Source of the DNA: an uncultured Bacilli bacterium | GTDB lineage: Bacteria; Bacillota_I; Bacilli_A; RF39; UBA660 | Length of the DNA: 59,567 nucleotides | Assembly: GCA_947625635.1 (NCBI GenBank) | Contig: CANQPA010000003.1 | Coordinates: 1 to 59,567 of the forward strand | Direction: 5' to 3' | In this document: positions 1-59,567 of the stretch, piece after piece | How the letters are laid out: every line of letters starts with the position of its first letter | Numbering within the stretch: the first letter of the stretch is position 1 | Made by a program: the position numbers and the translations under genes | The notes under the pieces: model-generated | The model's input: only the letters and a program-made list of their open reading frames with translations | Databases searched by the model: none | What the model was told of the DNA's origin: nothing

Positions 1-6
1 TAGATT

Positions 7-27
7 TTGGTAGTTGGTTGGTAGTTG
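7..27. repeat. Direct repeat TTGGTAGTTG x2 with 11-bp period; possible integrase arm-type site
   Basis: TTGGTAGTTG at 7-16 and 18-27. The function is inferred only. Confidence 0.3.
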
Positions 28-78
28 AAAGCATTATTTTATAAAAATCAAAAATTACAAAGCCCCGTAATTTCAAGC

Positions 79-183
79 AAAAAACAAAAATGAGCCAGCT
101 TTCGCTGACTCTTCAGGGGGTTTTGGTTATGTGTCCTTCACATTAAGCTTCGTAAAGAACACTTGGTATGTTTACCATACCAT
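79..183 (-). ncRNA. Putative small RNA 1 (two hairpins, C-rich linker, GAAA-loop terminator)
   Basis: Hairpins at 164-182 and 131-162 (11 bp; G-U pairs only on the minus strand), CCAAAACCCCC linker at 116-126, terminator GAGTCAGC-GAAA-GCTGGCTC at 92-111 plus U-rich tail; promoter directly upstream. Confidence 0.65.
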
Positions 184-187
184 TATA

Positions 188-216
188 AGTATAAAGTATT
201 TTTTAAAAATAGTCAA
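188..216 (-). promoter_or_regulatory. SigA-type promoter of sRNA 1
   Basis: TTGACT(216-211)-N17-TATACT(193-188). Confidence 0.7.
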
Positions 217-220
217 GACA

Positions 221-2203
221 TTAATCTAAATTTATTGAATCATCTAAAAGTTTAACAAGTTTAGGATAATTTTCAATTTTTTTACTTTCTATTAAAGAAA
301 GTGTATCGTCTTTAGCCTTAAGCAATATATTATAATCAGACTTAAAGTCAGCAAGTTTAAAATTCATATCTCCACTTTGTCTAACTCCAAATATATCTCC
401 ACTGCCTCTCATTTTAAAATCTTCTTCACTAATTTTAAATCCATCATTAGTTTTAGTCATAACATCAAGTCTATTAGTTTCTCTATCACTTATAAGTACA
501 CAATAACTTTGAATATCATTTCTACCGACTCTACCTCTTAATTGATGAAGCTGTGAAAGTCCAAACCTATATGCATCAAAAATAACCATCATAGTAGCGT
601 TTTTTACATCTACTCCAACTTCTATTACAGTAGTGCTTATAAGTATAGAAATATCACCATTTTTAAATTCTTCCATCACCTTATCTTTAGCCTTAGAATC
701 CATTTTACCATGCATTACACCTATTTTACATACTTTACCAAATGCACTTGTCATTTTTTCTTCAAGCTTGTTTACATTTTCTAAATCTATTTTATCTGAC
801 TCTTCTATTAAAGGTGCGATTACATATATCTGATGACCCTTTTTAATTTCTTCATACATAAGACTTAACACATCTTTAATCTCACTATTTTTCTTTAAAT
901 ATGTAATAATATCTCTTCTACCACTTGGCATAGTTTTTATACTAGATACATCCATATCTCCATAAATAGTAAGTGCATAAGTTCTTGGAATTGGTGTTGC
1001 ACTCAAGTATAATATATCAGGAGTTATACCTTTATTTTTTAAATTACTTCTTTGATTTACGCCAAAACGGTGTTGCTCGTCTGTGATAACTAATCCAAGA
1101 TTATTGTAAACCACATCCTTACTAAATAAAGCATGCGTTCCAACTATTATATCTATTTCTTTATTTTCTAATCTTTTATATATATCTTTTTTCTCTTTTT
1201 GTTTTAGACTTCCTGAGAGTAATTCTATATTGATATTATAACCATCAAAAATTTTCTTTAAATTAGTAAAATGTTGATAAGCAAGTACTTCTGTTGGTGC
1301 CATAAGAGCTCCTTCGTAACCACTTAAATAGTTTATATATAAAGATATTATAGCAACTATGGTTTTACCACTTCCAACATCTCCTTGAATAAGTCTATTC
1401 ATTCTTGTTTCACTATTAAGGTCATTAAATATCTTATCCACACTTAAAGCTTGATCTTCTGTAAGCTTAAATGGTAAACCTTGAATAAATTTATCTACTA
1501 AAGTTCTATCTACATCTCTTTTAAGCCCTATTTTATTTTTTTTATTTAATCTTAGACTATTCATCCTAAGCATGAACAAAAACAATTCTTCATATTTTAA
1601 ATAAGCTAAGCTTTTTCTTAAATCAAGTTCATTTTTAGGACTATGTATATTAATTACTGCTTCTTTTTTATCAATCAGTTTATATTTTTCTTTTAAATAA
1701 TCAGGCACATATTCTACCACACTAAAATCATTTATATTATTTATAAACATTCTTATTTGATTACTTGTAATACTTCCTATTTGATGATAAACAGGTTCAA
1801 TTATTGGAACGTTAGGTAAAAGCCCAAATCTAATTTCACTAGCAACTATAGTATTTTTCATTTTATCATACTTACCAATTAAAGTAAGTTTAGTTGCTAT
1901 ATCTATTTTATTTTTTAAATAGCCTCTATTAAATATAACTACATTAAGTAAATGAGTTCCTATATTTATTTTAAATGACATCTTATTCATTTTTTTATTA
2001 AAGAAAAATACATTTGGACGAGTCTCTACTAATCCATCTATTATTATTTTATCATCGTCTAAAAGTTTACTTATATCACTTCTTTTTATAACATCATACC
2101 TAAAAGGATAATAACTAATCAAGTCATCAGTAGTCATTATCCCTACACTTTTAAATATTTTTTCTGTTTTAGGTCCTATTCCTTTTAATACTCCAATATC
2201 CAT
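221..2203 (-). CDS. recG: ATP-dependent DNA helicase RecG
   Basis: GDVGSGKT, DEQHRFG, SATPIPRT and QLRGRVGR motifs; 660 aa. Confidence 0.97.
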   Translation of the reverse strand: MDIGVLKGIGPKTEKIFKSVGIMTTDDLISYYPFRYDVIKRSDISKLLDDDKIIIDGLVETRPNVFFFNKKMNKMSFKINIGTHLLNVVIFNRGYLKNKIDIATKLTLIGKYDKMKNTIVASEIRFGLLPNVPIIEPVYHQIGSITSNQIRMFINNINDFSVVEYVPDYLKEKYKLIDKKEAVINIHSPKNELDLRKSLAYLKYEELFLFMLRMNSLRLNKKNKIGLKRDVDRTLVDKFIQGLPFKLTEDQALSVDKIFNDLNSETRMNRLIQGDVGSGKTIVAIISLYINYLSGYEGALMAPTEVLAYQHFTNLKKIFDGYNINIELLSGSLKQKEKKDIYKRLENKEIDIIVGTHALFSKDVVYNNLGLVITDEQHRFGVNQRSNLKNKGITPDILYLSATPIPRTYALTIYGDMDVSSIKTMPSGRRDIITYLKKNSEIKDVLSLMYEEIKKGHQIYVIAPLIEESDKIDLENVNKLEEKMTSAFGKVCKIGVMHGKMDSKAKDKVMEEFKNGDISILISTTVIEVGVDVKNATMMVIFDAYRFGLSQLHQLRGRVGRNDIQSYCVLISDRETNRLDVMTKTNDGFKISEEDFKMRGSGDIFGVRQSGDMNFKLADFKSDYNILLKAKDDTLSLIESKKIENYPKLVKLLDDSINLD

Positions 2204-2210
2204 ATTTCAC

Positions 2211-2729
2211 CTATAATATTTTAGATAAAAGTCCAAAAGATATAATCATCATTATAATAGATGCGATAAATACTCCAGCTAATGCAGCTAAAAATGATTT
2301 TTTCTTATCCATTTCAAGAACACTTGCAATCAAACATCCAGTCCATGCCCCAGTTCCAGGTAGAGGTATTCCAACAAATAATATAAGTCCTAAATATCCA
2401 AACTTTTCTATTTGACCTTTATGTTTATCTACTTTTTTATCTAACCATTTAGCGACTCCTTTAAGTCTTTTACTTTTACTATTCCTCATACGATTTAATA
2501 TTTTATTTATAAGCCATAATATGAAAGGAATTGGAAGTATATTTCCTATCATACAGATTATATAACTAAATACTGGATTCATATTAAATAAAGAGGCAGC
2601 AATGAGTCCCCCTCTTAACTCAAGTATTGGACAAAGAGAGATTACAAACACTATTATTTCTTTCATAAATGGAATTGATGCGAATGTTCCTAAACTTGTA
2701 ACTATTATATTTACTATTTTATCTGCCAT
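2211..2729 (-). CDS. Small multi-drug export / COG2426 membrane protein
   Basis: P.LELRGG and FVGIPLPGTGAWTG motifs; hydrophobic. Confidence 0.85.
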   Translation of the reverse strand: MADKIVNIIVTSLGTFASIPFMKEIIVFVISLCPILELRGGLIAASLFNMNPVFSYIICMIGNILPIPFILWLINKILNRMRNSKSKRLKGVAKWLDKKVDKHKGQIEKFGYLGLILFVGIPLPGTGAWTGCLIASVLEMDKKKSFLAALAGVFIASIIMMIISFGLLSKIL

Positions 2730-2820
2730 TTTATCACCTATTTAATTATATCATGTTTATAATATCTTTTATTAAATTTTTAATTTTTTTTAAAATTTTA
2801 AATATTTTTTAAAAAAATAC

Positions 2821-2849
2821 TTGACAAATAAATCATTTTAGATTAGTAT
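2821..2849 (+). promoter_or_regulatory. SigA-type promoter of sRNA 2
   Basis: TTGACA(2821-2826)-N17-TAGTAT(2844-2849), AT-rich upstream, no plus-strand ORF downstream. Confidence 0.6.
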
Positions 2850-2854
2850 ATACA

Positions 2855-2949
2855 GTACCAATTCGGAATTACGAATTGGTGCTAGTATCACACTAGCCAA
2901 CCCCTTTTTATTCTTTTATAGAAACTGCTCAGGGGGCAGTTTCTTTTTT
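2855..2949 (+). ncRNA. Putative small RNA 2 (two hairpins, CAACCCC linker, terminator)
   Basis: GTACCAATTCG/CGAATTGGTGC hairpin at 2855-2882, GCTAGT/ACTAGC at 2881-2897, CAACCCC at 2898-2904, terminator at 2920-2944 plus T-run; G-U pairs favour the plus strand. Confidence 0.65.
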
Positions 2950-2960
2950 GTATATAAAAA

Positions 2961-4058
2961 CTAGAGTTTTAAATCTATAAACTCTAGTAATATATCATTT
3001 GATACATATATATATTCAGGATTTATAAATATATTATCATCTTCTTCAAGCAATTTTTTACTTTTAAGTAATTTAGATATAACTTCTATATCTTTAATAT
3101 CCATATTATATTTATTTTTAAATTCATTTTTATTTATACCTTTAATTTTTCTAAAACCTAATATAAATTCATCTTCTATTTTCTCTTTTAAATCCAGTTT
3201 ATGTGAATCACTAATATAATCTTTTTTTAAATACTTATTTAATCCTTTAGTATTATCATATCTAATGCTGTTTATATATCCAGATGCGCCTATACCAAAT
3301 CCGTAATATTCTAAATTATTCCAATAAGTTAAATTATGTTTTGATTCATAATTAGGTTTAGAAAAGTTACTAATCTCATAGTGATTATACCCTAAATTTT
3401 CTAATTTAGAACAAATAATCTTGTACATTTCAAAATCCAAATCCTCATCTACATTAGTTTCTTTATTTACAAATAACTTAGTATTAGGCTCTAATATAAG
3501 AGAATATGTAGATATATGAGGTACATTTAACTTTAATAATTTATCTAAATCATTATTTAAATCTTCAAGTGTCTCCCTTTTAAATCCATACATTAAATCT
3601 ATATTAATATTTTTAAAGCCTATATCTTTAGCCATATTAATTTTTTCAAATATCATAGTATCATTATGATTTCTATTTAAGTATTTTAAAAATTTACTGT
3701 TAAAAGTCTCCACACCAACACTGATTCTATTAACCTTATTTTTATATAAAAATTCTAACTTTTCTTTATCGATGCTTTCTATATTGCACTCAAATGTAAA
3801 TTCCAAATTCCCACTAAATTTAAATATACTTATTATTCTAAATAATCTTTTTAAATCATTAATATCAAGCGAACTTGGAGTACCTCCTCCAATATAAATT
3901 GTAGATATTTCATCACCATCATATCTACTTTTTATTTCACACTCTAATTCATTTAAATACTCTTTCACCCATTTATCATTTTTTATATACTTACAAAAAT
4001 CACAATATGAACATATAGAATCGCAAAAAGGTATATGAATATAGATAGATTTTATCAT
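2961..4058 (-). CDS. hemW: Radical SAM heme chaperone HemW (HemN-like)
   Basis: YIHIPFC, CxxxCxxC, GGGTPS, YEISNF. Confidence 0.93.
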   Translation of the reverse strand: MIKSIYIHIPFCDSICSYCDFCKYIKNDKWVKEYLNELECEIKSRYDGDEISTIYIGGGTPSSLDINDLKRLFRIISIFKFSGNLEFTFECNIESIDKEKLEFLYKNKVNRISVGVETFNSKFLKYLNRNHNDTMIFEKINMAKDIGFKNINIDLMYGFKRETLEDLNNDLDKLLKLNVPHISTYSLILEPNTKLFVNKETNVDEDLDFEMYKIICSKLENLGYNHYEISNFSKPNYESKHNLTYWNNLEYYGFGIGASGYINSIRYDNTKGLNKYLKKDYISDSHKLDLKEKIEDEFILGFRKIKGINKNEFKNKYNMDIKDIEVISKLLKSKKLLEEDDNIFINPEYIYVSNDILLEFIDLKL

Positions 4059-4648
4059 TTAGCTTTTCTAGAATTCCTATTTTTTCTAATATATGGTTCA
4101 CAATATTCACCAAGTATAGTCAGTTTTTCTTTTAAAATATTTGATGACAGTAAAAATTCTTTTGAATGCAAAGTTGAATAGTGAATCCCATAATTCTTAC
4201 AGAAAATCTCTCTAGGTATAACATTTTTTATTCTATATTTAGAAATTATTGCAACTTCACCATCTGTAAGGGATACTTTACCTAAATTATTCTTTATGTT
4301 TCTAAAATCACTATCCGTTTTATGCAATTCATCTAATATTTTCTTCTTTTCCTGTGATGTACTACTTTCACTTAATTTATTATATCTCTTTAGATAATTA
4401 ACTGCAGTGAAATACGCAATTTTTGCTGATGTTTGTGGCTCATTAAATGTTTCGTAAAAAAATAAATATTTGAATTTTTCTATATAATCTGGATCATTAT
4501 CAAATATTAATGAAATAGCTTTATAAATATCCATTTTATTTTGTTCAGTCACTTCTTTACCCAAAAGTTTACAAAGATTATCAAGTGATAATCTAAATTC
4601 TAAAGCCATCATTCCTAATAACTTATATAAATTTTTATTTTTCATCAT
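4055..4648 (-). CDS. Hypothetical protein, possibly with HTH-like motifs
   Basis: 197-aa ORF overlapping the lepA stop (TAATG) and hemW start (ATGA); no family recognised. Confidence 0.7.
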   Translation of the reverse strand: MMKNKNLYKLLGMMALEFRLSLDNLCKLLGKEVTEQNKMDIYKAISLIFDNDPDYIEKFKYLFFYETFNEPQTSAKIAYFTAVNYLKRYNKLSESSTSQEKKKILDELHKTDSDFRNIKNNLGKVSLTDGEVAIISKYRIKNVIPREIFCKNYGIHYSTLHSKEFLLSSNILKEKLTILGEYCEPYIRKNRNSRKAK

Positions 4649-6441
4649 TATTCCTCCATACTAAGTACTGCTAGAAATGCTTCTTGTGGCACCTCTACAC
4701 TACCAACCATTTTCATTCTTTTTTTACCTTCTTTTTGCTTTTCAAGCAATTTTCTTTTTCGTGATACGTCCCCACCATAGCACTTAGCAAGCACATTTTT
4801 TCTAACTGCCTTAATGTCACTCCTGGCAATTGCTTTTGTTCCTATTACAGCTTGTATTGGTATTTCAAATTGTTGTCGTGGAATTAATTTTTTTAAATTT
4901 TCAACTATTATTTTACCTCTGTTGTAAGCAAAATCTTTATGCACTATTAAACTTAAAGCATCTACAACCTCACCATTAAGCAATATATCCATTTTAACTA
5001 AATCACTTTTTTTATAACCTATTAATTCATAATCAAATGAAGCATATCCTTTTGTGCAACTTTTAAGTTTATCAAAAAACTCATAAACTATTTCTGATAA
5101 TGGTATTTCGTAATGTATATTAACTCTTGTTTGATCTATATATTCCATAGAAATATAGTTTCCTCTTTTATTTTGGCACAACTCCATAATAGGACCAATA
5201 TATTCACTTGGAACAAATATATTCGTTCTTATATATGGTTCCTTAATTTCTTTAATTTTCTGCCTTTCAGGCATTTTTACTGGACTATCTACATATATTA
5301 TACTTTTGTCTGTCAATTCTACTTCATATACAACGGATGGAGATGTAGCAATCAAGTCTATATTAAATTCCCTTTCAATTCTCTCTTCTATTATTTCCAT
5401 ATGTAATAACCCTAAAAATCCGCATCTAAAACCGAACCCTAAAGCCTCTGATGTTTCGGGCTCAAATTCTAATGAGGCATCATTTAACTTTAACTTTTCT
5501 AATGCTTCTCTAAGAACAGGAAATTTGCTAGACTCTACTGGATATAGACCACAAAACACCATAGGTTTCATAGGCCTATACCCCGGAAGAATTTCTGCTG
5601 GATTATTTTCGAGTGTTATTGTATCTCCTACTTTTACATCCTCTATTTTTTTTATGTTAGCACATAAATACCCTACTTCTCCATTTACAAGTTCTTTCTT
5701 TTCTTTCCTGTGTGGAGTGTTCACTCCAAGTTCAACTACTTCATATACGTTATTAGTGGCAAACATTTTTATTTTATCGCCAACTTTAACCTTGCCGTTT
5801 ACTACTCTAATTAAAGTCACTATACCCTTATAGGGATCATAAAAACTATCAAATATCAAAGCCTGTAATTTATTATTAGAACTACCTTTAGGGGACGGAA
5901 TTCTATCTATTATAGCTTCTACTAACTCTTTAATACCAACACCATTTTTTGCACTACATAAAATTATTTCATCATCGTTAAAACCTAAATTATCTATAAG
6001 TTCTCTTTTTACTTTTTCTATATCCGCATTAGGCAAATCTATTTTATTAATAACAGGAATTATTGTTAAATTATTTTCTAATGCAAGATATAAATTAGCT
6101 AGTGTTTGTGCTTCTACACCTTGAGCTGCATCAACAACAAGAATCGCACCTTCGCAAGCAGCTAAACTTCTGGATACCTCGTATGTAAAATCGACATGTC
6201 CTGGGGTATCTATTAAATTAAGCTTATAAATAACATTTTTATAGTCATAGTGTAATTCAACTGCATTCAATTTTATAGTTATACCTCGTTCACGCTCTAT
6301 TTCCATATTATCTAGCAATTGATCCTGTCTTTCTCGCTCCGTAACTGCACCAGTAATATCTAATATTCTATCCGCTAAAGTACTTTTACCATGATCTATA
6401 TGTGCAATTATGGAAAAATTTCTGATATTTTCCTGTTTCAC
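4648..6441 (-). CDS. lepA: Translation elongation factor 4
   Basis: [37 protein letters not shown]; start moved to the GTG at 6441 after an AGGTGA RBS. Confidence 0.98.
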
Positions 6442-6511
6442 GAAATCACCTACATTATTATACCATGTAAAATTTATTTTTAACAAAAAAATTAACAAAT
6501 CATATATTTTG

Positions 6512-8287
6512 TTAATTTTTTCTATCCAAAAACCACACTCCACTTACATCACAACTACTACTATAAGGGGCTGGTGAAGGCATCTCCAATTTTATTAATG
6601 ATGGAATTTTGAATCCAGACCCAAATGCTATACAAGTACCAGTTTGTAGTAATTGAATTTTTTTAATAATATCTGCAGTTATATTTGGTACCATTTGTCC
6701 TATATACTCAACATCGGTTGGATGTAGCATCTTAAATATTAGAAAATTACTACACTGTGACAAAGCAGTTGATGAAAGTTCAGATGGTCTTTGCGAAATC
6801 AATCCAAGAAGAACAGCATATTTTCTTCCTTCTTTTGTTATTCTATCAAAAATATTATAACCTATAATACTTACATCAGTATCATTTTGAACATATCTGT
6901 GTGCCTCTTCCAATATTATATGAATTGGAATACTAGCTCTTTTCTTTAGATTTTTTGAGTATTCAAAGAAAATTCTAGAATATATTTTAGTTAACGTTTT
7001 AGCAAATCTATCATCCACATAATTTATGTTAAAATTTATTATTTGGGCCTTTCTACCATTTTCTATTGTTAATATTTCTTTTATAAACTGTTCCTTAGTT
7101 TCATAGTTATCAACATCAAAATACCTAGCATAATCACTATTAATCAAACTTCTTAATCTAACTTTAAGAATATTATATTCATCGAATATTTTATCACTGC
7201 TTAAAACACCTTCAGAAATAAGAGCAAATTCAAACGCATCATATAAATCTTTAAGAGTATATTTAAAACTTCCATCTGGCAAACTCAATTCTACATCATC
7301 AATCAGGAATTGATTTATAAATGTTGTTAAAAGTTCCATCTCTCGTATCTTACCAGTATTATCGATTAATAAGCATTGCTTTAATGGTCTTGTATATCCT
7401 GGTTGATATATAGGAGTATCCAAGTTTAAATCTTTAGTATTATAATGACTTAAAACAGAGAAAATTTGATCTCTAATCTGAGCTGGAGCCTTTCCACTTG
7501 CAAGTATATCTAAAATAGCTCGTGCTATGATATCGTTTTTACTTCTAATAACTAAATTTTCTTCTTTAGCAAATATAGTTACTAATTTCATGGCCTTTTC
7601 TATTATTGGTAATTGACTTTTAGAACTAACTTCTAAAAGAAGTGCTATATCATCCACATTAAGTAGCCATAACGGTATTTTTATATTTGGAATATTATCG
7701 TTATTTACATCAGTCGTGTATGCTTTGAAATTTATTTCAGGCACCTTTTCATTAAGAGTAGAAAATGCAGAATGATATTCACCATACGCGTCAAATATTA
7801 ATATACTCGCTTTATATGGGATAGAGTGTTCTTTTTGAAACAAATTTTGAAAAATGCGCGCTACACTACAAGATTTGCCACTACCAGTTGAACCAAAAAT
7901 TGCAAAATGATTACTAAAGAAATTATTTATACTTACACCAATATCTATACCTTCATAAATAGGGCTTTTACCTATTATGAGATCCCTTTTTTCATCATAA
8001 TTAGTAACTCCTAATATATAGTTTACTTTTTCCTTTGAGATGAGTTTACTCTTAGCTGAAAAAGAAGGTTTTTTTGATACACCAAAGTTAAAATTATCAT
8101 TATTGAATTCTCCTAATAAATTTATACTTGCTATATTATTTTTTATATCAATTATTTCTCCAATAAATTTTCTATGGCTATCTTCAAATAGAACATATAA
8201 ATTTATTATATTTTGCATTTCCTCCAATTTAACATTTAGTTCTAATAATACCGTATTATTTTCAATTCCAATTATTTTACCTAACAT
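6512..8287 (-). CDS. HerA/DUF87-family ATPase
   Basis: [34 protein letters not shown]; start moved to the ATG at 8287. Confidence 0.85.
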
Positions 8288-8433
8288 ACCATCACCTACT
8301 TTATGTATATTATACATTAAAATAGCATAAAAAAAAAGTATTTTATCTAATTTTAACTTTATTATACTTTTTTTATAGATTAAATATTATAAACTTAATT
8401 TAAATTTTTTATTTCATAATGTATAAATTTATA

Positions 8434-11361
8434 TTATAATTTTGTTATTTCATTTGCAACCATTTGATATTCGTCAAATCTTTTTTCCACCCTACCCTTA
8501 ACTTCAATTATATCACCATGAATCAAATTTTTATTTTTTTCATAAACGGGTGGAAACATTACAACAACAGTAGTAGACACCTCATCACTACCTGTTATAA
8601 AACACATTTTTTCCCCCTTAGATGTATTTATTTCTTTCAATTTGTCAACATAAAGTATTATAGATATTCTTTTATCAAAATAAGATGCTAATTCATTCAA
8701 GTTAATTGTATTTCCTCTTTTTATTTTAATATCGGTTATAGGATTATTTGTTAAGTATAATCCAAATACACTAAGTTCATATTCCATAAGTTCTTTTTTT
8801 GAAAATTCTTCTACTTCTTTTATTTCAGGCTCTAAAGCTAAGCTTCTATCTAAGTCCTTTATAAGTTCACCATAATTGATTATCAAATCTAAATTAGTGA
8901 TAAGGGTTTTTTTATTGTATCCAAAATCATAAAAAGCCCCTGCATATATTAATGATTCAATAGTTTTAGATGTAATGGTTTTACCATAACACCTTTTTAT
9001 AAAATCATATATGTCAATAAATTTACCATTTTCTCTTTCTTTAATTATAACCTCACTAGAAGAAGCGCCGACATTCCTTATACTGGATAGTGGATATCTG
9101 ATCCCATTATCTTCAATTTTATATTTTCTCTCACTTAAATTTATATTTGGCAAAAGTATTTCTATATTATTTTTTTTAACTTCATATATATATTGTTTAG
9201 TTTTTGCATCATCATTTATTTCCATAGAAAGCAAATACGTAATAAAATTTTTGGGATAGTATGCTTTTAAATAAGCCATTTTATATGCTACTATAGAATA
9301 TCCAATCGAATGTGATTTATTAAATCCATACTCTGCAAATTTAAGCATACGTTCATACACTTTTGAAACCAAAACATCATTATACCCTTTAGCAATGGCT
9401 CTACTTGTAAATTTTTCTTTTTCTTTTAACAATATATCCTTTTTCTTTTTGCTCATAGCTTTTCTAAGAATGTCAGCTTCTCCCAAGGTATAATCAGCCA
9501 TAGTTCGTGCTATTTGCATTATTTGTTCTTGATATATCATTATTCCGTATGTAGATTTTAGTATCGGTTCTAACGTTGGATCTAAATAATCTATTACCTC
9601 TTTACCATTTTTCCTATTTATATAGGTAGGTATATTCTGCATTGGTCCAGGTCTAAAAAGCGCTATAGCTGCAAAAAGATCATCCATACTAGATACTTTA
9701 AGCCTTTTTAAAAAACTAATCATTCCATCTGATTCAAACTGAAATATTCCAATTGTATCAGCATTTTTAAATACATCAAGTGCTTTTTTATCATTTAAAG
9801 GTATTTCATCAAATTTGATATTTACGCTATAATCTTTATTTATACTATTTATTATATTATGAATGGTTGTTAAATATTTAATTGCAAGAAAATCCATTTT
9901 TAATAATCCAAGTTCCTCTAAATAGGTCATGTCATATCCACTTAAATAAAAATCATGACTTTTATCAAGTGGAATTACTTCATCTAAATCTACACTAGAC
10001 ATAATTACTCCTGCAGCGTGTATAGAAGTATGTCTTTTAAGTCCCTCGAATTTGTTTGCAACCTTATAGCATTCTTTTAGATCATCCTTTCTTTCTAACA
10101 AATTTTTTATTTTAATATTATCGTTATAATTTTCCTTTAATGTCTTTTTGGAATCAATAAGTTTACTTAAATTATCCACAAGAACTAAATCTATACCCAT
10201 AGCTTTAGCAACATCTCTTATTGCTTGTTTTGCACCTAATGTTCCAAATGTTATAATAGGTACAACTCTTTTAGCACCATATTTATTTATGCAATAATTT
10301 ATTACTTCCTCTCTTTTATCATGTTCAAAATCTATATCAATATCAGGCATACTAATACGTTCAGGATTCAAAAATCTTTCAAAAAGTAAATTGTATTTTA
10401 TAGGATCTACATCTGTTATTTTGAGGCAATAAGAAACGAGACTCCCAACTGCACTTCCTCTACCTGTACCAACTATTATATTATTTCGACGAGCAAACTC
10501 AACATAATCTGCTACTATTAAAAAATAATCACAAAATCCCATTTTATTTATTATATCCAATTCATATTTAAGTCTTATTTTATATATTTCTTTTACAGTA
10601 TCCCCAAAATGTAGCCTTAATCCATCAATGCATTTTTTCTTTAAATATGTAAAACTATCAACCCCACAATCATTCTTAAATTTGGGCATTAATTTTTGAT
10701 TAAAAGGTATCTCAACATTACATAATTCACTTATTAGGTGATTATTCTCTATGCTATTTTTATATTTAATATTAAATTCATCTTCTAAAAGTATATAGTT
10801 ATCAAAATGATTATTTTCTACTAAATCTACAGTAACTCCAGTTCTTATTGCGTCCATATATTTTATATATTTACTGTCATTTTTAGTCAAATACAAAGTC
10901 TCGTTTATGTAAATAGAATTTTTTTCATTTATAGATTCTAACTCATTTAAATTTTTGTATCCAATAAATATATTTTCATAAAAATTTTTTATATCATTAT
11001 AGATATTTAGACTATTCTTATGTATTATACATACTAAATTATCAGAATATTTTTTCAAATCAGTTATTTCTAAATTTCTCTCGCTTGAAAGTGTGCATAA
11101 CTTTATTAAATTTTTATATCCATTATAATTTTTTGCATAAAATACTATTTTTTGACCATTATACACAATTTCAAGACCAATTATGGGCTTAATGTTATTA
11201 CTTATACACATTTTATAGAAGTCTAATACACCATACATATTATCATCAGTTATTGTAAGAGATTTTATATTGTTATTCTTAGCAAAATTGATTAAATTTT
11301 CTATTTTTATAAGTGATGTTTGCAAACTGTTATCAGTTTTTATATAAAGTGGTGTATACAT
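8434..11361 (-). CDS. dnaE: DNA polymerase III alpha subunit (DnaE type, degenerate PHP domain)
   Basis: GRGSAVGSLV, FERFLNPER, PDIDIDF, YGFNKSH, C-terminal OB fold. Confidence 0.96.
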   Translation of the reverse strand: MYTPLYIKTDNSLQTSLIKIENLINFAKNNNIKSLTITDDNMYGVLDFYKMCISNNIKPIIGLEIVYNGQKIVFYAKNYNGYKNLIKLCTLSSERNLEITDLKKYSDNLVCIIHKNSLNIYNDIKNFYENIFIGYKNLNELESINEKNSIYINETLYLTKNDSKYIKYMDAIRTGVTVDLVENNHFDNYILLEDEFNIKYKNSIENNHLISELCNVEIPFNQKLMPKFKNDCGVDSFTYLKKKCIDGLRLHFGDTVKEIYKIRLKYELDIINKMGFCDYFLIVADYVEFARRNNIIVGTGRGSAVGSLVSYCLKITDVDPIKYNLLFERFLNPERISMPDIDIDFEHDKREEVINYCINKYGAKRVVPIITFGTLGAKQAIRDVAKAMGIDLVLVDNLSKLIDSKKTLKENYNDNIKIKNLLERKDDLKECYKVANKFEGLKRHTSIHAAGVIMSSVDLDEVIPLDKSHDFYLSGYDMTYLEELGLLKMDFLAIKYLTTIHNIINSINKDYSVNIKFDEIPLNDKKALDVFKNADTIGIFQFESDGMISFLKRLKVSSMDDLFAAIALFRPGPMQNIPTYINRKNGKEVIDYLDPTLEPILKSTYGIMIYQEQIMQIARTMADYTLGEADILRKAMSKKKKDILLKEKEKFTSRAIAKGYNDVLVSKVYERMLKFAEYGFNKSHSIGYSIVAYKMAYLKAYYPKNFITYLLSMEINDDAKTKQYIYEVKKNNIEILLPNINLSERKYKIEDNGIRYPLSSIRNVGASSSEVIIKERENGKFIDIYDFIKRCYGKTITSKTIESLIYAGAFYDFGYNKKTLITNLDLIINYGELIKDLDRSLALEPEIKEVEEFSKKELMEYELSVFGLYLTNNPITDIKIKRGNTINLNELASYFDKRISIILYVDKLKEINTSKGEKMCFITGSDEVSTTVVVMFPPVYEKNKNLIHGDIIEVKGRVEKRFDEYQMVANEITKL

Positions 11362-11495
11362 ACTATCCCTCCTACATATATTTTACTATAAATGACCGTT
11401 ATTTTAAATAAAAATAAATAAAATATTTGACTTATTTTAAAAAATATGATAAACTCATATGGCATAGGAAAAAAAACTTTGAACGGAGGAATAAT

Positions 11496-11675
11496 ATGGC
11501 AAAAAAAGCAACTAATAAAAAACCACTTGCTGGAAATAGAAGATCTCATTCTTGTAGAGCAACAAGACATACACAAAAAGTTAATTTACAATTAGTTACT
11601 TTAGAAGATGGTACTAAAGTTAAAATGAGTGCAAGAGAAAAAAGAACTTTAAATAAAGTTGAAAAAGCAGCTTAA
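11496..11675 (+). CDS. rpmB: 50S ribosomal protein L28
   Basis: GNRRSHS..ATR...KVNLQ; start at ATG 11496 after GGAGG. Confidence 0.88.
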   Translation: MAKKATNKKPLAGNRRSHSCRATRHTQKVNLQLVTLEDGTKVKMSAREKRTLNKVEKAA

Positions 11676-11696
11676 TTTATTAATTAAGCTGTTTTT
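11667..11696. terminator. Bidirectional intrinsic terminator
   Basis: GCAGCTTAATT/AATTAAGCTGT stem flanked by A and T runs, between convergent genes. Confidence 0.7.
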
Positions 11697-12168
11697 ATAT
11701 AATTTTATCGTTATAACATACATCATCATACATATAGCTATCATCAAAATCAGATTCTTTTGAAATCTTTTTCATTTTATTTTCAAGTATTTTTTTTCTA
11801 ACCTGTAGTCTAATAATATCAGTATCTTCATCAAGTCCTTCTACAACATTATTATTAATGTTACTATTATTCATTTTGTTAGAAATAAACAAATTAACAA
11901 TAGAGTTTATGTCAACTTTTAAACCTTTTCTGTAATTAGTTGTAACTAAATCTATTTTTTTTATTATATCGTCCATCATTTGAAAAAAATTATTTAACAA
12001 TACACTATTAGTCGATTCTAATTCTTTATTTATATAATTTTTTTTATCTTGATAAAAACTTTTAATCTTATCTAAGTAATATACATTTAACAGCTTATCT
12101 TTTGCTAATTGCGTCCAATAAGCTTCCTTTTTAAATATATCCATATAAAAATCTGAATTTAAAGCCAT
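11695..12168 (-). CDS. Hypothetical protein
   Basis: 157-aa ORF with GGAGG RBS; no family recognised. Confidence 0.65.
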   Translation of the reverse strand: MALNSDFYMDIFKKEAYWTQLAKDKLLNVYYLDKIKSFYQDKKNYINKELESTNSVLLNNFFQMMDDIIKKIDLVTTNYRKGLKVDINSIVNLFISNKMNNSNINNNVVEGLDEDTDIIRLQVRKKILENKMKKISKESDFDDSYMYDDVCYNDKII

Positions 12169-12243
12169 ATAAATCCTCCTATCATATTATGTATATATTT
12201 TATCATAATAAATTAGTTTTTATAACATGATATAAAAATTTTT

Positions 12244-13308
12244 TTAATATGTGATCACAGATTTATTATAATCATTTAAAATTATATTTTTTTTTGAGTC
12301 TGGAACAACTATTGTATTTTTATTCCCGTCAGATATATATCTAGTATTTTCCAATAATTCAAAATTCATTTGAATATCAAAATCTTCTCCGTTATTATCA
12401 TATGCACGAATTCTTTTTAAAAAATTAGGATTAAATTCTTCGGAAAATGGAGAATTTTCAGCCTTCCAACCTACTCTTAAAGCAGATTTAGTCTTGTATA
12501 GTTTACCATTATAACTAGTTTCAAATATATATTGCATATTATTATGCTCTAAAGAATATGGTGATCCATATGGGAGAGCAACTATATTCACATACTCTCC
12601 AGGTATAATACTGTCTAAAATTTCGTATACACTACCAACTTCATTCAATGATTCCTCTTTTCCAACTTTACTAAAATTTACATGACTATAAGTATGATTC
12701 CCTATATCGTATCCATTTTTAACAAGCCATTTTAATATTTTTTCATTATATTCTTTTTGTTGAAATAATTCACCATTTACAAAAAAAGTTGCAGTAACAT
12801 TGAAATCGGGATACTTTTGTTTAAAGGTTTCAAGTATTCCAACAGCAGAATTTGGATCTATTATAATTTCACCATTTTCATCTAATCCAATGACATTAAT
12901 ATTATTTGAAAGTCCATCATCAAATGTAAGTATCAAAGGACTTTTGCCAAGTTCTACATCTATATTTCCATCCACGTAATCGGTTAATCTAATCATTCTG
13001 TATCCCAAATTATAATAAAACTCTAAATCTCCCTTAAATGCTTCACTAGTTCTTTGATATCCATCTTTGTCAATATTACCACCCGTATAATTTGTTTCAG
13101 AATTCTTTTTATTATATATACCATGATACATCATGATAGGTATTTCACCTAGTTCATCTACTTTATTAATTTGATAATCCTCTTTAGTCAATTTTTTTTC
13201 CTTCTCAAATTCTTCTTCCTGATCTAATTTTTCATTCAAACTATCGTTTTTAGCATTTTTACAACCAATTAAACAAATTATCAAGAATAAAATAAATATT
13301 TTTTTCAT
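12244..13308 (-). CDS. Polysaccharide deacetylase family protein, probable lipoprotein
   Basis: N-terminal signal ending LIGC; IMMYH, LTFDDG, ATFFV, GNHTYSH, ALPYG. Confidence 0.85.
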   Translation of the reverse strand: MKKIFILFLIICLIGCKNAKNDSLNEKLDQEEEFEKEKKLTKEDYQINKVDELGEIPIMMYHGIYNKKNSETNYTGGNIDKDGYQRTSEAFKGDLEFYYNLGYRMIRLTDYVDGNIDVELGKSPLILTFDDGLSNNINVIGLDENGEIIIDPNSAVGILETFKQKYPDFNVTATFFVNGELFQQKEYNEKILKWLVKNGYDIGNHTYSHVNFSKVGKEESLNEVGSVYEILDSIIPGEYVNIVALPYGSPYSLEHNNMQYIFETSYNGKLYKTKSALRVGWKAENSPFSEEFNPNFLKRIRAYDNNGEDFDIQMNFELLENTRYISDGNKNTIVVPDSKKNIILNDYNKSVITY

Positions 13309-13348
13309 TTAATCACCATTACTACTATTTCCAATATTATATTTTTTA

Positions 13349-14344
13349 TTACTTTTCCTTATATGGAATTTTCAAATGTTCATATGCTTTTTCAGTAACC
13401 ATTCTACCACGAGGAGTTCTTTTTAAAAGACCAATCTGAAGTAGATATGGTTCATAAACATCCTCTATCGTTGTTTGCTCCTCTCCTATTGATGATGAAA
13501 TAGCTTCAATTCCAACAGGACCGCCATTAAATTTTTCAATAATTGATTTAAGCAAATGATGGTCTGTTTCATCTAATCCCAATTCATCTACTTTAAGTCT
13601 ATCTAAAGCATGTTTAGTTATTTTTAAATCTATACTACCATTTCCCATAACAAGAGCAAAATCTCTAACTCTTTTAAATAATCTATTACATATACGAGGA
13701 GTTCCTCTACTACGCCTAGCAAGTTCAATTGCAGCATCCTCATCTATTGGGCAATCAAGAACCTTACTAGTCCTGATCGCAATTTTCTTTAATTCATCTA
13801 CTGTGTAATAATTTAATTTATTTATTATCCCAAATCTATCCCTAAGAGGACTTGTCAAATCCCCTGCACGAGTTGTTGCTCCAACCAAAGTGAATGGAGG
13901 TAAATCTATTTTTATACTTCTACTAGAATTATCACTACCTACTACTATTTCTAAAGTAAAATCCTCCATCGCTGAATATAATATTTCTTCTACAAATCTA
14001 GGTATTCTATGTATTTCATCTATAAATAAAACATCTCCAGGTTCTAGATTAGATAATACAGCAGCTAAATCTCCACTTTTTTCAATCGATGGACCACTGG
14101 CAGTTTTAATATTACTTCCAAGCTCATTAGCAATTATATAAGCAAGTGTGGTTTTCCCAAGACCAGGAGGACCATACAACAAAATATGATCCAATGGTTC
14201 TTCTCTTAATTTAGCAGCTTTAATAAATATGCTTAAATTTTCTTTAACTTCAGCTTGACCAACGTATTCATCTAAACTATTAGGTCTTATATTTTGTTCA
14301 AAGTTATCTTCTACTATTTCTTCTTCACTAACAACTCTATCCAT
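13349..14344 (-). CDS. ruvB: Holliday junction helicase RuvB
   Basis: [29 protein letters not shown]. Confidence 0.98.
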
Positions 14345-14429
14345 AACGTTTCCTCCTTCTATATATTTTAGTATTTATTTCAATATGTTATTGTACATAG
14401 AAATAAGATCCAATCTATATTATCATATA

Positions 14430-14984
14430 TTATTTTAACATCAATTTTAATGCTTCCTTAACTTGATCTTCAATATTTAAATCTGATTTTATGGATGGCA
14501 ATATTTTATTTATATCCGCTTGTTTGTATCCTAATCCTCTTAATACCTCTATCAGTTCATCATAATCTTCATTAAATTTATTTACAATATTAGTATTAAG
14601 TTTTCCTTTTAAATCTAATATTATCTGCCTAGCTACTTTATCGCCTATTTTTGGAAATTTCTTTAAGTAAAGTATATTTTCTCTATCTATTGCATCCATA
14701 ATACCACTAATAGATCCTGTAGCTAGCATAGGAAGTGCCATTTTACAGCCTAGACCTTTTACATTTATAAGTTTTAAAAAAAGCTCTTTTTCTTCTTTAT
14801 TTTTAAATCCATATAAACTTATTTCATCTTCTTTTACATATTGATAAATGTATACGATATATTCATTATTTAACTCAAAAGAATATGGGTTTGGCACATA
14901 TACTAAGTACCCTATACCGTTATTATCAAGTACTATATAATTACTTTCTTGAAATACTACCATACCTTTTATATACTCATACAT
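14430..14984 (-). CDS. ruvA: Holliday junction branch migration protein RuvA
   Basis: MYEYIKG, LYGF, HhH motifs; directly upstream of ruvB; start moved to 14984. Confidence 0.95.
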   Translation of the reverse strand: MYEYIKGMVVFQESNYIVLDNNGIGYLVYVPNPYSFELNNEYIVYIYQYVKEDEISLYGFKNKEEKELFLKLINVKGLGCKMALPMLATGSISGIMDAIDRENILYLKKFPKIGDKVARQIILDLKGKLNTNIVNKFNEDYDELIEVLRGLGYKQADINKILPSIKSDLNIEDQVKEALKLMLK

Positions 14985-15053
14985 ACTATCACCAATATAA
15001 GTATAACACAAACAAATGTTAGAGACAAGAAAAAGATAGATTTTTCTATCTTT

Positions 15054-16058
15054 TTACATGTTTCCAAGATACTTTGCAGTTTTTACCATCTGTGCAGAAT
15101 ACCCCATCTCATTATCGTACCAAGCAATAATTTTTACTAATTGTTTTCCATCAACTTCAATAACTTTTGTAAGTTGACCATCAATAAGTCCTCCCAAATG
15201 TGAACCTTTTATATCATTAGATACTATTGGATCCATTGTAAATCCTACAGTTTCATTTGAATTTTCTTTAAATAATTTGTTAATCTCCTCAACTGTAGTA
15301 TTCCTCTTAAGTTCCAACGACAAATCTATAACTGATCCAGTTGAAACCGGAACCCTTAAAGCTCCACCGTCCATTTTTCCTCTTAATGAAGGTATTACAA
15401 GTCCAATAGCAGATGCCGCTCCAGTTGATGATGGGACAATATTAGCTGCGCAAGCTCTACCACGACGAGAATTAATTCCCTTTTTATGGGCTATATCAAG
15501 AGTTGCTTGATCATTTGTATAAGCATGAACAGTTGTCATAAATCCTTTTATTATACCTATATTTTTTTCTATTATATTAAGAACTGGAGCTAAACAATTA
15601 GTTGTACAACTTGCTGCACTTATAACTTGCTCGCTTCCATCCAACGTATCCTCATTTACACCATATACTATAGTTTTTAAATTACCTTTAGCAGGAGCAC
15701 TTATAATAACTTTTTTTGCACCTGAATTTATATGAGCCATTGCCTTATCTTTATCAGTAAAACGTCCCGTGCATTCAAACACTTCATCTATATCAAGCTC
15801 ACCCCATGGTAAATTTAATGGATCAGTTTCAGAATATACCCTAATTTTTCTATCTCCAACAATTATATACTCACCTTCAAAACTTATTTCATTAACTTTA
15901 TAATTTCCATGATTCGTATCATACTTAAGTAAATATGCAAGTTGTTCTGCATCAGTCAAATCATTAATTGCTACTACCTCAAAATTTGGATCATCCTCCA
16001 TGATTCTAAATACCAATCTTCCTATTCTTCCAAAGCCATTAATTGCTACTCTTATCAT
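15054..16058 (-). CDS. gap: Glyceraldehyde-3-phosphate dehydrogenase
   Basis: INGFGRIGR, ASCTTNCLAP, WYDNE. Confidence 0.98.
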   Translation of the reverse strand: MIRVAINGFGRIGRLVFRIMEDDPNFEVVAINDLTDAEQLAYLLKYDTNHGNYKVNEISFEGEYIIVGDRKIRVYSETDPLNLPWGELDIDEVFECTGRFTDKDKAMAHINSGAKKVIISAPAKGNLKTIVYGVNEDTLDGSEQVISAASCTTNCLAPVLNIIEKNIGIIKGFMTTVHAYTNDQATLDIAHKKGINSRRGRACAANIVPSSTGAASAIGLVIPSLRGKMDGGALRVPVSTGSVIDLSLELKRNTTVEEINKLFKENSNETVGFTMDPIVSNDIKGSHLGGLIDGQLTKVIEVDGKQLVKIIAWYDNEMGYSAQMVKTAKYLGNM

Positions 16059-16072
16059 TATATTCCTTCTTT

Positions 16073-17737
16073 CTAATTTTTAAAACAGCTTCCACCAATG
16101 AATTCTCTCAATACTGAATCTGCGGGCACATCATCACTAGGTATAGGTAAAAAATTCCTTAAAAAATTTATAAGCCTTAAAGCCTCAGGATATTCAGGTG
16201 AATCTTCACTTATATTAAATAGTAAAGGCTCTGCATATATTTTTAATACACCAATTTCGTAAATAAGGGATGAATTAACAACTGAATCAGCATCATCTTG
16301 AAATTTAAATATATTATTTCTTTCGCCAGACTTTATAGCAGGCCACATTCTTAAAGTTTCAGCTGCACAAACTCCTCTAGTCTTATTATCACGGACTATT
16401 CTTCTTAATTTTCTGATATCGGTTGTATGTATATGATTGTGATCATCTATGTTAAGTTGAGTTAATGGGCTTATATAAATCTTATATTTTTGATCTTTAT
16501 TTATAGACATAGTAAGTTCATCATTCAATGCATGTAACCCTTCAACTATTATAATATCCTTTTCTCCTAATTGTAAATAATTATCATTATATTCTCTTTT
16601 TCTTAATGAAAAATTAAATGATGGTAAATTAACTTTTTTCCCGTCTAATAAATTTGACAAATTTTTATTGAATAAATTTATGTCTAAAGCTCTTACAGAT
16701 TCATAATCTGGTTTTCCATCACTACCTATAACTATTTTATCTATGTCAACAAAATAATTATCTAAGCTAATTGGATGTGTAATAAAACCCTTACTTCTTA
16801 AATAAATATCAAGTTTTTTAGCTGTTGTAGTTTTACCACTCGATGATGGACCTGCTATTAAAATTAATTTTATGTTTTTATTACTTTCATGTATATCTTC
16901 TGCAATTTTTGCCAATTGTGAATCATAGTATGCTTCAGCTAAATTAATTAATTCTCCAATTTTTGCCTTTGATACTACTAAATTTAAATCTGCAGCGTTT
17001 CTAACATTTAATAGTTTACCCCAATTTGTATAATCCAAATATTTATTGAATATCTTTTCATGATGAACATAATCTAAAGTACATTCAGGATTAATTAAAT
17101 CAGGTAAAGACATCACCAACCCATTATCACATATATATGTCAATTTAAAATCATTAATCTGCGAGGTACTATATGCCATTTTACCATAAAAATAATCGTA
17201 CACATCATTTATTCTATATAAATTTATATAAGTGTTAGATATATATTTTAATACATTTACTTTATCTAATTTACCAATTTTTTTGAAATACTTTATAGCA
17301 TCTAACCTAGATACACTAAGTTTAGTAAATAAATAATTATCTTTAACTATTTCTTTCATTTCCCTATATATTTTATTGACAATGTCCTTTGTTAAAATTA
17401 TACCCTCTACACTACAATAAACACCATAATCTTGGGAATGTTCAGTTATTACATCAACGTCATCGCCTAAAATATTTTTAACTGCAAGAATTAAAATAAA
17501 TATCGCACTTCTAACATATATAGAATTTCCTATTTCGCTACTTCTATCAAAAAAATCTATATTACATTTCTTCTTTAATGTATCACTCAAATCTACAATG
17601 TCATTATCTACTTTAGCGATCAAAATATCATAATTAAAATTATATCGAAAATTTTCTGATATCTGTTTATAAGTAGTTCCCTCGTCAAATTCAAAGACTC
17701 TATTACCTCTAAATGTTACTTTTATTTTTTTATTCAT
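16073..17737 (-). CDS. Nucleoside (uridine) kinase with ThrRS-like N-terminal domains
   Basis: IAGPSSSGKTT, ISLDNYF, IVEGLHALN, LREFIGGS; 554 aa. Confidence 0.85.
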   Translation of the reverse strand: MNKKIKVTFRGNRVFEFDEGTTYKQISENFRYNFNYDILIAKVDNDIVDLSDTLKKKCNIDFFDRSSEIGNSIYVRSAIFILILAVKNILGDDVDVITEHSQDYGVYCSVEGIILTKDIVNKIYREMKEIVKDNYLFTKLSVSRLDAIKYFKKIGKLDKVNVLKYISNTYINLYRINDVYDYFYGKMAYSTSQINDFKLTYICDNGLVMSLPDLINPECTLDYVHHEKIFNKYLDYTNWGKLLNVRNAADLNLVVSKAKIGELINLAEAYYDSQLAKIAEDIHESNKNIKLILIAGPSSSGKTTTAKKLDIYLRSKGFITHPISLDNYFVDIDKIVIGSDGKPDYESVRALDINLFNKNLSNLLDGKKVNLPSFNFSLRKREYNDNYLQLGEKDIIIVEGLHALNDELTMSINKDQKYKIYISPLTQLNIDDHNHIHTTDIRKLRRIVRDNKTRGVCAAETLRMWPAIKSGERNNIFKFQDDADSVVNSSLIYEIGVLKIYAEPLLFNISEDSPEYPEALRLINFLRNFLPIPSDDVPADSVLREFIGGSCFKN

Positions 17738-17850
17738 TATATCCCTCTTACTCTGTAATTTTATTTTATCAAAAAAATATTAGTTTGTCGACTTTTTTAT
17801 TGAATAAAAATTACTATTTGTAACTATTATATACACAGGAGATGATTTTT

Positions 17851-18429
17851 ATGTTAATACCAACAGTAATAGATAAAATAAATAACAGTGAAAGAGTATA
17901 TGATATTTATTCTAGATTGTTGAAAGACAGAATTATTATTATAAATGGTGAAATAGATAATAATTTATCTAATAGCGTTGTTGCACAACTATTGTATTTA
18001 GATTCATTAAATAATGAAGATATTAATATATACATTAATTCGCCAGGAGGAAGTGTCACTGACGGAATAGCTATATATGATACAATTAACTTTATAAATA
18101 GTGATGTATCAACGATAGGAATAGGTATATGTGCATCAATGGCAGCATTCTTACTAAGTAGCGGAAAAAAAGGTAAAAGATATCTTTTACCCAACAGTGA
18201 AGTTATGATACATCAACCACTTGGAGGCGCACAAGGCCAAGCAACAGAAATAAAAATAGCTGCTGAGCATATTTTAAAAACTAAAGATAAACTTAATAAA
18301 ATACTTTCTATTAATACAGGTAAAAGTTTAGATATAATAGAAAAAGACACCGATAGGGATAATTTTATGAATGCAGAAGAAGCATTAAATTATGGAATAG
18401 TAGATAAAATAATAAAAAATAAAAAATAA
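17851..18429 (+). CDS. clpP: ATP-dependent Clp protease proteolytic subunit
   Basis: [29 protein letters not shown]. Confidence 0.97.
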
Positions 18430-18509
18430 ATTCTACTCAATATTATTTAATGAATTGAATAAAACTTTATAGTAAAGCTAAAAAATTGACATTATAGTCA
18501 ATAATCAAG

Positions 18510-18752
18510 TTAAATCATTTTATCTATGTCTTTTGGTACTTTATCGTTAACAACTGCATTTATTATTTTATCTTCCTGTTCTTTTGAAACATTTCTACCA
18601 GTCATTTGACTCAAAGTTTGAATAACCTCTCTAAGTGTTCCTTCATTTTTTAAATCATTTTGTTGTAATTTTTTAGCAAGATCCATAATAGTTTCTTTGC
18701 CTACATTAGTTTTTTTCTCTATTCTATTAAAAAAAGAATCTGAAAAAGCCAT
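18510..18752 (-). CDS. spoVIF: Stage VI sporulation protein F family
   Basis: SFFNRIEKKTNV...VSKEQEDKII pattern; SigK-like promoter upstream. Confidence 0.75.
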   Translation of the reverse strand: MAFSDSFFNRIEKKTNVGKETIMDLAKKLQQNDLKNEGTLREVIQTLSQMTGRNVSKEQEDKIINAVVNDKVPKDIDKMI

Positions 18753-18770
18753 TAAAAAACCTCCTACATT

Positions 18771-18796
18771 AGTCTATGTAAAAGGCAAAAATTAGT
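18771..18796 (-). promoter_or_regulatory. SigK/SigE-like promoter of spoVIF
   Basis: AC-N16-CATAGACT matches the mother-cell consensus AC-N16-CATANNNT. Confidence 0.45.
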
Positions 18797-18797
18797 T

Positions 18798-20117
18798 CTA
18801 TTCAAATTTTGACAACATGAGCCCAATTATTATAAAATATATAGGAGCTACTTGTATAACGCTTATATTCACGAAAGCTTGTATTGAATATGCAAAAAAA
18901 GCACTCAATAATAAAAACATTAATTTATTATTAGATTTTAAACCTCTGATAAAGGTTAAAAAACATAATACAAGATAAGGAATCAAGCCAAAAATGCCAG
19001 TGCTTACGCAAGTATGAATATAAACATTATGTGCATTATCAACAATATTATAGTAATTATTTATCGAAGAATTATTTAATCCACTTGTTGACAAATATAA
19101 TTTAACATTAGAGTTAATTTTTTGATTTGGATATGCTAAATAAAAATTATCAAATCCAACACCAACTAATAGATTATCTTTTATTATATCCAAACTATTC
19201 ATCCATATTTTTAATCTACCATTACCTCCACTTTTTATTGTCTCATTTATACCTTTCTTACCTATTTCCCATCTAAAATTACCAATACCATTATCTTTTA
19301 CAAAAATAACAGCCATATTTATAAAAAATACAGAAATACAAGTGATTATAAAAATAATAATTAACGACAATAATTTATTCAACATTAAGCTCTTTTTTAT
19401 ATTAAGAAAAAAAGCCAAAAATATAATCACTAATATATATGCTATAAAAGGCCCTGTTGATTGAGAATTTATAAGCGATATAAACAATATTATTATACTA
19501 AAATATTCTCCTTTTGTAGATTGTTTGTTATATAAAAATTTACAAGAAATAATTCCCAAAGTAGTAACAATTAAACTTCCAAAGAAATTTGGATTAACAC
19601 ATAATCCACTAGCCATAAATGTATCATCATACCTAATTATAAAATCAAAATTAGTATACATTTGTAATAATGAATATATTGAATTAACAATAGAAATAAT
19701 TATTATTAATCTTATAAAATTATTTATATCTTTTTTTGTTGCATAAAATTTCCAATTTATAAAAAGTAAATAATAACATAACATAGATAAAAAGCCTTCA
19801 TGTCTATAATCCTTACCAAAAATAGAAATTTCTTTATTTATTGAAAAGGCAACAGAAATAAGTCCCGTTATAACAAGCAAAAAAAATATATAATCATATA
19901 TGTCGATTTTTCTACAACCATTTTTAACATCTTTAAAATAAATATATAACAAAAAGGGTATCGAAACAAATAAAATTATAGCTGGATTAATGTAATCATA
20001 GTTACTGATTATATTATAATGTTCTAAATACTTAGAAACATTTTTTAAGAGTGGAACTCCTATTAAAATGCATAAAGAAGCTATACTTAATATTTTTTTG
20101 TTATAAAGGCACTTCAT
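18798..20117 (-). CDS. O-antigen ligase (Wzy_C) family membrane protein
   Basis: About 11-12 hydrophobic segments; NPN, GRLKIW, GVGFDNF, AHNVY motifs. Confidence 0.85.
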   Translation of the reverse strand: MKCLYNKKILSIASLCILIGVPLLKNVSKYLEHYNIISNYDYINPAIILFVSIPFLLYIYFKDVKNGCRKIDIYDYIFFLLVITGLISVAFSINKEISIFGKDYRHEGFLSMLCYYLLFINWKFYATKKDINNFIRLIIIISIVNSIYSLLQMYTNFDFIIRYDDTFMASGLCVNPNFFGSLIVTTLGIISCKFLYNKQSTKGEYFSIIILFISLINSQSTGPFIAYILVIIFLAFFLNIKKSLMLNKLLSLIIIFIITCISVFFINMAVIFVKDNGIGNFRWEIGKKGINETIKSGGNGRLKIWMNSLDIIKDNLLVGVGFDNFYLAYPNQKINSNVKLYLSTSGLNNSSINNYYNIVDNAHNVYIHTCVSTGIFGLIPYLVLCFLTFIRGLKSNNKLMFLLLSAFFAYSIQAFVNISVIQVAPIYFIIIGLMLSKFE

Positions 20118-20217
20118 ATTATCACCAAAACAATAATATCATATAAAATTAAAAATTAAAATAGAAATGCTTTTGGAAATATATATATATATATTGAAAA
20201 ATTTCAGGTTACTATAC

Positions 20218-20250
20218 AAAATCTACACATTTTTACTTAGTGTAGATTTT
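20218..20250 (-). terminator. Terminator after der
   Basis: AAAATCTACAC/GTGTAGATTTT inverted repeat. Confidence 0.6.
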
Positions 20251-20260
20251 ATCAAATGAA

Positions 20261-21571
20261 TTATTCTTTTTTACCTTTAAAATTGATAACAATCGGTGTC
20301 CCGGAAAAATCAAAAGACTCCCTTATTTTATTTTCCAAATATCTTTCATAAGAAAAATGTATAAGTGATTTACTATTTACTTGAATGTTAAAAGTAGGTG
20401 GCATAGATTTTACCTGACTTGCAAAATATATTTTAAGTCTTTTTCCTTTATAACTTGGTGGAAGATTAAGCTCATATGCATCCATTATAACATTATTTAA
20501 TATACTTGTTTTTATTTCTTTTTTACTATTTTCATATGCATTCAATATTTCTGGCATTAATGTATGCATTCTTGATTTAGTTTTTGCACTTAAAAAAACT
20601 ACTTTTGCATATGGCATAAATGAAAAATTTACTTCTATATCATGTTTCCATTTTTTCATAGCTATATCCTTATTTTCTACTAAATCCCATTTATTTACTG
20701 CTATTACAATAGCTTTACCTGCACGTTTTATATATCCTGCTATATGTTTATCGTGCTCTATTATTCCTTCTTCTGCATTAATAACAAGCACACAAACATC
20801 GGATCTGTCTATTGCTTTTAAACTTCTAAGCAAACTATATTTTTCTATACTTTCATATATCTTACCCTTTTTTCTCATACCAGCAGTATCTATAACTACA
20901 TATTTTTCATTATTAAAATTAAATTCTGTATCAATCGCATCTCTAGTTGTTCCAGCTAAATCAGAAACTATAACTCTTTGTTCATTCAACACAGCATTTA
21001 CCAGACTGCTTTTACCTACATTTGGTCTACCAACAATGCAAAATCTTACCTTTGTATCATCTATAAATTCCTCAGATTTAGGAATTTTACTTGTAATTAA
21101 ATCAATTAAGTCATATATTCCTGTACCATGTTCTCCACTAACTTTAACTATATCTTTAAATCCTAGTTCATAAAAATCGTATTCATTTTCTTTTATTTTT
21201 TTACTATCGCATTTATTTACAGCAACTATTACTTTATTAGATACTTTTTTCAACATATCGCGAACTAAAAAATCATCGCTAGTTAATCCTTCTTTTCCAT
21301 CTACAACAAATACTACTATATCTGCTTCTTCTATTGCAAGACTTGCCTGAACCTTTATTTTATCATTAAAAGATTTATTACCTAATTCAATACCACCAGT
21401 ATCTATTAAATAAAAATTATAATTATTAATATTTACATTAGCCATTATCCTGTCCCTAGTTACACCGGGTATATCCTCTATTATAGATATTTTTTTACCA
21501 ACGATTCTATTAAATATCGTGCTTTTACCTACATTTGGTCTACCTACTAAGGCAACTGTGAATTTTTTCAT
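20261..21571 (-). CDS. der: Ribosome biogenesis GTPase Der (EngA)
   Basis: Two GRPNVGKS G-domains plus a KH-like C-terminus. Confidence 0.98.
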   Translation of the reverse strand: MKKFTVALVGRPNVGKSTIFNRIVGKKISIIEDIPGVTRDRIMANVNINNYNFYLIDTGGIELGNKSFNDKIKVQASLAIEEADIVVFVVDGKEGLTSDDFLVRDMLKKVSNKVIVAVNKCDSKKIKENEYDFYELGFKDIVKVSGEHGTGIYDLIDLITSKIPKSEEFIDDTKVRFCIVGRPNVGKSSLVNAVLNEQRVIVSDLAGTTRDAIDTEFNFNNEKYVVIDTAGMRKKGKIYESIEKYSLLRSLKAIDRSDVCVLVINAEEGIIEHDKHIAGYIKRAGKAIVIAVNKWDLVENKDIAMKKWKHDIEVNFSFMPYAKVVFLSAKTKSRMHTLMPEILNAYENSKKEIKTSILNNVIMDAYELNLPPSYKGKRLKIYFASQVKSMPPTFNIQVNSKSLIHFSYERYLENKIRESFDFSGTPIVINFKGKKE

Positions 21572-21597
21572 AGGATCATCCCTTTCAAATCAAAAGT

Positions 21598-21626
21598 ATT
21601 ATAGCAAAAAAAAAAAAAAAGTTCAA
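21598..21626 (-). promoter_or_regulatory. der promoter with a T15 spacer
   Basis: TTGAAC-(T15 GC)-TATAAT, 17-bp spacer, extended -10 TG. Confidence 0.6.
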
Positions 21627-21648
21627 TTAATATTGAACTAAAAAATTT

Positions 21649-22068
21649 CTATCCAAGAGTTTGGGCAGTAGACACTGATTTTTTAGCAAGGTCTGCTCCA
21701 CAATCAACTGAAAAATCACCATTGGATTCTTTCTTTACTGTACAATTTACACCATCATCTGTTACAATTGCTATTTCTGTTGGTGCATCACCTGTACAAG
21801 TTTTAGATTTCATATTTTCTATTTTTAAATTATCACATATTGTCTTTAATGTTGGTGTTCCTACTATACTTCCATCTGTTGTTTGATACAATGATGTTGT
21901 ATATGCATATTGAACTCCTGTGTATACAAGTTCTGCTGATCTTTTTTTAGCACTATCCCTTGCATCATTTATAATTCCAAGTATAATTGGAGTTGCTATT
22001 AATGCGATTATTGCAAGTATTACGATTACTGCAAGTAATTCTATCAATGTAAATCCTTTTTTATTCAT
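21649..22068 (-). CDS. Type IV pilin, copy 1
   Basis: KKG/FTLIE prepilin site, hydrophobic helix, C-terminal Cys pair. Confidence 0.92.
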   Translation of the reverse strand: MNKKGFTLIELLAVIVILAIIALIATPIILGIINDARDSAKKRSAELVYTGVQYAYTTSLYQTTDGSIVGTPTLKTICDNLKIENMKSKTCTGDAPTEIAIVTDDGVNCTVKKESNGDFSVDCGADLAKKSVSTAQTLG

Positions 22069-22098
22069 ACTATCACCACCTTACTCTATTACATCACA

Positions 22099-22127
22099 AG
22101 TATACTAGATTTATCTATTTTTGTCAA
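22099..22127 (-). promoter_or_regulatory. Promoter of pilin copy 1
   Basis: TTGACA-N17-TATACT. Confidence 0.75.
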
Positions 22128-22177
22128 GAAAATTATAAAAAGTAAAATATTTAAAAAAAGTTCAATTAATATTGAAC

Positions 22178-22600
22178 TTAAGATATTTTTTGACCTGTAG
22201 ATACTGATTTTTTATCAAGATAATCACCACAGTCAACCGTAAAATCTGAATCTGATGGTTCTACTGTACACTCAACACCATCGTCTGTTTTGATCTTTAT
22301 ACTTGTTGCCGCTTCTTCATTTGGATCATAAGCTTTAGATTGCATATTTTCTATTTCTAAATTACTATATATTGTCTTTAATGTTGGTGTTCCTACTACC
22401 TCACCCTCTGTTGTTTGATACAATGATGTTGTATACGCATATTGAACTCCTGTGTATACAAGTTCTGCTGATCTTTTTTTAGCACTATCCCTTGCATCAT
22501 TTATAATTCCAAGTATAATTGGAGTTGCTATTAATGCGATTATTGCAAGTATTACGATTACTGCAAGTAATTCTATCAATGTAAATCCTTTTTTATTCAT
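22178..22600 (-). CDS. Type IV pilin, copy 2
   Basis: Same first 64 aa as copy 1, divergent C-terminal half. Confidence 0.92.
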   Translation of the reverse strand: MNKKGFTLIELLAVIVILAIIALIATPIILGIINDARDSAKKRSAELVYTGVQYAYTTSLYQTTEGEVVGTPTLKTIYSNLEIENMQSKAYDPNEEAATSIKIKTDDGVECTVEPSDSDFTVDCGDYLDKKSVSTGQKIS

Positions 22601-22630
22601 ACTATCACCACCTTACTCTATTACATCACA

Positions 22631-22659
22631 AGTATACTAGATTTATCTATTTTTGTCAA
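22631..22659 (-). promoter_or_regulatory. Promoter of pilin copy 2
   Basis: TTGACA-N17-TATACT, identical to the copy 1 promoter. Confidence 0.75.
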
Positions 22660-22709
22660 GAAAATTATAGAAGGTAAAATATTTAAAAAAAGTTCAATTA
22701 ATATTGAAC

Positions 22710-23126
22710 TTAAGATATTTTTTGACCTGTGGATACTGATTTTTTATCAAGATATCCTTCGCAAGCAACAGCAAAATCGTCATCTGCTTCTTTTGTTACT
22801 TCACAAGATACACCATCATCTGTTGTAATAGTTATTTTTGTTGTAGTAGTCACTATATTTTTATCTTGAACGTTTTCTAACTTTAAATTTTTAGATATTG
22901 TTTCTAAAGTTGGTGTTACTACTATCTCACCATCTGTTGTTTGATACAATGATGTTGTATATGCATATTGAACTCCTGTGTATACAAGTTCTGCTGATCT
23001 TTTTTTAGCACTATCCCTTGCATCATTTATAATTCCAAGTATAATTGGAGTTGCTATTAATGCGATTATTGCTAGTATTACGATTACCGCAAGTAATTCT
23101 ATCAATGTAAATCCTTTTTTATTCAT
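22710..23126 (-). CDS. Type IV pilin, copy 3
   Basis: Same N-terminus; start moved to 23126; own TTGACA-N18-TATATT promoter at 23158-23187. Confidence 0.92.
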   Translation of the reverse strand: MNKKGFTLIELLAVIVILAIIALIATPIILGIINDARDSAKKRSAELVYTGVQYAYTTSLYQTTDGEIVVTPTLETISKNLKLENVQDKNIVTTTTKITITTDDGVSCEVTKEADDDFAVACEGYLDKKSVSTGQKIS

Positions 23127-23170
23127 ACTATCACCACCTATCATCCTCTATAGTATAAATATACCATGTC

Positions 23171-24190
23171 TTATCTATCCCTGTCAATATTATGAATGGA
23201 ATTATTTATTGAAGTAGATATTATATTTGACAATTTGTGTATAATAAAATCAATCTCTTTGGGTGTAACCATAAGATTATAACCAATTGGATTTAAAACT
23301 TCATATATAAACATTTGAAGTTCCTCATCACTTAAAGTCCCTATCATACCAAGTAAATCTTGTTTTTCCTTTTTATTTTCTTTTATTTTTTTATTTAAAA
23401 AATTCACATTATTAAAAGTTAATTTACTTTTAGGATTTTTCATATATTGCTTATTGAAAGCATAATTTTTATAAATAAAACTAATTGTATCAGAAACAAT
23501 AACTGCAGCATCTACAACAGTAGGTACACCAATAGCTATAACAGGAATCCCTAATGTATCTTTGCTAATTTCTTTTCTTTTATTTCCAATCCCACTACCA
23601 GGCTGTATTCCTGTATCTGTTATCTGTATAGTTTTATTCAATCTTTCTATTGATTTACTAGCAAGTGAATCAATAACTATTAAATAATCGGGATTTATTT
23701 TTTGTCCTATCGATTCTATTATGTCACTTGTTTCTATACCAGTTTCACCCATAACTCCAGGATTAATTGCAGCAAGCCTTTTATAATTACTACTTAACTC
23801 CCCCAACATATATAAATGATTTGTAACAATAATATCATTTACAACTAATGGTCCCAATGAATCGGGTGTAGATTTATCATTTCCTAGTCCTACTACAAGA
23901 CCAAATGAATCAGATTTTATTTTTAACATTTTTTTTAATACTAAGGTTAATGTTTTTCTTAATTTATTAGCATTATTATAGTCAGTAACATCTTCAAACT
24001 CTAATGTTATATATTTTCCCTTTTTTTTACCTAAATCATTGTCTTTATCCAGTTCTACATTTGTCACTGTTATATCATTTATTATATTTGTCTTATATTT
24101 TACTCCTTTTAATTTATTTTTATCTTCAACATAATCAATTGCTAAATCAGTTCTTATCTGATATTTACTTAAATCGACTGACTTATTCAT
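23171..24190 (-). CDS. gpr: Spore germination (GPR) endopeptidase
   Basis: IRTDLA, VVGLGN..TPDSLGP, IAIGVPTVVDA, LMVTPKEID; divergent from rpsT as in Bacillus. Confidence 0.95.
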   Translation of the reverse strand: MNKSVDLSKYQIRTDLAIDYVEDKNKLKGVKYKTNIINDITVTNVELDKDNDLGKKKGKYITLEFEDVTDYNNANKLRKTLTLVLKKMLKIKSDSFGLVVGLGNDKSTPDSLGPLVVNDIIVTNHLYMLGELSSNYKRLAAINPGVMGETGIETSDIIESIGQKINPDYLIVIDSLASKSIERLNKTIQITDTGIQPGSGIGNKRKEISKDTLGIPVIAIGVPTVVDAAVIVSDTISFIYKNYAFNKQYMKNPKSKLTFNNVNFLNKKIKENKKEKQDLLGMIGTLSDEELQMFIYEVLNPIGYNLMVTPKEIDFIIHKLSNIISTSINNSIHNIDRDR

Positions 24191-24288
24191 AAAATCACCA
24201 TTATTATTTTTAACAAATTTGCTTATTTTATTGCATTTTTTAATAATTTTTGCTAAAATATGTTTATATGTGACTTGGAGGTGAACTT

Positions 24289-24552
24289 ATGCCAAATTTA
24301 AAAAATGCTAAAAAAAGGGTTTTAGTTAATGAAAAGAAAGAAAAAGTAAATAATGAAATAGCTGCTAGTATGAAAACTGCTATTAAAAATGTTGAAAGAG
24401 CTGTCGCAGCTAAAAATAAAGAAAAAGCAAACGAAAAGTTAAAGGTTGCAATTAAAACAATTGATAAAGCTACAAAAAGTGGAGTAACTTCAAAAAATAC
24501 AAGTGCAAGAAATAAATCTAGATTAAGTAAAAAAGTTAATTCTATGGAGTAA
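24289..24552 (+). CDS. rpsT: 30S ribosomal protein S20
   Basis: MPNLKNAKKR...KNTSARNKSRL. Confidence 0.95.
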   Translation: MPNLKNAKKRVLVNEKKEKVNNEIAASMKTAIKNVERAVAAKNKEKANEKLKVAIKTIDKATKSGVTSKNTSARNKSRLSKKVNSME

Positions 24553-24659
24553 TTATACTTCTTTTTTTTGAAATAAAATTTTTGTAAACTTTTATTATAA
24601 ATATAATTTATTACTTGAGAATAAGTTATAGTATATGTTATAATTAGGATGGTGATTAT

Positions 24660-25553
24660 ATGAAAGATATGTTCAAGATAACTTTTATGATTTTGTTAGT
24701 AATAATAATATATCTTTACAGAGATAACATCACAAATTATATAACTGACGATATATTATATAAAGGAAGTAATAAAGTTTTAACTTACAACGAATATTTT
24801 TTAAATAATGACTACATATTTGTTCAAAATATAGATAGCTCTTCAGTAAAAAATTACCAAGAACTACTTAATATATTTTATACAACCATTAACAGTGGTG
24901 ATGATAGTTACTCATTTTATTGTAAATATAATGATTGCATAAATGATGTTTCTAAATTAATAGAAGATAATGAAATTATATCCGACATTAATAATTTTGT
25001 TCATCCTTTTAATTCTTTTTCTACTATCAATATAAATGTAGAATCAACAGGAAGAGTAACAATTAAAACAAAAAAAGTATATAACAGTGAAGAAATTAAT
25101 TTTATAACAAATTATATAAATGATTTTATTGAAAGTAATATAAATAATTCAATGACCGACTATGATAAAATAAAAGTATTTCATGATTTCATTATAAATA
25201 ATACAATCTATGATGAAAATTTTAATAAAGAAACCGCAAAAGATCCATATACAGCATATAACTTGATTACAACAGGAAAATCAATATGCGGAGGATATAG
25301 TGACATTATGTCAATATATCTAAATATTATTGGTATACAAAATTATAAAATAACGTCTCCTAATCATGTTTGGAATTTGATTAAACTAGACAATAAATGG
25401 TATCATTTAGACTCAACATGGGATGATCCTGTTGCTAGTGATGGTAAACAATACCTACTTCATAATTTTTTCTTAATATCTACTGATGAACTACTAAAAT
25501 TAGATACTGTTGAACATAATTTTAATAAAAATATATATAAAGAAGCAATCTAA
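24660..25553 (+). CDS. Membrane-anchored transglutaminase-like protein
   Basis: N-terminal TM; Cys-His-Asp triad in ICGGYS, HVWN, DSTWDD. Confidence 0.85.
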   Translation: MKDMFKITFMILLVIIIYLYRDNITNYITDDILYKGSNKVLTYNEYFLNNDYIFVQNIDSSSVKNYQELLNIFYTTINSGDDSYSFYCKYNDCINDVSKLIEDNEIISDINNFVHPFNSFSTININVESTGRVTIKTKKVYNSEEINFITNYINDFIESNINNSMTDYDKIKVFHDFIINNTIYDENFNKETAKDPYTAYNLITTGKSICGGYSDIMSIYLNIIGIQNYKITSPNHVWNLIKLDNKWYHLDSTWDDPVASDGKQYLLHNFFLISTDELLKLDTVEHNFNKNIYKEAI

Positions 25554-25588
25554 TCATTTTTACTATTAATTGAAATAAAAAAGAAATA

Positions 25589-25924
25589 CTACTCATTTTC
25601 ATGTATTTCTTTTATTTTATCTTCTATTCTTTTACCATATTCTATAGACTTATCATATACAAATTCAAGTTCTGGTATATGTCTCAATTCTAAAGTATCT
25701 GCCAAATTTTTTCTAATAAATCCTTTTGCACTATTAAGTCCCTTTAAAGCATTTTCTTTATCATTTAAAGTCGTAAAGTAAACTTTAGCAAAACTCAAGT
25801 CATTTGTAACATCTACATAAGTTATAGTAACAAATTTAACATTTGGATTTTTTACTTCATTAGATATAATATAACTAATTTGTTTTTGTATTATACTATC
25901 GATTCTATCATTTTTAATGGACAT
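25589..25924 (-). CDS. rbfA: Ribosome-binding factor A
   Basis: DLSFAKVY, AKGFIR, PELEFVYD; follows infB. Confidence 0.95.
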   Translation of the reverse strand: MSIKNDRIDSIIQKQISYIISNEVKNPNVKFVTITYVDVTNDLSFAKVYFTTLNDKENALKGLNSAKGFIRKNLADTLELRHIPELEFVYDKSIEYGKRIEDKIKEIHENE

Positions 25925-28020
25925 TATTTTTTCTCTACCATTTCATAGGCCTCTATGATATCACCAACTTTAATATCATTAAAGTTAGTCACTGTAATAC
26001 CACATTCTAAACCTTTTTTTACTTCTTTAACAGTATCTTTTTCTCTTTGAATAGAATTGATTTCACCATCATATATAATTATACTATCTCTAATTACACG
26101 AACTTTAGAATTTGATTTAATAATACCATCTACTACATAACTACCAGCTATAGTTCCTACTTTAGAAAATTTAAATAATTGTCTAACTTCTGCATTTCCT
26201 ATAACTTTTTCCTCAAATTCTGGATCAAGCATTCCTTTCATTGCAGCTTCCATATCTTCTACTGCTTTGTAAATTATATCATATAGTCGAATCTCTACAC
26301 CTTGTTCTTTTGCATAATCCTTTATATGATTATTTGGTCTAATATTAAAACCTATTATGATAGCATGAGATGCATTAGCAAGAACTACATCACTCTCAGT
26401 AATGGCTCCTACACTACTTCTAAGGACTTTTACTTTAACACCTTCAACTTCAATCTTCTCAAGTGAATTTCTAACAGCCTCTGCCGAACCATTAACATCC
26501 GCTTTTACTATTACATTAACTTCTTTAATACCCTCTTGTATTTTTGCAAATATATCCTCTAACGATACAGTACCTTTAGCATTTTGCTTTAAATGTTGTT
26601 CTGTTTTTCTTGCTTCACCTATACTTCTTGCCTGCTTTTCTGTTTCAAACGCCATAAATTTATCCCCAGCTTGTGGTGTATCAGATAATCCAGTTATCTC
26701 AACAGGTTGACTAGGTAGAGCACTTGTAATTTCTTCTCCCTTATCATTTTTTAAAGTTCTAACTTTACCATAAGTAGAACCTACAACAATTGGATCACCC
26801 AAACGTAAGGTTCCATTTTGTACTAATATTGTAACAACTGAACCAACACGTTTATCAAGTCTAGATTCAACTACACTACCACTTGCATAACGATGAGGAT
26901 TAGCTTTATATTCTTCCATTTCAGCTACAAGTAAGATATTATCAAGTAATTCTTCTATTCCTTCACCAGTTTTAGCGCTTATTTTAGAATAAATTGTATC
27001 TCCACCCCAAGTATCTGGAGTAAGTCCATAGTCAGATAATTCACTCATTACTTTATCTACATTTGCACCTGGCTTATCTATTTTATTTATGGCGACTATT
27101 ATAGGCACACCAGCAGCTTTAGCATGATCTATAGCCTCTTTAGTTTGAGGCATAACTCCATCATCTGCTGCAACTATTATTATTACTATATCTGTAATAC
27201 TTGCTCCTCTTGCTCTCATCTCAGTAAATGCAGCATGCCCTGGTGTATCTATAAATGTTATAAGTTCATCCTTAACTTTAACTTGATAAGCGCTGATAGC
27301 TTGAGTTATTCCCCCAGCTTCTCCCTGTGCTACATTAGTTTTTCTAATTGTATCAAGTAAGGTCGTTTTCCCATGATCAACATGTCCCATAATAGTAACA
27401 ATCGGTGGCCTTTTAACTAAATCAGCTTCATTATCATTTATTTCAAATTCTTCAAATTTAGTTTCATCTATTATTTGTTCCCTTTTTAATTCTTTATTAT
27501 ATTCTGATACTAAAAGCTCCGCATTATCAAAATCTACTTTATTATTTACCGTGGCCAAAGTTCCTAACATAAATAATTTTTTTATAAGTTCACTTGGCGA
27601 TACGTTTAAACTTTTAGCCAAATCTCCTATAGTCATACCATCTTTAAATGTTACAACATTACTATCAATTGTAGGTCCATTGCTTATAAGTTTTTCCTTA
27701 TTTTTATACATCTCTTTTTTCTTCCTAGCTAGTTCTTTTTTGCTTATTTTGTTCTTATTTATTGGTTGTACTTGCTTTTTTTGTTTTGTAATTATATTGC
27801 TACCTTCTTGTTTTTTATTTTCCTTTTCTATAAGTTCTTCTTCATATTCTAAATCCATCTCATCTTCATTCAAAGCAATTAAATTATCTAATTCCGTTAT
27901 AGCCTCTTCATCTAGAGTATCATATTCACTATCTGCAGATATATTTAATTTTTTACATAGATCTAAAATCTCGCTTACAGTTTTATTTACATCCTGTGCA
28001 TATTCTTCCACACTCATCAT
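25924..28020 (-). CDS. infB: Translation initiation factor IF-2
   Basis: [31 protein letters not shown]. Confidence 0.98.
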
Positions 28021-28035
28021 GAGTACCACCTCTTT

Positions 28036-28464
28036 CTATAATTTTCTTACTTTTGTTCCAGCCTCCATCAAAAAATGTTTAGATAAATTATCCTCATAGT
28101 ATCTATCATAGACAATTTCATTAACACCACAACTTACAAGTAATTTAGCACATATATGGCAAGGGTAATCTGTTATATAGGCTGTACTTCCATCCAGTTC
28201 TACACCATTTCTTGCAGCCTCACTAATAGCAAGTTGCTCTGCACATATAGCACGGCACACTTCTCTTCTCTCACCACTTGGTATATGTAACTCATCCCTT
28301 ATACATCCAACTTCACGACAATCTCTTACTCCACCTGTTACATTGTTATATCCTTGTGCAACAATTTTACCATCTTTAACAAAAACTGCGCCTACTTTAA
28401 TTCTTGAACAAGAAGATTTTTCTGCTTGTTCATACGCTTTATTCATATACTCTCTATCACTCAT
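28036..28464 (-). CDS. dCMP deaminase/ComEB-like zinc deaminase (CAE variant)
   Basis: VGAV..K.G, GYN, ICAEQ, PCHIC. Confidence 0.85.
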   Translation of the reverse strand: MSDREYMNKAYEQAEKSSCSRIKVGAVFVKDGKIVAQGYNNVTGGVRDCREVGCIRDELHIPSGERREVCRAICAEQLAISEAARNGVELDGSTAYITDYPCHICAKLLVSCGVNEIVYDRYYEDNLSKHFLMEAGTKVRKL

Positions 28465-28465
28465 A

Positions 28466-28945
28466 TCATAACTCCAAACTTAATTTTTTACCTGATTTTT
28501 TATACTGTGTATATTTAACACCACATGTATCAAATAATTTTTTTGAAACTATATTTCCCTCTGTTTTATCATATTTGTCACTTAAATAAATTACTTCAGT
28601 AATACCTGATTGAATAATTGCTTTTGCACACTCATGACAAGGAAATAAAGTTACATAAACCTTGCACCCCCTAACGGATATTTTAGAATTTAATATGGCA
28701 TTAAGTTCCGAATGACACACATAAGCATATTTAGTATCTAAAAATCCACCATTGCGATTCCAAATCATATCTTTATCATCGTCAAATCCTATAGGAGCGC
28801 CATTATATCCTAAAGAGACTATTTTATTATCTTGATCTACAATACAAGCACCAACTTGGCTATTTGGATCTTTACTTCTCTCGGCTGAAATCAGAGCAAT
28901 TCCCATAAAATATTCATCCCAATTTATATAATCATTTCTTTTCAT
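28466..28945 (-). CDS. dCMP deaminase
   Basis: WDEYFMG, RSKDP.SQVGACIV, VCHSELNAI, FPCHEC. Confidence 0.92.
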   Translation of the reverse strand: MKRNDYINWDEYFMGIALISAERSKDPNSQVGACIVDQDNKIVSLGYNGAPIGFDDDKDMIWNRNGGFLDTKYAYVCHSELNAILNSKISVRGCKVYVTLFPCHECAKAIIQSGITEVIYLSDKYDKTEGNIVSKKLFDTCGVKYTQYKKSGKKLSLEL

Positions 28946-28948
28946 ATT

Positions 28949-29200
28949 TCACACCCTACTTTTTAATTCTTCGTATATAGAAGAAGGTACCTCTATTTCT
29001 AATTTTTTATTTAATATTTTAGTTTCTTCCGCCTTTTTAAAAGTATCTAAATCATTTTTCAAATAGGCACCTCTACCATTTACTTTACCTGTTTTATCAA
29101 TGATTACATTCCCATCAGGTGTTCTTACAACTCTAACCAAATCTCTTTTTTCTAATCTTTCACCTGTAACTACGCAGGTTCTCATTGGTATTTTTCTCAT
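28949..29200 (-). CDS. ylxR: YlxR/RnpM RNA-binding protein
   Basis: KIPMRTCVV, GRGAYL; directly downstream of nusA. Confidence 0.92.
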   Translation of the reverse strand: MRKIPMRTCVVTGERLEKRDLVRVVRTPDGNVIIDKTGKVNGRGAYLKNDLDTFKKAEETKILNKKLEIEVPSSIYEELKSRV

Positions 29201-29207
29201 ACTTCAC

Positions 29208-30392
29208 CTACTCCAAAATATTAATTCCGGCTTTCTTTACTTGATCTAAAGTCTTAACATCCAATCCATAACCTGTAAGACGAGATGCTAGTTTTACATT
29301 TATTCCTTTTTTACCTATGGCTAAACTTAAATTTTTGTCATCTACCACAACCATAGTTTCTTTAGTTTTTTCATCCAAAATAAATACTCTTACATCTTTA
29401 GCAGGTAATAAAGCATTTTGTATAAATTCGACTGGATCTTTTGAATACTTAACTATATCTATCTTTTCATTACCTAATTCTTTTAAAATATTTGAAATTC
29501 TAGTTCCCTTCTCGCCTATACAAGCTCCTACTGGATCTACATTACTATTTTCTGAATATACAGCTATTTTCGTTCTATTACCTGCTTCTCTAGCTACGCT
29601 ATAAATTAACACAGTACCATCACTAATTTCAGGTATTTCAAGCTCAAATAATCTCTTTATAAATCCAAAATGTTTACGGCTTAAAAGTATTAAAGCTCCT
29701 TTAGAATTAATATCAACTTTACTTATATATACTTTTATATTTGATCCCATTTTTATATTTTCGCCTGGAATTATTTCAGTTTTGGGAAGTAATCCTTGCG
29801 TCTTACCTAAATCTATATAGTAATTTTTTTCATCTTCCATTTCAACAATTCCAGTCATCATTTCATCTTGTTTTTCACCAAATTCTGTTGCTATATTATT
29901 TCTTTCTGCTTCTCTTACCTTTTGTATAATAACCTGTTTAGCAGTTGCTGCCGCAACTCTACCAAAATCAGCAGGTGTAACTTCTTCTTCAATCGTTTCG
30001 CCAACTTTAATATCTGGATCAATTTTTTTTGCATCTTCCAATGTTATATGTATTTTTTCATTAAATACAAATGGACGATATCTAAATTCTTCTGGTAGAT
30101 CTTCTAAATTTTCATCATTTAACTGTTCTTCTGTTAATTCCTCTTCCTCTCTCATTGGAATCTTATCTTCATCCAAAGAATCCTTATGTGTTTTATCTAA
30201 AACAACTGTTTTATATGAGAAAAGTTTAAAGTTAAAATTATCTTTATCTACTTCTAAACGTACATTAGAAAGTCCATAATTTTTTTTATATGCACTGGTC
30301 AAAGCAAGTACCATAGAATCAAATATGTAATCCCTATCCATTCCCTTTTCTTCTAATAATTTTAATGCCTTCTCGAATTCTTTACTATTCAT
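29208..30392 (-). CDS. nusA: Transcription termination factor NusA
   Basis: FGRVAAATAKQ, AREAGNRTKIAV, AIGKKGINV; start moved to 30392. Confidence 0.96.
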   Translation of the reverse strand: MNSKEFEKALKLLEEKGMDRDYIFDSMVLALTSAYKKNYGLSNVRLEVDKDNFNFKLFSYKTVVLDKTHKDSLDEDKIPMREEEELTEEQLNDENLEDLPEEFRYRPFVFNEKIHITLEDAKKIDPDIKVGETIEEEVTPADFGRVAAATAKQVIIQKVREAERNNIATEFGEKQDEMMTGIVEMEDEKNYYIDLGKTQGLLPKTEIIPGENIKMGSNIKVYISKVDINSKGALILLSRKHFGFIKRLFELEIPEISDGTVLIYSVAREAGNRTKIAVYSENSNVDPVGACIGEKGTRISNILKELGNEKIDIVKYSKDPVEFIQNALLPAKDVRVFILDEKTKETMVVVDDKNLSLAIGKKGINVKLASRLTGYGLDVKTLDQVKKAGINILE

Positions 30393-30648
30393 ATTTTTCA
30401 CATCCCTTCTCCTTGGAACAAACATCAAGTATGTAACTACCTTCTATATAATCTATTTCGTCTAACAATGGATCAATAATTCGTGTAACATTTACACAAT
30501 CTTCTACACTAACAACACCATCTTTATCAATTATAACTCGTAAAAAACAATTTCCATCTTCTTTTACATATAAAACGTCATCTAAAAAATATCCCTCATT
30601 TACAACATAATCATTTATTAAAGATTTTACCTTATTTGCAATATCCAT
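30385..30648 (-). CDS. rimP: Ribosome maturation factor RimP, N-terminal domain only
   Basis: LRVIIDK.G.V.VEDC..V...IDPLLD...Y.LDV; first gene of the nusA operon; only 87 aa. Confidence 0.8.
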   Translation of the reverse strand: MDIANKVKSLINDYVVNEGYFLDDVLYVKEDGNCFLRVIIDKDGVVSVEDCVNVTRIIDPLLDEIDYIEGSYILDVCSKEKGCEKYE

Positions 30649-30668
30649 ATATACCTCCTTACTAACTT

Positions 30669-30700
30669 AAAGAGTGGGATTCCCCACTCTCGTTGCAACA
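30669..30700 (-). promoter_or_regulatory. rimP leader hairpin
   Basis: AGAGTGGG-N4-CCCACTCT at 30671-30690, matching the GAGTGGG/CCCACTC leader known upstream of Firmicute rimP. Confidence 0.75.
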
Positions 30701-30786
30701 TAATAATTATAACATATTTTTATATATTTTAAAACTTTTTTTGATTTTTTACTAAAATTTGCTATAATATAATAGATGGTGATTTT

Positions 30787-31494
30787 ATGACAGCTGCAAA
30801 AAATAAAGATTTTAAAAATATGATTATAGGAGTTGGAGTAATACTATTATATTTAATTATGTCCCAAATACCCCATGAACTAATTAATCTGATTGGAATA
30901 AATTATAATAACTTAAATTTAACAATTAAAACTGTTTATTTAGCATGTTATCAAGCTATTTTAACACTTATAATAATATATATTTATAGAAAAGATATTA
31001 TTCCTGATTTTAAAATTTTTGTTAAAAATAATGTTAAATATTTTAAAAAATATATTAAATATTGGTTTTTAATGTTAGGATTAATGGTATCAAGTAATTT
31101 AATTATTACTATATTTACAACAACGCAGATATCTGACAATCAATCTATTATTATAGATACATTAAAAACTGCTCCTATTTATACCTTTGTTATTACAGTT
31201 TTAATAGCACCAATTTTAGAAGAATTGGTATTTAGATTATCATTTAGAAAAATATTTTCTCATACCAATATACTATTTATCATTACATCTGGATTGGTTT
31301 TTGGCTCAATGCATGTTCTTGGAACTTGTACTAGTTTAATAGACTTATTGTTTATTATACCATACAGTATCCCAGGATTTATATTTGCATACTGCTACAT
31401 TAAATCTGAAAACATATTTGTTCCTATAAGTTTACACTTCATTCATAATGGAATAATGATGGCACTTCAAATTCTACTTTTCATTCTAATATAA
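30787..31494 (+). CDS. CPBP (CAAX/Abi) intramembrane metalloprotease
   Basis: APILEELVFR, FGSMH, LHFIHN. Confidence 0.9.
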   Translation: MTAAKNKDFKNMIIGVGVILLYLIMSQIPHELINLIGINYNNLNLTIKTVYLACYQAILTLIIIYIYRKDIIPDFKIFVKNNVKYFKKYIKYWFLMLGLMVSSNLIITIFTTTQISDNQSIIIDTLKTAPIYTFVITVLIAPILEELVFRLSFRKIFSHTNILFIITSGLVFGSMHVLGTCTSLIDLLFIIPYSIPGFIFAYCYIKSENIFVPISLHFIHNGIMMALQILLFILI

Positions 31495-31546
31495 AATATT
31501 GTACAATAAAAATATTTAAAAATTTAATTTAATCTTATTTACATAT

Positions 31547-31575
31547 AAAAAAGAAGCTATTATGCTTCTTTTTTT
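31547..31575. terminator. Bidirectional terminator
   Basis: AAAAAAGAAGC-TATTAT-GCTTCTTTTTT. Confidence 0.7.
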
Positions 31576-31726
31576 ACATCATATCTTCTAGTTTTTTATT
31601 TGCCTTTTTCATAGCCTCATCAGCTATATCCTCTAATTTTTCCATCACTGGCTCACTATATTTTTGATAAGCTAATACAGCTCCAGCACCAACTGCTATT
31701 AAAGCCATTGATCTTAATAATTTCAT
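31574..31726 (-). CDS. Small 50-aa membrane-anchored protein, absent from the ORF track
   Basis: MKLLRSMALIAVGAGAVLAYQKYSEPVMEKLEDIADEAMKKANKKLEDMM; GAGGTGA RBS; terminator right after the stop. Confidence 0.8.
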   Translation of the reverse strand: MKLLRSMALIAVGAGAVLAYQKYSEPVMEKLEDIADEAMKKANKKLEDMM

Positions 31727-31797
31727 TATATCACCTCACTAGAAATATGATACCGTATATAAAATAAATTATATACAATTATATTTTTTACAATAAT

Positions 31798-34011
31798 CTA
31801 ATTTTTATTCAAATATTTTAATAGTTTTTCAAGTAATCCAGTTTTTCTTAATCTTTCATTATTGTTCGTTATACCAAATATAAAACTTCTAGGCTCACCT
31901 ATTAATATTAATTTCTTTTTTGCACGTGTTATGCCTGTATATAAAAGTTTTTTATATAGCATTCTTTTATATGAAGAACTAATTGGCATTATAACGAGAT
32001 CAAATTCACTACCTTGACTTTTGTGTATACTTATTATAAATCCGTGTTTAAACTTATTAAAATCTTTAGAGGTATATGTAACTAAATGGCCATAATAATC
32101 TATAGTAATTTCAGATTTACCACTTTTGCCCTTATAATCAATATTTTTAATTACACCTATGTCTCCATTAAAAACATTATTATCTGGATCATTTACTAAA
32201 TGCAACACTTTATCGTTTTCTCTATAAATAATATCTCCATACTTTATTTCTTTTTTTCCTGTTTCTGACGGATTAAATACATTCTGCAATACTTTATTTA
32301 TATTATCTATACCATTAACTCCAGCGTACATCGGTGCCATAAGTTGTACTCTTTTATAATCATATCCTTTAGATATTACTTTTTTCACAATATTTACTAA
32401 ACTAGGTAAAATAGACTCATTAGAGCATTGTAAAAATTTATAATCATCTCTATCTATCAAAAAATCATCTTCTACTGTTTCGTTTTTGATATCATTAGCA
32501 AGTACAGGTATATAACTGGAATCGTCTTGTCTATAAAGTAAATCAAGACTAATTACATCTATAATATCGCTTTCTATTAAATCTTTAAGCACATTACCTG
32601 CACCAACACTTGGTAATTGATTATAATCTCCAACAAGTATTAATTTTATATTATTAGTAAGACCTCTAAGTAAGCTATCCATTAAACGATTATCTATCAT
32701 ACTAACTTCATCTACTATTATTAAATTAGAACTATCTTTATTATATTCATTTACCATAAATTCATTTGTATCCTTATTCCATTTCAAAAATCTATGAATA
32801 GTATAAGCAGGCATAAGCGTTGATTCACTCATACGTTTGCTTGCCCTGCCCGTTGGGGCAAGTAAAGCAATATTTGAGACTAAATCTTTATCGTTAAATT
32901 TATTTAATGTTTTATAAAGTTCTACTATTGCCTTTATAATTGTAGTTTTGCCAGTCCCAGGTCCACCTGTAATTATAGTGATGTTATTTTCTAAAGACTT
33001 TATAATTGCTTCTTTTTGCATATCACTATATTTTATTTTGTTCTTATCCTCAAGCTCTGATACTCTCATATCTATATTTTTATATTTAGTTACTTCTTTA
33101 TTTATTAAATAATGTATTTTGCTCGCTATATTTTCCTCAGCTTCAAAATCATCAAACAAATAATATTTATCATTTTCTATTTTGATTTTTAATTCTTCAT
33201 CTAGTTCATATATTGCTTCTTCAAATAATGTATTATCTATCTCAGTTTTTAAATAAAAGGAGGCATTATCATATATTTCATTAATAAACATATATGTATC
33301 TCCATTACTAAAACTCAAATTTTTCATAATGTATAAAATGAGTGCTTTAATCCTATTTATGTTAAAATCATCATCGTTTAACTTTATAGCTATTTCATCT
33401 AGTTTAGTAAAACTTATTTCATCTACATCATCAATTATTCTATATATATTGTTTTCAATCACTCTTATTGTATTGCTTTTATATGTATTATAAATAGATA
33501 ATGCATCTCTTAAAACAAATCCAAGTTCTGTTAGCTTTACTATAACTTCTGACGATTCTTCGTGTTTTTTTAATGTATTATATATTATATTTATTTTTTC
33601 TTCTGATAATTTTGGCACTTCATATAGAGAAATTTTATCATGAAGTATAATATCTATTGCGTTGATACCTAATTTATCTACAATACGTGTAGCTAAACTC
33701 TTACCAATACCTTTAAATAAATCACTCGATAAAAACTCTATAACACCATCTTTATCCTCAGGTTTAACTCTTTCACATTCTTTAACACTATATTGCATTC
33801 CATATTTAGGATGTTCTACGATCTCCCCATACATAATATATTTTTCATTTTCATTTAATTCTGCAAAATAACCTGTAAATGTTATAACTTTATTAACATA
33901 ATCTTTCAAATCTACAATATTTGTTTCAAGTACTTTTAATAAACCTATTATATAACCTTTATTACTTTTAAATATTGTTTGCCTAAATATTCCTTTTATA
34001 TAATCTTTCAT
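31798..34011 (-). CDS. recD2: RecD2-like helicase
   Basis: HPKYGMQY, GGPGTGKTT, APTGRAS, IHKSQGSE, YTGITRA. Confidence 0.95.
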   Translation of the reverse strand: MKDYIKGIFRQTIFKSNKGYIIGLLKVLETNIVDLKDYVNKVITFTGYFAELNENEKYIMYGEIVEHPKYGMQYSVKECERVKPEDKDGVIEFLSSDLFKGIGKSLATRIVDKLGINAIDIILHDKISLYEVPKLSEEKINIIYNTLKKHEESSEVIVKLTELGFVLRDALSIYNTYKSNTIRVIENNIYRIIDDVDEISFTKLDEIAIKLNDDDFNINRIKALILYIMKNLSFSNGDTYMFINEIYDNASFYLKTEIDNTLFEEAIYELDEELKIKIENDKYYLFDDFEAEENIASKIHYLINKEVTKYKNIDMRVSELEDKNKIKYSDMQKEAIIKSLENNITIITGGPGTGKTTIIKAIVELYKTLNKFNDKDLVSNIALLAPTGRASKRMSESTLMPAYTIHRFLKWNKDTNEFMVNEYNKDSSNLIIVDEVSMIDNRLMDSLLRGLTNNIKLILVGDYNQLPSVGAGNVLKDLIESDIIDVISLDLLYRQDDSSYIPVLANDIKNETVEDDFLIDRDDYKFLQCSNESILPSLVNIVKKVISKGYDYKRVQLMAPMYAGVNGIDNINKVLQNVFNPSETGKKEIKYGDIIYRENDKVLHLVNDPDNNVFNGDIGVIKNIDYKGKSGKSEITIDYYGHLVTYTSKDFNKFKHGFIISIHKSQGSEFDLVIMPISSSYKRMLYKKLLYTGITRAKKKLILIGEPRSFIFGITNNNERLRKTGLLEKLLKYLNKN

Positions 34012-34067
34012 AAATCCACCTAATAATATTTTATCACATAAAAACTACCTATTGGTAGTATAAATTG

Positions 34068-34478
34068 TTATTTTCCCTTGGCTGACTTAATTATATCGTT
34101 ATAGGCGTCTAAAACTTCATCTGTTTTTTCTCGTTTGATTTCATCATTATCTACTAACTCTATTTCATTAATTTTATCTGCAACAGCATTTAATAATTCA
34201 TCTTTAGAATAATCACCATCAGATAAACCTAAAATAGTATACGGAGTAATTTCCTCCCATTCTATTTTAGGTGATTTTATGTCATTTTTTGATAAATATC
34301 TATTGACGCAAAATTCCAATAGCTCACAATCATCCTTACTTAAATTTTCATTTAAATATTTTTTATCCGTTAACATTCTTAAGAAATCTAAACCATGTTT
34401 TTTTGATATTTCTCTAGTTTTTTCAAGGAAACACCTTAATCTTTTAATTTGTGCCTGATTCACATCCATATTATTCAT
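34068..34478 (-). CDS. Hypothetical protein with a degenerate J-domain-like C-terminus
   Basis: PYTILGL...VLDAYNDI pattern, no HPD. Confidence 0.6.
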   Translation of the reverse strand: MNNMDVNQAQIKRLRCFLEKTREISKKHGLDFLRMLTDKKYLNENLSKDDCELLEFCVNRYLSKNDIKSPKIEWEEITPYTILGLSDGDYSKDELLNAVADKINEIELVDNDEIKREKTDEVLDAYNDIIKSAKGK

Positions 34479-34496
34479 CCTTTCTAATTATTCAGT

Positions 34497-35390
34497 TTAG
34501 TCAACATGTCTATTTAAATTAATAAATTCAAAAACTTCCTTAACAGTTTTTTCAAAATTATTAAAATTAACATTAAACCAATTTACATTTAACTGATTAT
34601 TATTCCAAGTATACTGCCTCTTGGCATATCTTCTACTTCTTAATTTTATCAACTCAATAGCATCATCTTTAGTAATATATCCGTCAAAATATTTAAATAA
34701 TTCTTTATAACCTATCGGTGTCATCACAGCCTTACTTCTAATATTCATATCATAAAATTTTCTTGCTTCTTCTAGTAATCCGTTATCTAACATATTATCA
34801 ACTCTTTTATTTATTCTATCATATAATATATTCCTATCACAAGTAAGACCGATAAATATAGCATCATATAATAATTTATTAGTTTTCTCTTTGTTACTTA
34901 AAATTTCATTTGTATTTTCGTAATAATTTAAAGCTCTTACAATTCTTTTTCTATTATTTGGATGAATTGTTGTTTTACAATCAATAGTTTTTAACATATC
35001 ATAAAGTTGCAAAGTAGTATAATTATCGTAATTATTAAAACTATTTTCATTTTTAAATTTATAATCATACAAAGCCGCTTTAATATAAAGTCCAGTTCCT
35101 CCTACGATTATAGGAACTTTACCCTTATCAAATATTTCTTTTATTTTTTTTCTACAATCTTTTTGGTAATCAAATACAGTATAATTTTCATCTATAGTTT
35201 TAATATCAAATAAATGATGTATAATTCCTTCTTTTTCTTTTTCTGTTACTTTAGCTGTTGCAATGTCAAGATCTTTATAGACTTGTGTACTATCTGCATT
35301 TATAATCTCACCGTTTAATTTTTTAGCAAGTTGTATACTTAACTTAGTTTTTCCTACTCCAGTTGGGCCCAATATTACTATTACTTTCAC
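34497..35390 (-). CDS. miaA: tRNA dimethylallyltransferase
   Basis: GPTGVGKT, INADS.QVY, VGGTGLY, YAKRQYTW. Confidence 0.97.
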   Translation of the reverse strand: MKVIVILGPTGVGKTKLSIQLAKKLNGEIINADSTQVYKDLDIATAKVTEKEKEGIIHHLFDIKTIDENYTVFDYQKDCRKKIKEIFDKGKVPIIVGGTGLYIKAALYDYKFKNENSFNNYDNYTTLQLYDMLKTIDCKTTIHPNNRKRIVRALNYYENTNEILSNKEKTNKLLYDAIFIGLTCDRNILYDRINKRVDNMLDNGLLEEARKFYDMNIRSKAVMTPIGYKELFKYFDGYITKDDAIELIKLRSRRYAKRQYTWNNNQLNVNWFNVNFNNFEKTVKEVFEFINLNRHVD

Positions 35391-36360
35391 TTATAACTCC
35401 TTCTAATTTTCTTATAGTATCAGCACATTTATAAATAAATGGCATTGGATTATTTATATCAAATTGTAACAAATCAAACACTTTATTTATTGATAAGTTA
35501 GAAAAATTTTCATTTAAATATAATATTTTTTGATCACTTAGTTTTGGTTCATCAATTAATTTTATAACTATTATTCCGCCAAGCAAATAACTAACATAAT
35601 TTTCAAATTCAAATATATCATCCATAAAATTTTCACTTTCAGTAAACTCTATTAAATCATCTATATTTTCATCATCTATTTCACAATTCTTATCTATAAA
35701 CTTAATGTTTTCTTTATTTATAGTACCAGTATGATAAAATGTTTCCAATATTATACTACAATAACAAGCATTATTAGCCGAATTCTTTACAATATCAAAT
35801 ATAATTTCATAAACACACTTATAATAATTTTGAATACTATATCCTTTTTTGTATAAAAATAAATAATACCTTAATTCCATATAAAAAGAAATTAACTCTG
35901 TGTAAATACTTCTACACATACTATCTTTTGCAGTATTAATATAATGAAAAAATTCATGTAAAATAGAAGCGCCATCACTTATAGTATTATATATTGGTAC
36001 ATTAATCCCTCTTGATTTTCCTTGTTCAATATTTATTGGAGAATCAACTCTATTATCACTTTCATTCAAATTTTCTATATGAAAAATATCAAAAGTTCCA
36101 TCAATCATAGCTCTATCAAATTTTTTTACATAATTGGGTTCAATTTCATTTAAAAATTCTTTAACTAATTTAAATGTATCAAATATATCCATTTTTTCAT
36201 ATTCAAAAGGTATTAGATTATCAGATAGTAAATGATCGCATTCATATAACAAATAAACACCAACTAAATATATATTATAAAATAAATTTATAAATTCTGA
36301 ATCTAACTGCTCTACTTCTTTTAAATATTCTATTAAATTTTTTTCATTTTCCTTACTCAT
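35344..36360 (-). CDS. Hypothetical protein with an HExxH zinc-peptidase-like motif
   Basis: ILHEFFH followed by YTELIS; acidic; no signal peptide. Confidence 0.65.
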   Translation of the reverse strand: MSKENEKNLIEYLKEVEQLDSEFINLFYNIYLVGVYLLYECDHLLSDNLIPFEYEKMDIFDTFKLVKEFLNEIEPNYVKKFDRAMIDGTFDIFHIENLNESDNRVDSPINIEQGKSRGINVPIYNTISDGASILHEFFHYINTAKDSMCRSIYTELISFYMELRYYLFLYKKGYSIQNYYKCVYEIIFDIVKNSANNACYCSIILETFYHTGTINKENIKFIDKNCEIDDENIDDLIEFTESENFMDDIFEFENYVSYLLGGIIVIKLIDEPKLSDQKILYLNENFSNLSINKVFDLLQFDINNPMPFIYKCADTIRKLEGVISESNSNIGPNWSRKN

Positions 36361-36366
36361 AAACAC

Positions 36367-37395
36367 CTACTTTATAAACATACTGTCCCCAAATGAAAAA
36401 AATCTATATTCATTTTTGACAGCTTCACTATATGCATTCATAATATTATCCTTACCGGCTAAAGCACTTACTAACATTATTAGAGTACTTTTAGGTAAAT
36501 GAAAATTAGTAATAAGGGAAGTTATAGCTTTAAAGTGATAACCAGGATATATAAATATATCTGTCCAGCCACTACATTCTCTAAACTCACCATATAAATT
36601 CATTATTGTTTCCAATGTTCTTGTTGTTGTAGTACCAACACTTATTATTCTATTATTATTTTTCTTAGCATCATTTAAAACTTTTGCAGTTTCATCACTC
36701 ATTTGATAAAATTCACTATGCATTTTGTGTTGAGTAACATCTTCTACTGTTACAGGTCTAAATGTTCCAAGTCCTACGTGAAGAGTAATATATTCAATTT
36801 TTACACCTTTTTCACTTATTTTATTCATTAATTCTTTGGTAAAATGAAGGCCAGCTGTTGGAGCCGCTGCACTCCCCATATTCTTTGCATAAACTGTTTG
36901 ATATCTATCTTTATTTTTTAATTTTTCATGAATATATGGAGGTAAAGGCATTTCACCCAATTCATTTAATATCTCATAAAATATTCCTTGATATATAAAC
37001 TTTAATATTCTTATACCTTCTTCTTTTATTTCAATACATTCAGCTTTTAATTTATCAGAAAAATTAATTATTGTTCCTAATTTTACCCTTTTAGCTGGTT
37101 TACATAAAACTTCCCAAGTATCTTCATTATTTGAAAATTTTTTTAACATCAAAATTTCAATAGTAGCCTTTGTTTCATTTTTGATTCCAATTAACCTTGC
37201 AGGCATTACTTTTGTATCATTTAATACAAGAACATCTCCCTTTTTCAAATAATCTACAATGTTTTTAAAATATGTGTGTGTAATATTACCTTTTTTTTTA
37301 TCTAACACGAGTAATCTTGACTCATCTCTTTTGTCAATTGGATTTTGAGCAATTAATCTTTCTGGTAAATAAAAATCAAAATCATCAGTTTTCAT
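36367..37395 (-). CDS. queA: S-adenosylmethionine:tRNA ribosyltransferase-isomerase
   Basis: [31 protein letters not shown]. Confidence 0.98.
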
Positions 37396-37486
37396 AATAG
37401 ACCTCCAACAGTTTTAATTATAACATTTTATTTAATTATGTTCAATACAAAAATAAAGATAGAAAACTATCTTTATTTTTCAATTT

Positions 37487-38620
37487 TTATGATAAATTTG
37501 ATTTCATTAATTCTATTACAGGTCTAACGCCTAATTCATTTTCAGTGTCTACACCACTTTCATAATATAAAGTACCATATTGTAAGTACCAAGCTCCTTT
37601 TTTACCATTTTGAGTACCAGTTGTATCTAAAGTCCAATAACCACTTATACCTTGTATACTTTGAAATTTATTAATCATCTCCTGTGCAATACCATCTTGG
37701 TTATATTCACTAATATAATTCGAAGCCCATAGTGGACACCCCACATTTGACTCAGTACAACCTACTTCATTCATTTCAACTGAACTTGGAAGTCTGGACT
37801 TTCCACTTATATTAACAGTATTGTACCCTCCAATGTCCTTACCAGTATTAATATAAATTTGATCTAAAGATGGTATATTTGTCCATGATTTAGTTGCTTG
37901 TTTTAAATATTTTAAGGCAGTAATAGGTCCAACCGTAACGCCTTGGTTATCACTATTCCATTCCTCATGACTTACATTAACAAAATCTAAATTATTAATC
38001 CAGGCAACCAAACCTTTATTTGACTCAGTCGCTGGTTCACCATTAGAATTTATATTTCTATCCATGATTAACTTAACTTTTTCTCCATCTACACCAAGTA
38101 TAAAAAAATGATAACTATCTACTTTATTTACTTGACAAATATATTCATCCCCAGGATTATAAAGTCCAACTGGAACATTACCAGTCGTTTTTGTAGCCTC
38201 TGTTACGGAAGAACAAATAGGTTTATATATATATTCGCATCCATCAACATTAACTGGATTTACTTCATAATTAAAATTCAAAGTACCATACTTAGAAACA
38301 TTTGATATTATCTTTATTTTTAAATCATCTGATATTGCTTCATTAGTTCTTGGATCAAGTACATTTGGATTTATTAATCCATCTACTTTTAAATCATGTA
38401 AAGTTATATAAGCACAATTACCTGCATCTGGTAATCTGTTTAAATTATCCGATCCCCATTCCTTTGCTGCTGCCTCTATTGATAAAATTTGGGTTTCATA
38501 CAAATCATTTTTAGAATCTGTAACCAATTTTGTTATTGCTGTACTTGCTAATAAAGACAATAAAGAAAGAACAATTATAACCGCTAATAGTTCTACTAAT
38601 GTAAATCCACTTGAACGCAT
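37487..38620 (-). CDS. Type IV pilin-like protein with a C-terminal CLec-like (DUF6273-like) domain
   Basis: G/FTLVE prepilin site; C-terminal RLPS..E, GYWT, AWY, GVRPVI. Confidence 0.8.
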   Translation of the reverse strand: MRSSGFTLVELLAVIIVLSLLSLLASTAITKLVTDSKNDLYETQILSIEAAAKEWGSDNLNRLPDAGNCAYITLHDLKVDGLINPNVLDPRTNEAISDDLKIKIISNVSKYGTLNFNYEVNPVNVDGCEYIYKPICSSVTEATKTTGNVPVGLYNPGDEYICQVNKVDSYHFFILGVDGEKVKLIMDRNINSNGEPATESNKGLVAWINNLDFVNVSHEEWNSDNQGVTVGPITALKYLKQATKSWTNIPSLDQIYINTGKDIGGYNTVNISGKSRLPSSVEMNEVGCTESNVGCPLWASNYISEYNQDGIAQEMINKFQSIQGISGYWTLDTTGTQNGKKGAWYLQYGTLYYESGVDTENELGVRPVIELMKSNLS

Positions 38621-38641
38621 AACATCCTCCTTTTTATATTA

Positions 38642-39040
38642 TTAATATACATACTGACAATCTGCAACACTATTAGCATCGACCTCATAATTTAATATCA
38701 AATTGCCTCGTTGACCTTTAATTCCAGTAATTTTTATTATCATATCATCGGATAATTCTTCAAGTGTTCTAGCATCTATAACATTTGAATCAAGAGTACC
38801 AGCTTCTTTTAAATCTTCTAAAGTCAAATATTTACATTCTTCAATATCTGGCAATTTATTTAAATTATCTGCAGCCCAAATTTTAGCAGCCTCTTCAATA
38901 GCTAATATTTGGGTTTCATATAAATCATTCTTTGATTCACCCAATAATTTTACTATTGCTGTACTTGCTAACAAAGCTAATAAAGAAAGAATAATTATAA
39001 CCGCCAATAATTCTACCAATGTAAATCCATTCTTTATCAT
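38642..39040 (-). CDS. Type IV pilin-like protein
   Basis: NG/FTLVE; paralog of the N-terminal ~130 aa of 37487-38620. Confidence 0.88.
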   Translation of the reverse strand: MIKNGFTLVELLAVIIILSLLALLASTAIVKLLGESKNDLYETQILAIEEAAKIWAADNLNKLPDIEECKYLTLEDLKEAGTLDSNVIDARTLEELSDDMIIKITGIKGQRGNLILNYEVDANSVADCQYVY

Positions 39041-39059
39041 ACCATCACCTATTATCTAC

Positions 39060-39088
39060 ATTATACAAAAAAAAAAAGGAATTTACAA
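39060..39088 (-). promoter_or_regulatory. Pilin-pair promoter with T11 in the spacer
   Basis: TTGTAA-(ATTCC T11 G)-TATAAT, 17-bp spacer. Confidence 0.55.
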
Positions 39089-39097
39089 GACATGACT

Positions 39098-39280
39098 TCA
39101 TCTAGTCTTGAAATTATTTTTTTCTAATTCTTTTTTTAATAGCATATCCGATAATTTTTTCTTTATTTCATTTCTTTTTGCTATATAATCATCATACAAT
39201 TCTACCCTTTTCTTTGGATCGTTACTCATATATTCAAAATTTAATTTAAACAATTCTTTTTTTGCTTCTTCTTCTGTCAT
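39098..39280 (-). CDS. Small hypothetical protein
   Basis: 60 aa, ATGA overlap with the upstream hydrolase, GAGGA RBS. Confidence 0.6.
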   Translation of the reverse strand: MTEEEAKKELFKLNFEYMSNDPKKRVELYDDYIAKRNEIKKKLSDMLLKKELEKNNFKTR

Positions 39281-39993
39281 AAATTTTCAATTCCTCTCAT
39301 TATTTTACCTTTCAAAAATTTTTCTACTAACTTGTTAATTTCTAATTTATTTTTTCCCCTAAACACATCATGTGTTACATCATTCACAAATATTAATTTT
39401 TTCATTTTCGACTTTACAGAGTCATATACATACCTTGATGATGTAATTGGAACTAAATTATCGTTTTTACCTTGAATTATTAAAATAGGACAAGTAACAT
39501 CGGCAACACAATCATAATATTTTTTTATTAATTCCATAAATTCTTTAATGACTCTAGGATTTAGCTTACTTATCCTAGATAATACCTCTTCTGTTCCATA
39601 AGTTTTTACAACTTTTGGTGCCATCTTTAATGATCCAGAAATGTTTATATTTTCCTTTATTACGTTTAAATATTGAAAAGCAGGAGCAGCTAAAACTAAT
39701 TTTTTTACTTCTTTATATTTAGTAGCAATATAGCTAGCTATTACTCCTCCCATACTATGACCAATTAAATATATAGATCCATATCCATTATTAATTAACC
39801 ATTTTACCTGATTTTCACTAGCATCTATCCATTCTTGATATTTTACTTTCCCTAAATTTTTTTCATGACCAGGAAGAGTAAATTGATATACATCAAAATT
39901 TCTATTTAATTCCAAATAATTGGCTAATTCTTCCTCATCATAAGTTCCACCGGCAAATCCGTGTATAATAAGTACAGCTTTTCTAAACATCAT
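39277..39993 (-). CDS. Alpha/beta hydrolase (carboxylesterase, YvaK-like)
   Basis: IHGF.G, LPGH, GHSMGG, QG..D..VP, C-terminal His. Confidence 0.88.
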   Translation of the reverse strand: MMFRKAVLIIHGFAGGTYDEEELANYLELNRNFDVYQFTLPGHEKNLGKVKYQEWIDASENQVKWLINNGYGSIYLIGHSMGGVIASYIATKYKEVKKLVLAAPAFQYLNVIKENINISGSLKMAPKVVKTYGTEEVLSRISKLNPRVIKEFMELIKKYYDCVADVTCPILIIQGKNDNLVPITSSRYVYDSVKSKMKKLIFVNDVTHDVFRGKNKLEINKLVEKFLKGKIMRGIENL

Positions 39994-40078
39994 AACATAT
40001 CCTTACTTTCTATGTTAATTATATCACAATACATAATTTATTGTATACAAAAAAAGTTGAAAATTTACAACTTCTTAC

Positions 40079-40549
40079 TTAATTAATAGCCAATATTTTA
40101 ACATCATATTTGCCATTTGGACTTTCTACTGAAACAATTTCTCCAACTTTTAGTCCCATAATAGCTTTAGCAATTGGGGATTCATTAGATATTTTATTTG
40201 TAAATGGATCAGCTTCTTTACTCCCCACTATAGAATATTCTTCCTTCTCTTCATCATCTATATACTCCAAAGTTACCTTAGAACCTATAGATACAGTATC
40301 TGTATCAACCTTTTTTATAACAACAGCACTTTCCACCATAGCTTCTAATTCCTTTATTCTTGACTCAACAATAGCCTGCTCATTACGTGCTGCATCATAC
40401 TCAGCATTTTCACTTAAATCTCCTTGAGCACGTGCATCTTTTAAAGCATTAATGACTTCAGGCCTTTTTACCAATTTCAACTCTTCTAATTCTTTCTTTA
40501 TTTCATCCAACCCATCCTGTGTCAAATATAATTCTTTTTTTTCAGACAT
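40079..40549 (-). CDS. greA: Transcription elongation factor GreA
   Basis: AR.QGDLSENAEYDAA, ISNESPI; start moved to 40549. Confidence 0.97.
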   Translation of the reverse strand: MSEKKELYLTQDGLDEIKKELEELKLVKRPEVINALKDARAQGDLSENAEYDAARNEQAIVESRIKELEAMVESAVVIKKVDTDTVSIGSKVTLEYIDDEEKEEYSIVGSKEADPFTNKISNESPIAKAIMGLKVGEIVSVESPNGKYDVKILAIN

Positions 40550-40606
40550 AACGTTCACCTCATTTTTCATAAGCATACAAAATGATACTACATATTTTAT
40601 ATTTTG

Positions 40607-41809
40607 TCAACTATTTTTTATTCTAATCATATCATATTTTTCAAGATTATCATTTATTCTTATTTTCACCACTTGTTTTGGGTGTCTAACAATTTCTATT
40701 AAATGATTATCTTTATCATATATATCATTGAAAACATATGTGATAGTTTCATGATGTGGTCCAAATATTTCAACAATATCGCCCTTTTTAAAATAATTTC
40801 TCTGTTCTATAGTAGCAATGTTATTTTTTCTATCATAATCAATTACAATACCCAAAAAATCTTGATTAGACACCTCTATTCTACCATTATAGTAACTGCA
40901 AGTAGAATCATATATACCATTAAAAAATTGTGGTATAGAATCTCTATTAGCGCATTTGTTTAATATTTTTTCATCTTCCATATTATATTTATATTCTTTT
41001 TTATTATTATAATACTCGTCAATAGCCTTCCTATAGATCGATACTACAGTTGCTATATAATATAATGAGCGCATTCTTCCTTCTATCTTGAAGGATTTGA
41101 TCCCCATATCTATCATATCTTTTAAATATTTAAGCATTGATAAATCCTTAGAACAAAAGGTAAATGGTCTATCTCCTTTTATTGGTTTTTTAGATTGATT
41201 TAATAATTCAAAATCCCATCTACAAATTTGACTACATCCACCACGATTTGCATCTCTATTAGTAAGGAAATTAGACATTACACATCTTCCACTGTATCCA
41301 GCGCACATTGCACCGTGTATAAATGTTTCAATTTCTATATCTACATTATCTATTATATCCTTAATGTCATTTTTCGTGCATTCACGAGCAAGTACTATTC
41401 TACTAACACCTTGATTTTTCCAAAATTTACAGGCTTCTTTATTTATCGTACTAGCTTGTGTAGATAAATGAACCACTAAATTTGTTTTTTGTAATGCAGT
41501 TTTTATAACTATAGGATCACTTGCTATAATGGCGTCAATTTTACACCTTTCTAACCTTTTTAAATACTTTTCTATATAATTTAATTCTTCATTATGCATA
41601 ACTATATTAACAGTTACATAAACTTTTTTATTTATTGAATGAGCAAATCTTACAGCTTCTTTTATTTCATCAGTAGTAAAATTAATAGCGTTTGCTCTTA
41701 AATTTAAAGAATCTCCACCGATATATACTGCATCAGCCCCATAAAGTAAGGCTATTTTAAGTCTTTCTAAATCTCCAGCTGGAGCAAGTAATTCACATTT
41801 ATTATTCAT
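40607..41809 (-). CDS. U32 family tRNA hydroxylation protein (YrrO/TrhP2-like)
   Basis: ELLAPAG, HGAMC.GYSGRC, NRGGC.Q.CRW, KIEGRM; yrrN-yrrO-greA order. Confidence 0.9.
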   Translation of the reverse strand: MNNKCELLAPAGDLERLKIALLYGADAVYIGGDSLNLRANAINFTTDEIKEAVRFAHSINKKVYVTVNIVMHNEELNYIEKYLKRLERCKIDAIIASDPIVIKTALQKTNLVVHLSTQASTINKEACKFWKNQGVSRIVLARECTKNDIKDIIDNVDIEIETFIHGAMCAGYSGRCVMSNFLTNRDANRGGCSQICRWDFELLNQSKKPIKGDRPFTFCSKDLSMLKYLKDMIDMGIKSFKIEGRMRSLYYIATVVSIYRKAIDEYYNNKKEYKYNMEDEKILNKCANRDSIPQFFNGIYDSTCSYYNGRIEVSNQDFLGIVIDYDRKNNIATIEQRNYFKKGDIVEIFGPHHETITYVFNDIYDKDNHLIEIVRHPKQVVKIRINDNLEKYDMIRIKNS

Positions 41810-42659
41810 GTTTTTTCACCTTATATATAGTTTTAGTATTTAAAAATCCAGTATCAACATTAAAAAACATAGAGTTAATCTTTTTTTCAAATTCATTAAA
41901 ATTCTGTTTATTAACTGATTTAAATAATTTAATTACTTCCATAAAAAGTTTAACATTTATTCCAAAACTATTTAAGACAATATAGTCTACATCAAGATTC
42001 ACATAAGTTTTTATACCATTTAATATATTATTAGAATATACATAAGTACCAACACTATTATCAATTATAGGATATAATTTACCTTCTTTTTTAATATAAT
42101 TAACCTTAGATGTATCTTCTAAATTAAAGTAATCTAAATAATTTTTTACAATATGTCTTTCTGAAACAAACATAGGTAAATAGCCAAACATATTTACAAT
42201 TAATTTCGATTTTGATTTTTTTGAAATTATATTTATTTCTTCTTCTGTTATATCGCTAGATATATAAGTATATTTTACGTTAAAATCATACCAATAGTTA
42301 ATTGTACTATAATTTGTAGTTAAATGCTCTTGGGCCCATACTAAGTCATAATTTAAATCTAAAGAATTATATATATTTAAAATTCCTACATCATAATATA
42401 ATACACCCTTTATGTTATATTGATTTAATTTTATTAACAAGTCTTTTATATCATCTAATTCATTATTGTGAATATTTTTATTTACACACACAAAAATATC
42501 TTTATTTTTAAAACAATTCAATATTGATAAATCGTTCACATTTATACACATACTAACATTTACACAAAAATTATCTATTCCTATTATAAATCCATCTATC
42601 AAGTTTTTTAATTTTTTCATTTCACTAATACTAGATGGAGCAACTAATATTTTTGACAT
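41802..42659 (-). CDS. U32 family protein (YrrN/TrhP1-like)
   Basis: Divergent U32 pattern (D.GI, LTTNY, DTGFL); paired with the YrrO-like gene; start moved to 42659. Confidence 0.75.
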   Translation of the reverse strand: MSKILVAPSSISEMKKLKNLIDGFIIGIDNFCVNVSMCINVNDLSILNCFKNKDIFVCVNKNIHNNELDDIKDLLIKLNQYNIKGVLYYDVGILNIYNSLDLNYDLVWAQEHLTTNYSTINYWYDFNVKYTYISSDITEEEINIISKKSKSKLIVNMFGYLPMFVSERHIVKNYLDYFNLEDTSKVNYIKKEGKLYPIIDNSVGTYVYSNNILNGIKTYVNLDVDYIVLNSFGINVKLFMEVIKLFKSVNKQNFNEFEKKINSMFFNVDTGFLNTKTIYKVKKHE

Positions 42660-42739
42660 AAAACCATCTCCATAAAAAAAAGACGCATCACTTTTTCTGA
42701 AACGCCTTAATATTAACATACAATTACAATTTTGTCAAA

Positions 42740-43732
42740 CTAATCAGATGAATTATCTTTACAATCTATTGAACTTCCATCTAATTTAGTACAAATTGTA
42801 GTAGAACCTACATATGTTTTATAATAAGTATCTACTTCACAATTATTGTTAAGGAAACAATTAGCACATGTTCTTACACCACTTTGATCCTCACCATCAG
42901 CAACTTTAGATATTACAAACTGTACTATGGATACTATAAAGAATACTATTGCTGCCGCAATTATCCTTCTAACTAATGAGGATTGAGCTTTCTTTATATC
43001 ATCTTCTTTTGAAGCTGCCAAGGCCTTTAGAAGAGATATAACACTGACAACTATCAATATTATTGGAGTTGCAATTTTTAATAAATTAACAACAAAACTT
43101 GTAAGTTCTGGAACCTGACTAGGAATATCAAAAGCCCCACCACATGATACATATTGTAATTTGTCTGTATTACAATACCCTTCCTTACCAGTCTTTCTTT
43201 TAAATTCATCACTATATTCATTCCATACACATGAAAAATATCTATCATTTTCACAAGAAGTTTTATCTTGAAGTTCTGCGCATGATGAGGTTTCCTCTTG
43301 CTCAGGATTATCGATTTGTTTTTCTTTTTCAAATATAATTTTGTTTCCACAAGGCTCACTAGTGTCCACCCCATGATAAGAATTCTGAACTACATTAGTT
43401 TTAGGATTTTTAGCATCTTCCAAAGTATCATAAAAATAAACAGATGCTTTGGCACGACCATTATAACATACTGTGGCATACTCTTTACAACTTTCAGAAG
43501 TTTTATCACTACTGGTATTGATCGACTCATTTTTTGGAATTAAAGTTGATATATCAGTAATATTAACATCTTCTATGGTAGGTTTCTCGTAACCACCCGC
43601 CCATTTAAGTTTAAACGAACCAGTTCTATTTTCATCATTCGATAAATATGTACAACTTTTTGCACTTGTCTCAATCATAAATCCAAAAGAAATAAAGAAT
43701 GCAAACAATAATATTAATATTTTTTTCTTCAT
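42740..43732 (-). CDS. Secreted Cys-rich protein with a VirB2/TrbC-like pilin hairpin
   Basis: Signal peptide, many Cys, two TM helices joined by KALAASKEDDIKKAQSSLVRRIIAA, Cys-rich tail. Confidence 0.7.
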   Translation of the reverse strand: MKKKILILLFAFFISFGFMIETSAKSCTYLSNDENRTGSFKLKWAGGYEKPTIEDVNITDISTLIPKNESINTSSDKTSESCKEYATVCYNGRAKASVYFYDTLEDAKNPKTNVVQNSYHGVDTSEPCGNKIIFEKEKQIDNPEQEETSSCAELQDKTSCENDRYFSCVWNEYSDEFKRKTGKEGYCNTDKLQYVSCGGAFDIPSQVPELTSFVVNLLKIATPIILIVVSVISLLKALAASKEDDIKKAQSSLVRRIIAAAIVFFIVSIVQFVISKVADGEDQSGVRTCANCFLNNNCEVDTYYKTYVGSTTICTKLDGSSIDCKDNSSD

Positions 43733-44292
43733 AAGATCTCCCCTATATCACCATTTTTTACTAAGTGTGCATTTGCATCATCCGTATCCAAATGAAGTTC
43801 AAAATATGAATCTTCACTTACTTTTAAATATACATTAGTTATTATTCCACCCTTTTCACCACTTATTTTAACATTAACTTTTTCTTTACCTTCTAATCCA
43901 TACATTCTAATTTGACTAGGTAAAATGTGAATGTGTCTAGTTGCAATTATGCAGCCCTCTTCTATTTGTACACTTCCCTTTGGCCCAACTATGAGTATTG
44001 AGCTACTATTTTTTAAATCACCTGAATTTCTAATTGGTGGATTAATTCCCAATTTATATGCATCAGTTTTACTTATTTCTACTTGAGTATAACTTCTAAC
44101 AGGACCAAGTACCCTTACATTATTTATTTCTGATTTATTAGTTTTTAAAGTAACTAAGGCAGTTGATGAAAACTGACCTGGTTGATTCAAATCACTTTTT
44201 TTTTCTAATTCATAATCATTTCCAAACAAAATATACAAATGTTCTTTTTTTAAATGTACATGTCTATTTGATACTCCTATACTTACTTTCAC
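43729..44292 (-). CDS. pduL: Phosphate propanoyl/acetyltransferase PduL
   Basis: VSNRHVHL, L.QPGQF, RHIH, LHLDTDDANA. Confidence 0.93.
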   Translation of the reverse strand: MKVSIGVSNRHVHLKKEHLYILFGNDYELEKKSDLNQPGQFSSTALVTLKTNKSEINNVRVLGPVRSYTQVEISKTDAYKLGINPPIRNSGDLKNSSSILIVGPKGSVQIEEGCIIATRHIHILPSQIRMYGLEGKEKVNVKISGEKGGIITNVYLKVSEDSYFELHLDTDDANAHLVKNGDIGEIL

Positions 44293-44361
44293 TGTATCAC
44301 CAATAATATTATAGCATATTTTATACGTTTTTTAAATATATTTTATAGAAAGGATGATTTT

Positions 44362-44766
44362 ATGAATAATAATTATTTAAATAATAATAAATTTTCAAAT
44401 CTTAGCACTTCAAATCCGCCAATATATTCAAATGGATTTCCAACACCAAATCAAACTACTGCACCAACTAATATGCAGGAATATGTGCCTAATGAACAAT
44501 CATATATAGAAAACATTTTAAGAGTAAATAAAGGTAAAAAAGTATCTGTATATCAATCTTTTGGAGATTCAACGGAATGGAAAGATAGAGTATTTACAGG
44601 AATTATAGAACAATCAGGTAGAGATCATATTATATTAAGTGATCCAACTACCGGTAATTGGTATTTACTATTAATGATTTATGTTAATTTCATAATATTT
44701 GATGAAGAGATTAATACAGTTCAACAATTTTATCCATCTACATCATTAAACACACAAATATCATAA
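44362..44766 (+). CDS. gerQ: Spore coat protein GerQ
   Basis: EQSYIENILR.NKGK, GRDHIILSDP.TG.WYLL. Confidence 0.92.
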   Translation: MNNNYLNNNKFSNLSTSNPPIYSNGFPTPNQTTAPTNMQEYVPNEQSYIENILRVNKGKKVSVYQSFGDSTEWKDRVFTGIIEQSGRDHIILSDPTTGNWYLLLMIYVNFIIFDEEINTVQQFYPSTSLNTQIS

Positions 44767-44820
44767 AAACTCTTGATTGATTTATTAGAATTTGCTATAA
44801 TGTTTTTAGGTTAGGTGATA

Positions 44821-45366
44821 ATGATGAACGTATTAATAGTGACGCTATCTGTTATAATAGTGATATGTTTGATATTAATTTTCTTAATCGCTACATATAA
44901 TCATTTTCAAGATTATATTATAAGAATAAATGAAGCTGATGTAAATATAGATGCTGTTTTAAGAAAAAGATTTGATCTGTTAAATAAATCTATTGGAATA
45001 ATTAAGGCAAATATAAAAACAGAAGATGAAATATTAGATATAATTGTTAAACTTAGATCCAAAAAATTAAATAATTTTGAACTTGATAGAAGTTTATACG
45101 ATGCTATTAATGAGTTTCATACTTTAAAAGAAAAATATCCTGAATTACAAGATTGCAAAGAATTCGTAAAGATTGAAATTAATCTAATGGAATCTGAATC
45201 AGAAATTGTTGGACTTAGAAAATATTACAATGATATAATTACGGATTATAATAAATTAGTAAAAACTTGCCCATCAAATATAATATCTATATTGAAAGGA
45301 TACAAACCTAAAGACTATTTTGATGGTAATAATATTGAAAACGAAAAAGGAACTGTAAAATTATGA
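44821..45366 (+). CDS. LemA family protein
   Basis: N-terminal TM, YN, ID..L.KRFDL, EKYPEL, RKYYND. Confidence 0.85.
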   Translation: MMNVLIVTLSVIIVICLILIFLIATYNHFQDYIIRINEADVNIDAVLRKRFDLLNKSIGIIKANIKTEDEILDIIVKLRSKKLNNFELDRSLYDAINEFHTLKEKYPELQDCKEFVKIEINLMESESEIVGLRKYYNDIITDYNKLVKTCPSNIISILKGYKPKDYFDGNNIENEKGTVKL

Positions 45367-45374
45367 AGTTCCTT

Positions 45375-45830
45375 TTATTTTTTTCTCTTCTTAGATTTTT
45401 TTCTACCCTTTGACAATATATATATAAATATCAAAAGCATAAGAAAACTTAGGCCTAATATTATATAATTTTTATTTATTTTTATGGATAATGCATCAAT
45501 TGTATCAAGAGTATCTATTGCATTTTTATATTCATCATCATCCATTTGGATTATATATTCTCCATCCTTAGAATATAGATAATTTTCCCTTGCATAATTT
45601 GCTAAATAATTTGGATCATTTAATTTTTCTATATCTATCTTAAGCTGGTCTGCTTTGTCTTGCAAGGCTAAATATGACTTTTCTAGCTCATTTTTTTTAC
45701 TAGTCAAATCATAAATTGTATATGCATTGTATACCAAACTAAAAACAAAATACACTACAGCTATCAAGCTTACTGTTCCAAACAAAGTAAGACGCCTTTT
45801 TGAAGCCCTTGATATTCTTCTTTTAGTCAT
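45375..45830 (-). CDS. divIC: Septum formation initiator DivIC/FtsB family
   Basis: TM plus coiled coil, L.DP.Y...YARE.Y..SKDGE; follows yabP-yabQ. Confidence 0.85.
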   Translation of the reverse strand: MTKRRISRASKRRLTLFGTVSLIAVVYFVFSLVYNAYTIYDLTSKKNELEKSYLALQDKADQLKIDIEKLNDPNYLANYARENYLYSKDGEYIIQMDDDEYKNAIDTLDTIDALSIKINKNYIILGLSFLMLLIFIYILSKGRKKSKKRKK

Positions 45831-45853
45831 GCATTATCACCAAATATAGTATA

Positions 45854-46141
45854 TCATTTTTTATTACTATTTGCAATGTAATTTATTATTATATCATACA
45901 TAACAAAGCCAATAATTATACTGAAAATTGAATATATATGAAATATAGCATTTCCTATTTTTAATATTCCTATAAAATATAAAATAGTAACAATAATAAT
46001 TAAGAAAACAGAGAAAAATAATTTCATATGCATAGAATATTTAATTATTTTTTCATTAAACCACTCAATCAAAGCAGAGAAAAGAAAACCAAATATAAAT
46101 GAAAAAATAATTAGATTAATCTGTAATTTTAAATCTATCAT
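45854..46141 (-). CDS. yabQ: Spore cortex protein YabQ-like (short)
   Basis: Hydrophobic 95 aa between yabP and divIC. Confidence 0.65.
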   Translation of the reverse strand: MIDLKLQINLIIFSFIFGFLFSALIEWFNEKIIKYSMHMKLFFSVFLIIIVTILYFIGILKIGNAIFHIYSIFSIIIGFVMYDIIINYIANSNKK

Positions 46142-46422
46142 TTAAATAATTTTGAAAATATACTTTCTTGTTTTTCTTGCTTCCTTGATGATTCTGTATA
46201 ATTCATACTATCAATTTTACCTTTTATTGACACATCTCCTTGATATGTATCTAATTTTATTATTTCTAAATTAGATCCTTTTATCATTAAATATCCCATA
46301 TTAGTTTCAAGTAAAAATTCTGATTCATCAAAATTATCTATTTTTTTAACTCCAGTAATACTTATATTTTTTCTTTGATTAATATTTATTGTATGACTAC
46401 CTGATAATATATCCTTGTCCAT
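46138..46422 (-). CDS. yabP: Sporulation protein YabP
   Basis: H.I....R..I.ITGV..I.NFD, L.IKG.NL.I, SIFSKLFK. Confidence 0.9.
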   Translation of the reverse strand: MDKDILSGSHTININQRKNISITGVKKIDNFDESEFLLETNMGYLMIKGSNLEIIKLDTYQGDVSIKGKIDSMNYTESSRKQEKQESIFSKLFK

Positions 46423-46437
46423 TGTATCACCCGATAA

Positions 46438-46465
46438 ATAATATGCAATTTAAATTTATATATGA
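46438..46465 (-). promoter_or_regulatory. SigE-like promoter of yabP
   Basis: TCATA-N15-CATATTAT. Confidence 0.45.
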
Positions 46466-46474
46466 AAAAAAACT

Positions 46475-46741
46475 CTAATGAGTTTCTTCTTCTTCTTTAT
46501 TATATTCTTCAAATATTGCATCTTCAAACATTTTTCTTGTTTCAACATTAATTGGATGAGCTATATCATGATATTCACCCTCTGCATTTTTTCTGCTTGG
46601 CATTGCAATGAACAATCCATCTTTACCTTCAATTATTCTGATATCACGAACAACAAAACAATCATCTAATAATACTGATGCAATTCCTTTCATTCTCGTA
46701 TCATCATTTTTTTTGTGAACATTTACTGACGTAATTTTCAT
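46475..46741 (-). CDS. spoVG: Septation regulator SpoVG
   Basis: MKITSV, IRIIEG..GLFIAMPSRK, DIAHPIN. Confidence 0.96.
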   Translation of the reverse strand: MKITSVNVHKKNDDTRMKGIASVLLDDCFVVRDIRIIEGKDGLFIAMPSRKNAEGEYHDIAHPINVETRKMFEDAIFEEYNKEEEETH

Positions 46742-46851
46742 AAAACCATCTCCTTCTTGTACCATTCACATAATTAGTATATAATAAATAAATCAAAAAT
46801 GCAAGTATTATAAAGCATAAGCATCATTTTTTTTATAAAATAATACGTATT

Positions 46852-47301
46852 TCAGGTTAAATTATCATATTTTAATGTTTTATTTATTTCACGTTTAACA
46901 TCTTTATCCTTTATTGCCTGACGTTTATCATAATTTTTTTTACCTTTACAAATTCCAAGTAATATTTTTACCTTATTATTTTTAAAATATAATTTCAAAG
47001 GTACTAAAGTAAAACCATTTATATCAATTTTATCTCTTAATTTTAAAATTTCTTTTTTTTTCAATAAAAGTTTTCTTGTTCTTCTTTCATCATGATTAAA
47101 TATACTTCCATTTTCATATTTTCCTATATACATATTAAGCAAAAATACCTCGCCATTTTTAACAACAGCGTAGCAATCTTTTAAATTACAAAGTCCATTT
47201 CTAATTGATTTAATTTCAGTTCCTTTAAGTACTATTCCACATTCTATTTCGTCAGATATAAAATAATCATAATATGCTTTTTTATTAGTAACTTCAATCA
47301 T
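46852..47301 (-). CDS. smpB: SsrA-binding protein
   Basis: NKKAYYDY, GIVLKGTEIKSIR, RTRKLLL, KGKKNYDKR. Confidence 0.97.
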   Translation of the reverse strand: MIEVTNKKAYYDYFISDEIECGIVLKGTEIKSIRNGLCNLKDCYAVVKNGEVFLLNMYIGKYENGSIFNHDERRTRKLLLKKKEILKLRDKIDINGFTLVPLKLYFKNNKVKILLGICKGKKNYDKRQAIKDKDVKREINKTLKYDNLT

Positions 47302-48445
47302 ATAATACCTCAGCATTTACTATATCCATATATTCCTGCTCTATTTTGTCATGCCCATTTAATACATCATCTGTTAAATTATCAAAAGGTATTACCTTAT
47401 AATTTCTTATATCATTTACACAATATGTATATAAAAGTTTATAATCAATATTTTCAAACGTAACTTTTTTATCTTTAACTACAATATCCATTCCTACCAT
47501 AAGACCTATTATTTTATCAAGGCCCAAAGGACTTTGACCAGATATAAAATTACCAAGTGAATATATTACTAAAGTATCGTTTACATAATCGACAGGCATT
47601 ATAACGTGTGGATGGGAACCTATTATTAAGTTAACACCTAAACTTGATAAATACTGTGCTTCTTTTTTTTGCGAATATGTTGGAGTATGAGTGTATTCTT
47701 CTCCCCAATGCATGGCAACTATTACAACATCTACTTTATCTCTAACACTTTCAATATCGATTTTTGCTTGTTCATCAGAATATACATTTACTAAATATTC
47801 CTTACCAGCTGGTACTGGTAATCCATTTGTCATTTCTGTATAAGATATGAACGCATATTTTATTCCATTTTGTTCATATATTTTTATATTATCTCTGTCT
47901 TCAAATGAATCAGATTGACCACTTACAACTACATCTTTATTTCTCCAAAAATTTACAGAATAAAGAATTCCCTCTTCACCCATATCCATAGTATGGTTGT
48001 TTGCCAAACTAACTAAATTGAAACCTATATCCATTAAATTTAGCGCTATTTCATCAGGTGAGTTAAATCTAGGATAATGCGATACACCTAAATTTTTGCC
48101 ACCAATTATAGTCTCTTGATTATAATATTTTAAATCATAATCTTTGATTAAAGGTGCGACTTCTGTAAACATTTTACTAAAGTCATAATTCCCACCTCCA
48201 ATATCTGCATCCATATACACAGCGCCATGTATTAAAGCATCCCCAACTGCCACCAATGACATCCTTTTTTCTTTAGACTGTGGAAGAGTATCTTGATTAG
48301 TTATTTGTTCTTGATTTTCTACACTTTCAGAATTTTTAATATTTCCAATTAATAATAATATACCCGAAACAATCAAGGCTACAATAACTAAAAATATAAT
48401 TATGAACAAAAATAATTTACCTTTTTTTAACTTCCTTTTTTTCAT
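47294..48445 (-). CDS. CapA/PgsA-family metallophosphoesterase, copy 1
   Basis: N-terminal TM; VGD.LIH, NQET, LANNH, MHWGEEY, GSHPHV, YSLGNF. Confidence 0.9.
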   Translation of the reverse strand: MKKRKLKKGKLFLFIIIFLVIVALIVSGILLLIGNIKNSESVENQEQITNQDTLPQSKEKRMSLVAVGDALIHGAVYMDADIGGGNYDFSKMFTEVAPLIKDYDLKYYNQETIIGGKNLGVSHYPRFNSPDEIALNLMDIGFNLVSLANNHTMDMGEEGILYSVNFWRNKDVVVSGQSDSFEDRDNIKIYEQNGIKYAFISYTEMTNGLPVPAGKEYLVNVYSDEQAKIDIESVRDKVDVVIVAMHWGEEYTHTPTYSQKKEAQYLSSLGVNLIIGSHPHVIMPVDYVNDTLVIYSLGNFISGQSPLGLDKIIGLMVGMDIVVKDKKVTFENIDYKLLYTYCVNDIRNYKVIPFDNLTDDVLNGHDKIEQEYMDIVNAEVLYD

Positions 48446-48447
48446 TA

Positions 48448-49563
48448 CTAACCTCCATTTACTATATCCATATACTTTTTATTTATATTACTATAATCAT
48501 TTAATAAATTATTATTTAATTTAGAAAATGGTATTACTTTAAAATTTTTACTATTATCTGCGTAAGAAAGAATTAACTCTTTATATAAATTATCAAATTT
48601 CACACCATCGCTATCTACTATTATATCGACTCCGACCATAAGACCTATTCCTTGATTAATTCCGATAGATAGCTGGTTTGATATAAAATTACCAAGCGAA
48701 TATATTACTAATGTGTCGTTCACATAAGTAACCGGTTGTACAACATGAGGATGATGCCCAATTATAAGGTTTACACCCAAACTAGATAAATATTCTGCGA
48801 TTTGTTTTTGAGACTCTGTTGGAGTATTTGTATATTCCTCACCCCAGTGCATTGACACTATTATAACGTCTACCTTATCTTTAATTTTTTCTATATCTTC
48901 TTTAGCTTTAGCGGCACTATACATATTTACTAAATAATCTTTATTCAAAGAACCATTCAAAGTAGTAGTATAAGCAAAAAATGCATATTTTATTCCATTT
49001 TGTTCATAAGTTTTTACTTTGTTTCTTTCTTCCATACTAGGATATGAGCCTGCTGTTATTACATCCTTGGTCGACCAATAGCTATTCGAATAATTAATTG
49101 CATCCTCGCCCTTATCCATAGCATGATTATTTGCTAGACTTATTAAATTAAAGCCAAGATTTACTATCTCATCGCCTATTTCATCAGGAGAATTAAAACT
49201 TGGATAGCCACTTATACCTAAAGCAGTTCCGCCTATTGTAGATTCTTGATTACAAAATTTTAAATCATATTTTTTAATTATAGGCATCACGTCTGTAAAC
49301 ATAGAATGGAAATCATATGTACCATCAGGTTGCAACGCATCCTTATAAACACTTTCATGTATTAGTACATCACCAACTGCTATCAATGACATCTTTTTTT
49401 CTTTTTCACTAACTTCCACTTCTTTATTGACTATATCATTTACTTTATCTTTACTTTTATCGACATTATTTTTACTATGATTTAACGAAATAATTACTAA
49501 AATCAAACATATAGTTATAAATACTAAAAATATTATTACTTTTTTTTTTAATCTTCTTCTCAC
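48448..49563 (-). CDS. CapA/PgsA-family metallophosphoesterase, copy 2
   Basis: Same motifs as copy 1; start moved to the GTG at 49563. Confidence 0.9.
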   Translation of the reverse strand: MRRRLKKKVIIFLVFITICLILVIISLNHSKNNVDKSKDKVNDIVNKEVEVSEKEKKMSLIAVGDVLIHESVYKDALQPDGTYDFHSMFTDVMPIIKKYDLKFCNQESTIGGTALGISGYPSFNSPDEIGDEIVNLGFNLISLANNHAMDKGEDAINYSNSYWSTKDVITAGSYPSMEERNKVKTYEQNGIKYAFFAYTTTLNGSLNKDYLVNMYSAAKAKEDIEKIKDKVDVIIVSMHWGEEYTNTPTESQKQIAEYLSSLGVNLIIGHHPHVVQPVTYVNDTLVIYSLGNFISNQLSIGINQGIGLMVGVDIIVDSDGVKFDNLYKELILSYADNSKNFKVIPFSKLNNNLLNDYSNINKKYMDIVNGG

Positions 49564-49604
49564 GTTACCACCAATATTATTATAAAACAAAAAAGAGATA
49601 AAGT

Positions 49605-51695
49605 CTATCTCTTTATTTCAAAATCGATTGTGTGATTAATCTTACTTGCAGCTTTAACTATCACTTTTAGTTCATCGCCTAATCTATATCCTCTTTTATT
49701 ATTACTACCGATAAGAGAAAATGTAGATTCATCATATACATAGTAATCATCTTTTAAATCATCTAATCTAACTAGTCCTTCAATTTTATTAGGTAATTCA
49801 ATAAACATACCAAAACTTACTACTCCTGATACTATGCCAGTGAACTCTTCTCCTATATGCTTTTCCATATACTCAGCCATTTTCATATCATCGACTTCTC
49901 TTTCACATTCAATTGACGCACGTTCACGTTCTGATGTATGTTCAGCTAAAATTGCCAATTTCTTATCCCAATAATTAATAATTTCTTTATTTAAATTTTT
50001 ATTAAACAAATATGTTCTAAGAAGTCTATGTACAGTCGTGTCTGGATACCTTCTAATTGGAGAAGTGAAATGTGTATAGCACTTACTAGCTAGTCCAAAA
50101 TGTCCTATATTATTTTTATCATATACAGCCTTTTGCATACTTCTTAAAAGAAGTGATGATAATATCGGATATTCCTTAACATTTTTTAACTCATCTAATA
50201 ACTCTTGTATTGATTTTGGAGTAATTTTTTTAGGTCTTTTTATTTTATAACCAAGTAAATTTATAAAGTTTAAAAAATTATTTATTTTTTCTTCACTAGG
50301 TTCACCATGCACACGATAAATAAAAGGATATTCCATATACGTTATATGTCGTGCAACAGTTTCGTTTGCAGCTATCATAAAGTCTTCAATTAGGTTTTCC
50401 CCTTTGCCTCTATTTCTCAACACTACATCTATAGCTTCTCCTTTTTCATTAGTTACAATTTTGGCTTCATCTATATCAAAATCGATATAACCTTTTTTTA
50501 TTTTACTATTTCTTAATGTGTTTGCAAGTTCACTCATCATTTTTAAGGAATCCACATACTTTTCATACCCAGGTGGGATTATATTATCTTCAAGTATACT
50601 ATTAACGTTCTTATAAGTCATTTGGATATTTGATCTTATAACACTCTCAAATATATCATACTCTACTACTTCACCATTTGAATCTATTTCCATACTACAA
50701 CTAATCGTAAGCCTATCTACATTTGGATTAAGAGAACAAATTCCATTTGATAATTCATGTGGAAGCATTGGTATTACTGTATTAGCTAAATATACACTCG
50801 TACCTCTCTTTTCAGCTTCATTATCAAGTGGTGTATTTTCTTTAACATAATAACTAACATCTGCAATATGCACTCCTAATTTATAGTTACCATTTTTCAA
50901 TTTATCTATAGATATAGCATCATCTATATCCTTTGTATCATCACCGTCTATTGTAAATATCATTTCATCTCGTAAATCAACTCTACCATTATACTCACTT
51001 TCTAATACATGATCTGGAATTGTTTTTAATTGTTCTGTCACTTCTTTTGGAAATTGATCTTCTATTTCATATTTAGCGGCGATACTCAATATATCTACTC
51101 CAGGATCATCAACGTGACCTAATATTTTTACTATAGCTCCTTTATATACATTACTTTCAACCCTAGTTAAAAGTCTAACAACAACCTTATGTCCACTTAC
51201 CGCACCTAAAGTTTTATCGCTATCTACTATTATACTTAAATTAACTTTTTTATCATCTAAATCTATCAAACATTTATTATTTTTAAAATATACTTTCCCA
51301 ACAAATTGTTGCAATTTTCTTTCAATAACTTTTACTATTCTACCTTCTAATTTCAATCCTTTTTTAGAAGTTATTTCCACGATTACCTCATCATTGTTAA
51401 TAGCACCATTAAGATTCTCTTGTGAAACAAAAACATCCTCATCACCTGCAATATCTACGAATCCGTAACCTTTTTTTGTAGAAAGTAAATTCCCTACTCG
51501 CAAGTTACTATTATCAAATAACATATATTTATCTTTTTTAGTTCTATATATTTTGTATTCTTGTTCTAATCTGTTTAAAATTTTCAATAATTCTTTAAGT
51601 TTCACAACATTGTCACATTCTAAAAAAGATTCTATTTCATATATATCAAGTGCTTTATTTTCTTTATTTAATAAATCTAAAATTTTATCTTCCAC
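49605..51695 (-). CDS. rnr: Ribonuclease R
   Basis: TIDG.DTKDIDDA, LIEDFMIAAN, HFTSPIRRYPD, S1 domain. Confidence 0.97.
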   Translation of the reverse strand: MEDKILDLLNKENKALDIYEIESFLECDNVVKLKELLKILNRLEQEYKIYRTKKDKYMLFDNSNLRVGNLLSTKKGYGFVDIAGDEDVFVSQENLNGAINNDEVIVEITSKKGLKLEGRIVKVIERKLQQFVGKVYFKNNKCLIDLDDKKVNLSIIVDSDKTLGAVSGHKVVVRLLTRVESNVYKGAIVKILGHVDDPGVDILSIAAKYEIEDQFPKEVTEQLKTIPDHVLESEYNGRVDLRDEMIFTIDGDDTKDIDDAISIDKLKNGNYKLGVHIADVSYYVKENTPLDNEAEKRGTSVYLANTVIPMLPHELSNGICSLNPNVDRLTISCSMEIDSNGEVVEYDIFESVIRSNIQMTYKNVNSILEDNIIPPGYEKYVDSLKMMSELANTLRNSKIKKGYIDFDIDEAKIVTNEKGEAIDVVLRNRGKGENLIEDFMIAANETVARHITYMEYPFIYRVHGEPSEEKINNFLNFINLLGYKIKRPKKITPKSIQELLDELKNVKEYPILSSLLLRSMQKAVYDKNNIGHFGLASKCYTHFTSPIRRYPDTTVHRLLRTYLFNKNLNKEIINYWDKKLAILAEHTSERERASIECEREVDDMKMAEYMEKHIGEEFTGIVSGVVSFGMFIELPNKIEGLVRLDDLKDDYYVYDESTFSLIGSNNKRGYRLGDELKVIVKAASKINHTIDFEIKR

Positions 51696-51784
51696 ATTAT
51701 CACCAATTATATTATAATTTATTTCATATTATCGTTTCAAGTATTTTATATGATTTTATTTTAAAAAGTGTAAAGAAAAAGGAA

Positions 51785-52888
51785 TTATAAATCAATAATT
51801 CCACACCCATTTACAGTGAATCCCATTTTATCAAGTACAAATACTATTATTAAAGGTATTATGAACGTAAGAGCAGCAGCAATTAATCTTTTTATAAATC
51901 TCGCTTGTGCCTTTTTCATTTCATCATCTTTATCAGAAGCAATAGCTCGTATGAAGTCAATAATACCGAATATAATTACTGCGACTGGTATAATATATTT
52001 TATCCAATTAAAAATATTTCTAATCCATATAGCCAGTCTATTTGAAAATGAACAAGTATCTTTTAAATTATTGGTTTCTATGTAACTATCTTTCAATAAT
52101 TTCAAAGCTTCATATTCATTCAAACAACTTTGGATACAGCCATCTTCTACACTATAGTTTTGATTTGAAACTATATTTCTACAAGTATCTTTTAGTATAT
52201 CAATTTTTCTATTAACCTCAGAAAGTGCTTTACTTCTACAAATAGAAATTTTAGAATTATCAGTTGAATTTTTTTCACAATCACCATATGAAACATATGA
52301 TTTTGCAACGTCTACAAGCATTTCATTAAATTTTGCACAATAACTTATAAAATTTTCTTTGTTTTGCTCAAAATATTCATCAGTTACTTCTTTTCTGTCT
52401 TTTCTTGTTATAGGATAAATACGACAATCAACAGATTTACTAGTTACACTTCTCCAAATTTGTGAAAGCATACCATACTTATCATGAGATGTATCAAATG
52501 TGTCTACACCATTAATATTTATGGTTTGAGGATCCATTGTCGAACCAAACACCCCTAAACGTCCACCAACGATTCCTCCACTTTTACAAACCAAAATATT
52601 AGTTAAACATTGATTAGTATTTTCAAATATATTAGAACCAATATAAAAATCCTTATCTCCATCGAAGGAATATAGCGTTCCTCCATTATAACTACTACTT
52701 ACAGCGATCCTTGTTTCCTGACCGTCCGATTGCTCTTCCTTAACTTCATCTACATTTATAATTATGCTACCGGAACCTGTGCCAAGATGTTCTTCTAATG
52801 AATATTCACATGTTGAAGCTTCTGCTACATTAATTTGTATAAATCCTAAAACAATAGCAAAAAAACATATTAATAATTTTTTTTTCAT
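51785..52888 (-). CDS. Secreted Cys-rich protein with a C-terminal VirB2/TrbC-like pilin hairpin
   Basis: Signal peptide (AEA), Cys-rich body, WIKYIIPV...DFIRAIAS.KDDEMKKAQ.RFIKRLIAA.L.FIIP. Confidence 0.72.
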   Translation of the reverse strand: MKKKLLICFFAIVLGFIQINVAEASTCEYSLEEHLGTGSGSIIINVDEVKEEQSDGQETRIAVSSSYNGGTLYSFDGDKDFYIGSNIFENTNQCLTNILVCKSGGIVGGRLGVFGSTMDPQTININGVDTFDTSHDKYGMLSQIWRSVTSKSVDCRIYPITRKDRKEVTDEYFEQNKENFISYCAKFNEMLVDVAKSYVSYGDCEKNSTDNSKISICRSKALSEVNRKIDILKDTCRNIVSNQNYSVEDGCIQSCLNEYEALKLLKDSYIETNNLKDTCSFSNRLAIWIRNIFNWIKYIIPVAVIIFGIIDFIRAIASDKDDEMKKAQARFIKRLIAAALTFIIPLIIVFVLDKMGFTVNGCGIIDL

Positions 52889-52909
52889 ATAAAACTCCTT
52901 TTTCAATTG

Positions 52910-53932
52910 TTATCGTGTTTTAATATAATCAATAGGAGGATTTAAAATATTTGAACCAAAATTTTTTGTTATATCATAAATCTTAATAACTTTATCCCTT
53001 AAGGCATACTTATTATTTTTAAATAATTTAACTTTTCTTACCTGTTTTTCTCTCTTAGAAAGTAATTTTGATAATCTATTTTGATATATTTTTAATTTTG
53101 AAATATTATACACAGTATGTTCTTTATCACTTAAATTTTCAATACTACTTTCCGTATCAGATATTTTTTTGTATATTTTAAACAACTTGTCCTCTTTGTC
53201 ATAATTTTCTAATTTATCTTGTATTTTTACTAACTCTGTTTGTGCCCTTTCTAGTTGGGTATGTAAAGCACTTAATCTCAATGAATATATAGCTGTTTCA
53301 AAAGATAAAGGATTACTATTTTCTCTAATTGCTATTAGTTGTTTCAATAATTCTATTTGATTTTCATATCTTAAATATGCTATTTTCAAATCATAATTAT
53401 TAGTATGATTATTAAGTAAAACATCAATTTTATTTTCTAAAATTAAATTAAATTCCTTAATTAATTCTGATTCTGAAGTTTTTACTTCACCAATACTAGA
53501 TGATTGTGAAGAACCATATAATTTTGCTTTTCTAATTTTTTCTGCTACATATCCAGTAGTAGAAGCAACTAAGTATATAGTAGAATTGACTATTTTTTTT
53601 ACATTTTTTTTAATATTTGTTATATCTACGCCCTTTTTATATGATAATGGCTCATGATAATAAGAAGAATCTGAATATATATTTCTATTTTTTATAAAAT
53701 TTTCTAAATATGAATCGTATCTTTTCTTTTCTTCTTTATCAGATAATTTTCTATATGCATCTTTGATTTTCTCTCTCTCATAATCATTTGTCGTTTCCTT
53801 TAATCTCTTGTTTGCCATATACTTTAGATCATCAAAATTTATTGTTTTTAGATAATTTAAATCATCAATAGTAAAATCCGTTGTTTTTCCATAACCCAAC
53901 ACTTCATAATAATTTTTATCATTATAATCCAT
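52910..53932 (-). CDS. Hypothetical coiled-coil protein with a degenerate N-terminal J-domain
   Basis: NYYEVLG...KIKDAYRKLSD..KK.RYD, no HPD; start moved to 53932. Confidence 0.65.
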   Translation of the reverse strand: MDYNDKNYYEVLGYGKTTDFTIDDLNYLKTINFDDLKYMANKRLKETTNDYEREKIKDAYRKLSDKEEKKRYDSYLENFIKNRNIYSDSSYYHEPLSYKKGVDITNIKKNVKKIVNSTIYLVASTTGYVAEKIRKAKLYGSSQSSSIGEVKTSESELIKEFNLILENKIDVLLNNHTNNYDLKIAYLRYENQIELLKQLIAIRENSNPLSFETAIYSLRLSALHTQLERAQTELVKIQDKLENYDKEDKLFKIYKKISDTESSIENLSDKEHTVYNISKLKIYQNRLSKLLSKREKQVRKVKLFKNNKYALRDKVIKIYDITKNFGSNILNPPIDYIKTR

Positions 53933-53986
53933 AATTAATTCCTCACTTACAAGCACAATTATACCACATTTTTTTAACAAATTAAA

Positions 53987-54577
53987 CTATAATTGTTGTA
54001 CAAATTTTTTTATTATCAAATTACAATTTTCTGTATATTCGAAATAATAACAAAAAGAAACTAATATTGACCCCAAAAGTGCAACTATAATGTCACCCAT
54101 AGTGTCACTAACACCAGTTAATATAACCCTTTGTGGATCAACATTGAAATAATAACTTGAAAGATATTCAAATATTTCCCAAAGTGATGCAATCAACATA
54201 GAAAAAGAAATTAAAAATATTATATTGAAAATCACTTTATTATTAATTTTCAACTTTACAAGTATATATATAGCAACAAAACTTGTTACAATACCTGAAA
54301 TAAAGTGTGTAAATTTATCAAACCAATAAATTGAATTATATAACTCACAAATAACTCCAAGAAAATGTGACATAAATATGAACAATATATATATAAAATT
54401 TATACCCTCGTTTATTCTTACTTTAAAAATTTTCTGAATTATATATAATAAATTTATTGTAAAAATTATTGAAATATCCTTTAAAACAAAAATTATATTT
54501 TCATCTTTTGTTATAGCAAAATACAAACTACCTATAGTTGAAAATATTATCAATAAAAAATTAATTTTCTTTATCAT
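53987..54577 (-). CDS. Membrane protein (DUF2238/YjdF-like)
   Basis: WFDKFTHF.SG, WEIFEY, DTMGDI. Confidence 0.7.
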   Translation of the reverse strand: MIKKINFLLIIFSTIGSLYFAITKDENIIFVLKDISIIFTINLLYIIQKIFKVRINEGINFIYILFIFMSHFLGVICELYNSIYWFDKFTHFISGIVTSFVAIYILVKLKINNKVIFNIIFLISFSMLIASLWEIFEYLSSYYFNVDPQRVILTGVSDTMGDIIVALLGSILVSFCYYFEYTENCNLIIKKFVQQL

Positions 54578-55628
54578 CCAATTCTCCCATTTCTACTTGA
54601 TTAATACTGTTAAATCTATTTGTTATCTTTGTTGTTGTTGTATGTATATCTTTTACATCTTTACTTACAGTCTCTATACTCCTGTAAAGTTTATCCCATC
54701 TATCTTTATATCTTTTAAATTCTTCATCAAGTAATCTTAATTCAGTATGTATTATACGAGCGTATTTATCTCTTTCTATATTTTTTATTATTATTTGTAT
54801 TGTAGTTAATGTACTTATAAGTGTTGTTGGGCTCGTTATCCAAACTCTCTTCTTATAAGCATATTCTAATATATCAGTAAAATATGCGTTAATTTCTGCA
54901 AATATAGCCTCTGCTGGTAAAAATAGTATTGCTTGATCACTCGTCACTCCTGGTATTATATATTTACTACTTATTGTATCTATATGTTTTTTCATATCAG
55001 ACTTAAACATTTTTTCTGACTGATTTCTTATATCTAAGCTATTGTTTTTATCAACCATCATTTGATAATTTTCTAATGGAAATTTAGAATCAATTGCTAT
55101 AGTTCCAAGAGGTTCTGGAGCAAAAAGAACTGCGTCAGCTATTGTACCATTATTAAATCCATACTGCATTTGATATATTTTTTTATTATTTTTGCCGAAT
55201 ACATTTGAAAGTATATGTTCTAAATTAACTTCACCATATATTCCTCTAGTTTTTTTATCTGTCAATATTCCCTGTAAAGAAACTATATCACCAGATATTG
55301 TATCAATTTTTTTCTGTGCTTCATCAATTTTTGATAATCTTTGAAGTACGTCTGTAAAAGTTTTATTCGTTTTTTCAAAATTTTCATCTAATCTTTCATT
55401 TACTTTATCATTTATAATTCTTAATCTATTATCAAGTCTTTCAGTTTGATTATTAAAATCCGCAGTCAAACTACGCGAAAAATCAGTTTTAAAATCACTT
55501 ATTTCTTTTATCACATTTATTTCTAATCTGTTTATCTTGTCTCCCGTATTTTCACTATTTTTTTTAACTAATATTATAATTAGTAATATTAATATTATTA
55601 TCAATACACTAAGTATTATATATTCCAT
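54561..55628 (-). CDS. rmuC: DNA recombination protein RmuC
   Basis: K.RG.YGE..L, IDSKFPLE, FLPAEA.F, SPTTL. Confidence 0.93.
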   Translation of the reverse strand: MEYIILSVLIIILILLIIILVKKNSENTGDKINRLEINVIKEISDFKTDFSRSLTADFNNQTERLDNRLRIINDKVNERLDENFEKTNKTFTDVLQRLSKIDEAQKKIDTISGDIVSLQGILTDKKTRGIYGEVNLEHILSNVFGKNNKKIYQMQYGFNNGTIADAVLFAPEPLGTIAIDSKFPLENYQMMVDKNNSLDIRNQSEKMFKSDMKKHIDTISSKYIIPGVTSDQAILFLPAEAIFAEINAYFTDILEYAYKKRVWITSPTTLISTLTTIQIIIKNIERDKYARIIHTELRLLDEEFKRYKDRWDKLYRSIETVSKDVKDIHTTTTKITNRFNSINQVEMGELDDKEN

Positions 55629-55684
55629 ACTTATCACCATATATATTATATCATGAAAATGAAAAAATAAGATAAATTAATATC

Positions 55685-55972
55685 TTATTCGTTCAAAATC
55701 CATGCTTCATAACCACCTGTTACATTTGCAACATTATACCCATTGTTTTGTAAAATTTGACATAATCTTCTACTTTGTATTCCTTTTTGACAATAAATAT
55801 AATATTTTTCATTTTTATTTAAGTACTTATCAAAACTTAATAATAATTGTTCCATTGGTATATTTTTTGCATTCATTATATGTTTATCATTATATTTTTC
55901 TATACTTCTTATATCTATTAAATTTACGTTACCTAATTTTTTTAATTCAGTTACAGAAATACTATTTATCAT
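55685..55972 (-). CDS. Rhodanese-like protein
   Basis: LIDIR, HI..A.NIP, YCQKGIQS, GGY.AW. Confidence 0.88.
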   Translation of the reverse strand: MINSISVTELKKLGNVNLIDIRSIEKYNDKHIMNAKNIPMEQLLLSFDKYLNKNEKYYIYCQKGIQSRRLCQILQNNGYNVANVTGGYEAWILNE

Positions 55973-56027
55973 ATAACCACCCTAATACATTATATGTATT
56001 CAATAGTATTTTATAGAGTTAAAAAGT

Positions 56028-58133
56028 TTATTCATCTGAAAAAAAGTCATCGAAGAACTGATCGTCAGTTATTCCATTTTTATTCTTTTTTTCTTCCTCG
56101 TATCTTTCAAATTCGCTATTTAATTTTGATTTTTCATCATCTTCTTCAATAGCCGATTTTTCAATTTTTGCCTCTTTAATAGATTCTTTTTCATTTTTTT
56201 CTAATTTAGCTTTTTCTTGTCTTTCTTCTTCCTCAAGTTCTGCAATCTTAGCATCTATTCTTTTTACTAAATCATCAACATTAAAGCCTCCATTATTACC
56301 TGCAGATTTTGAAATTTCAGAAAAAGGATTATATGCATTCTCAGGCATAAAAGGTGGTACTTTAGGCATCTCGTATCCGCCTAAGGATTCCCCGCCTAAC
56401 ATATTATTAATCTTTTCCTCTCTTTTTTTATTCACAAAAGCTTTTAAATCAAATGTTTTTACAGGTTGTTTTTCTCTATGAGGATATGAAGCTTTAGGGA
56501 AATTATGCCCCCAGTTCATCTGAAAATTAGGAGTTAATTTTGTCTTAAAAGGCATAGTTCTTAATCTCAAAATAATTGTTTCCCATTGGCTTAATCTTTG
56601 AAGATCACTTACAGTAACTAATGGTGTTGAAGAAGTTTTTTCTTTTTCTTTTGATTTAACTTCACCACACATTTTACTTATCTCTTCGAGTGCAGAAAGT
56701 TCCGTACTTATTAGATAAACAATATTACCACAGTTTCCTTTTATAGTTTCTCCATTTTCTTTACCATAAACTTCATTAAGTTGAGCAAAGTTTTGAATTA
56801 TAAAAGTAAATCTAATATTTCTTGAACGAGCAGCTGTAACCATAGTAGTTACATCTTTTAAAGGTGGCATATTAGCAAACTCATCCAATATAAAATTAGT
56901 CCTATGCGGTAATTTTCCACCAGATTCTTGAGCAACTGAAATTAAAGTTTCATAACACTGCTTTAAAAAAATTGTAACAAGGGAATGATATGTTGTTTTT
57001 TCATCCTGTATAACTATAAACACAGCCGTCTTTTTTCTACCTATATCCCTCATATCGAAATCGTTATTAGACAGCATTTCAGATAAATTAGCACGAGATG
57101 CAAACAACTGTATTTTTTGCTTAAATACAGATAATATACTTCCCTTTGTTTCGCTTGGAGCCATTAAGGTGGAAGAAGCTTTCGTATATGCTGTTCCAGC
57201 TGGATCCTTATAACTAAAATAATCTTTTACATATGTAGTGTTAGCTAATTTTTCTTCGCCAACGGTTGTCATTAAACTTATAGAATTTAAATTTATTTCT
57301 GATGGATCAGCATCTTCAAAAAGTGCACAAGCTAACCCTGCAAAATAATCTGCAGATGTATTTTCCCAGAAAGGGTCTTGTCCTTTCGCACTTGGATCAT
57401 GAAGAATATTTGCAGCTAAATCCTCAAGTAACTCAACTGATTTATCTATATTTCCATCTTTATATAATGAATATGGTAAATACATAGGATTCCAAGCATT
57501 CCCTTGCTGTGGATCACGGAAATTTAATAAAACAATATTATAACCTAAACTCTTCAAATAATTAGAAGTTTGCTCATATATTTCTCCCTTAGGGTCTGTG
57601 ATAATCATAGACTCATCGTGTTTAGCCAGTAAATTTACCATAGGTAATACTGTTGTTTGAGTTTTTCCTGCACCGGTAGAACCTATAACCAAATTATGAT
57701 ATCCACCATTATCAACCCATACTTTTTTAGGATTCATAATTAATGGAATTCCAGCAGCATCGGCCTTAGGAGCCAAAGGGTCTACTTCCCTAACATCTAA
57801 ACCATTCTGAACTTCTTTTTCTTTAGCCCATCTAGAATAATTTTTTTCTTTTTTTTGCCCAATAGAAATACCTATTCCTGTTGCATCCTCTTCCTTTTCT
57901 AAAAATATTGATTTAACGCCAGCAAAAACGGCTACAAGGCCAGCCAAAAAAAATACTATTGTAGCGGCTATATTTTGTGGAAAAAAGGCCAGAAACAAAT
58001 TAAAAGTAAAAGATTCCCCTTTTATAAACTGAGATACATTTGATACTGCAAAAGCAACTACTATTAACCAAACTACTGCAAATATACAAAATATTAATAC
58101 ATCTTTAGCTTCTGCTTTAAATCTTAACTTCAT
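56028..58133 (-). CDS. virD4: VirD4/TraG-family type IV coupling protein
   Basis: Two N-terminal TMs, HNLVIGSTGAGKT, ITDPKGE, DPFWE, ILDEFAN, ARSR, QN.AQL..VYG; acidic C-terminal tail. Confidence 0.92.
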   Translation of the reverse strand: MKLRFKAEAKDVLIFCIFAVVWLIVVAFAVSNVSQFIKGESFTFNLFLAFFPQNIAATIVFFLAGLVAVFAGVKSIFLEKEEDATGIGISIGQKKEKNYSRWAKEKEVQNGLDVREVDPLAPKADAAGIPLIMNPKKVWVDNGGYHNLVIGSTGAGKTQTTVLPMVNLLAKHDESMIITDPKGEIYEQTSNYLKSLGYNIVLLNFRDPQQGNAWNPMYLPYSLYKDGNIDKSVELLEDLAANILHDPSAKGQDPFWENTSADYFAGLACALFEDADPSEINLNSISLMTTVGEEKLANTTYVKDYFSYKDPAGTAYTKASSTLMAPSETKGSILSVFKQKIQLFASRANLSEMLSNNDFDMRDIGRKKTAVFIVIQDEKTTYHSLVTIFLKQCYETLISVAQESGGKLPHRTNFILDEFANMPPLKDVTTMVTAARSRNIRFTFIIQNFAQLNEVYGKENGETIKGNCGNIVYLISTELSALEEISKMCGEVKSKEKEKTSSTPLVTVSDLQRLSQWETIILRLRTMPFKTKLTPNFQMNWGHNFPKASYPHREKQPVKTFDLKAFVNKKREEKINNMLGGESLGGYEMPKVPPFMPENAYNPFSEISKSAGNNGGFNVDDLVKRIDAKIAELEEEERQEKAKLEKNEKESIKEAKIEKSAIEEDDEKSKLNSEFERYEEEKKNKNGITDDQFFDDFFSDE

Positions 58134-58142
58134 TATTATCAC

Positions 58143-58613
58143 CTATATTTCTACTGTATAATCATCTAAATATAATTCATATTGCATAACACCTTTGGTT
58201 TTAAATATATATATATTTTCATATTGATCATACACTCCAAATATTATATATTCATCTGCAGCCTGTTTATAATATCTAGATAATGTATATGTATTATTAC
58301 CTAAAGAATTTATATAATCTATATAATTTTGTTTATTACCAAATTTTTTGTTTCTATACTCTTCAGCTAGCAAATTATAAGCTTTATTCGGGTCATTGTG
58401 CATCGTATATATATAATCATTTAAATATATTCTTGCCATAGCCTCATCAGATATATAAGTAGCTATATACTCATTAACTTTATAATCTTTCAAATATTCA
58501 TCATATTCTTCTTCATCCTTAGGGGTTAAACTTCTTAATAAGAAATATAAAATTAAAAGCCCTACTAACACTATAATGACAATTAATATATCTTTTATTG
58601 TTTTTTTATTCAT
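58143..58613 (-). CDS. Single-TM hypothetical protein in the virD4 operon
   Basis: N-terminal TM, AYNLL...Y motif; start moved to 58613. Confidence 0.7.
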   Translation of the reverse strand: MNKKTIKDILIVIIVLVGLLILYFLLRSLTPKDEEEYDEYLKDYKVNEYIATYISDEAMARIYLNDYIYTMHNDPNKAYNLLAEEYRNKKFGNKQNYIDYINSLGNNTYTLSRYYKQAADEYIIFGVYDQYENIYIFKTKGVMQYELYLDDYTVEI

Positions 58614-59124
58614 CTTCTTCACCATCCGTAAATATTTTGCCAGAATATGGTTCAACTGAAAAAGTTTTACTAGTGGAATCTAAGTAAACAATAAAATAAA
58701 CATCTTTATTTTCATAATTATCAACTGTACCATTTTCATATAGAAGATTTTTTTCAATATTTCCATATACATAATACTTAGTAATATTATTATTCAATTT
58801 TTCGTAATACATTTTTTTAGATGTAAATGTCGAATCAGAATCAACTCGAGGTAAGAACTCCATAACATTTTCAATTGTTACTTTTTGATTTTTTTTATAA
58901 TTGTCATCTAAAACGAGAATCAAACTTTCTCTATCATTGGACGATAAATATGTAATAAATCTATATAAACAAGAATTAACCGTATAAAAATTACTATAAT
59001 TAGTTACAATACTTATCTCATTTTCATTTATTTTATCATTTTTATTATAAAATGATGTAACAATAACAACGATTATTACTAATACAACCAATATAATAGC
59101 AGTTAATTTAGATTTATCTTTCAT
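58606..59124 (-). CDS. Single-TM hypothetical protein in the virD4 operon
   Basis: N-terminal TM, L..VLD.NY motif; overlaps the next gene by 8 bp. Confidence 0.7.
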   Translation of the reverse strand: MKDKSKLTAIILVVLVIIVVIVTSFYNKNDKINENEISIVTNYSNFYTVNSCLYRFITYLSSNDRESLILVLDDNYKKNQKVTIENVMEFLPRVDSDSTFTSKKMYYEKLNNNITKYYVYGNIEKNLLYENGTVDNYENKDVYFIVYLDSTSKTFSVEPYSGKIFTDGEEDE

Positions 59125-59150
59125 AAAAAAATCCCCTCACTTTATTTTTA

Positions 59151-59567
59151 TCAAGTATTATAAACATATTTACCATTATGAAATAATTCCCATTCTGCTT
59201 TTCTTCTTCTTGATAATCCAGTTTCAAAACCTTTTCTTATACTTCTATAAAACCAATTTGTATACAGTTCATCAGTATCACCATATTTTTTAAAGGCAGA
59301 TACAAACCCACTTATATTACCAGTATTATACTTCTGTGAAATTAAAGCTTCTATCTGATTATTTGAAAGTACAATTTCATTATTCGCAAGAGTATTTTCA
59401 ATATCACTTCTAGCATCCGCTATAACTTCAAGTTCAACTTGATCAACTATATCAACTGGAATCTTATCTCCAGGATGATAATCATCTGGATTTATTCCAT
59501 ACTTCAAAAAATAATTACCCGTATATTCAAGTGTAAGTCCATGCCCCACAGTTCTTACATCATCTCC
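59151..59567 (-). CDS. GH24 (phage-type) lysozyme domain, 5' part outside the window
   Basis: Frame stays open to the window edge (GDDVRTVGHG); L.NNQIEALIS..YN.G and GLSRRRKAEWELF. Confidence 0.8.
   Translation of the reverse strand, partial: GDDVRTVGHGLTLEYTGNYFLKYGINPDDYHPGDKIPVDIVDQVELEVIADARSDIENTLANNEIVLSNNQIEALISQKYNTGNISGFVSAFKKYGDTDELYTNWFYRSIRKGFETGLSRRRKAEWELFHNGKYVYNT

What the first reader, a model, noticed from the sequence alone, without database searches (positions are those of the whole stretch)
18798..59567. Dispersed chromosomal T4P + T4SS toolkit: candidate cell-contact or host-attachment system
Seen: about 41 kb of otherwise housekeeping DNA carries five type IV pilins, a Wzy_C transferase, two VirB2-like pilin fusions, VirD4 and a lysozyme domain, each placed between core genes. 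No relaxase, integrase or transposase is present. Established: episymbiotic Saccharibacteria/Patescibacteria combine many type IV pilins with chromosomal T4SS genes. Inference: this spore-forming, reduced Bacilli lineage may use a domesticated, non-conjugative T4SS plus variable pili to contact other cells, and the scattered cytoplasmic orphans could be its substrates.
Basis: partly seen in the sequence, partly recalled or inferred. Interest (0 to 1): 0.75.

Follow-up and report, generated by a model that had tools for sequence, protein, structure and literature searches.

The report
Chromosome-fixed secretion machine, split by contig
The secretion genes at the end of this window are the tail of one large conjugation-type secretion machine that nearly every species of this small-genome gut bacterial family inherits in its chromosome, apparently without the DNA-nicking enzyme that conjugation needs.

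Summary
The listed genes are real: five type IV pilins, a Wzy_C protein, two T4SS_pilin fusions, VirD4 and a weak lysozyme domain.

The T4SS is not dispersed. The window is a whole contig. VirD4 and the "lysozyme" are the last genes of one operon of about 25.5 kb that continues on contig C18. That operon holds a CpaF/VirB11-like ATPase module, a TadZ-like protein, a VirB2-like pilin array, VirB6, a PrgI-like protein, a split VirB4 and wall hydrolases.

The operon is fixed and inherited vertically:
- VirD4 was found in 292 of 299 sampled family genomes.
- VirB4 lies upstream in 66 of 66 loci with enough flank.
- VirB4 and RNase R distances correlate at r = 0.95.

Known relaxases are patchy, 0 to 28 of 61 genomes.

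The closest homologue is the conjugation operon of a plasmid carrying a pLS20_p028-family gene. The closest analogue is the chromosomal T4SS of Patescibacteria.

The type IV pilins belong to a separate PilBCD system with 19-24 pilin genes.

The cargo is unknown. This is a new variant of a known kind. Earlier reports of this scan found the same system in other genomes.

The parts
56028..58142 (-). VirD4-type coupling protein (704 aa, two N-terminal TM segments). It is the last gene of the T4SS operon.
   Evidence: PF02534 197.9 bits, TrwB_AAD_bind and TraG-D_C. NF045973 CD1115 family 295.9 bits, above the 250 cut-off. TM segments. It is the only T4SS-DNA_transf match in the genome. Matches in 292 of 299 sampled family genomes.
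59151..59567 (-). C-terminal lysozyme-like domain of a bifunctional M23-peptidase/lysozyme wall hydrolase (VirB1-type role). Its N-terminal 276 aa lie at the start of contig C18.
   Evidence: The ORF is open at its 5' end at the contig end. The same-genus orthologue is one 417-aa ORF with M23 (83.7 bits) and Phage_lysozyme (22.5 bits). The C18 fragment aligns to residues 5-275 of it and the window fragment to residues 282-417, leaving about 6 residues missing.
58606..59124 (-). Conserved single-TM protein h172 of the T4SS operon, function unknown.
   Evidence: No family. One N-terminal TM segment. Found between the hydrolase and VirD4 in the closer relatives.
58143..58655 (-). Conserved single-TM protein h170 of the T4SS operon, function unknown.
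   Evidence: No family. One TM segment. Syntenic in the closer relatives.
51785..52906 (-). Outlying T4SS pilin-like paralogue (the database form is 367 aa): signal peptide, Cys-rich variable ectodomain, C-terminal two-helix membrane hairpin.
   Evidence: PF18895 28.2-32.6 bits, above the 26.6 cut-off. 161 homologues, many carrying PF18895. Invariant Cys residues and loop motif. The model shows helices 281-317 and 321-354. A pilin-domain gene lies downstream of VirD4 in 32 of 57 loci with at least 8 kb of flank.
42740..43732 (-). Second outlying T4SS pilin-like paralogue (330 aa) with a different Cys-rich ectodomain and a Cys-rich tail.
   Evidence: PF18895 20-24 bits, below the cut-off. Same architecture and loop motif as the array pilins. 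Its C-terminal third matches the pilin array of G054 at 50% identity, E 7.5e-22, and a gene at the same position in G250.
21649..23144 (-). Three tandem type IV pilin paralogues (139-144 aa). About the first 65 residues are identical and the C-terminal regions vary.
   Evidence: N_methyl and TIGR02532 hits. 75-79% identity. Direct repeat of 300 nt in three copies at 88-96% identity.
37487..39040 (-). Two further type IV pilins: 132 aa (38642-39040) and 377 aa with a large C-terminal domain (37487-38620).
   Evidence: N_methyl and TIGR02532 hits. Prepilin N-termini.
18798..20117 (-). Wzy_C-family polytopic membrane protein. Any link to the pilins is untested.
   Evidence: PF04932 59.9 bits, above the 31.7 cut-off. 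Only a weak IctB hit in NCBIfam.
52910..53980 (-). Variable cytoplasmic orphan (356 aa) between the T4SS flank and the pilin fusion. Not shown to belong to the system.
   Evidence: No family at E up to 5. tblastn match in 1 of 80 related loci.

Best explanation
VirD4, two small membrane proteins and the 'lysozyme' at the window's end are the 3' end of one operon of about 25.5 kb. The rest of it lies on contig C18, which abuts the window end.

Gene order (shown):
- a polytopic protein and a secreted protein
- a DUF5411 protein
- a CpaB-like SAF protein
- a CpaF/VirB11-like ATPase
- two polytopic proteins
- two single-TM proteins
- a TadZ-like ParA/MinD-fold protein
- an array of four or five VirB2-like pilin proteins
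- VirB6
- a PrgI/VirB3-like protein
- VirB4, split into a 180-aa and a 594-aa gene
- a CHAP hydrolase
- a lipoprotein
- an M23-lysozyme hydrolase
- two single-TM proteins
- VirD4

Shown: this is a Gram-positive conjugation-type T4SS of the kind found on a plasmid with a pLS20_p028-family gene. It has become a fixed, vertically inherited chromosomal feature of nearly every species of this small-genome gut Bacilli family, with no conserved known relaxase.

Shown: the two pilin fusions in the window are scattered paralogues of the array. The five type IV pilins belong to a separate PilB/PilC/PilD pilus with 19-24 pilin genes genome-wide.

Inferred mechanism:
1. The hydrolases open the wall.
2. 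VirB6, VirB3 and VirB4 form the membrane channel.
3. The pilin hairpins, with their variable Cys-rich outer domains, build or tip a surface fibre that recognises target cells.
4. VirD4 feeds cargo into the channel.

I lean towards a host-serving, contact-dependent, non-conjugative function such as attachment, protein delivery or exchange with neighbouring cells (about 45%). DNA transfer is next (about 30%).
For: Join of the two contigs:
- In 66 of 66 related loci with at least 7 kb of upstream flank, VirB4 lies upstream of VirD4 on the same strand. VirB6 does so in 61 of 63 loci with at least 9.9 kb.
- The two halves of the hydrolase align to residues 5-275 and 282-417 of one 417-aa same-genus ORF.

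Whole cluster:
- It is collinear in three genomes with 64-86% VirD4 identity.

Component calls:
- TrbL_4, P-loop_TraG, CHAP, M23, T2SSE, SAF and DUF5411.
- VirB11 TIGR02788 113.7 bits; the 180-aa gene matches the N-terminal part of VirB4 and the 594-aa gene the rest (NF045975, positions 100-276 and 295-891).
- PrgI at E 0.074.
- The TadZ-like protein has a ParA/MinD fold: 30 Foldseek hits at E <= 1e-3.

Fixation and vertical descent:
- VirD4 matched in 292 of 299 sampled same-family genomes and 124 of 127 genera.
- Across the class it matched in 37 of 37 genomes of the family. Outside the family only two genomes had full-length matches, at 46-50% identity; the rest were at most 41%.
- Pairwise distances over 40 taxa: VirB4 against RNase R r = 0.95, VirD4 against RNase R r = 0.79.
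- VirB4 (mean distance 0.14) is more conserved than RNase R (0.30).

No conserved relaxase (sample of 61 genomes):
- MobL 5, Relaxase 5, Rep_trans 2, MobA_MobL 0, Mob_Pre 28.
- No DNA-processing family was hit inside the cluster.

Plasmid homologue: plasmid pDSYZ has the same module order, including a 76-aa PF18895 protein.

Separate type IV pilus:
- PilC, PilD and PilB lie on C35.
- 19 prepilins by regex and 24 DNA motif hits.
Against: - The contigs share no sequence overlap, so the join rests on synteny and on the protein alignment.
- Absence of a relaxase was tested with five Pfam families only. An unrecognised relaxase among the unannotated cluster proteins is not excluded.
- Mob_Pre occurs in 28 of 61 genomes, so mobilisable elements that could use this channel are common.
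- VirD4 itself is typical of conjugative coupling proteins: it passes the 'conjugal transfer' CD1115 model.
- Three of the 292 VirD4 matches are weak (E 1e-27 to 1e-64) and may be plasmid-type paralogues.
- The pilin assignment rests on marginal HMM scores. Pfam PF18895 finds a hit in only 43 of 61 family genomes at E <= 1e-3.
- The genome is a MAG with 7.8% estimated contamination.
- Kinship makes the distance correlation non-independent.
Confidence: 0.55

Rival explanations
1. The conserved T4SS is still a DNA-transfer machine. It conjugates chromosomal DNA, as in mycoplasma chromosomal transfer, or serves in trans the mobilisable elements of the family. It would use an unrecognised relaxase or one encoded elsewhere.
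For: - VirD4 passes the CD1115 'conjugal transfer' model.
- VirB4 and VirB6 hit the mycoplasma ICE models best (NF045975 344.8 bits, NF045889).
- The closest homologous operon is on a conjugative plasmid.
- Mob_Pre relaxases occur in 28 of 61 family genomes.
- This genome's own relaxase-bearing contig C24 shows no VirD4.
- The review PMC12857230 (passages read) describes a minimal ICE conjugation apparatus in mycoplasmas and ICE-mediated chromosomal transfer (MCT). I recall, rather than read, that no canonical relaxase is known for those ICEs.
Against: - No relaxase family approaches the 98% prevalence of VirD4.
- No SSB, primase, NikA or relaxase family was hit in the chromosomal cluster, whereas C24 and pDSYZ carry them.
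- NF045975 scores below its 590-bit cut-off.
Confidence: 0.3
2. VirD4 and its neighbours are part of an integrated conjugative element or another recently acquired mobile island.
For: The component families are those of Gram-positive conjugative elements. The genome also holds a separate plasmid- or ICE-like T4SS with a MobL relaxase on C24.
Against: - The site and the flanks are the same (scpAB on one side; rhodanese, rmuC, rnr and smpB on the other) across relatives down to 56% VirD4 identity.
- VirD4 is present in 292 of 299 family genomes.
- Its distances track RNase R.
- GC content equals the genome's: 0.27 against 0.27.
- No integrase or relaxase family was hit in the window or on C18.
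Confidence: 0.03
3. The machine imports DNA, like the ComB competence system, or acts as a channel between cells during sporulation.
For: The family is reduced and the genome carries sporulation genes. The M23 domain weakly resembles SpoIIQ models.
Against: - A conserved VirD4 coupling protein points to export. I recall that ComB-type uptake systems lack one.
- The M23 hit is generic: many M23 models score alike.
- No sporulation-specific family was hit in the cluster.
Confidence: 0.06
4. The apparent toolkit is an artefact of binning: contigs from different organisms were combined.
For: Estimated contamination is 7.8% in an 83-contig MAG.
Against: C3 itself carries core genes together with VirD4. 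The relatives reproduce the full C18-C3 arrangement on single contigs of up to 959 kb.
Confidence: 0.02

Closest known systems
Conjugation operon of Bacillus velezensis plasmid pDSYZ (NZ_CP030151.1), which carries a pLS20_p028-family gene
   Same: - Same module order: a weak DUF5411-like protein, a CpaF/VirB11 ATPase, two membrane proteins, small proteins that include a 76-aa PF18895 T4SS_pilin (32.1 bits), a large VirB6-like TM protein, a roughly 107-aa VirB3-like protein, a roughly 190-aa gene followed by a roughly 630-aa VirB4-type ATPase, and a bifunctional wall hydrolase.
- The plasmid's VirD4 is annotated as CD1115 family, the family that the window's VirD4 passes.

   Different: - The plasmid carries a MobP2 relaxase and a TOPRIM primase and is typed as conjugative. 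The chromosomal cluster shows none.
- Here VirD4 sits at the 3' end instead of before VirB6.
- Here the pilin is expanded to an array plus scattered fusions with large ectodomains, and a TadZ-like gene is present.
- Sequence identity is low: ATPase 31.5%. The best plasmid VirB4 matches, on other Bacillus and Exiguobacterium plasmids, are about 29%.
- I did not compare the plasmid's VirB4 and VirB6 with the cluster's residue by residue.
Chromosomal T4SS of Patescibacteria (survey PMC12102498; review PMC12857230)
   Same: Monoderm, MPF_FATA-type parts, chromosomal and widespread in a reduced-genome lineage, relaxase mostly absent, arrays of variable PF18895/VirB2-like pilins, co-occurrence with type IV pili (passages read; here).
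   Different: - A different phylum.
- The nearest named VirB4 relatives here are Erysipelotrichales (Thomasclavelia, Solobacterium) at 35-36% identity, not Patescibacteria.
- This system also has a CpaF/VirB11 module and a TadZ-like module.
- Essentiality and an epibiotic lifestyle are shown for Southlakia only, not here.
- No joint VirB4 tree was built.
Minimal T4SS of mycoplasma integrative conjugative elements (NCBIfam NF045975, NF045889, NF045848)
   Same: These are the best-scoring named models for VirB4 (344.8 bits) and for the VirB6-like protein. The lineage is reduced and related.
   Different: The scores are below the models' cut-offs (590, 70 and 90 bits). Mycoplasma ICEs are mobile and lack wall hydrolases. 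This cluster is fixed and carries three hydrolase domains.
Type IVa pili of Gram-positive bacteria (PilB/PilC/PilD with multiple pilins)
   Same: Prepilin N-termini, a PilD peptidase (A24 plus its N-terminal domain), PilB (416.8 bits) and PilC in the genome.
   Different: There are unusually many pilin genes for a 1.3-Mb genome: 19-24 here and 0-43 across 61 family genomes. Many are 300-560 aa.

Membership tests
VirD4/T4CP coupling protein (PF02534; NF045973 CD1115 family) | Profile score above the curated cut-offs | tested here: met
   PF02534 197.9 bits against 20.1. NF045973 295.9 bits against 250.
VirD4/T4CP coupling protein (PF02534; NF045973 CD1115 family) | N-terminal membrane anchor followed by a P-loop NTPase and an all-alpha domain | tested here: met
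   Two hydrophobic segments, 9-41 and 48-82. TrwB_AAD_bind over residues 148-510 and TraG-D_C.
T4SS_pilin (PF18895, VirB2-like) | Profile score above the gathering cut-off of 26.6 bits | tested here: met
   For 51785-52906: 28.2 bits and 32.6 bits.
T4SS_pilin (PF18895, VirB2-like) | Same criterion applied to the second fusion, 42740-43732 | tested here: not met
   20.0 bits and 24.1 bits, both below 26.6. Homology to the array pilins is nevertheless shown (50% identity, E 7.5e-22).
T4SS_pilin (PF18895, VirB2-like) | Signal peptide followed by a two-helix membrane hairpin; fold like solved VirB2/TraA pilins | tested here: inconclusive
   The model (pLDDT 73.9) has a hairpin at 281-317 and 321-354. 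Foldseek against the PDB gave 0 hits at E <= 1e-3. VIA-wide gave only generic helical hairpins, best Z 8.6.
Integrative conjugative element or conjugative plasmid | Relaxase linked to the T4SS | tested here: not met
   None in the window or on C18. The five relaxase families occur in 0-28 of 61 family genomes.
Integrative conjugative element or conjugative plasmid | Integrase or att sites, and patchy distribution among relatives | tested here: not met
   No recombinase family was hit. VirD4 is present in 292 of 299 family genomes at a conserved site. att repeats were not searched for.
Conjugation operon of pLS20_p028-bearing plasmids (example pDSYZ) | Shared module order: CpaF/VirB11, membrane proteins, pilin, VirB6, VirB3-like, short gene plus VirB4, hydrolase | tested here: met
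   pDSYZ annotation plus Pfam on its small ORFs. Whether pDSYZ belongs to the pLS20 family proper was not tested; one of its genes is annotated as pLS20_p028 family.
Conjugation operon of pLS20_p028-bearing plasmids (example pDSYZ) | MobP2 relaxase and primase in the operon | tested here: not met
   Present on pDSYZ. Not found in the chromosomal cluster.
Patescibacteria-type chromosomal T4SS | Chromosomal, lineage-wide, relaxase mostly absent, VirB2-like arrays | tested here: met
   The definition is taken from PMC12102498 (passages read).
Patescibacteria-type chromosomal T4SS | VirB4 falls inside the monophyletic Patescibacteria clade | not tested
   No tree was built. The nearest named relatives are Erysipelotrichales at 35-36% identity, which argues against membership.
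Patescibacteria-type chromosomal T4SS | Required for growth on a host cell | not testable with these tools
   This needs cultivation and genetics.
Mycoplasma ICE VirB4 (NF045975 equivalog) | Score above the 590-bit cut-off | tested here: not met
   344.8 bits for the 594-aa gene and 47.6 bits for the 180-aa gene.
Type IV pilin (prepilin N_methyl, TIGR02532) | Prepilin cleavage/methylation motif above the cut-off, with a PilD peptidase in the genome | tested here: met
   All five window pilins pass PF07963 and TIGR02532. PilD, PilB and PilC lie on C35.
TadZ/CpaE (for the 339-aa cluster protein on C18) | N-terminal receiver-like domain plus an atypical ParA/MinD ATPase domain | tested here: inconclusive
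   Two-domain model, pLDDT 70.8. ParA/MinD/FleN hits at E <= 1e-3. 3fkq ('NtrC-like two-domain protein', E. rectale) matches at E 1.5e-3. That 3fkq is TadZ is my recollection. No Pfam hit.
Wzy_C (PF04932) | Profile score above the cut-off | tested here: met
   59.9 bits against 31.7. A pilin-glycosylating role of the PglL/PilO type was not tested.

The most novel reading that the evidence does not exclude
This whole family of small-genome gut Bacilli lives by direct contact with other cells, as Patescibacteria epibionts do. Its conserved relaxase-less T4SS, with swappable pilin heads, and its expanded type IV pili would be the contact and exchange apparatus it depends on. That would be a second, independent evolution of a T4SS-dependent lifestyle among single-membrane bacteria. 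It would also show that Gram-positive T4SSs, including plasmid ones of the pDSYZ kind, do have VirB2-like pilins.
Probability: 0.25. Interest if true: 0.85.

Novelty: new variant of a known kind. Interest (0 to 1): 0.6.

Why it matters
A December 2025 review (PMC12857230, passages read) says two things. VirB2-like pilins are not found in Gram-positive T4SSs except in Patescibacteria. Those systems are unique among monoderms in being needed for growth and in their potential to make pili.

Here an uncultured Bacilli family with genomes of 0.6-1.6 Mb keeps a T4SS with a pilin array in about 98% of sampled species, and its VirB4 is more conserved than RNase R. A PF18895 pilin is also present on a Bacillus conjugative plasmid.

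If the machine serves cell contact or exchange, it would explain how these auxotrophic, hard-to-grow gut bacteria live, and it would point to co-culture partners. If it moves DNA, it is a family-wide built-in conjugation apparatus. Either answer is testable.

Full-text searches of the held library found no paper that links this lineage to a T4SS.

Tried and rejected
- Exact end-overlaps between C3 and the other 82 contigs: none of at least 12 nt. The join therefore rests on synteny and on the split hydrolase.
- Fold tests of the 373-aa pilin fusion. Foldseek against the PDB gave no hit at E <= 1e-3. VIA-wide gave only generic helical hairpins at Z <= 8.6, within the noise for helical models. 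The N-terminal ectodomain therefore stays unassigned; it was not folded alone.
- Pfam at E up to 5 on 13 unannotated cluster and window proteins gave nothing usable except PrgI at E 0.074 and a lipoprotein signal.
- NCBIfam gave no name for either pilin fusion, apart from a 14.7-bit CD3337/EF1877 hit.
- Expression: no RNA holder was listed for 51700-59567. All 8 listed runs are DNA, from rabbit and other gut metagenomes, and no reads were laid.
- Naming the order. The 2024 paper on RFN20, RF39 and ML615J-28 does not mention secretion, pili or conjugation. A search for the MAG labels gave nothing useful. Earlier notes of this scan call the lineage RF39; I did not verify that.
- Notes on this genome itself: none exist.
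- ICE reading: rejected on distribution and synteny.
- Sporulation-channel and DNA-uptake readings: considered and kept at low odds.
- A link between Wzy_C and pilin glycosylation: considered but not tested.

Full report
**Observation.**
- a Wzy_C protein at 18798-20117
- five prepilin-type proteins: three in tandem at 21649-23144 and two at 37487-39040
- a T4SS_pilin domain at the C-terminus of the 373-aa protein at 51785-52906, above Pfam's cut-off
- a weaker, sub-threshold hit of the same kind in the 330-aa protein at 42740-43732
- a clear VirD4 coupling protein at 56028-58142
- a weak Phage_lysozyme hit in the ORF that runs off the window end

Everything else in the window is housekeeping or sporulation: RecG, LepA, DnaE, RuvAB, Der, Gpr, IF-2, NusA, RecD2, MiaA, QueA, GreA, RNase R, SmpB, SpoVG, YabP and others. 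None of the 63 window ORFs of at least 80 aa that I scanned hit a relaxase, integrase or transposase family. That set covers every main non-nested ORF of the window; short nested or antisense ORFs were not scanned.

**The T4SS is one operon cut by a contig end.** The window is the whole of contig C3 of a 1.30-Mb, 83-contig MAG (89.7% complete, 7.8% contamination).
- A genome-wide search found two VirB4 genes, on C18 and C24. It found T4SS_pilin hits clustered on C18 and only one VirD4, the window's.
- Reading the minus strand, C18 carries: a polytopic protein, a secreted protein, DUF5411, a SAF/CpaB-like protein, a T2SSE ATPase, two polytopic proteins, a variable 8-TM protein, two single-TM proteins, a 339-aa cytoplasmic protein, four or five pilin-like proteins, a 761-aa TrbL_4/VirB6-like protein, a 106-aa protein, a 180-aa protein, a 594-aa VirB4, a 649-aa CHAP protein, a lipoprotein, and an M23 peptidase whose 3' end runs off the start of the contig.
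- I fetched 80 related loci with VirD4 at 56-89% identity and mapped the C18 and window proteins onto them.
- VirB4 lies upstream of VirD4 on the same strand in 66 of 66 loci with at least 7 kb of upstream flank. VirB6 does so in 61 of 63 loci with at least 9.9 kb.
- In the same-genus genome G054 the M23 and lysozyme parts form one 417-aa ORF. The C18 fragment aligns to its residues 5-275 and the window fragment to residues 282-417, so only about six residues are missing at the break.
- No literal contig overlap exists.
- The full cluster is collinear in three genomes examined over 60 kb each. It is bounded by scpA/scpB on one side and by rhodanese, rmuC, a membrane protein, rnr and smpB on the other.
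- From the first cluster gene to the end of VirD4 it spans about 25.5 kb.

**Component identities.**
- The ATPase scores best against VirB11 (113.7 bits, below the cut-off) and TadA-type models.
- The 180-aa gene matches the N-terminal part of VirB4, and the 594-aa gene the rest. They align to positions 100-276 and 295-891 of the mycoplasma ICE model NF045975 (344.8 bits against a 590-bit cut-off).
- The VirB6-like protein hits the mycoplasma ICE membrane-protein models.
- VirB4 proteins of about 600 aa are also the nearest relatives elsewhere, so the split is a conserved form and not a broken gene.
- The 106-aa protein weakly resembles PrgI/VirB3 (E 0.074).
- The 339-aa protein has more than 5,152 homologues, the best 120 at 78-84% identity, and no Pfam domain. 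Its model (pLDDT 70.8) has two alpha/beta domains. The C-terminal one matches ParA/MinD/FleN-type NTPases (30 Foldseek hits at E <= 1e-3). The two-domain entry 3fkq from Eubacterium rectale matches at E 1.5e-3. I recall, but did not verify, that 3fkq is TadZ.

**Distribution and descent.**
- VirD4 matched in 292 of 299 sampled same-family genomes and in 124 of 127 genera, in genomes of 0.6-1.6 Mb. Three of these matches are weak (E 1e-27 to 1e-64) and may be plasmid-type paralogues. Seven genomes had none.
- In a sample of the class, all 37 genomes of the family matched. Outside the family only two genomes had full-length matches, at 46-50% identity. The other matches were at most 41% identical and patchy.
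- Of the 80 loci, 39 carried VirD4, VirB4 and RNase R with at least 80% coverage. Over these plus the window (40 taxa), pairwise protein distances correlate strongly: VirB4 against RNase R r = 0.95, VirD4 against RNase R r = 0.79.
- The T4SS ATPases diverge less (mean distance 0.14 and 0.22) than RNase R (0.30). The 780 pairs are not independent.
- Together with the conserved site, this indicates vertical inheritance under strong constraint, not a mobile island.

**Relaxases and mobile elements.** In a sample of 61 family genomes, 12 of which are below 90% complete:

| Family | Genomes with a hit |
|---|---|
| MobL | 5 of 61 |
| Relaxase (PF03432) | 5 of 61 |
| Rep_trans | 2 of 61 |
| MobA_MobL | 0 of 61 |
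| Mob_Pre | 28 of 61 |

None approaches the prevalence of VirD4, and none lies in the cluster. This genome's MobL relaxase is on C24, a separate plasmid- or ICE-like contig with its own VirB4, VirB6, pilin, SSB, NikA-like proteins, a sortase and a thioester adhesin. The frequent Mob_Pre elements could in principle borrow the chromosomal channel, which keeps a DNA-transfer role open.

**The pilin-like family.**
- The array proteins and the two window fusions share one plan: signal peptide, a Cys-containing outer domain of very variable length, two hydrophobic helices joined by a conserved charged loop, and often a Cys-rich tail.
- The 373-aa fusion has 161 homologues. About two dozen are full-length at 30-45% identity, and the rest share the C-terminal half. 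Several cysteines and the loop are invariant across the 30 aligned sequences.
- Its model (pLDDT 73.9) shows a beta-rich head, a helical bundle and a terminal helical hairpin. Neither Foldseek nor VIA-wide gave a specific match, so the structure test is inconclusive.
- A pilin-domain gene lies downstream of VirD4 in 32 of 57 loci with at least 8 kb of flank. One lies at the position of the 330-aa fusion in G250.
- Pfam PF18895 detects the family in only 43 of 61 genomes at E <= 1e-3, so it is a weak probe here.

**The type IV pili are a separate system.**
- C35 carries PilC, PilD, PilB and a pilin. C31 carries a canonical Tad locus: two TadE-like proteins, a ParA-like protein, CpaF and TadB/C.
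- A regex finds 19 prepilins in the genome, many of 300-560 aa.
- The back-translated motif occurs 24 times here. Across 61 family genomes it occurs 0-43 times and is present in 57, against 0-1 hits for the reversed control.
- The three tandem window pilins are 75-79% identical. Their N-terminal halves are identical and their C-terminal regions vary.

**Comparison with what is known.**
- Earlier notes of this scan pointed me to plasmid matches for the cluster ATPase. The best matches are plasmids of about 62-64 kb from Bacillus velezensis and B. amyloliquefaciens (31.5% identity over 91% of the query).
- pDSYZ, which carries a pLS20_p028-family gene, shows the same module order and a 76-aa PF18895 protein (32.1 bits). 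It also has a MobP2 relaxase and a primase, which the chromosomal cluster lacks.
- The survey of Patescibacteria T4SSs describes the closest analogue: MPF_FATA-derived, chromosomal, widespread, relaxase mostly absent, with arrays of 2-11 pilin genes. It states that Gram-positive T4SS classes lack VirB2 homologues (PMC12102498, passages read).
- The 2025 review repeats this and calls the Patescibacteria systems unique among monoderms (PMC12857230, passages read).
- The nearest named VirB4 relatives here are Erysipelotrichales (Thomasclavelia, Solobacterium) at 35-36% identity. The resemblance to Patescibacteria is therefore one of organisation and lifestyle, not shown membership.
- Full-text searches for RF39/RFN20 with T4SS terms found no paper describing this system. 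The 2024 paper on these orders does not mention secretion, pili or conjugation.
- The same system has been reported before by this scan in other genomes.

**Mechanism and limits.**
- Shown: the anatomy, the contig join, the fixation in the family and the lack of a conserved known relaxase.
- Inferred: that the hydrolases breach the wall, that VirB6, VirB3 and VirB4 form the channel, that the pilin hairpins with variable heads form a surface fibre or adhesive tip, and that VirD4 recruits cargo.
- The cargo is unknown. I put about 45% on a non-conjugative contact function, about 30% on DNA transfer, and the remainder on other roles.
- Nothing here tests attachment, expression or essentiality, and no RNA data were available.
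- The order name RF39 comes from earlier notes and was not verified.

Noticed in passing
G000 contig C24 (L016:1-17420): A separate plasmid- or ICE-like contig. It carries HTH and AbrB/MazE regulators, a 79-aa T4SS_pilin, SSB, a thioester/SpaA adhesin with its sortase, NikA-like proteins, TrbL_4/VirB6, a 789-aa VirB4, an M23 peptidase and a MobL relaxase. No VirD4 is in view.
   Followed up: partly
G000 contig C31 (L119:7820-12657): A canonical Tad (type IVc) pilus locus: two TadE-like proteins, a ParA/MinD-like protein, a CpaF-type ATPase and two T2SSF proteins, one of them with an Ig-like domain. With it the 1.3-Mb genome has three pilus or secretion ATPase systems plus the plasmid-type T4SS.
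   Followed up: no
G000 contig C18 (L014:11438-12457, minus strand): The 339-aa TadZ-like protein of the cluster has more than 5,152 database homologues. The best 120 are 78-84% identical and none carries a Pfam domain, so this is a large, highly conserved, unnamed family.
   Followed up: partly
window:6512-8317 and window:4055-4648 (minus strand): A 601-aa HerA-like DUF87 ATPase overlaps the start of lepA, and an unannotated 197-aa ORF lies nearby. They sit inside a housekeeping stretch.
   Followed up: no
window:28036-28945 (minus strand): Two tandem cytidine/deoxycytidylate deaminase-family genes (142 and 159 aa) are inserted between infB and ylxR, within the nusA-infB operon.
   Followed up: no
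window:24660-25553 (plus strand): A transglutaminase-core protein whose best NCBIfam match is the mycoplasma MAG6410-family lipoprotein (76.6 bits, far below the cut-off).
   Followed up: no
G000 contig C35 (L118:39-872): A DUF285 / BspA-type leucine-rich-repeat surface protein, a family typical of mycoplasmas, lies next to the PilC-PilD-PilB genes.
   Followed up: no
61 family genomes: Mob_Pre (MOBV) relaxases occur in 28 of 61 genomes, often in several copies and on small contigs. This suggests abundant mobilisable elements in a family whose every member has a chromosomal T4SS.
   Followed up: no
window:30385-30648 and window:29208-30428 (minus strand): The RimP ORF is only 87 aa (N-terminal domain only) and overlaps the TTG-started NusA ORF by 44 nt. 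The starts, or the RimP C-terminal domain, may be unusual here.
   Followed up: no

Follow-up and report, generated by a model that had tools for sequence, protein, structure and literature searches.

The 59,567-nucleotide window analysed here, a stretch of a contig from an uncultured Bacilli bacterium, carries three tandem pilin genes that are nearly identical in their 5' halves and strongly divergent in their 3' halves, which raises the question of whether the array is a device for generating pilus variants or a set of duplicated genes that exchange sequence only now and then. The genes lie between gpr (23171..24190, minus strand), which encodes the germination protease (PF03418, E value 2.4e-105) and forms the upstream border of the slot, and the gene for the der/EngA GTPase (20261..21571, minus strand; two MMR_HSR1 domains and a KH_dom-like domain), which forms the downstream border. 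All three are complete prepilin genes arranged head to tail on the minus strand with repeat periods of 532 and 526 bp. By open reading frame and protein alignment, copy 1 (21649..22068, der side) and copy 2 (22178..22600) encode 139 and 140 amino acids, and copy 3 (22710..23126, gpr side) encodes 138 amino acids starting at MNKK. The reading frame of copy 3 has an alternative start at 23144; the common ribosome-binding site agrees with 23126. In pairwise comparisons the proteins are 75-79% identical, and residues 1-64 are identical in all three. Only three DNA columns (113, 128, and 239) vary between alignment columns 62 and 268; from column 269 onward there are 88 ungapped variable columns, and the C-terminal halves differ, with indels included. 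Copy 1 has two extra cysteines, C78 and C91, beside the conserved pair. The initial annotation had proposed three full-length pilins with the first 64 residues identical and about three base differences there, heavily diverged C-terminal halves with indels, a series of common motifs, and an extra Cys pair in copy 1; the listing of open reading frames and the alignment bear out this description, and every motif that it named was found. The array most likely represents a stable group of paralogs with occasional recombination, not a system of programmed switching. The locus is probably best explained as lineage-specific tandem duplicates of a major type IV pilin gene, whose products most likely form mixed pili, with occasional gene conversion and no programmed switching.

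The three genes encode type IV pilins, as had been proposed, because they score above the cutoffs of the N-terminal methylation profiles, carry the cleavage motif and an invariant Cys pair, and yield a lollipop-shaped model whose structural matches are pilins. All three copies scored 34.7-34.9 bits with PF07963 (cutoff, 21.2) and about 35 bits with TIGR02532 (cutoff, 16.3), and each contains a class III signal peptide, MNKKG followed after the cleavage point by FTLIELLAVIVILAIIALIA (cleavage motif G/FTLIE, the slash marking the cut; MNKKG/FTLIE in copy 3). An AlphaFold2 model of copy 2 (mean pLDDT, 82.1) has a helix at residues 8-62 and a four-stranded sheet (strands 86-91, 101-105, 110-116, and 119-123). 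The structures that it matches best are those of type IV pilins, namely, PilA5 of Thermus thermophilus (Z 7.7, root mean square deviation 3.7 over 107 residues, 18% identity), PilA4 (Z 5.5), and MshA (Z 5.2), all with Z below 8, a range that according to the search tool's own note often arises by chance; the best Foldseek E value was 6.5e-3. The Cys pair is kept in 111 of 111 aligned homologs.

Each copy is furnished with its own putative expression signals. Promoter-like sites precede copy 3 (23158..23187, minus strand; TTGACA, 18 nt, TATATT, with TG ahead of the second hexamer), copy 2 (22631..22659, minus strand; TTGACA, 17 nt, TATACT), and copy 1 (22099..22127, minus strand; the same hexamers and spacing as copy 2). 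Each of these sites matches at 11 of 12 hexamer positions, and they are the top three in a scan of 21400-23400, in which the total number of promoter-like sites was 17, versus 14.7 expected in shuffles. The -35 hexamer, the ribosome-binding site, and the spacing are common to all three copies, and of the 24 variable columns in the upstream regions, 23 set copy 3 apart from copies 1 and 2. Downstream, folding identified AT-rich hairpins of 8-9 bp with energies of -6.6 to -7.5 kcal/mol and z scores near -3, followed by 7-15 T residues: for copy 3 at 22690..22711 (9-bp stem, 4-nt loop, then T7; -7.5 kcal/mol, z -3.2), for copy 2 at 22158..22179 (overlapping the stop codon; -7.5 kcal/mol, z -3.3), and for copy 1 at 21606..21639 (followed by T15; centroid -6.6 kcal/mol, z -3.05), all on the minus strand. 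A terminator scan that required three G-C pairs returned no sites at the array. The copy 1 hairpin overlaps a promoter-like site for der (21626-21598, minus strand; 10 of 12 positions). The proposal that every full-length copy has its own promoter and terminator, in contrast to pilS cassettes, thus agrees with the 11-of-12 promoter-like sites and the AT-rich hairpins.

The near-identical 5' sequences form tracts that begin at the ribosome-binding site and end with codon 64, at 22935..23139 (copy 3), 22409..22613 (copy 2), and 21877..22081 (copy 1), all on the minus strand and recognized by the three variable columns within 62-268, by DNA alignment, and by exact repeats; the copy-specific 3' halves occupy 22710-22934 (copy 3), 22178-22408 (copy 2), and 21649-21876 (copy 1); the near-identity of copy 2 to copy 1 extends upstream across the spacer, with exact repeats of 233 and 57 bp. 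Synonymous divergence (dS) within the array is 0.02-0.08 in the 5' half versus 0.45-0.64 in the 3' half, and residues that are identical use different codons in 1-3 of 63 cases in the 5' half versus 7-10 of 40-44 cases in the 3' half, a difference significant in two of the three pairs (Fisher p = 0.0005, 0.013, and 0.088). In the same 5' region of five other arrays, dS is 0.17-0.68 (dN, 0-0.13). Synonymous constraint on this region is therefore not general, and the near-identity points to a recent gene-conversion tract rather than constraint. Across the arrays of the genus, such conversion appears to be infrequent, since four of the five others (G002, G021, G015, and G023) keep old synonymous divergence in their 5' halves (dS, 0.2-0.68). 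In the 3' halves, a block that copies 2 and 3 have in common beyond column 455 gave a maximum chi-square permutation p of 0.0007-0.002, and a block common to copies 1 and 2 gave 0.08-0.13, so that the mosaic sharing proposed for the coding sequence is statistically significant in part, for the former block. Across the variable half, pairwise dN/dS ranges from 0.51 to 0.62; the sole value above 1 (2.6) comes from one pair over 26 codons and rests on 1.2 synonymous differences. Ratios of 0.5-0.6 leave the diversifying selection that had been proposed unsupported. The recombination in that proposal stands in part: the 5' halves have been made uniform, and two copies have a 3' block in common, but the conversion that was detected makes the copies alike and was not observed to produce variants. 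Escape from phage or immunity is a reasonable putative motive for pilus variation.

Known switching systems have recognizable components. In Neisseria, one expressed pilE gene is accompanied by promoterless, 5'-truncated silent pilS cassettes, and a G-quadruplex initiator lies near the expression locus. The array resembles that system in its constant 5' part, variable 3' parts, and recombination between copies, and it differs in that all of its copies are complete with promoter-like sites, in that conversion homogenises the constant part and no variable cassettes are seen moving to an expression site, and in that a regular-expression scan of both strands found no G4 motif in the whole window. 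No silent cassettes were found among the copies, each of which is full length with a promoter-like site, a ribosome-binding site, and a terminator-like hairpin, and homopolymers of at least 8 nt are absent from the array apart from one terminator tail. In invertible-segment pilin switches (the Moraxella tfpQ/I type and shufflons), inverted repeats flank the variable part and a site-specific recombinase is encoded nearby. At the array, a search for inverted repeats returned only AT-rich pairs with 70-88% complementarity and the terminator palindromes, with no flanking inverted repeats of more than 88% complementarity; all copies share one strand between gpr and der, and an invertible segment was accordingly rejected. 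On contig C36 the genome also has an RVT_1 gene, its only one, accompanied by a template/variable pair. The array was rejected as a target of this element: its best match to the region has an E value of 0.006 over 26 nt, and the copies differ by indels.

The slot itself is a stable feature of the genus. In 20 of 20 same-genus genomes that were fetched, one or more pilin genes directly follow gpr, and der lies downstream of the pilins at 19 of these 20 loci; the same placement after gpr was found at 19 of 19 loci in the genome_contigs set with a gpr at least 74% identical. The slot holds one pilin gene in 15 of the 20 genomes, two in one, three in three, and nine in one. A conserved Wzy_C neighbour is a candidate for modifying the pilins, putatively with O-glycans. 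The three copies of the array form a clade in a full-length protein tree of 38 rows (support, 98/96) and also in a tree of the C-terminal domain with 72 rows, 53 database proteins included (support, 100/99). Because the copies group together even with the C-terminal domain alone, the array arose by duplication in place, and its C-terminal domains diverged there and did not come in as alleles from elsewhere. In a protein set of 5.8 billion sequences, no match to copy 2 exceeded 69% identity besides the array's own three proteins. In the metagenome_contigs set, a degenerate nucleotide pattern covering residues 31-55 matched no stretches, and among the best 80 related loci the top identity over residues 1-62 was 63%, with none both full length and close. 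Among six sequencing runs from two studies, the best word shares were 0.42, 0.31, and 0.26, in runs labelled rabbit gut metagenome, which do not amount to evidence of habitat.

The assembly machinery is encoded away from the array. Contig C35 carries the only PilB/PilC/PilD set in the genome, with two minor-pilin-like genes and profile matches to T2SSF (two, 161 bits), A24_N_bact with Peptidase_A24, and T2SSE (417 bits). Three T2SSE matches in the genome are above the cutoff, namely, the PilB-like gene, one in a cluster called Tad-like from neighbours assessed by sequence alone, and one of 373 amino acids beside genes with no assigned function. Genome profile searches found no PilT, PilM, PilN, or PilO, which indicates a machine simpler than those of the type IVa pili studied in Firmicutes; the filament that it builds could be nonretractile or of a secretion type. 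The sole PilM_2 match was rejected as a PilM candidate, being FtsA adjoining FtsZ.

Several other explanations were weighed against tandem paralogs forming mixed pili. It is very improbable that the assembler concatenated alleles of one pilin gene from different strains, even though the sequence comes from a metagenome-derived bin (completeness, 89.7%; contamination, 7.8%) and the number and order of the copies are taken from a single assembly. This assembly passes through exact repeats of 233, 143, and 110 bp, the longest of them exceeding usual k-mer sizes. Four contigs of the genome stop inside pilin 5' sequences, showing that such repeats do break assembly. Against this, in each of two 109-nt spacers the end of one pilin gene with its terminator is followed by the promoter and start of the next, and both spacers are unlike both outer flanks, junctions that single-copy alleles would not give. 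Arrays of 2, 3, 3, 3, and 9 copies also occupy the same slot in separate assemblies from five other species, and three base differences persist in the 5' halves, where a few further true differences could have been erased by the assembler. It is also improbable, if less so, that the proteins are pseudopilins of a ComGC- or GspG-like secretion or competence filament and not pilus subunits. The genome has only PilB/GspE-like, PilC/GspF-like, and PilD components, without the four further proteins searched for, and there are weak matches to the ComGC equivalog NF040999 (24.1-28.2 bits) and to the GspG profile (24-25 bits). These scores are far under the respective cutoffs of 75 and 88.85 bits and come mostly from the N terminus, the assembly ATPase scores 271 bits against a ComGA cutoff of 300 and higher with the PilB and GspE models, and the mature length of 134-136 residues and the disulfide-bracketed C-terminal region resemble those of type IVa major pilins.

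A variation system, in which frequent recombination among the three expressed copies would produce chimeric pilins that escape phage or antibody, is unlikely. The identical 5' halves offer ample homology for exchange (about 205-290 bp), there is one significant breakpoint near alignment column 455, and the pilin family is very polymorphic: database variants of the pilins of two single-copy species (G016 and G019) are 81-98% identical to them, and the 1408 homologs at E values of up to 1e-10 fall mostly into clusters of 1-5 members. The dN/dS ratios given above and the lack of a G4 motif, slippery homopolymer, or flanking inverted repeat do not fit such a system, the old 5' divergence in the arrays of four other species implies that exchange is rare over time, and members of the nine-gene array have specific near matches (G002_7 to P0032, 95.7%; G002_2 to P0017, 91.7%) that fit stable orthologs. 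One type IV pilus machine can serve different filaments, as with PilA4 and PilA5 of T. thermophilus. A comparable division of labour here, each pilin forming separate filaments or serving separate conditions (for example, adhesion to different substrates or DNA uptake), has a somewhat better chance than a variation system but is still not the expected outcome. Promoter and terminator signals accompany every gene separately, the divergent upstream region of copy 3 means that regulation could differ, and PilA5 is the best structural match. PDB entries 6xxd and 6xxe describe two filament types for the two Thermus pilins, and the array shares with that case more than one major pilin per machine. 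The array nevertheless consists of close paralogs that are unlikely to build different filament architectures: identity of 75-79% and an identical alpha1 helix make them much closer than would be expected of structurally distinct pilins, the -35 hexamer, its spacing, and the ribosome-binding site are alike in all three, and in Streptococcus sanguinis homopolymers of either pilin are described as functional (PMC6497953).

Mixed pili thus remain the preferred reading, and a sequence of events can be proposed for them. In what appears to be a genus of uncultured, low-GC, small-genome gut Bacilli with a gpr-der pilin slot fixed genus-wide, each gene is predicted to be transcribed from its own strong promoter, and the prepilin peptidase of the genome would cleave each product after Gly5, whereupon the one PilB/PilC machine encoded there would polymerise it. 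All three proteins have the same alpha1 helix, the part that makes up the filament core, so they should be interchangeable in the filament, and they would most likely coassemble into mixed pili whose outer surface varies, like PilE1/PilE2. The copies are probably old (3'-half dS of about 0.5); a recent tract of gene conversion or unequal crossover would have erased nearly all DNA differences between the ribosome-binding site and codon 64, and an older exchange may account for the 3' block common to copies 2 and 3.

The closest counterpart of the array is PilE1/PilE2 of S. sanguinis, and the array does not amount to a new type of variation system. In published accounts, these two pilins are about 80% identical with identical N termini and form heteropolymers with a stochastic arrangement (PMC6497953, PMC10628169), and in 2023 the S. 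sanguinis pilus was described as the sole bacterial type IV filament structure known to be heteropolymeric (PMC10628169). Shared with S. sanguinis are a monoderm host, several full-length major pilin genes with identical N termini and about 75-80% identity, a loop indel in the alpha-beta region as the main difference between pilins, and large modular minor pilins encoded in the genome, one of which has a ConA-like lectin module here. S. sanguinis has two such pilins; this array has three and a sister species up to nine, and coassembly would here be deduced from the genes. The array also differs in lying away from the machinery, in the gpr-der slot, with a putative promoter and terminator for each gene, in the conserved Cys pair of its pilins, and in a genome in which PilT, PilM, PilN, and PilO were not found. 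Literature on tandem type IV pilin paralogs with gene conversion yielded no such arrays by title or abstract.

The array opens no new mechanism; the locus and its relatives suggest instead that an uncultured lineage of gut bacteria may commonly have pili of several pilins. The occurrence of one, two, three, and nine copies in one fixed slot provides a natural series for asking what role extra major pilins have, and the comparison of this array with four of five sister arrays is a clean case separating gene conversion from purifying selection. For the genus as a whole, a broader scheme is conceivable but doubtful, in which stochastically mixed pili of 3 to 9 coexpressed major pilins, chimeras made by conversion, and use of the pilus as a scaffold for dozens of modular pilin-fused adhesins in 1-Mb genomes, some of them hypermutated by a retroelement, might together produce layered surface variation. 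Further pilin candidates are present in the same genome, encoded by a 132-amino-acid gene at 38642-39040 and a 120-amino-acid gene on contig C1.

Three tandem pilin genes, all on the minus strand, occupy the interval between gpr (23171-24190, minus strand; profile match to Peptidase_A25, E 2.4e-105) and der/EngA (20261-21571). The open reading frames of copy 1 (21649-22068, 139 aa), copy 2 (22178-22600, 140 aa), and copy 3 (22710-23126, 138 aa) recur with periods of 532 and 526 bp in the DNA repeat comparison, and their products are 75-79% identical, with residues 1-64 the same in all three. At the DNA level, alignment columns 62-268, spanning the ribosome-binding site through codon 64, contain only 3 variable columns, whereas 88 ungapped variable columns, in addition to indels, are found from column 269 onward. 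The best three promoter-like sites of the region (TTGACA, 17-18 nt, TATACT/TATATT, 11/12 matches) are each located before one of the pilin genes; the total number of such sites (17, versus 14.7 in shuffles) is near the shuffle level, so only the position and quality of these three count. At its 3' end, each gene carries an AT-rich hairpin of 8-9 bp (z about -3; -6.6 to -7.5 kcal/mol) and, after it, a run of 7-15 T. The terminator scan of the array region reported none of these because it requires three G-C pairs. The ORFs and alignments bear out the initial annotation's description of the array in all checked details, including the extra Cys pair of copy 1.

The only family matches of the three proteins are to the prepilin N-terminal methylation motif (PF07963 and TIGR02532, about 35 bits each), and the models for ComGC, GspG, and other named pilins scored far under their cut-offs, with coverage mainly of the N terminus. 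The AlphaFold2 model for copy 2 (111 aligned homologs; mean pLDDT, 82.1) has a helix at residues 8-62, a second, short helix, and a sheet of four strands, in that order. Foldseek found no match to this model in the PDB at E <= 0.001, the best being Thermus thermophilus PilA5 (E 6.5e-3). PilA5 also heads the all-against-all structural alignment (Z 7.7, rmsd 3.7 over 107 residues), where the other two top matches, PilA4 (Z 5.5) and MshA (Z 5.2), are both pilins, and where pilins or pseudopilins make up about 15 of 50 rows, including Streptococcus sanguinis PilE1 (Z 4.2). All of these values fall below the Z of 8 under which the aligner does not count a match as strong, and the predicted type IV pilin fold is for that reason assigned from the motif, the model, and the enrichment of pilins combined. 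Cys 111 and Cys 124 (copy 2 numbering) are invariant across the 111 sequences and flank the last strands of the model; in type IVa pilins, a disulfide loop sits at the last strands.

The genome bin (1.30 Mb, 83 contigs, 26.5% G+C, 89.7% complete, 7.8% contaminated) has one matching assembly machine. Its genes lie on contig C35 and code for a platform protein resembling PilC/GspF (578 aa), a prepilin peptidase (A24_N_bact and Peptidase_A24 matches), and an ATPase resembling PilB/GspE (483 aa); the same contig carries two small pilin-like genes. PilT, PilM, PilN, and PilO were not found in this incomplete bin; the sole PilM_2 match, FtsA adjoining FtsZ, was rejected as a PilM candidate. Besides that on C35, T2SSE matches above the cut-off were a 373-aa protein beside unassigned genes and one in a Tad-like-looking cluster (contig C31, 7820-12657). 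By sequence alone, the latter includes two short TadE-like genes, a CpaE-like ATPase, and two membrane proteins; family models were applied there for T2SSE and T2SSF matches and the neighbors were judged from sequence. If Tad-like, the cluster would give this small genome a second filament system.

The copy number and order of the pilins in the window rest on one assembly, and strain alleles merged by the assembler could in principle produce such an array. Against this artifact, two 109-nt spacers join the 3' end and terminator of one pilin to the promoter and 5' end of the next and are unlike both outer flanks, the 5' halves retain three base differences, and arrays occur in the same slot in assemblies of five other species. 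Elsewhere in the genome, four contigs stop within the conserved pilin 5' end (C11 1-104, C52 1-104, C26 16602-16664, and C59 4480-4631) and two, C44 and C36, start 79-212 nt upstream of a pilin gene, with the pilin 5' sequence at these ends about 80-88% identical to that of the array. The shared 5' sequence thus breaks the assembly at other loci, further pilin genes are probably unassembled, and the pilin count of this genome is a lower bound.

The near identity of the 5' halves might reflect either recent exchange or constraint on synonymous sites. Between pairs of the window's copies, dS (Nei-Gojobori) is 0.02-0.07 in codons 1-64 and 0.49-0.64 in the remainder, and dN/dS in the variable half is 0.51-0.62; mature-protein numbering yields similar values (5' dS 0.025-0.077, 3' dS 0.45-0.59). 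When the count is confined, more strictly, to codons whose residue is the same in the two copies, 1-3 of 63 differ in the 5' half and 7-10 of 40-44 differ in the 3' half, with Fisher p values of 0.0005, 0.013, and 0.088 across the three pairs. Sister arrays served as the control for constraint: across the same 55 codons, dN is 0-0.13 and dS is 0.2-0.68 in related genomes G002, G021, G015, and G023, and the tested pairs differ at 8-17 of 56-58 same-residue codons. G004 lies in between (5' dS 0.17 versus 3' dS 0.89). The 5' protein sequence is thus kept constant by selection in all arrays, whereas the DNA identity is peculiar to the window's array and marks recent conversion or unequal crossover rather than synonymous-site constraint. 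The identity between copies 1 and 2 runs on through the spacer, with exact repeats of 233 bp and 57 bp. Within the coding sequence, copies 2 and 3 have a further common block past alignment column 455 (permutation p 0.0007-0.002); a block common to copies 1 and 2 is not significant alone (p 0.08-0.13).

In a tree of 38 slot pilins, the window's three copies form one clade (support, 98/96). The copies of G021, G015, and G004 likewise each form a clade and those of G023 do so less firmly; the two types of G002 fall in separate clades, one beside the window's clade and the other with G015. Because identical N termini could force such a clade, the tree was repeated on the C-terminal domain, using 19 slot pilins from 7 genomes and 53 database homologs. 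The window's copies were again a clade (100/99) with a long stem and no database sequences within it, and a search of 5.8 billion proteins with copy 2 found no other protein at >69% identity. It follows that the copies duplicated and diverged in place rather than being imported as alleles.

A pilin protein search of 41 genomes (E <= 1e-10) matched all 24 same-genus genomes and the one other genome of the order but none of the 15 genomes that represent other families in the class. The best locus was examined in 20 of the 24 (all but G011, G012, G017, and G022). The order rpsT, gpr, pilin(s) was present in all 20, followed by der in 19, der being absent from the G008 stretch examined. The slot holds one copy in 15 genomes, two in G004, three in G021, G015, and G023, and nine in G002, where two sequence types are interspersed in tandem (locus L042, contig C26 of that genome, about 11.4-15.9 kb) and several genes begin with GTG. 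In a Gpr scan of one genome per species (80 loci kept), pilin(s) directly followed gpr at all 19 loci with Gpr >=74% identical, whereas 58 of 61 loci with Gpr <=59% identical lacked a prepilin-motif ORF in the downstream stretch examined (<=3 kb; <2 kb in six). A prepilin-motif ORF lay about 2.6 kb away in 2 of these 61, and in one more, L208, a 541-aa ORF adjoined gpr; in L172, L194, and L196, an empty gap of about 100 bases separates the gpr match from the start of der. The pilin slot is therefore a trait of this genus, whose members, by record titles, are bins of uncultured Bacilli from the guts of rabbits, ruminants, and humans.

Just past der, the window encodes a membrane protein of 439 aa that carries a Wzy_C (O-antigen ligase) domain (18798-20117, minus strand). 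In 12 of the 20 related loci, tblastn placed this protein at the same position; in the three outgroup loci without a pilin, the 1.6 kb following der did not show it. TfpO/PglL-type pilin O-glycosyltransferases carry this domain, and the C-terminal residue of copies 2 and 3 is Ser. The protein is a speculative candidate for pilin glycosylation.

The array belongs to a known kind, that of multiple major pilins with one shared core. Three intact genes with their own expression signals, the same core helices, diverged outer parts, and one matching machine are established, as are, from sequence comparison, in-place duplication and recent 5' homogenization. In two reports on S. sanguinis (PMC6497953, PMC10628169), PilE1 and PilE2 are about 80% identical with identical N termini and differ mainly in an 8-residue loop; a mixed surface with stochastic arrangement was demonstrated, and the authors propose that this arrangement aids immune evasion. 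By analogy, the cell most likely makes all three pilins of the array, processes them with PilD, and builds them into shared filaments with a mixed surface.

Four less likely alternatives to such coassembly are that each copy has a separate task, that frequent recombination among the copies generates variation, that the three are pseudopilins in a secretion filament, or that the array is an assembly artifact. A silent-cassette system was rejected, there being no truncated or promoterless cassettes among the window's copies. The window contains no G4 motif, and the array has no homopolymers of >=8 save a T15 terminator tail, and no convincing flanking inverted repeats; nor does the array resemble the template region of the single retroelement in the genome. 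The initial annotation had proposed that recombination or gene conversion plus diversifying selection generates pilus variants for phage or immune escape or for host range; its observation of the array is confirmed, and its interpretation is partly supported. The array is of interest for its clean conversion signal and for a slot that is shared across the genus and holds 1 to 9 copies.

Scanning the 1.3-Mb genome for the prepilin motif gave 25 ORFs (contigs C1, C2, C3, C5, C6, C9, C11, C16, C26, C32, C33, C35, C36, C44, C52, and C59), one of which (68 aa, C32) is doubtful; sister genome G005 had 64 matches to the pilin query. Thirteen of the 25 are 300-561 aa. A domain scan of these 13 and one of 211 aa identified modules after the pilin handle in 4 of 14, namely, Bact_surface_Ig-like (with sub-threshold HYR), Laminin_G_3 (ConA-like lectin), DUF285 with LRR, and DUF6273; the other 10 had no Pfam domain other than N_methyl. 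A 490-aa pilin-like gene (C36, 212-1684) is the target of a diversity-generating retroelement, with a template repeat downstream (about 1909-2053) and then an RVT_1 reverse transcriptase (3164-3766). The last 148 nt of the gene are 70% identical to the template, and template adenines account for 26 of 39 substitutions. This retroelement is unrelated to the pilin array, and the modular pilins do not involve the array either.

Within the window, a second pilin-like pair (132 aa and 377 aa; 37487-39040, minus strand), flanked by queA and an alpha/beta hydrolase gene and not near any machinery, has the N-terminal variant GFTLVELLAVII, unlike that of the array. A HerA-like ATPase between lepA and dnaE (6512-8317, minus strand) gave partial matches to anti-phage HerA models (155 bits, far under the 800-850 cut-offs). 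The minus-strand stretch at the window's end (51785-59549) is probably an integrated conjugative element: in addition to unassigned ORFs and an RmuC-like gene, it encodes a VirD4-like coupling protein from the CD1115 family (296 bits; 56028-58142).
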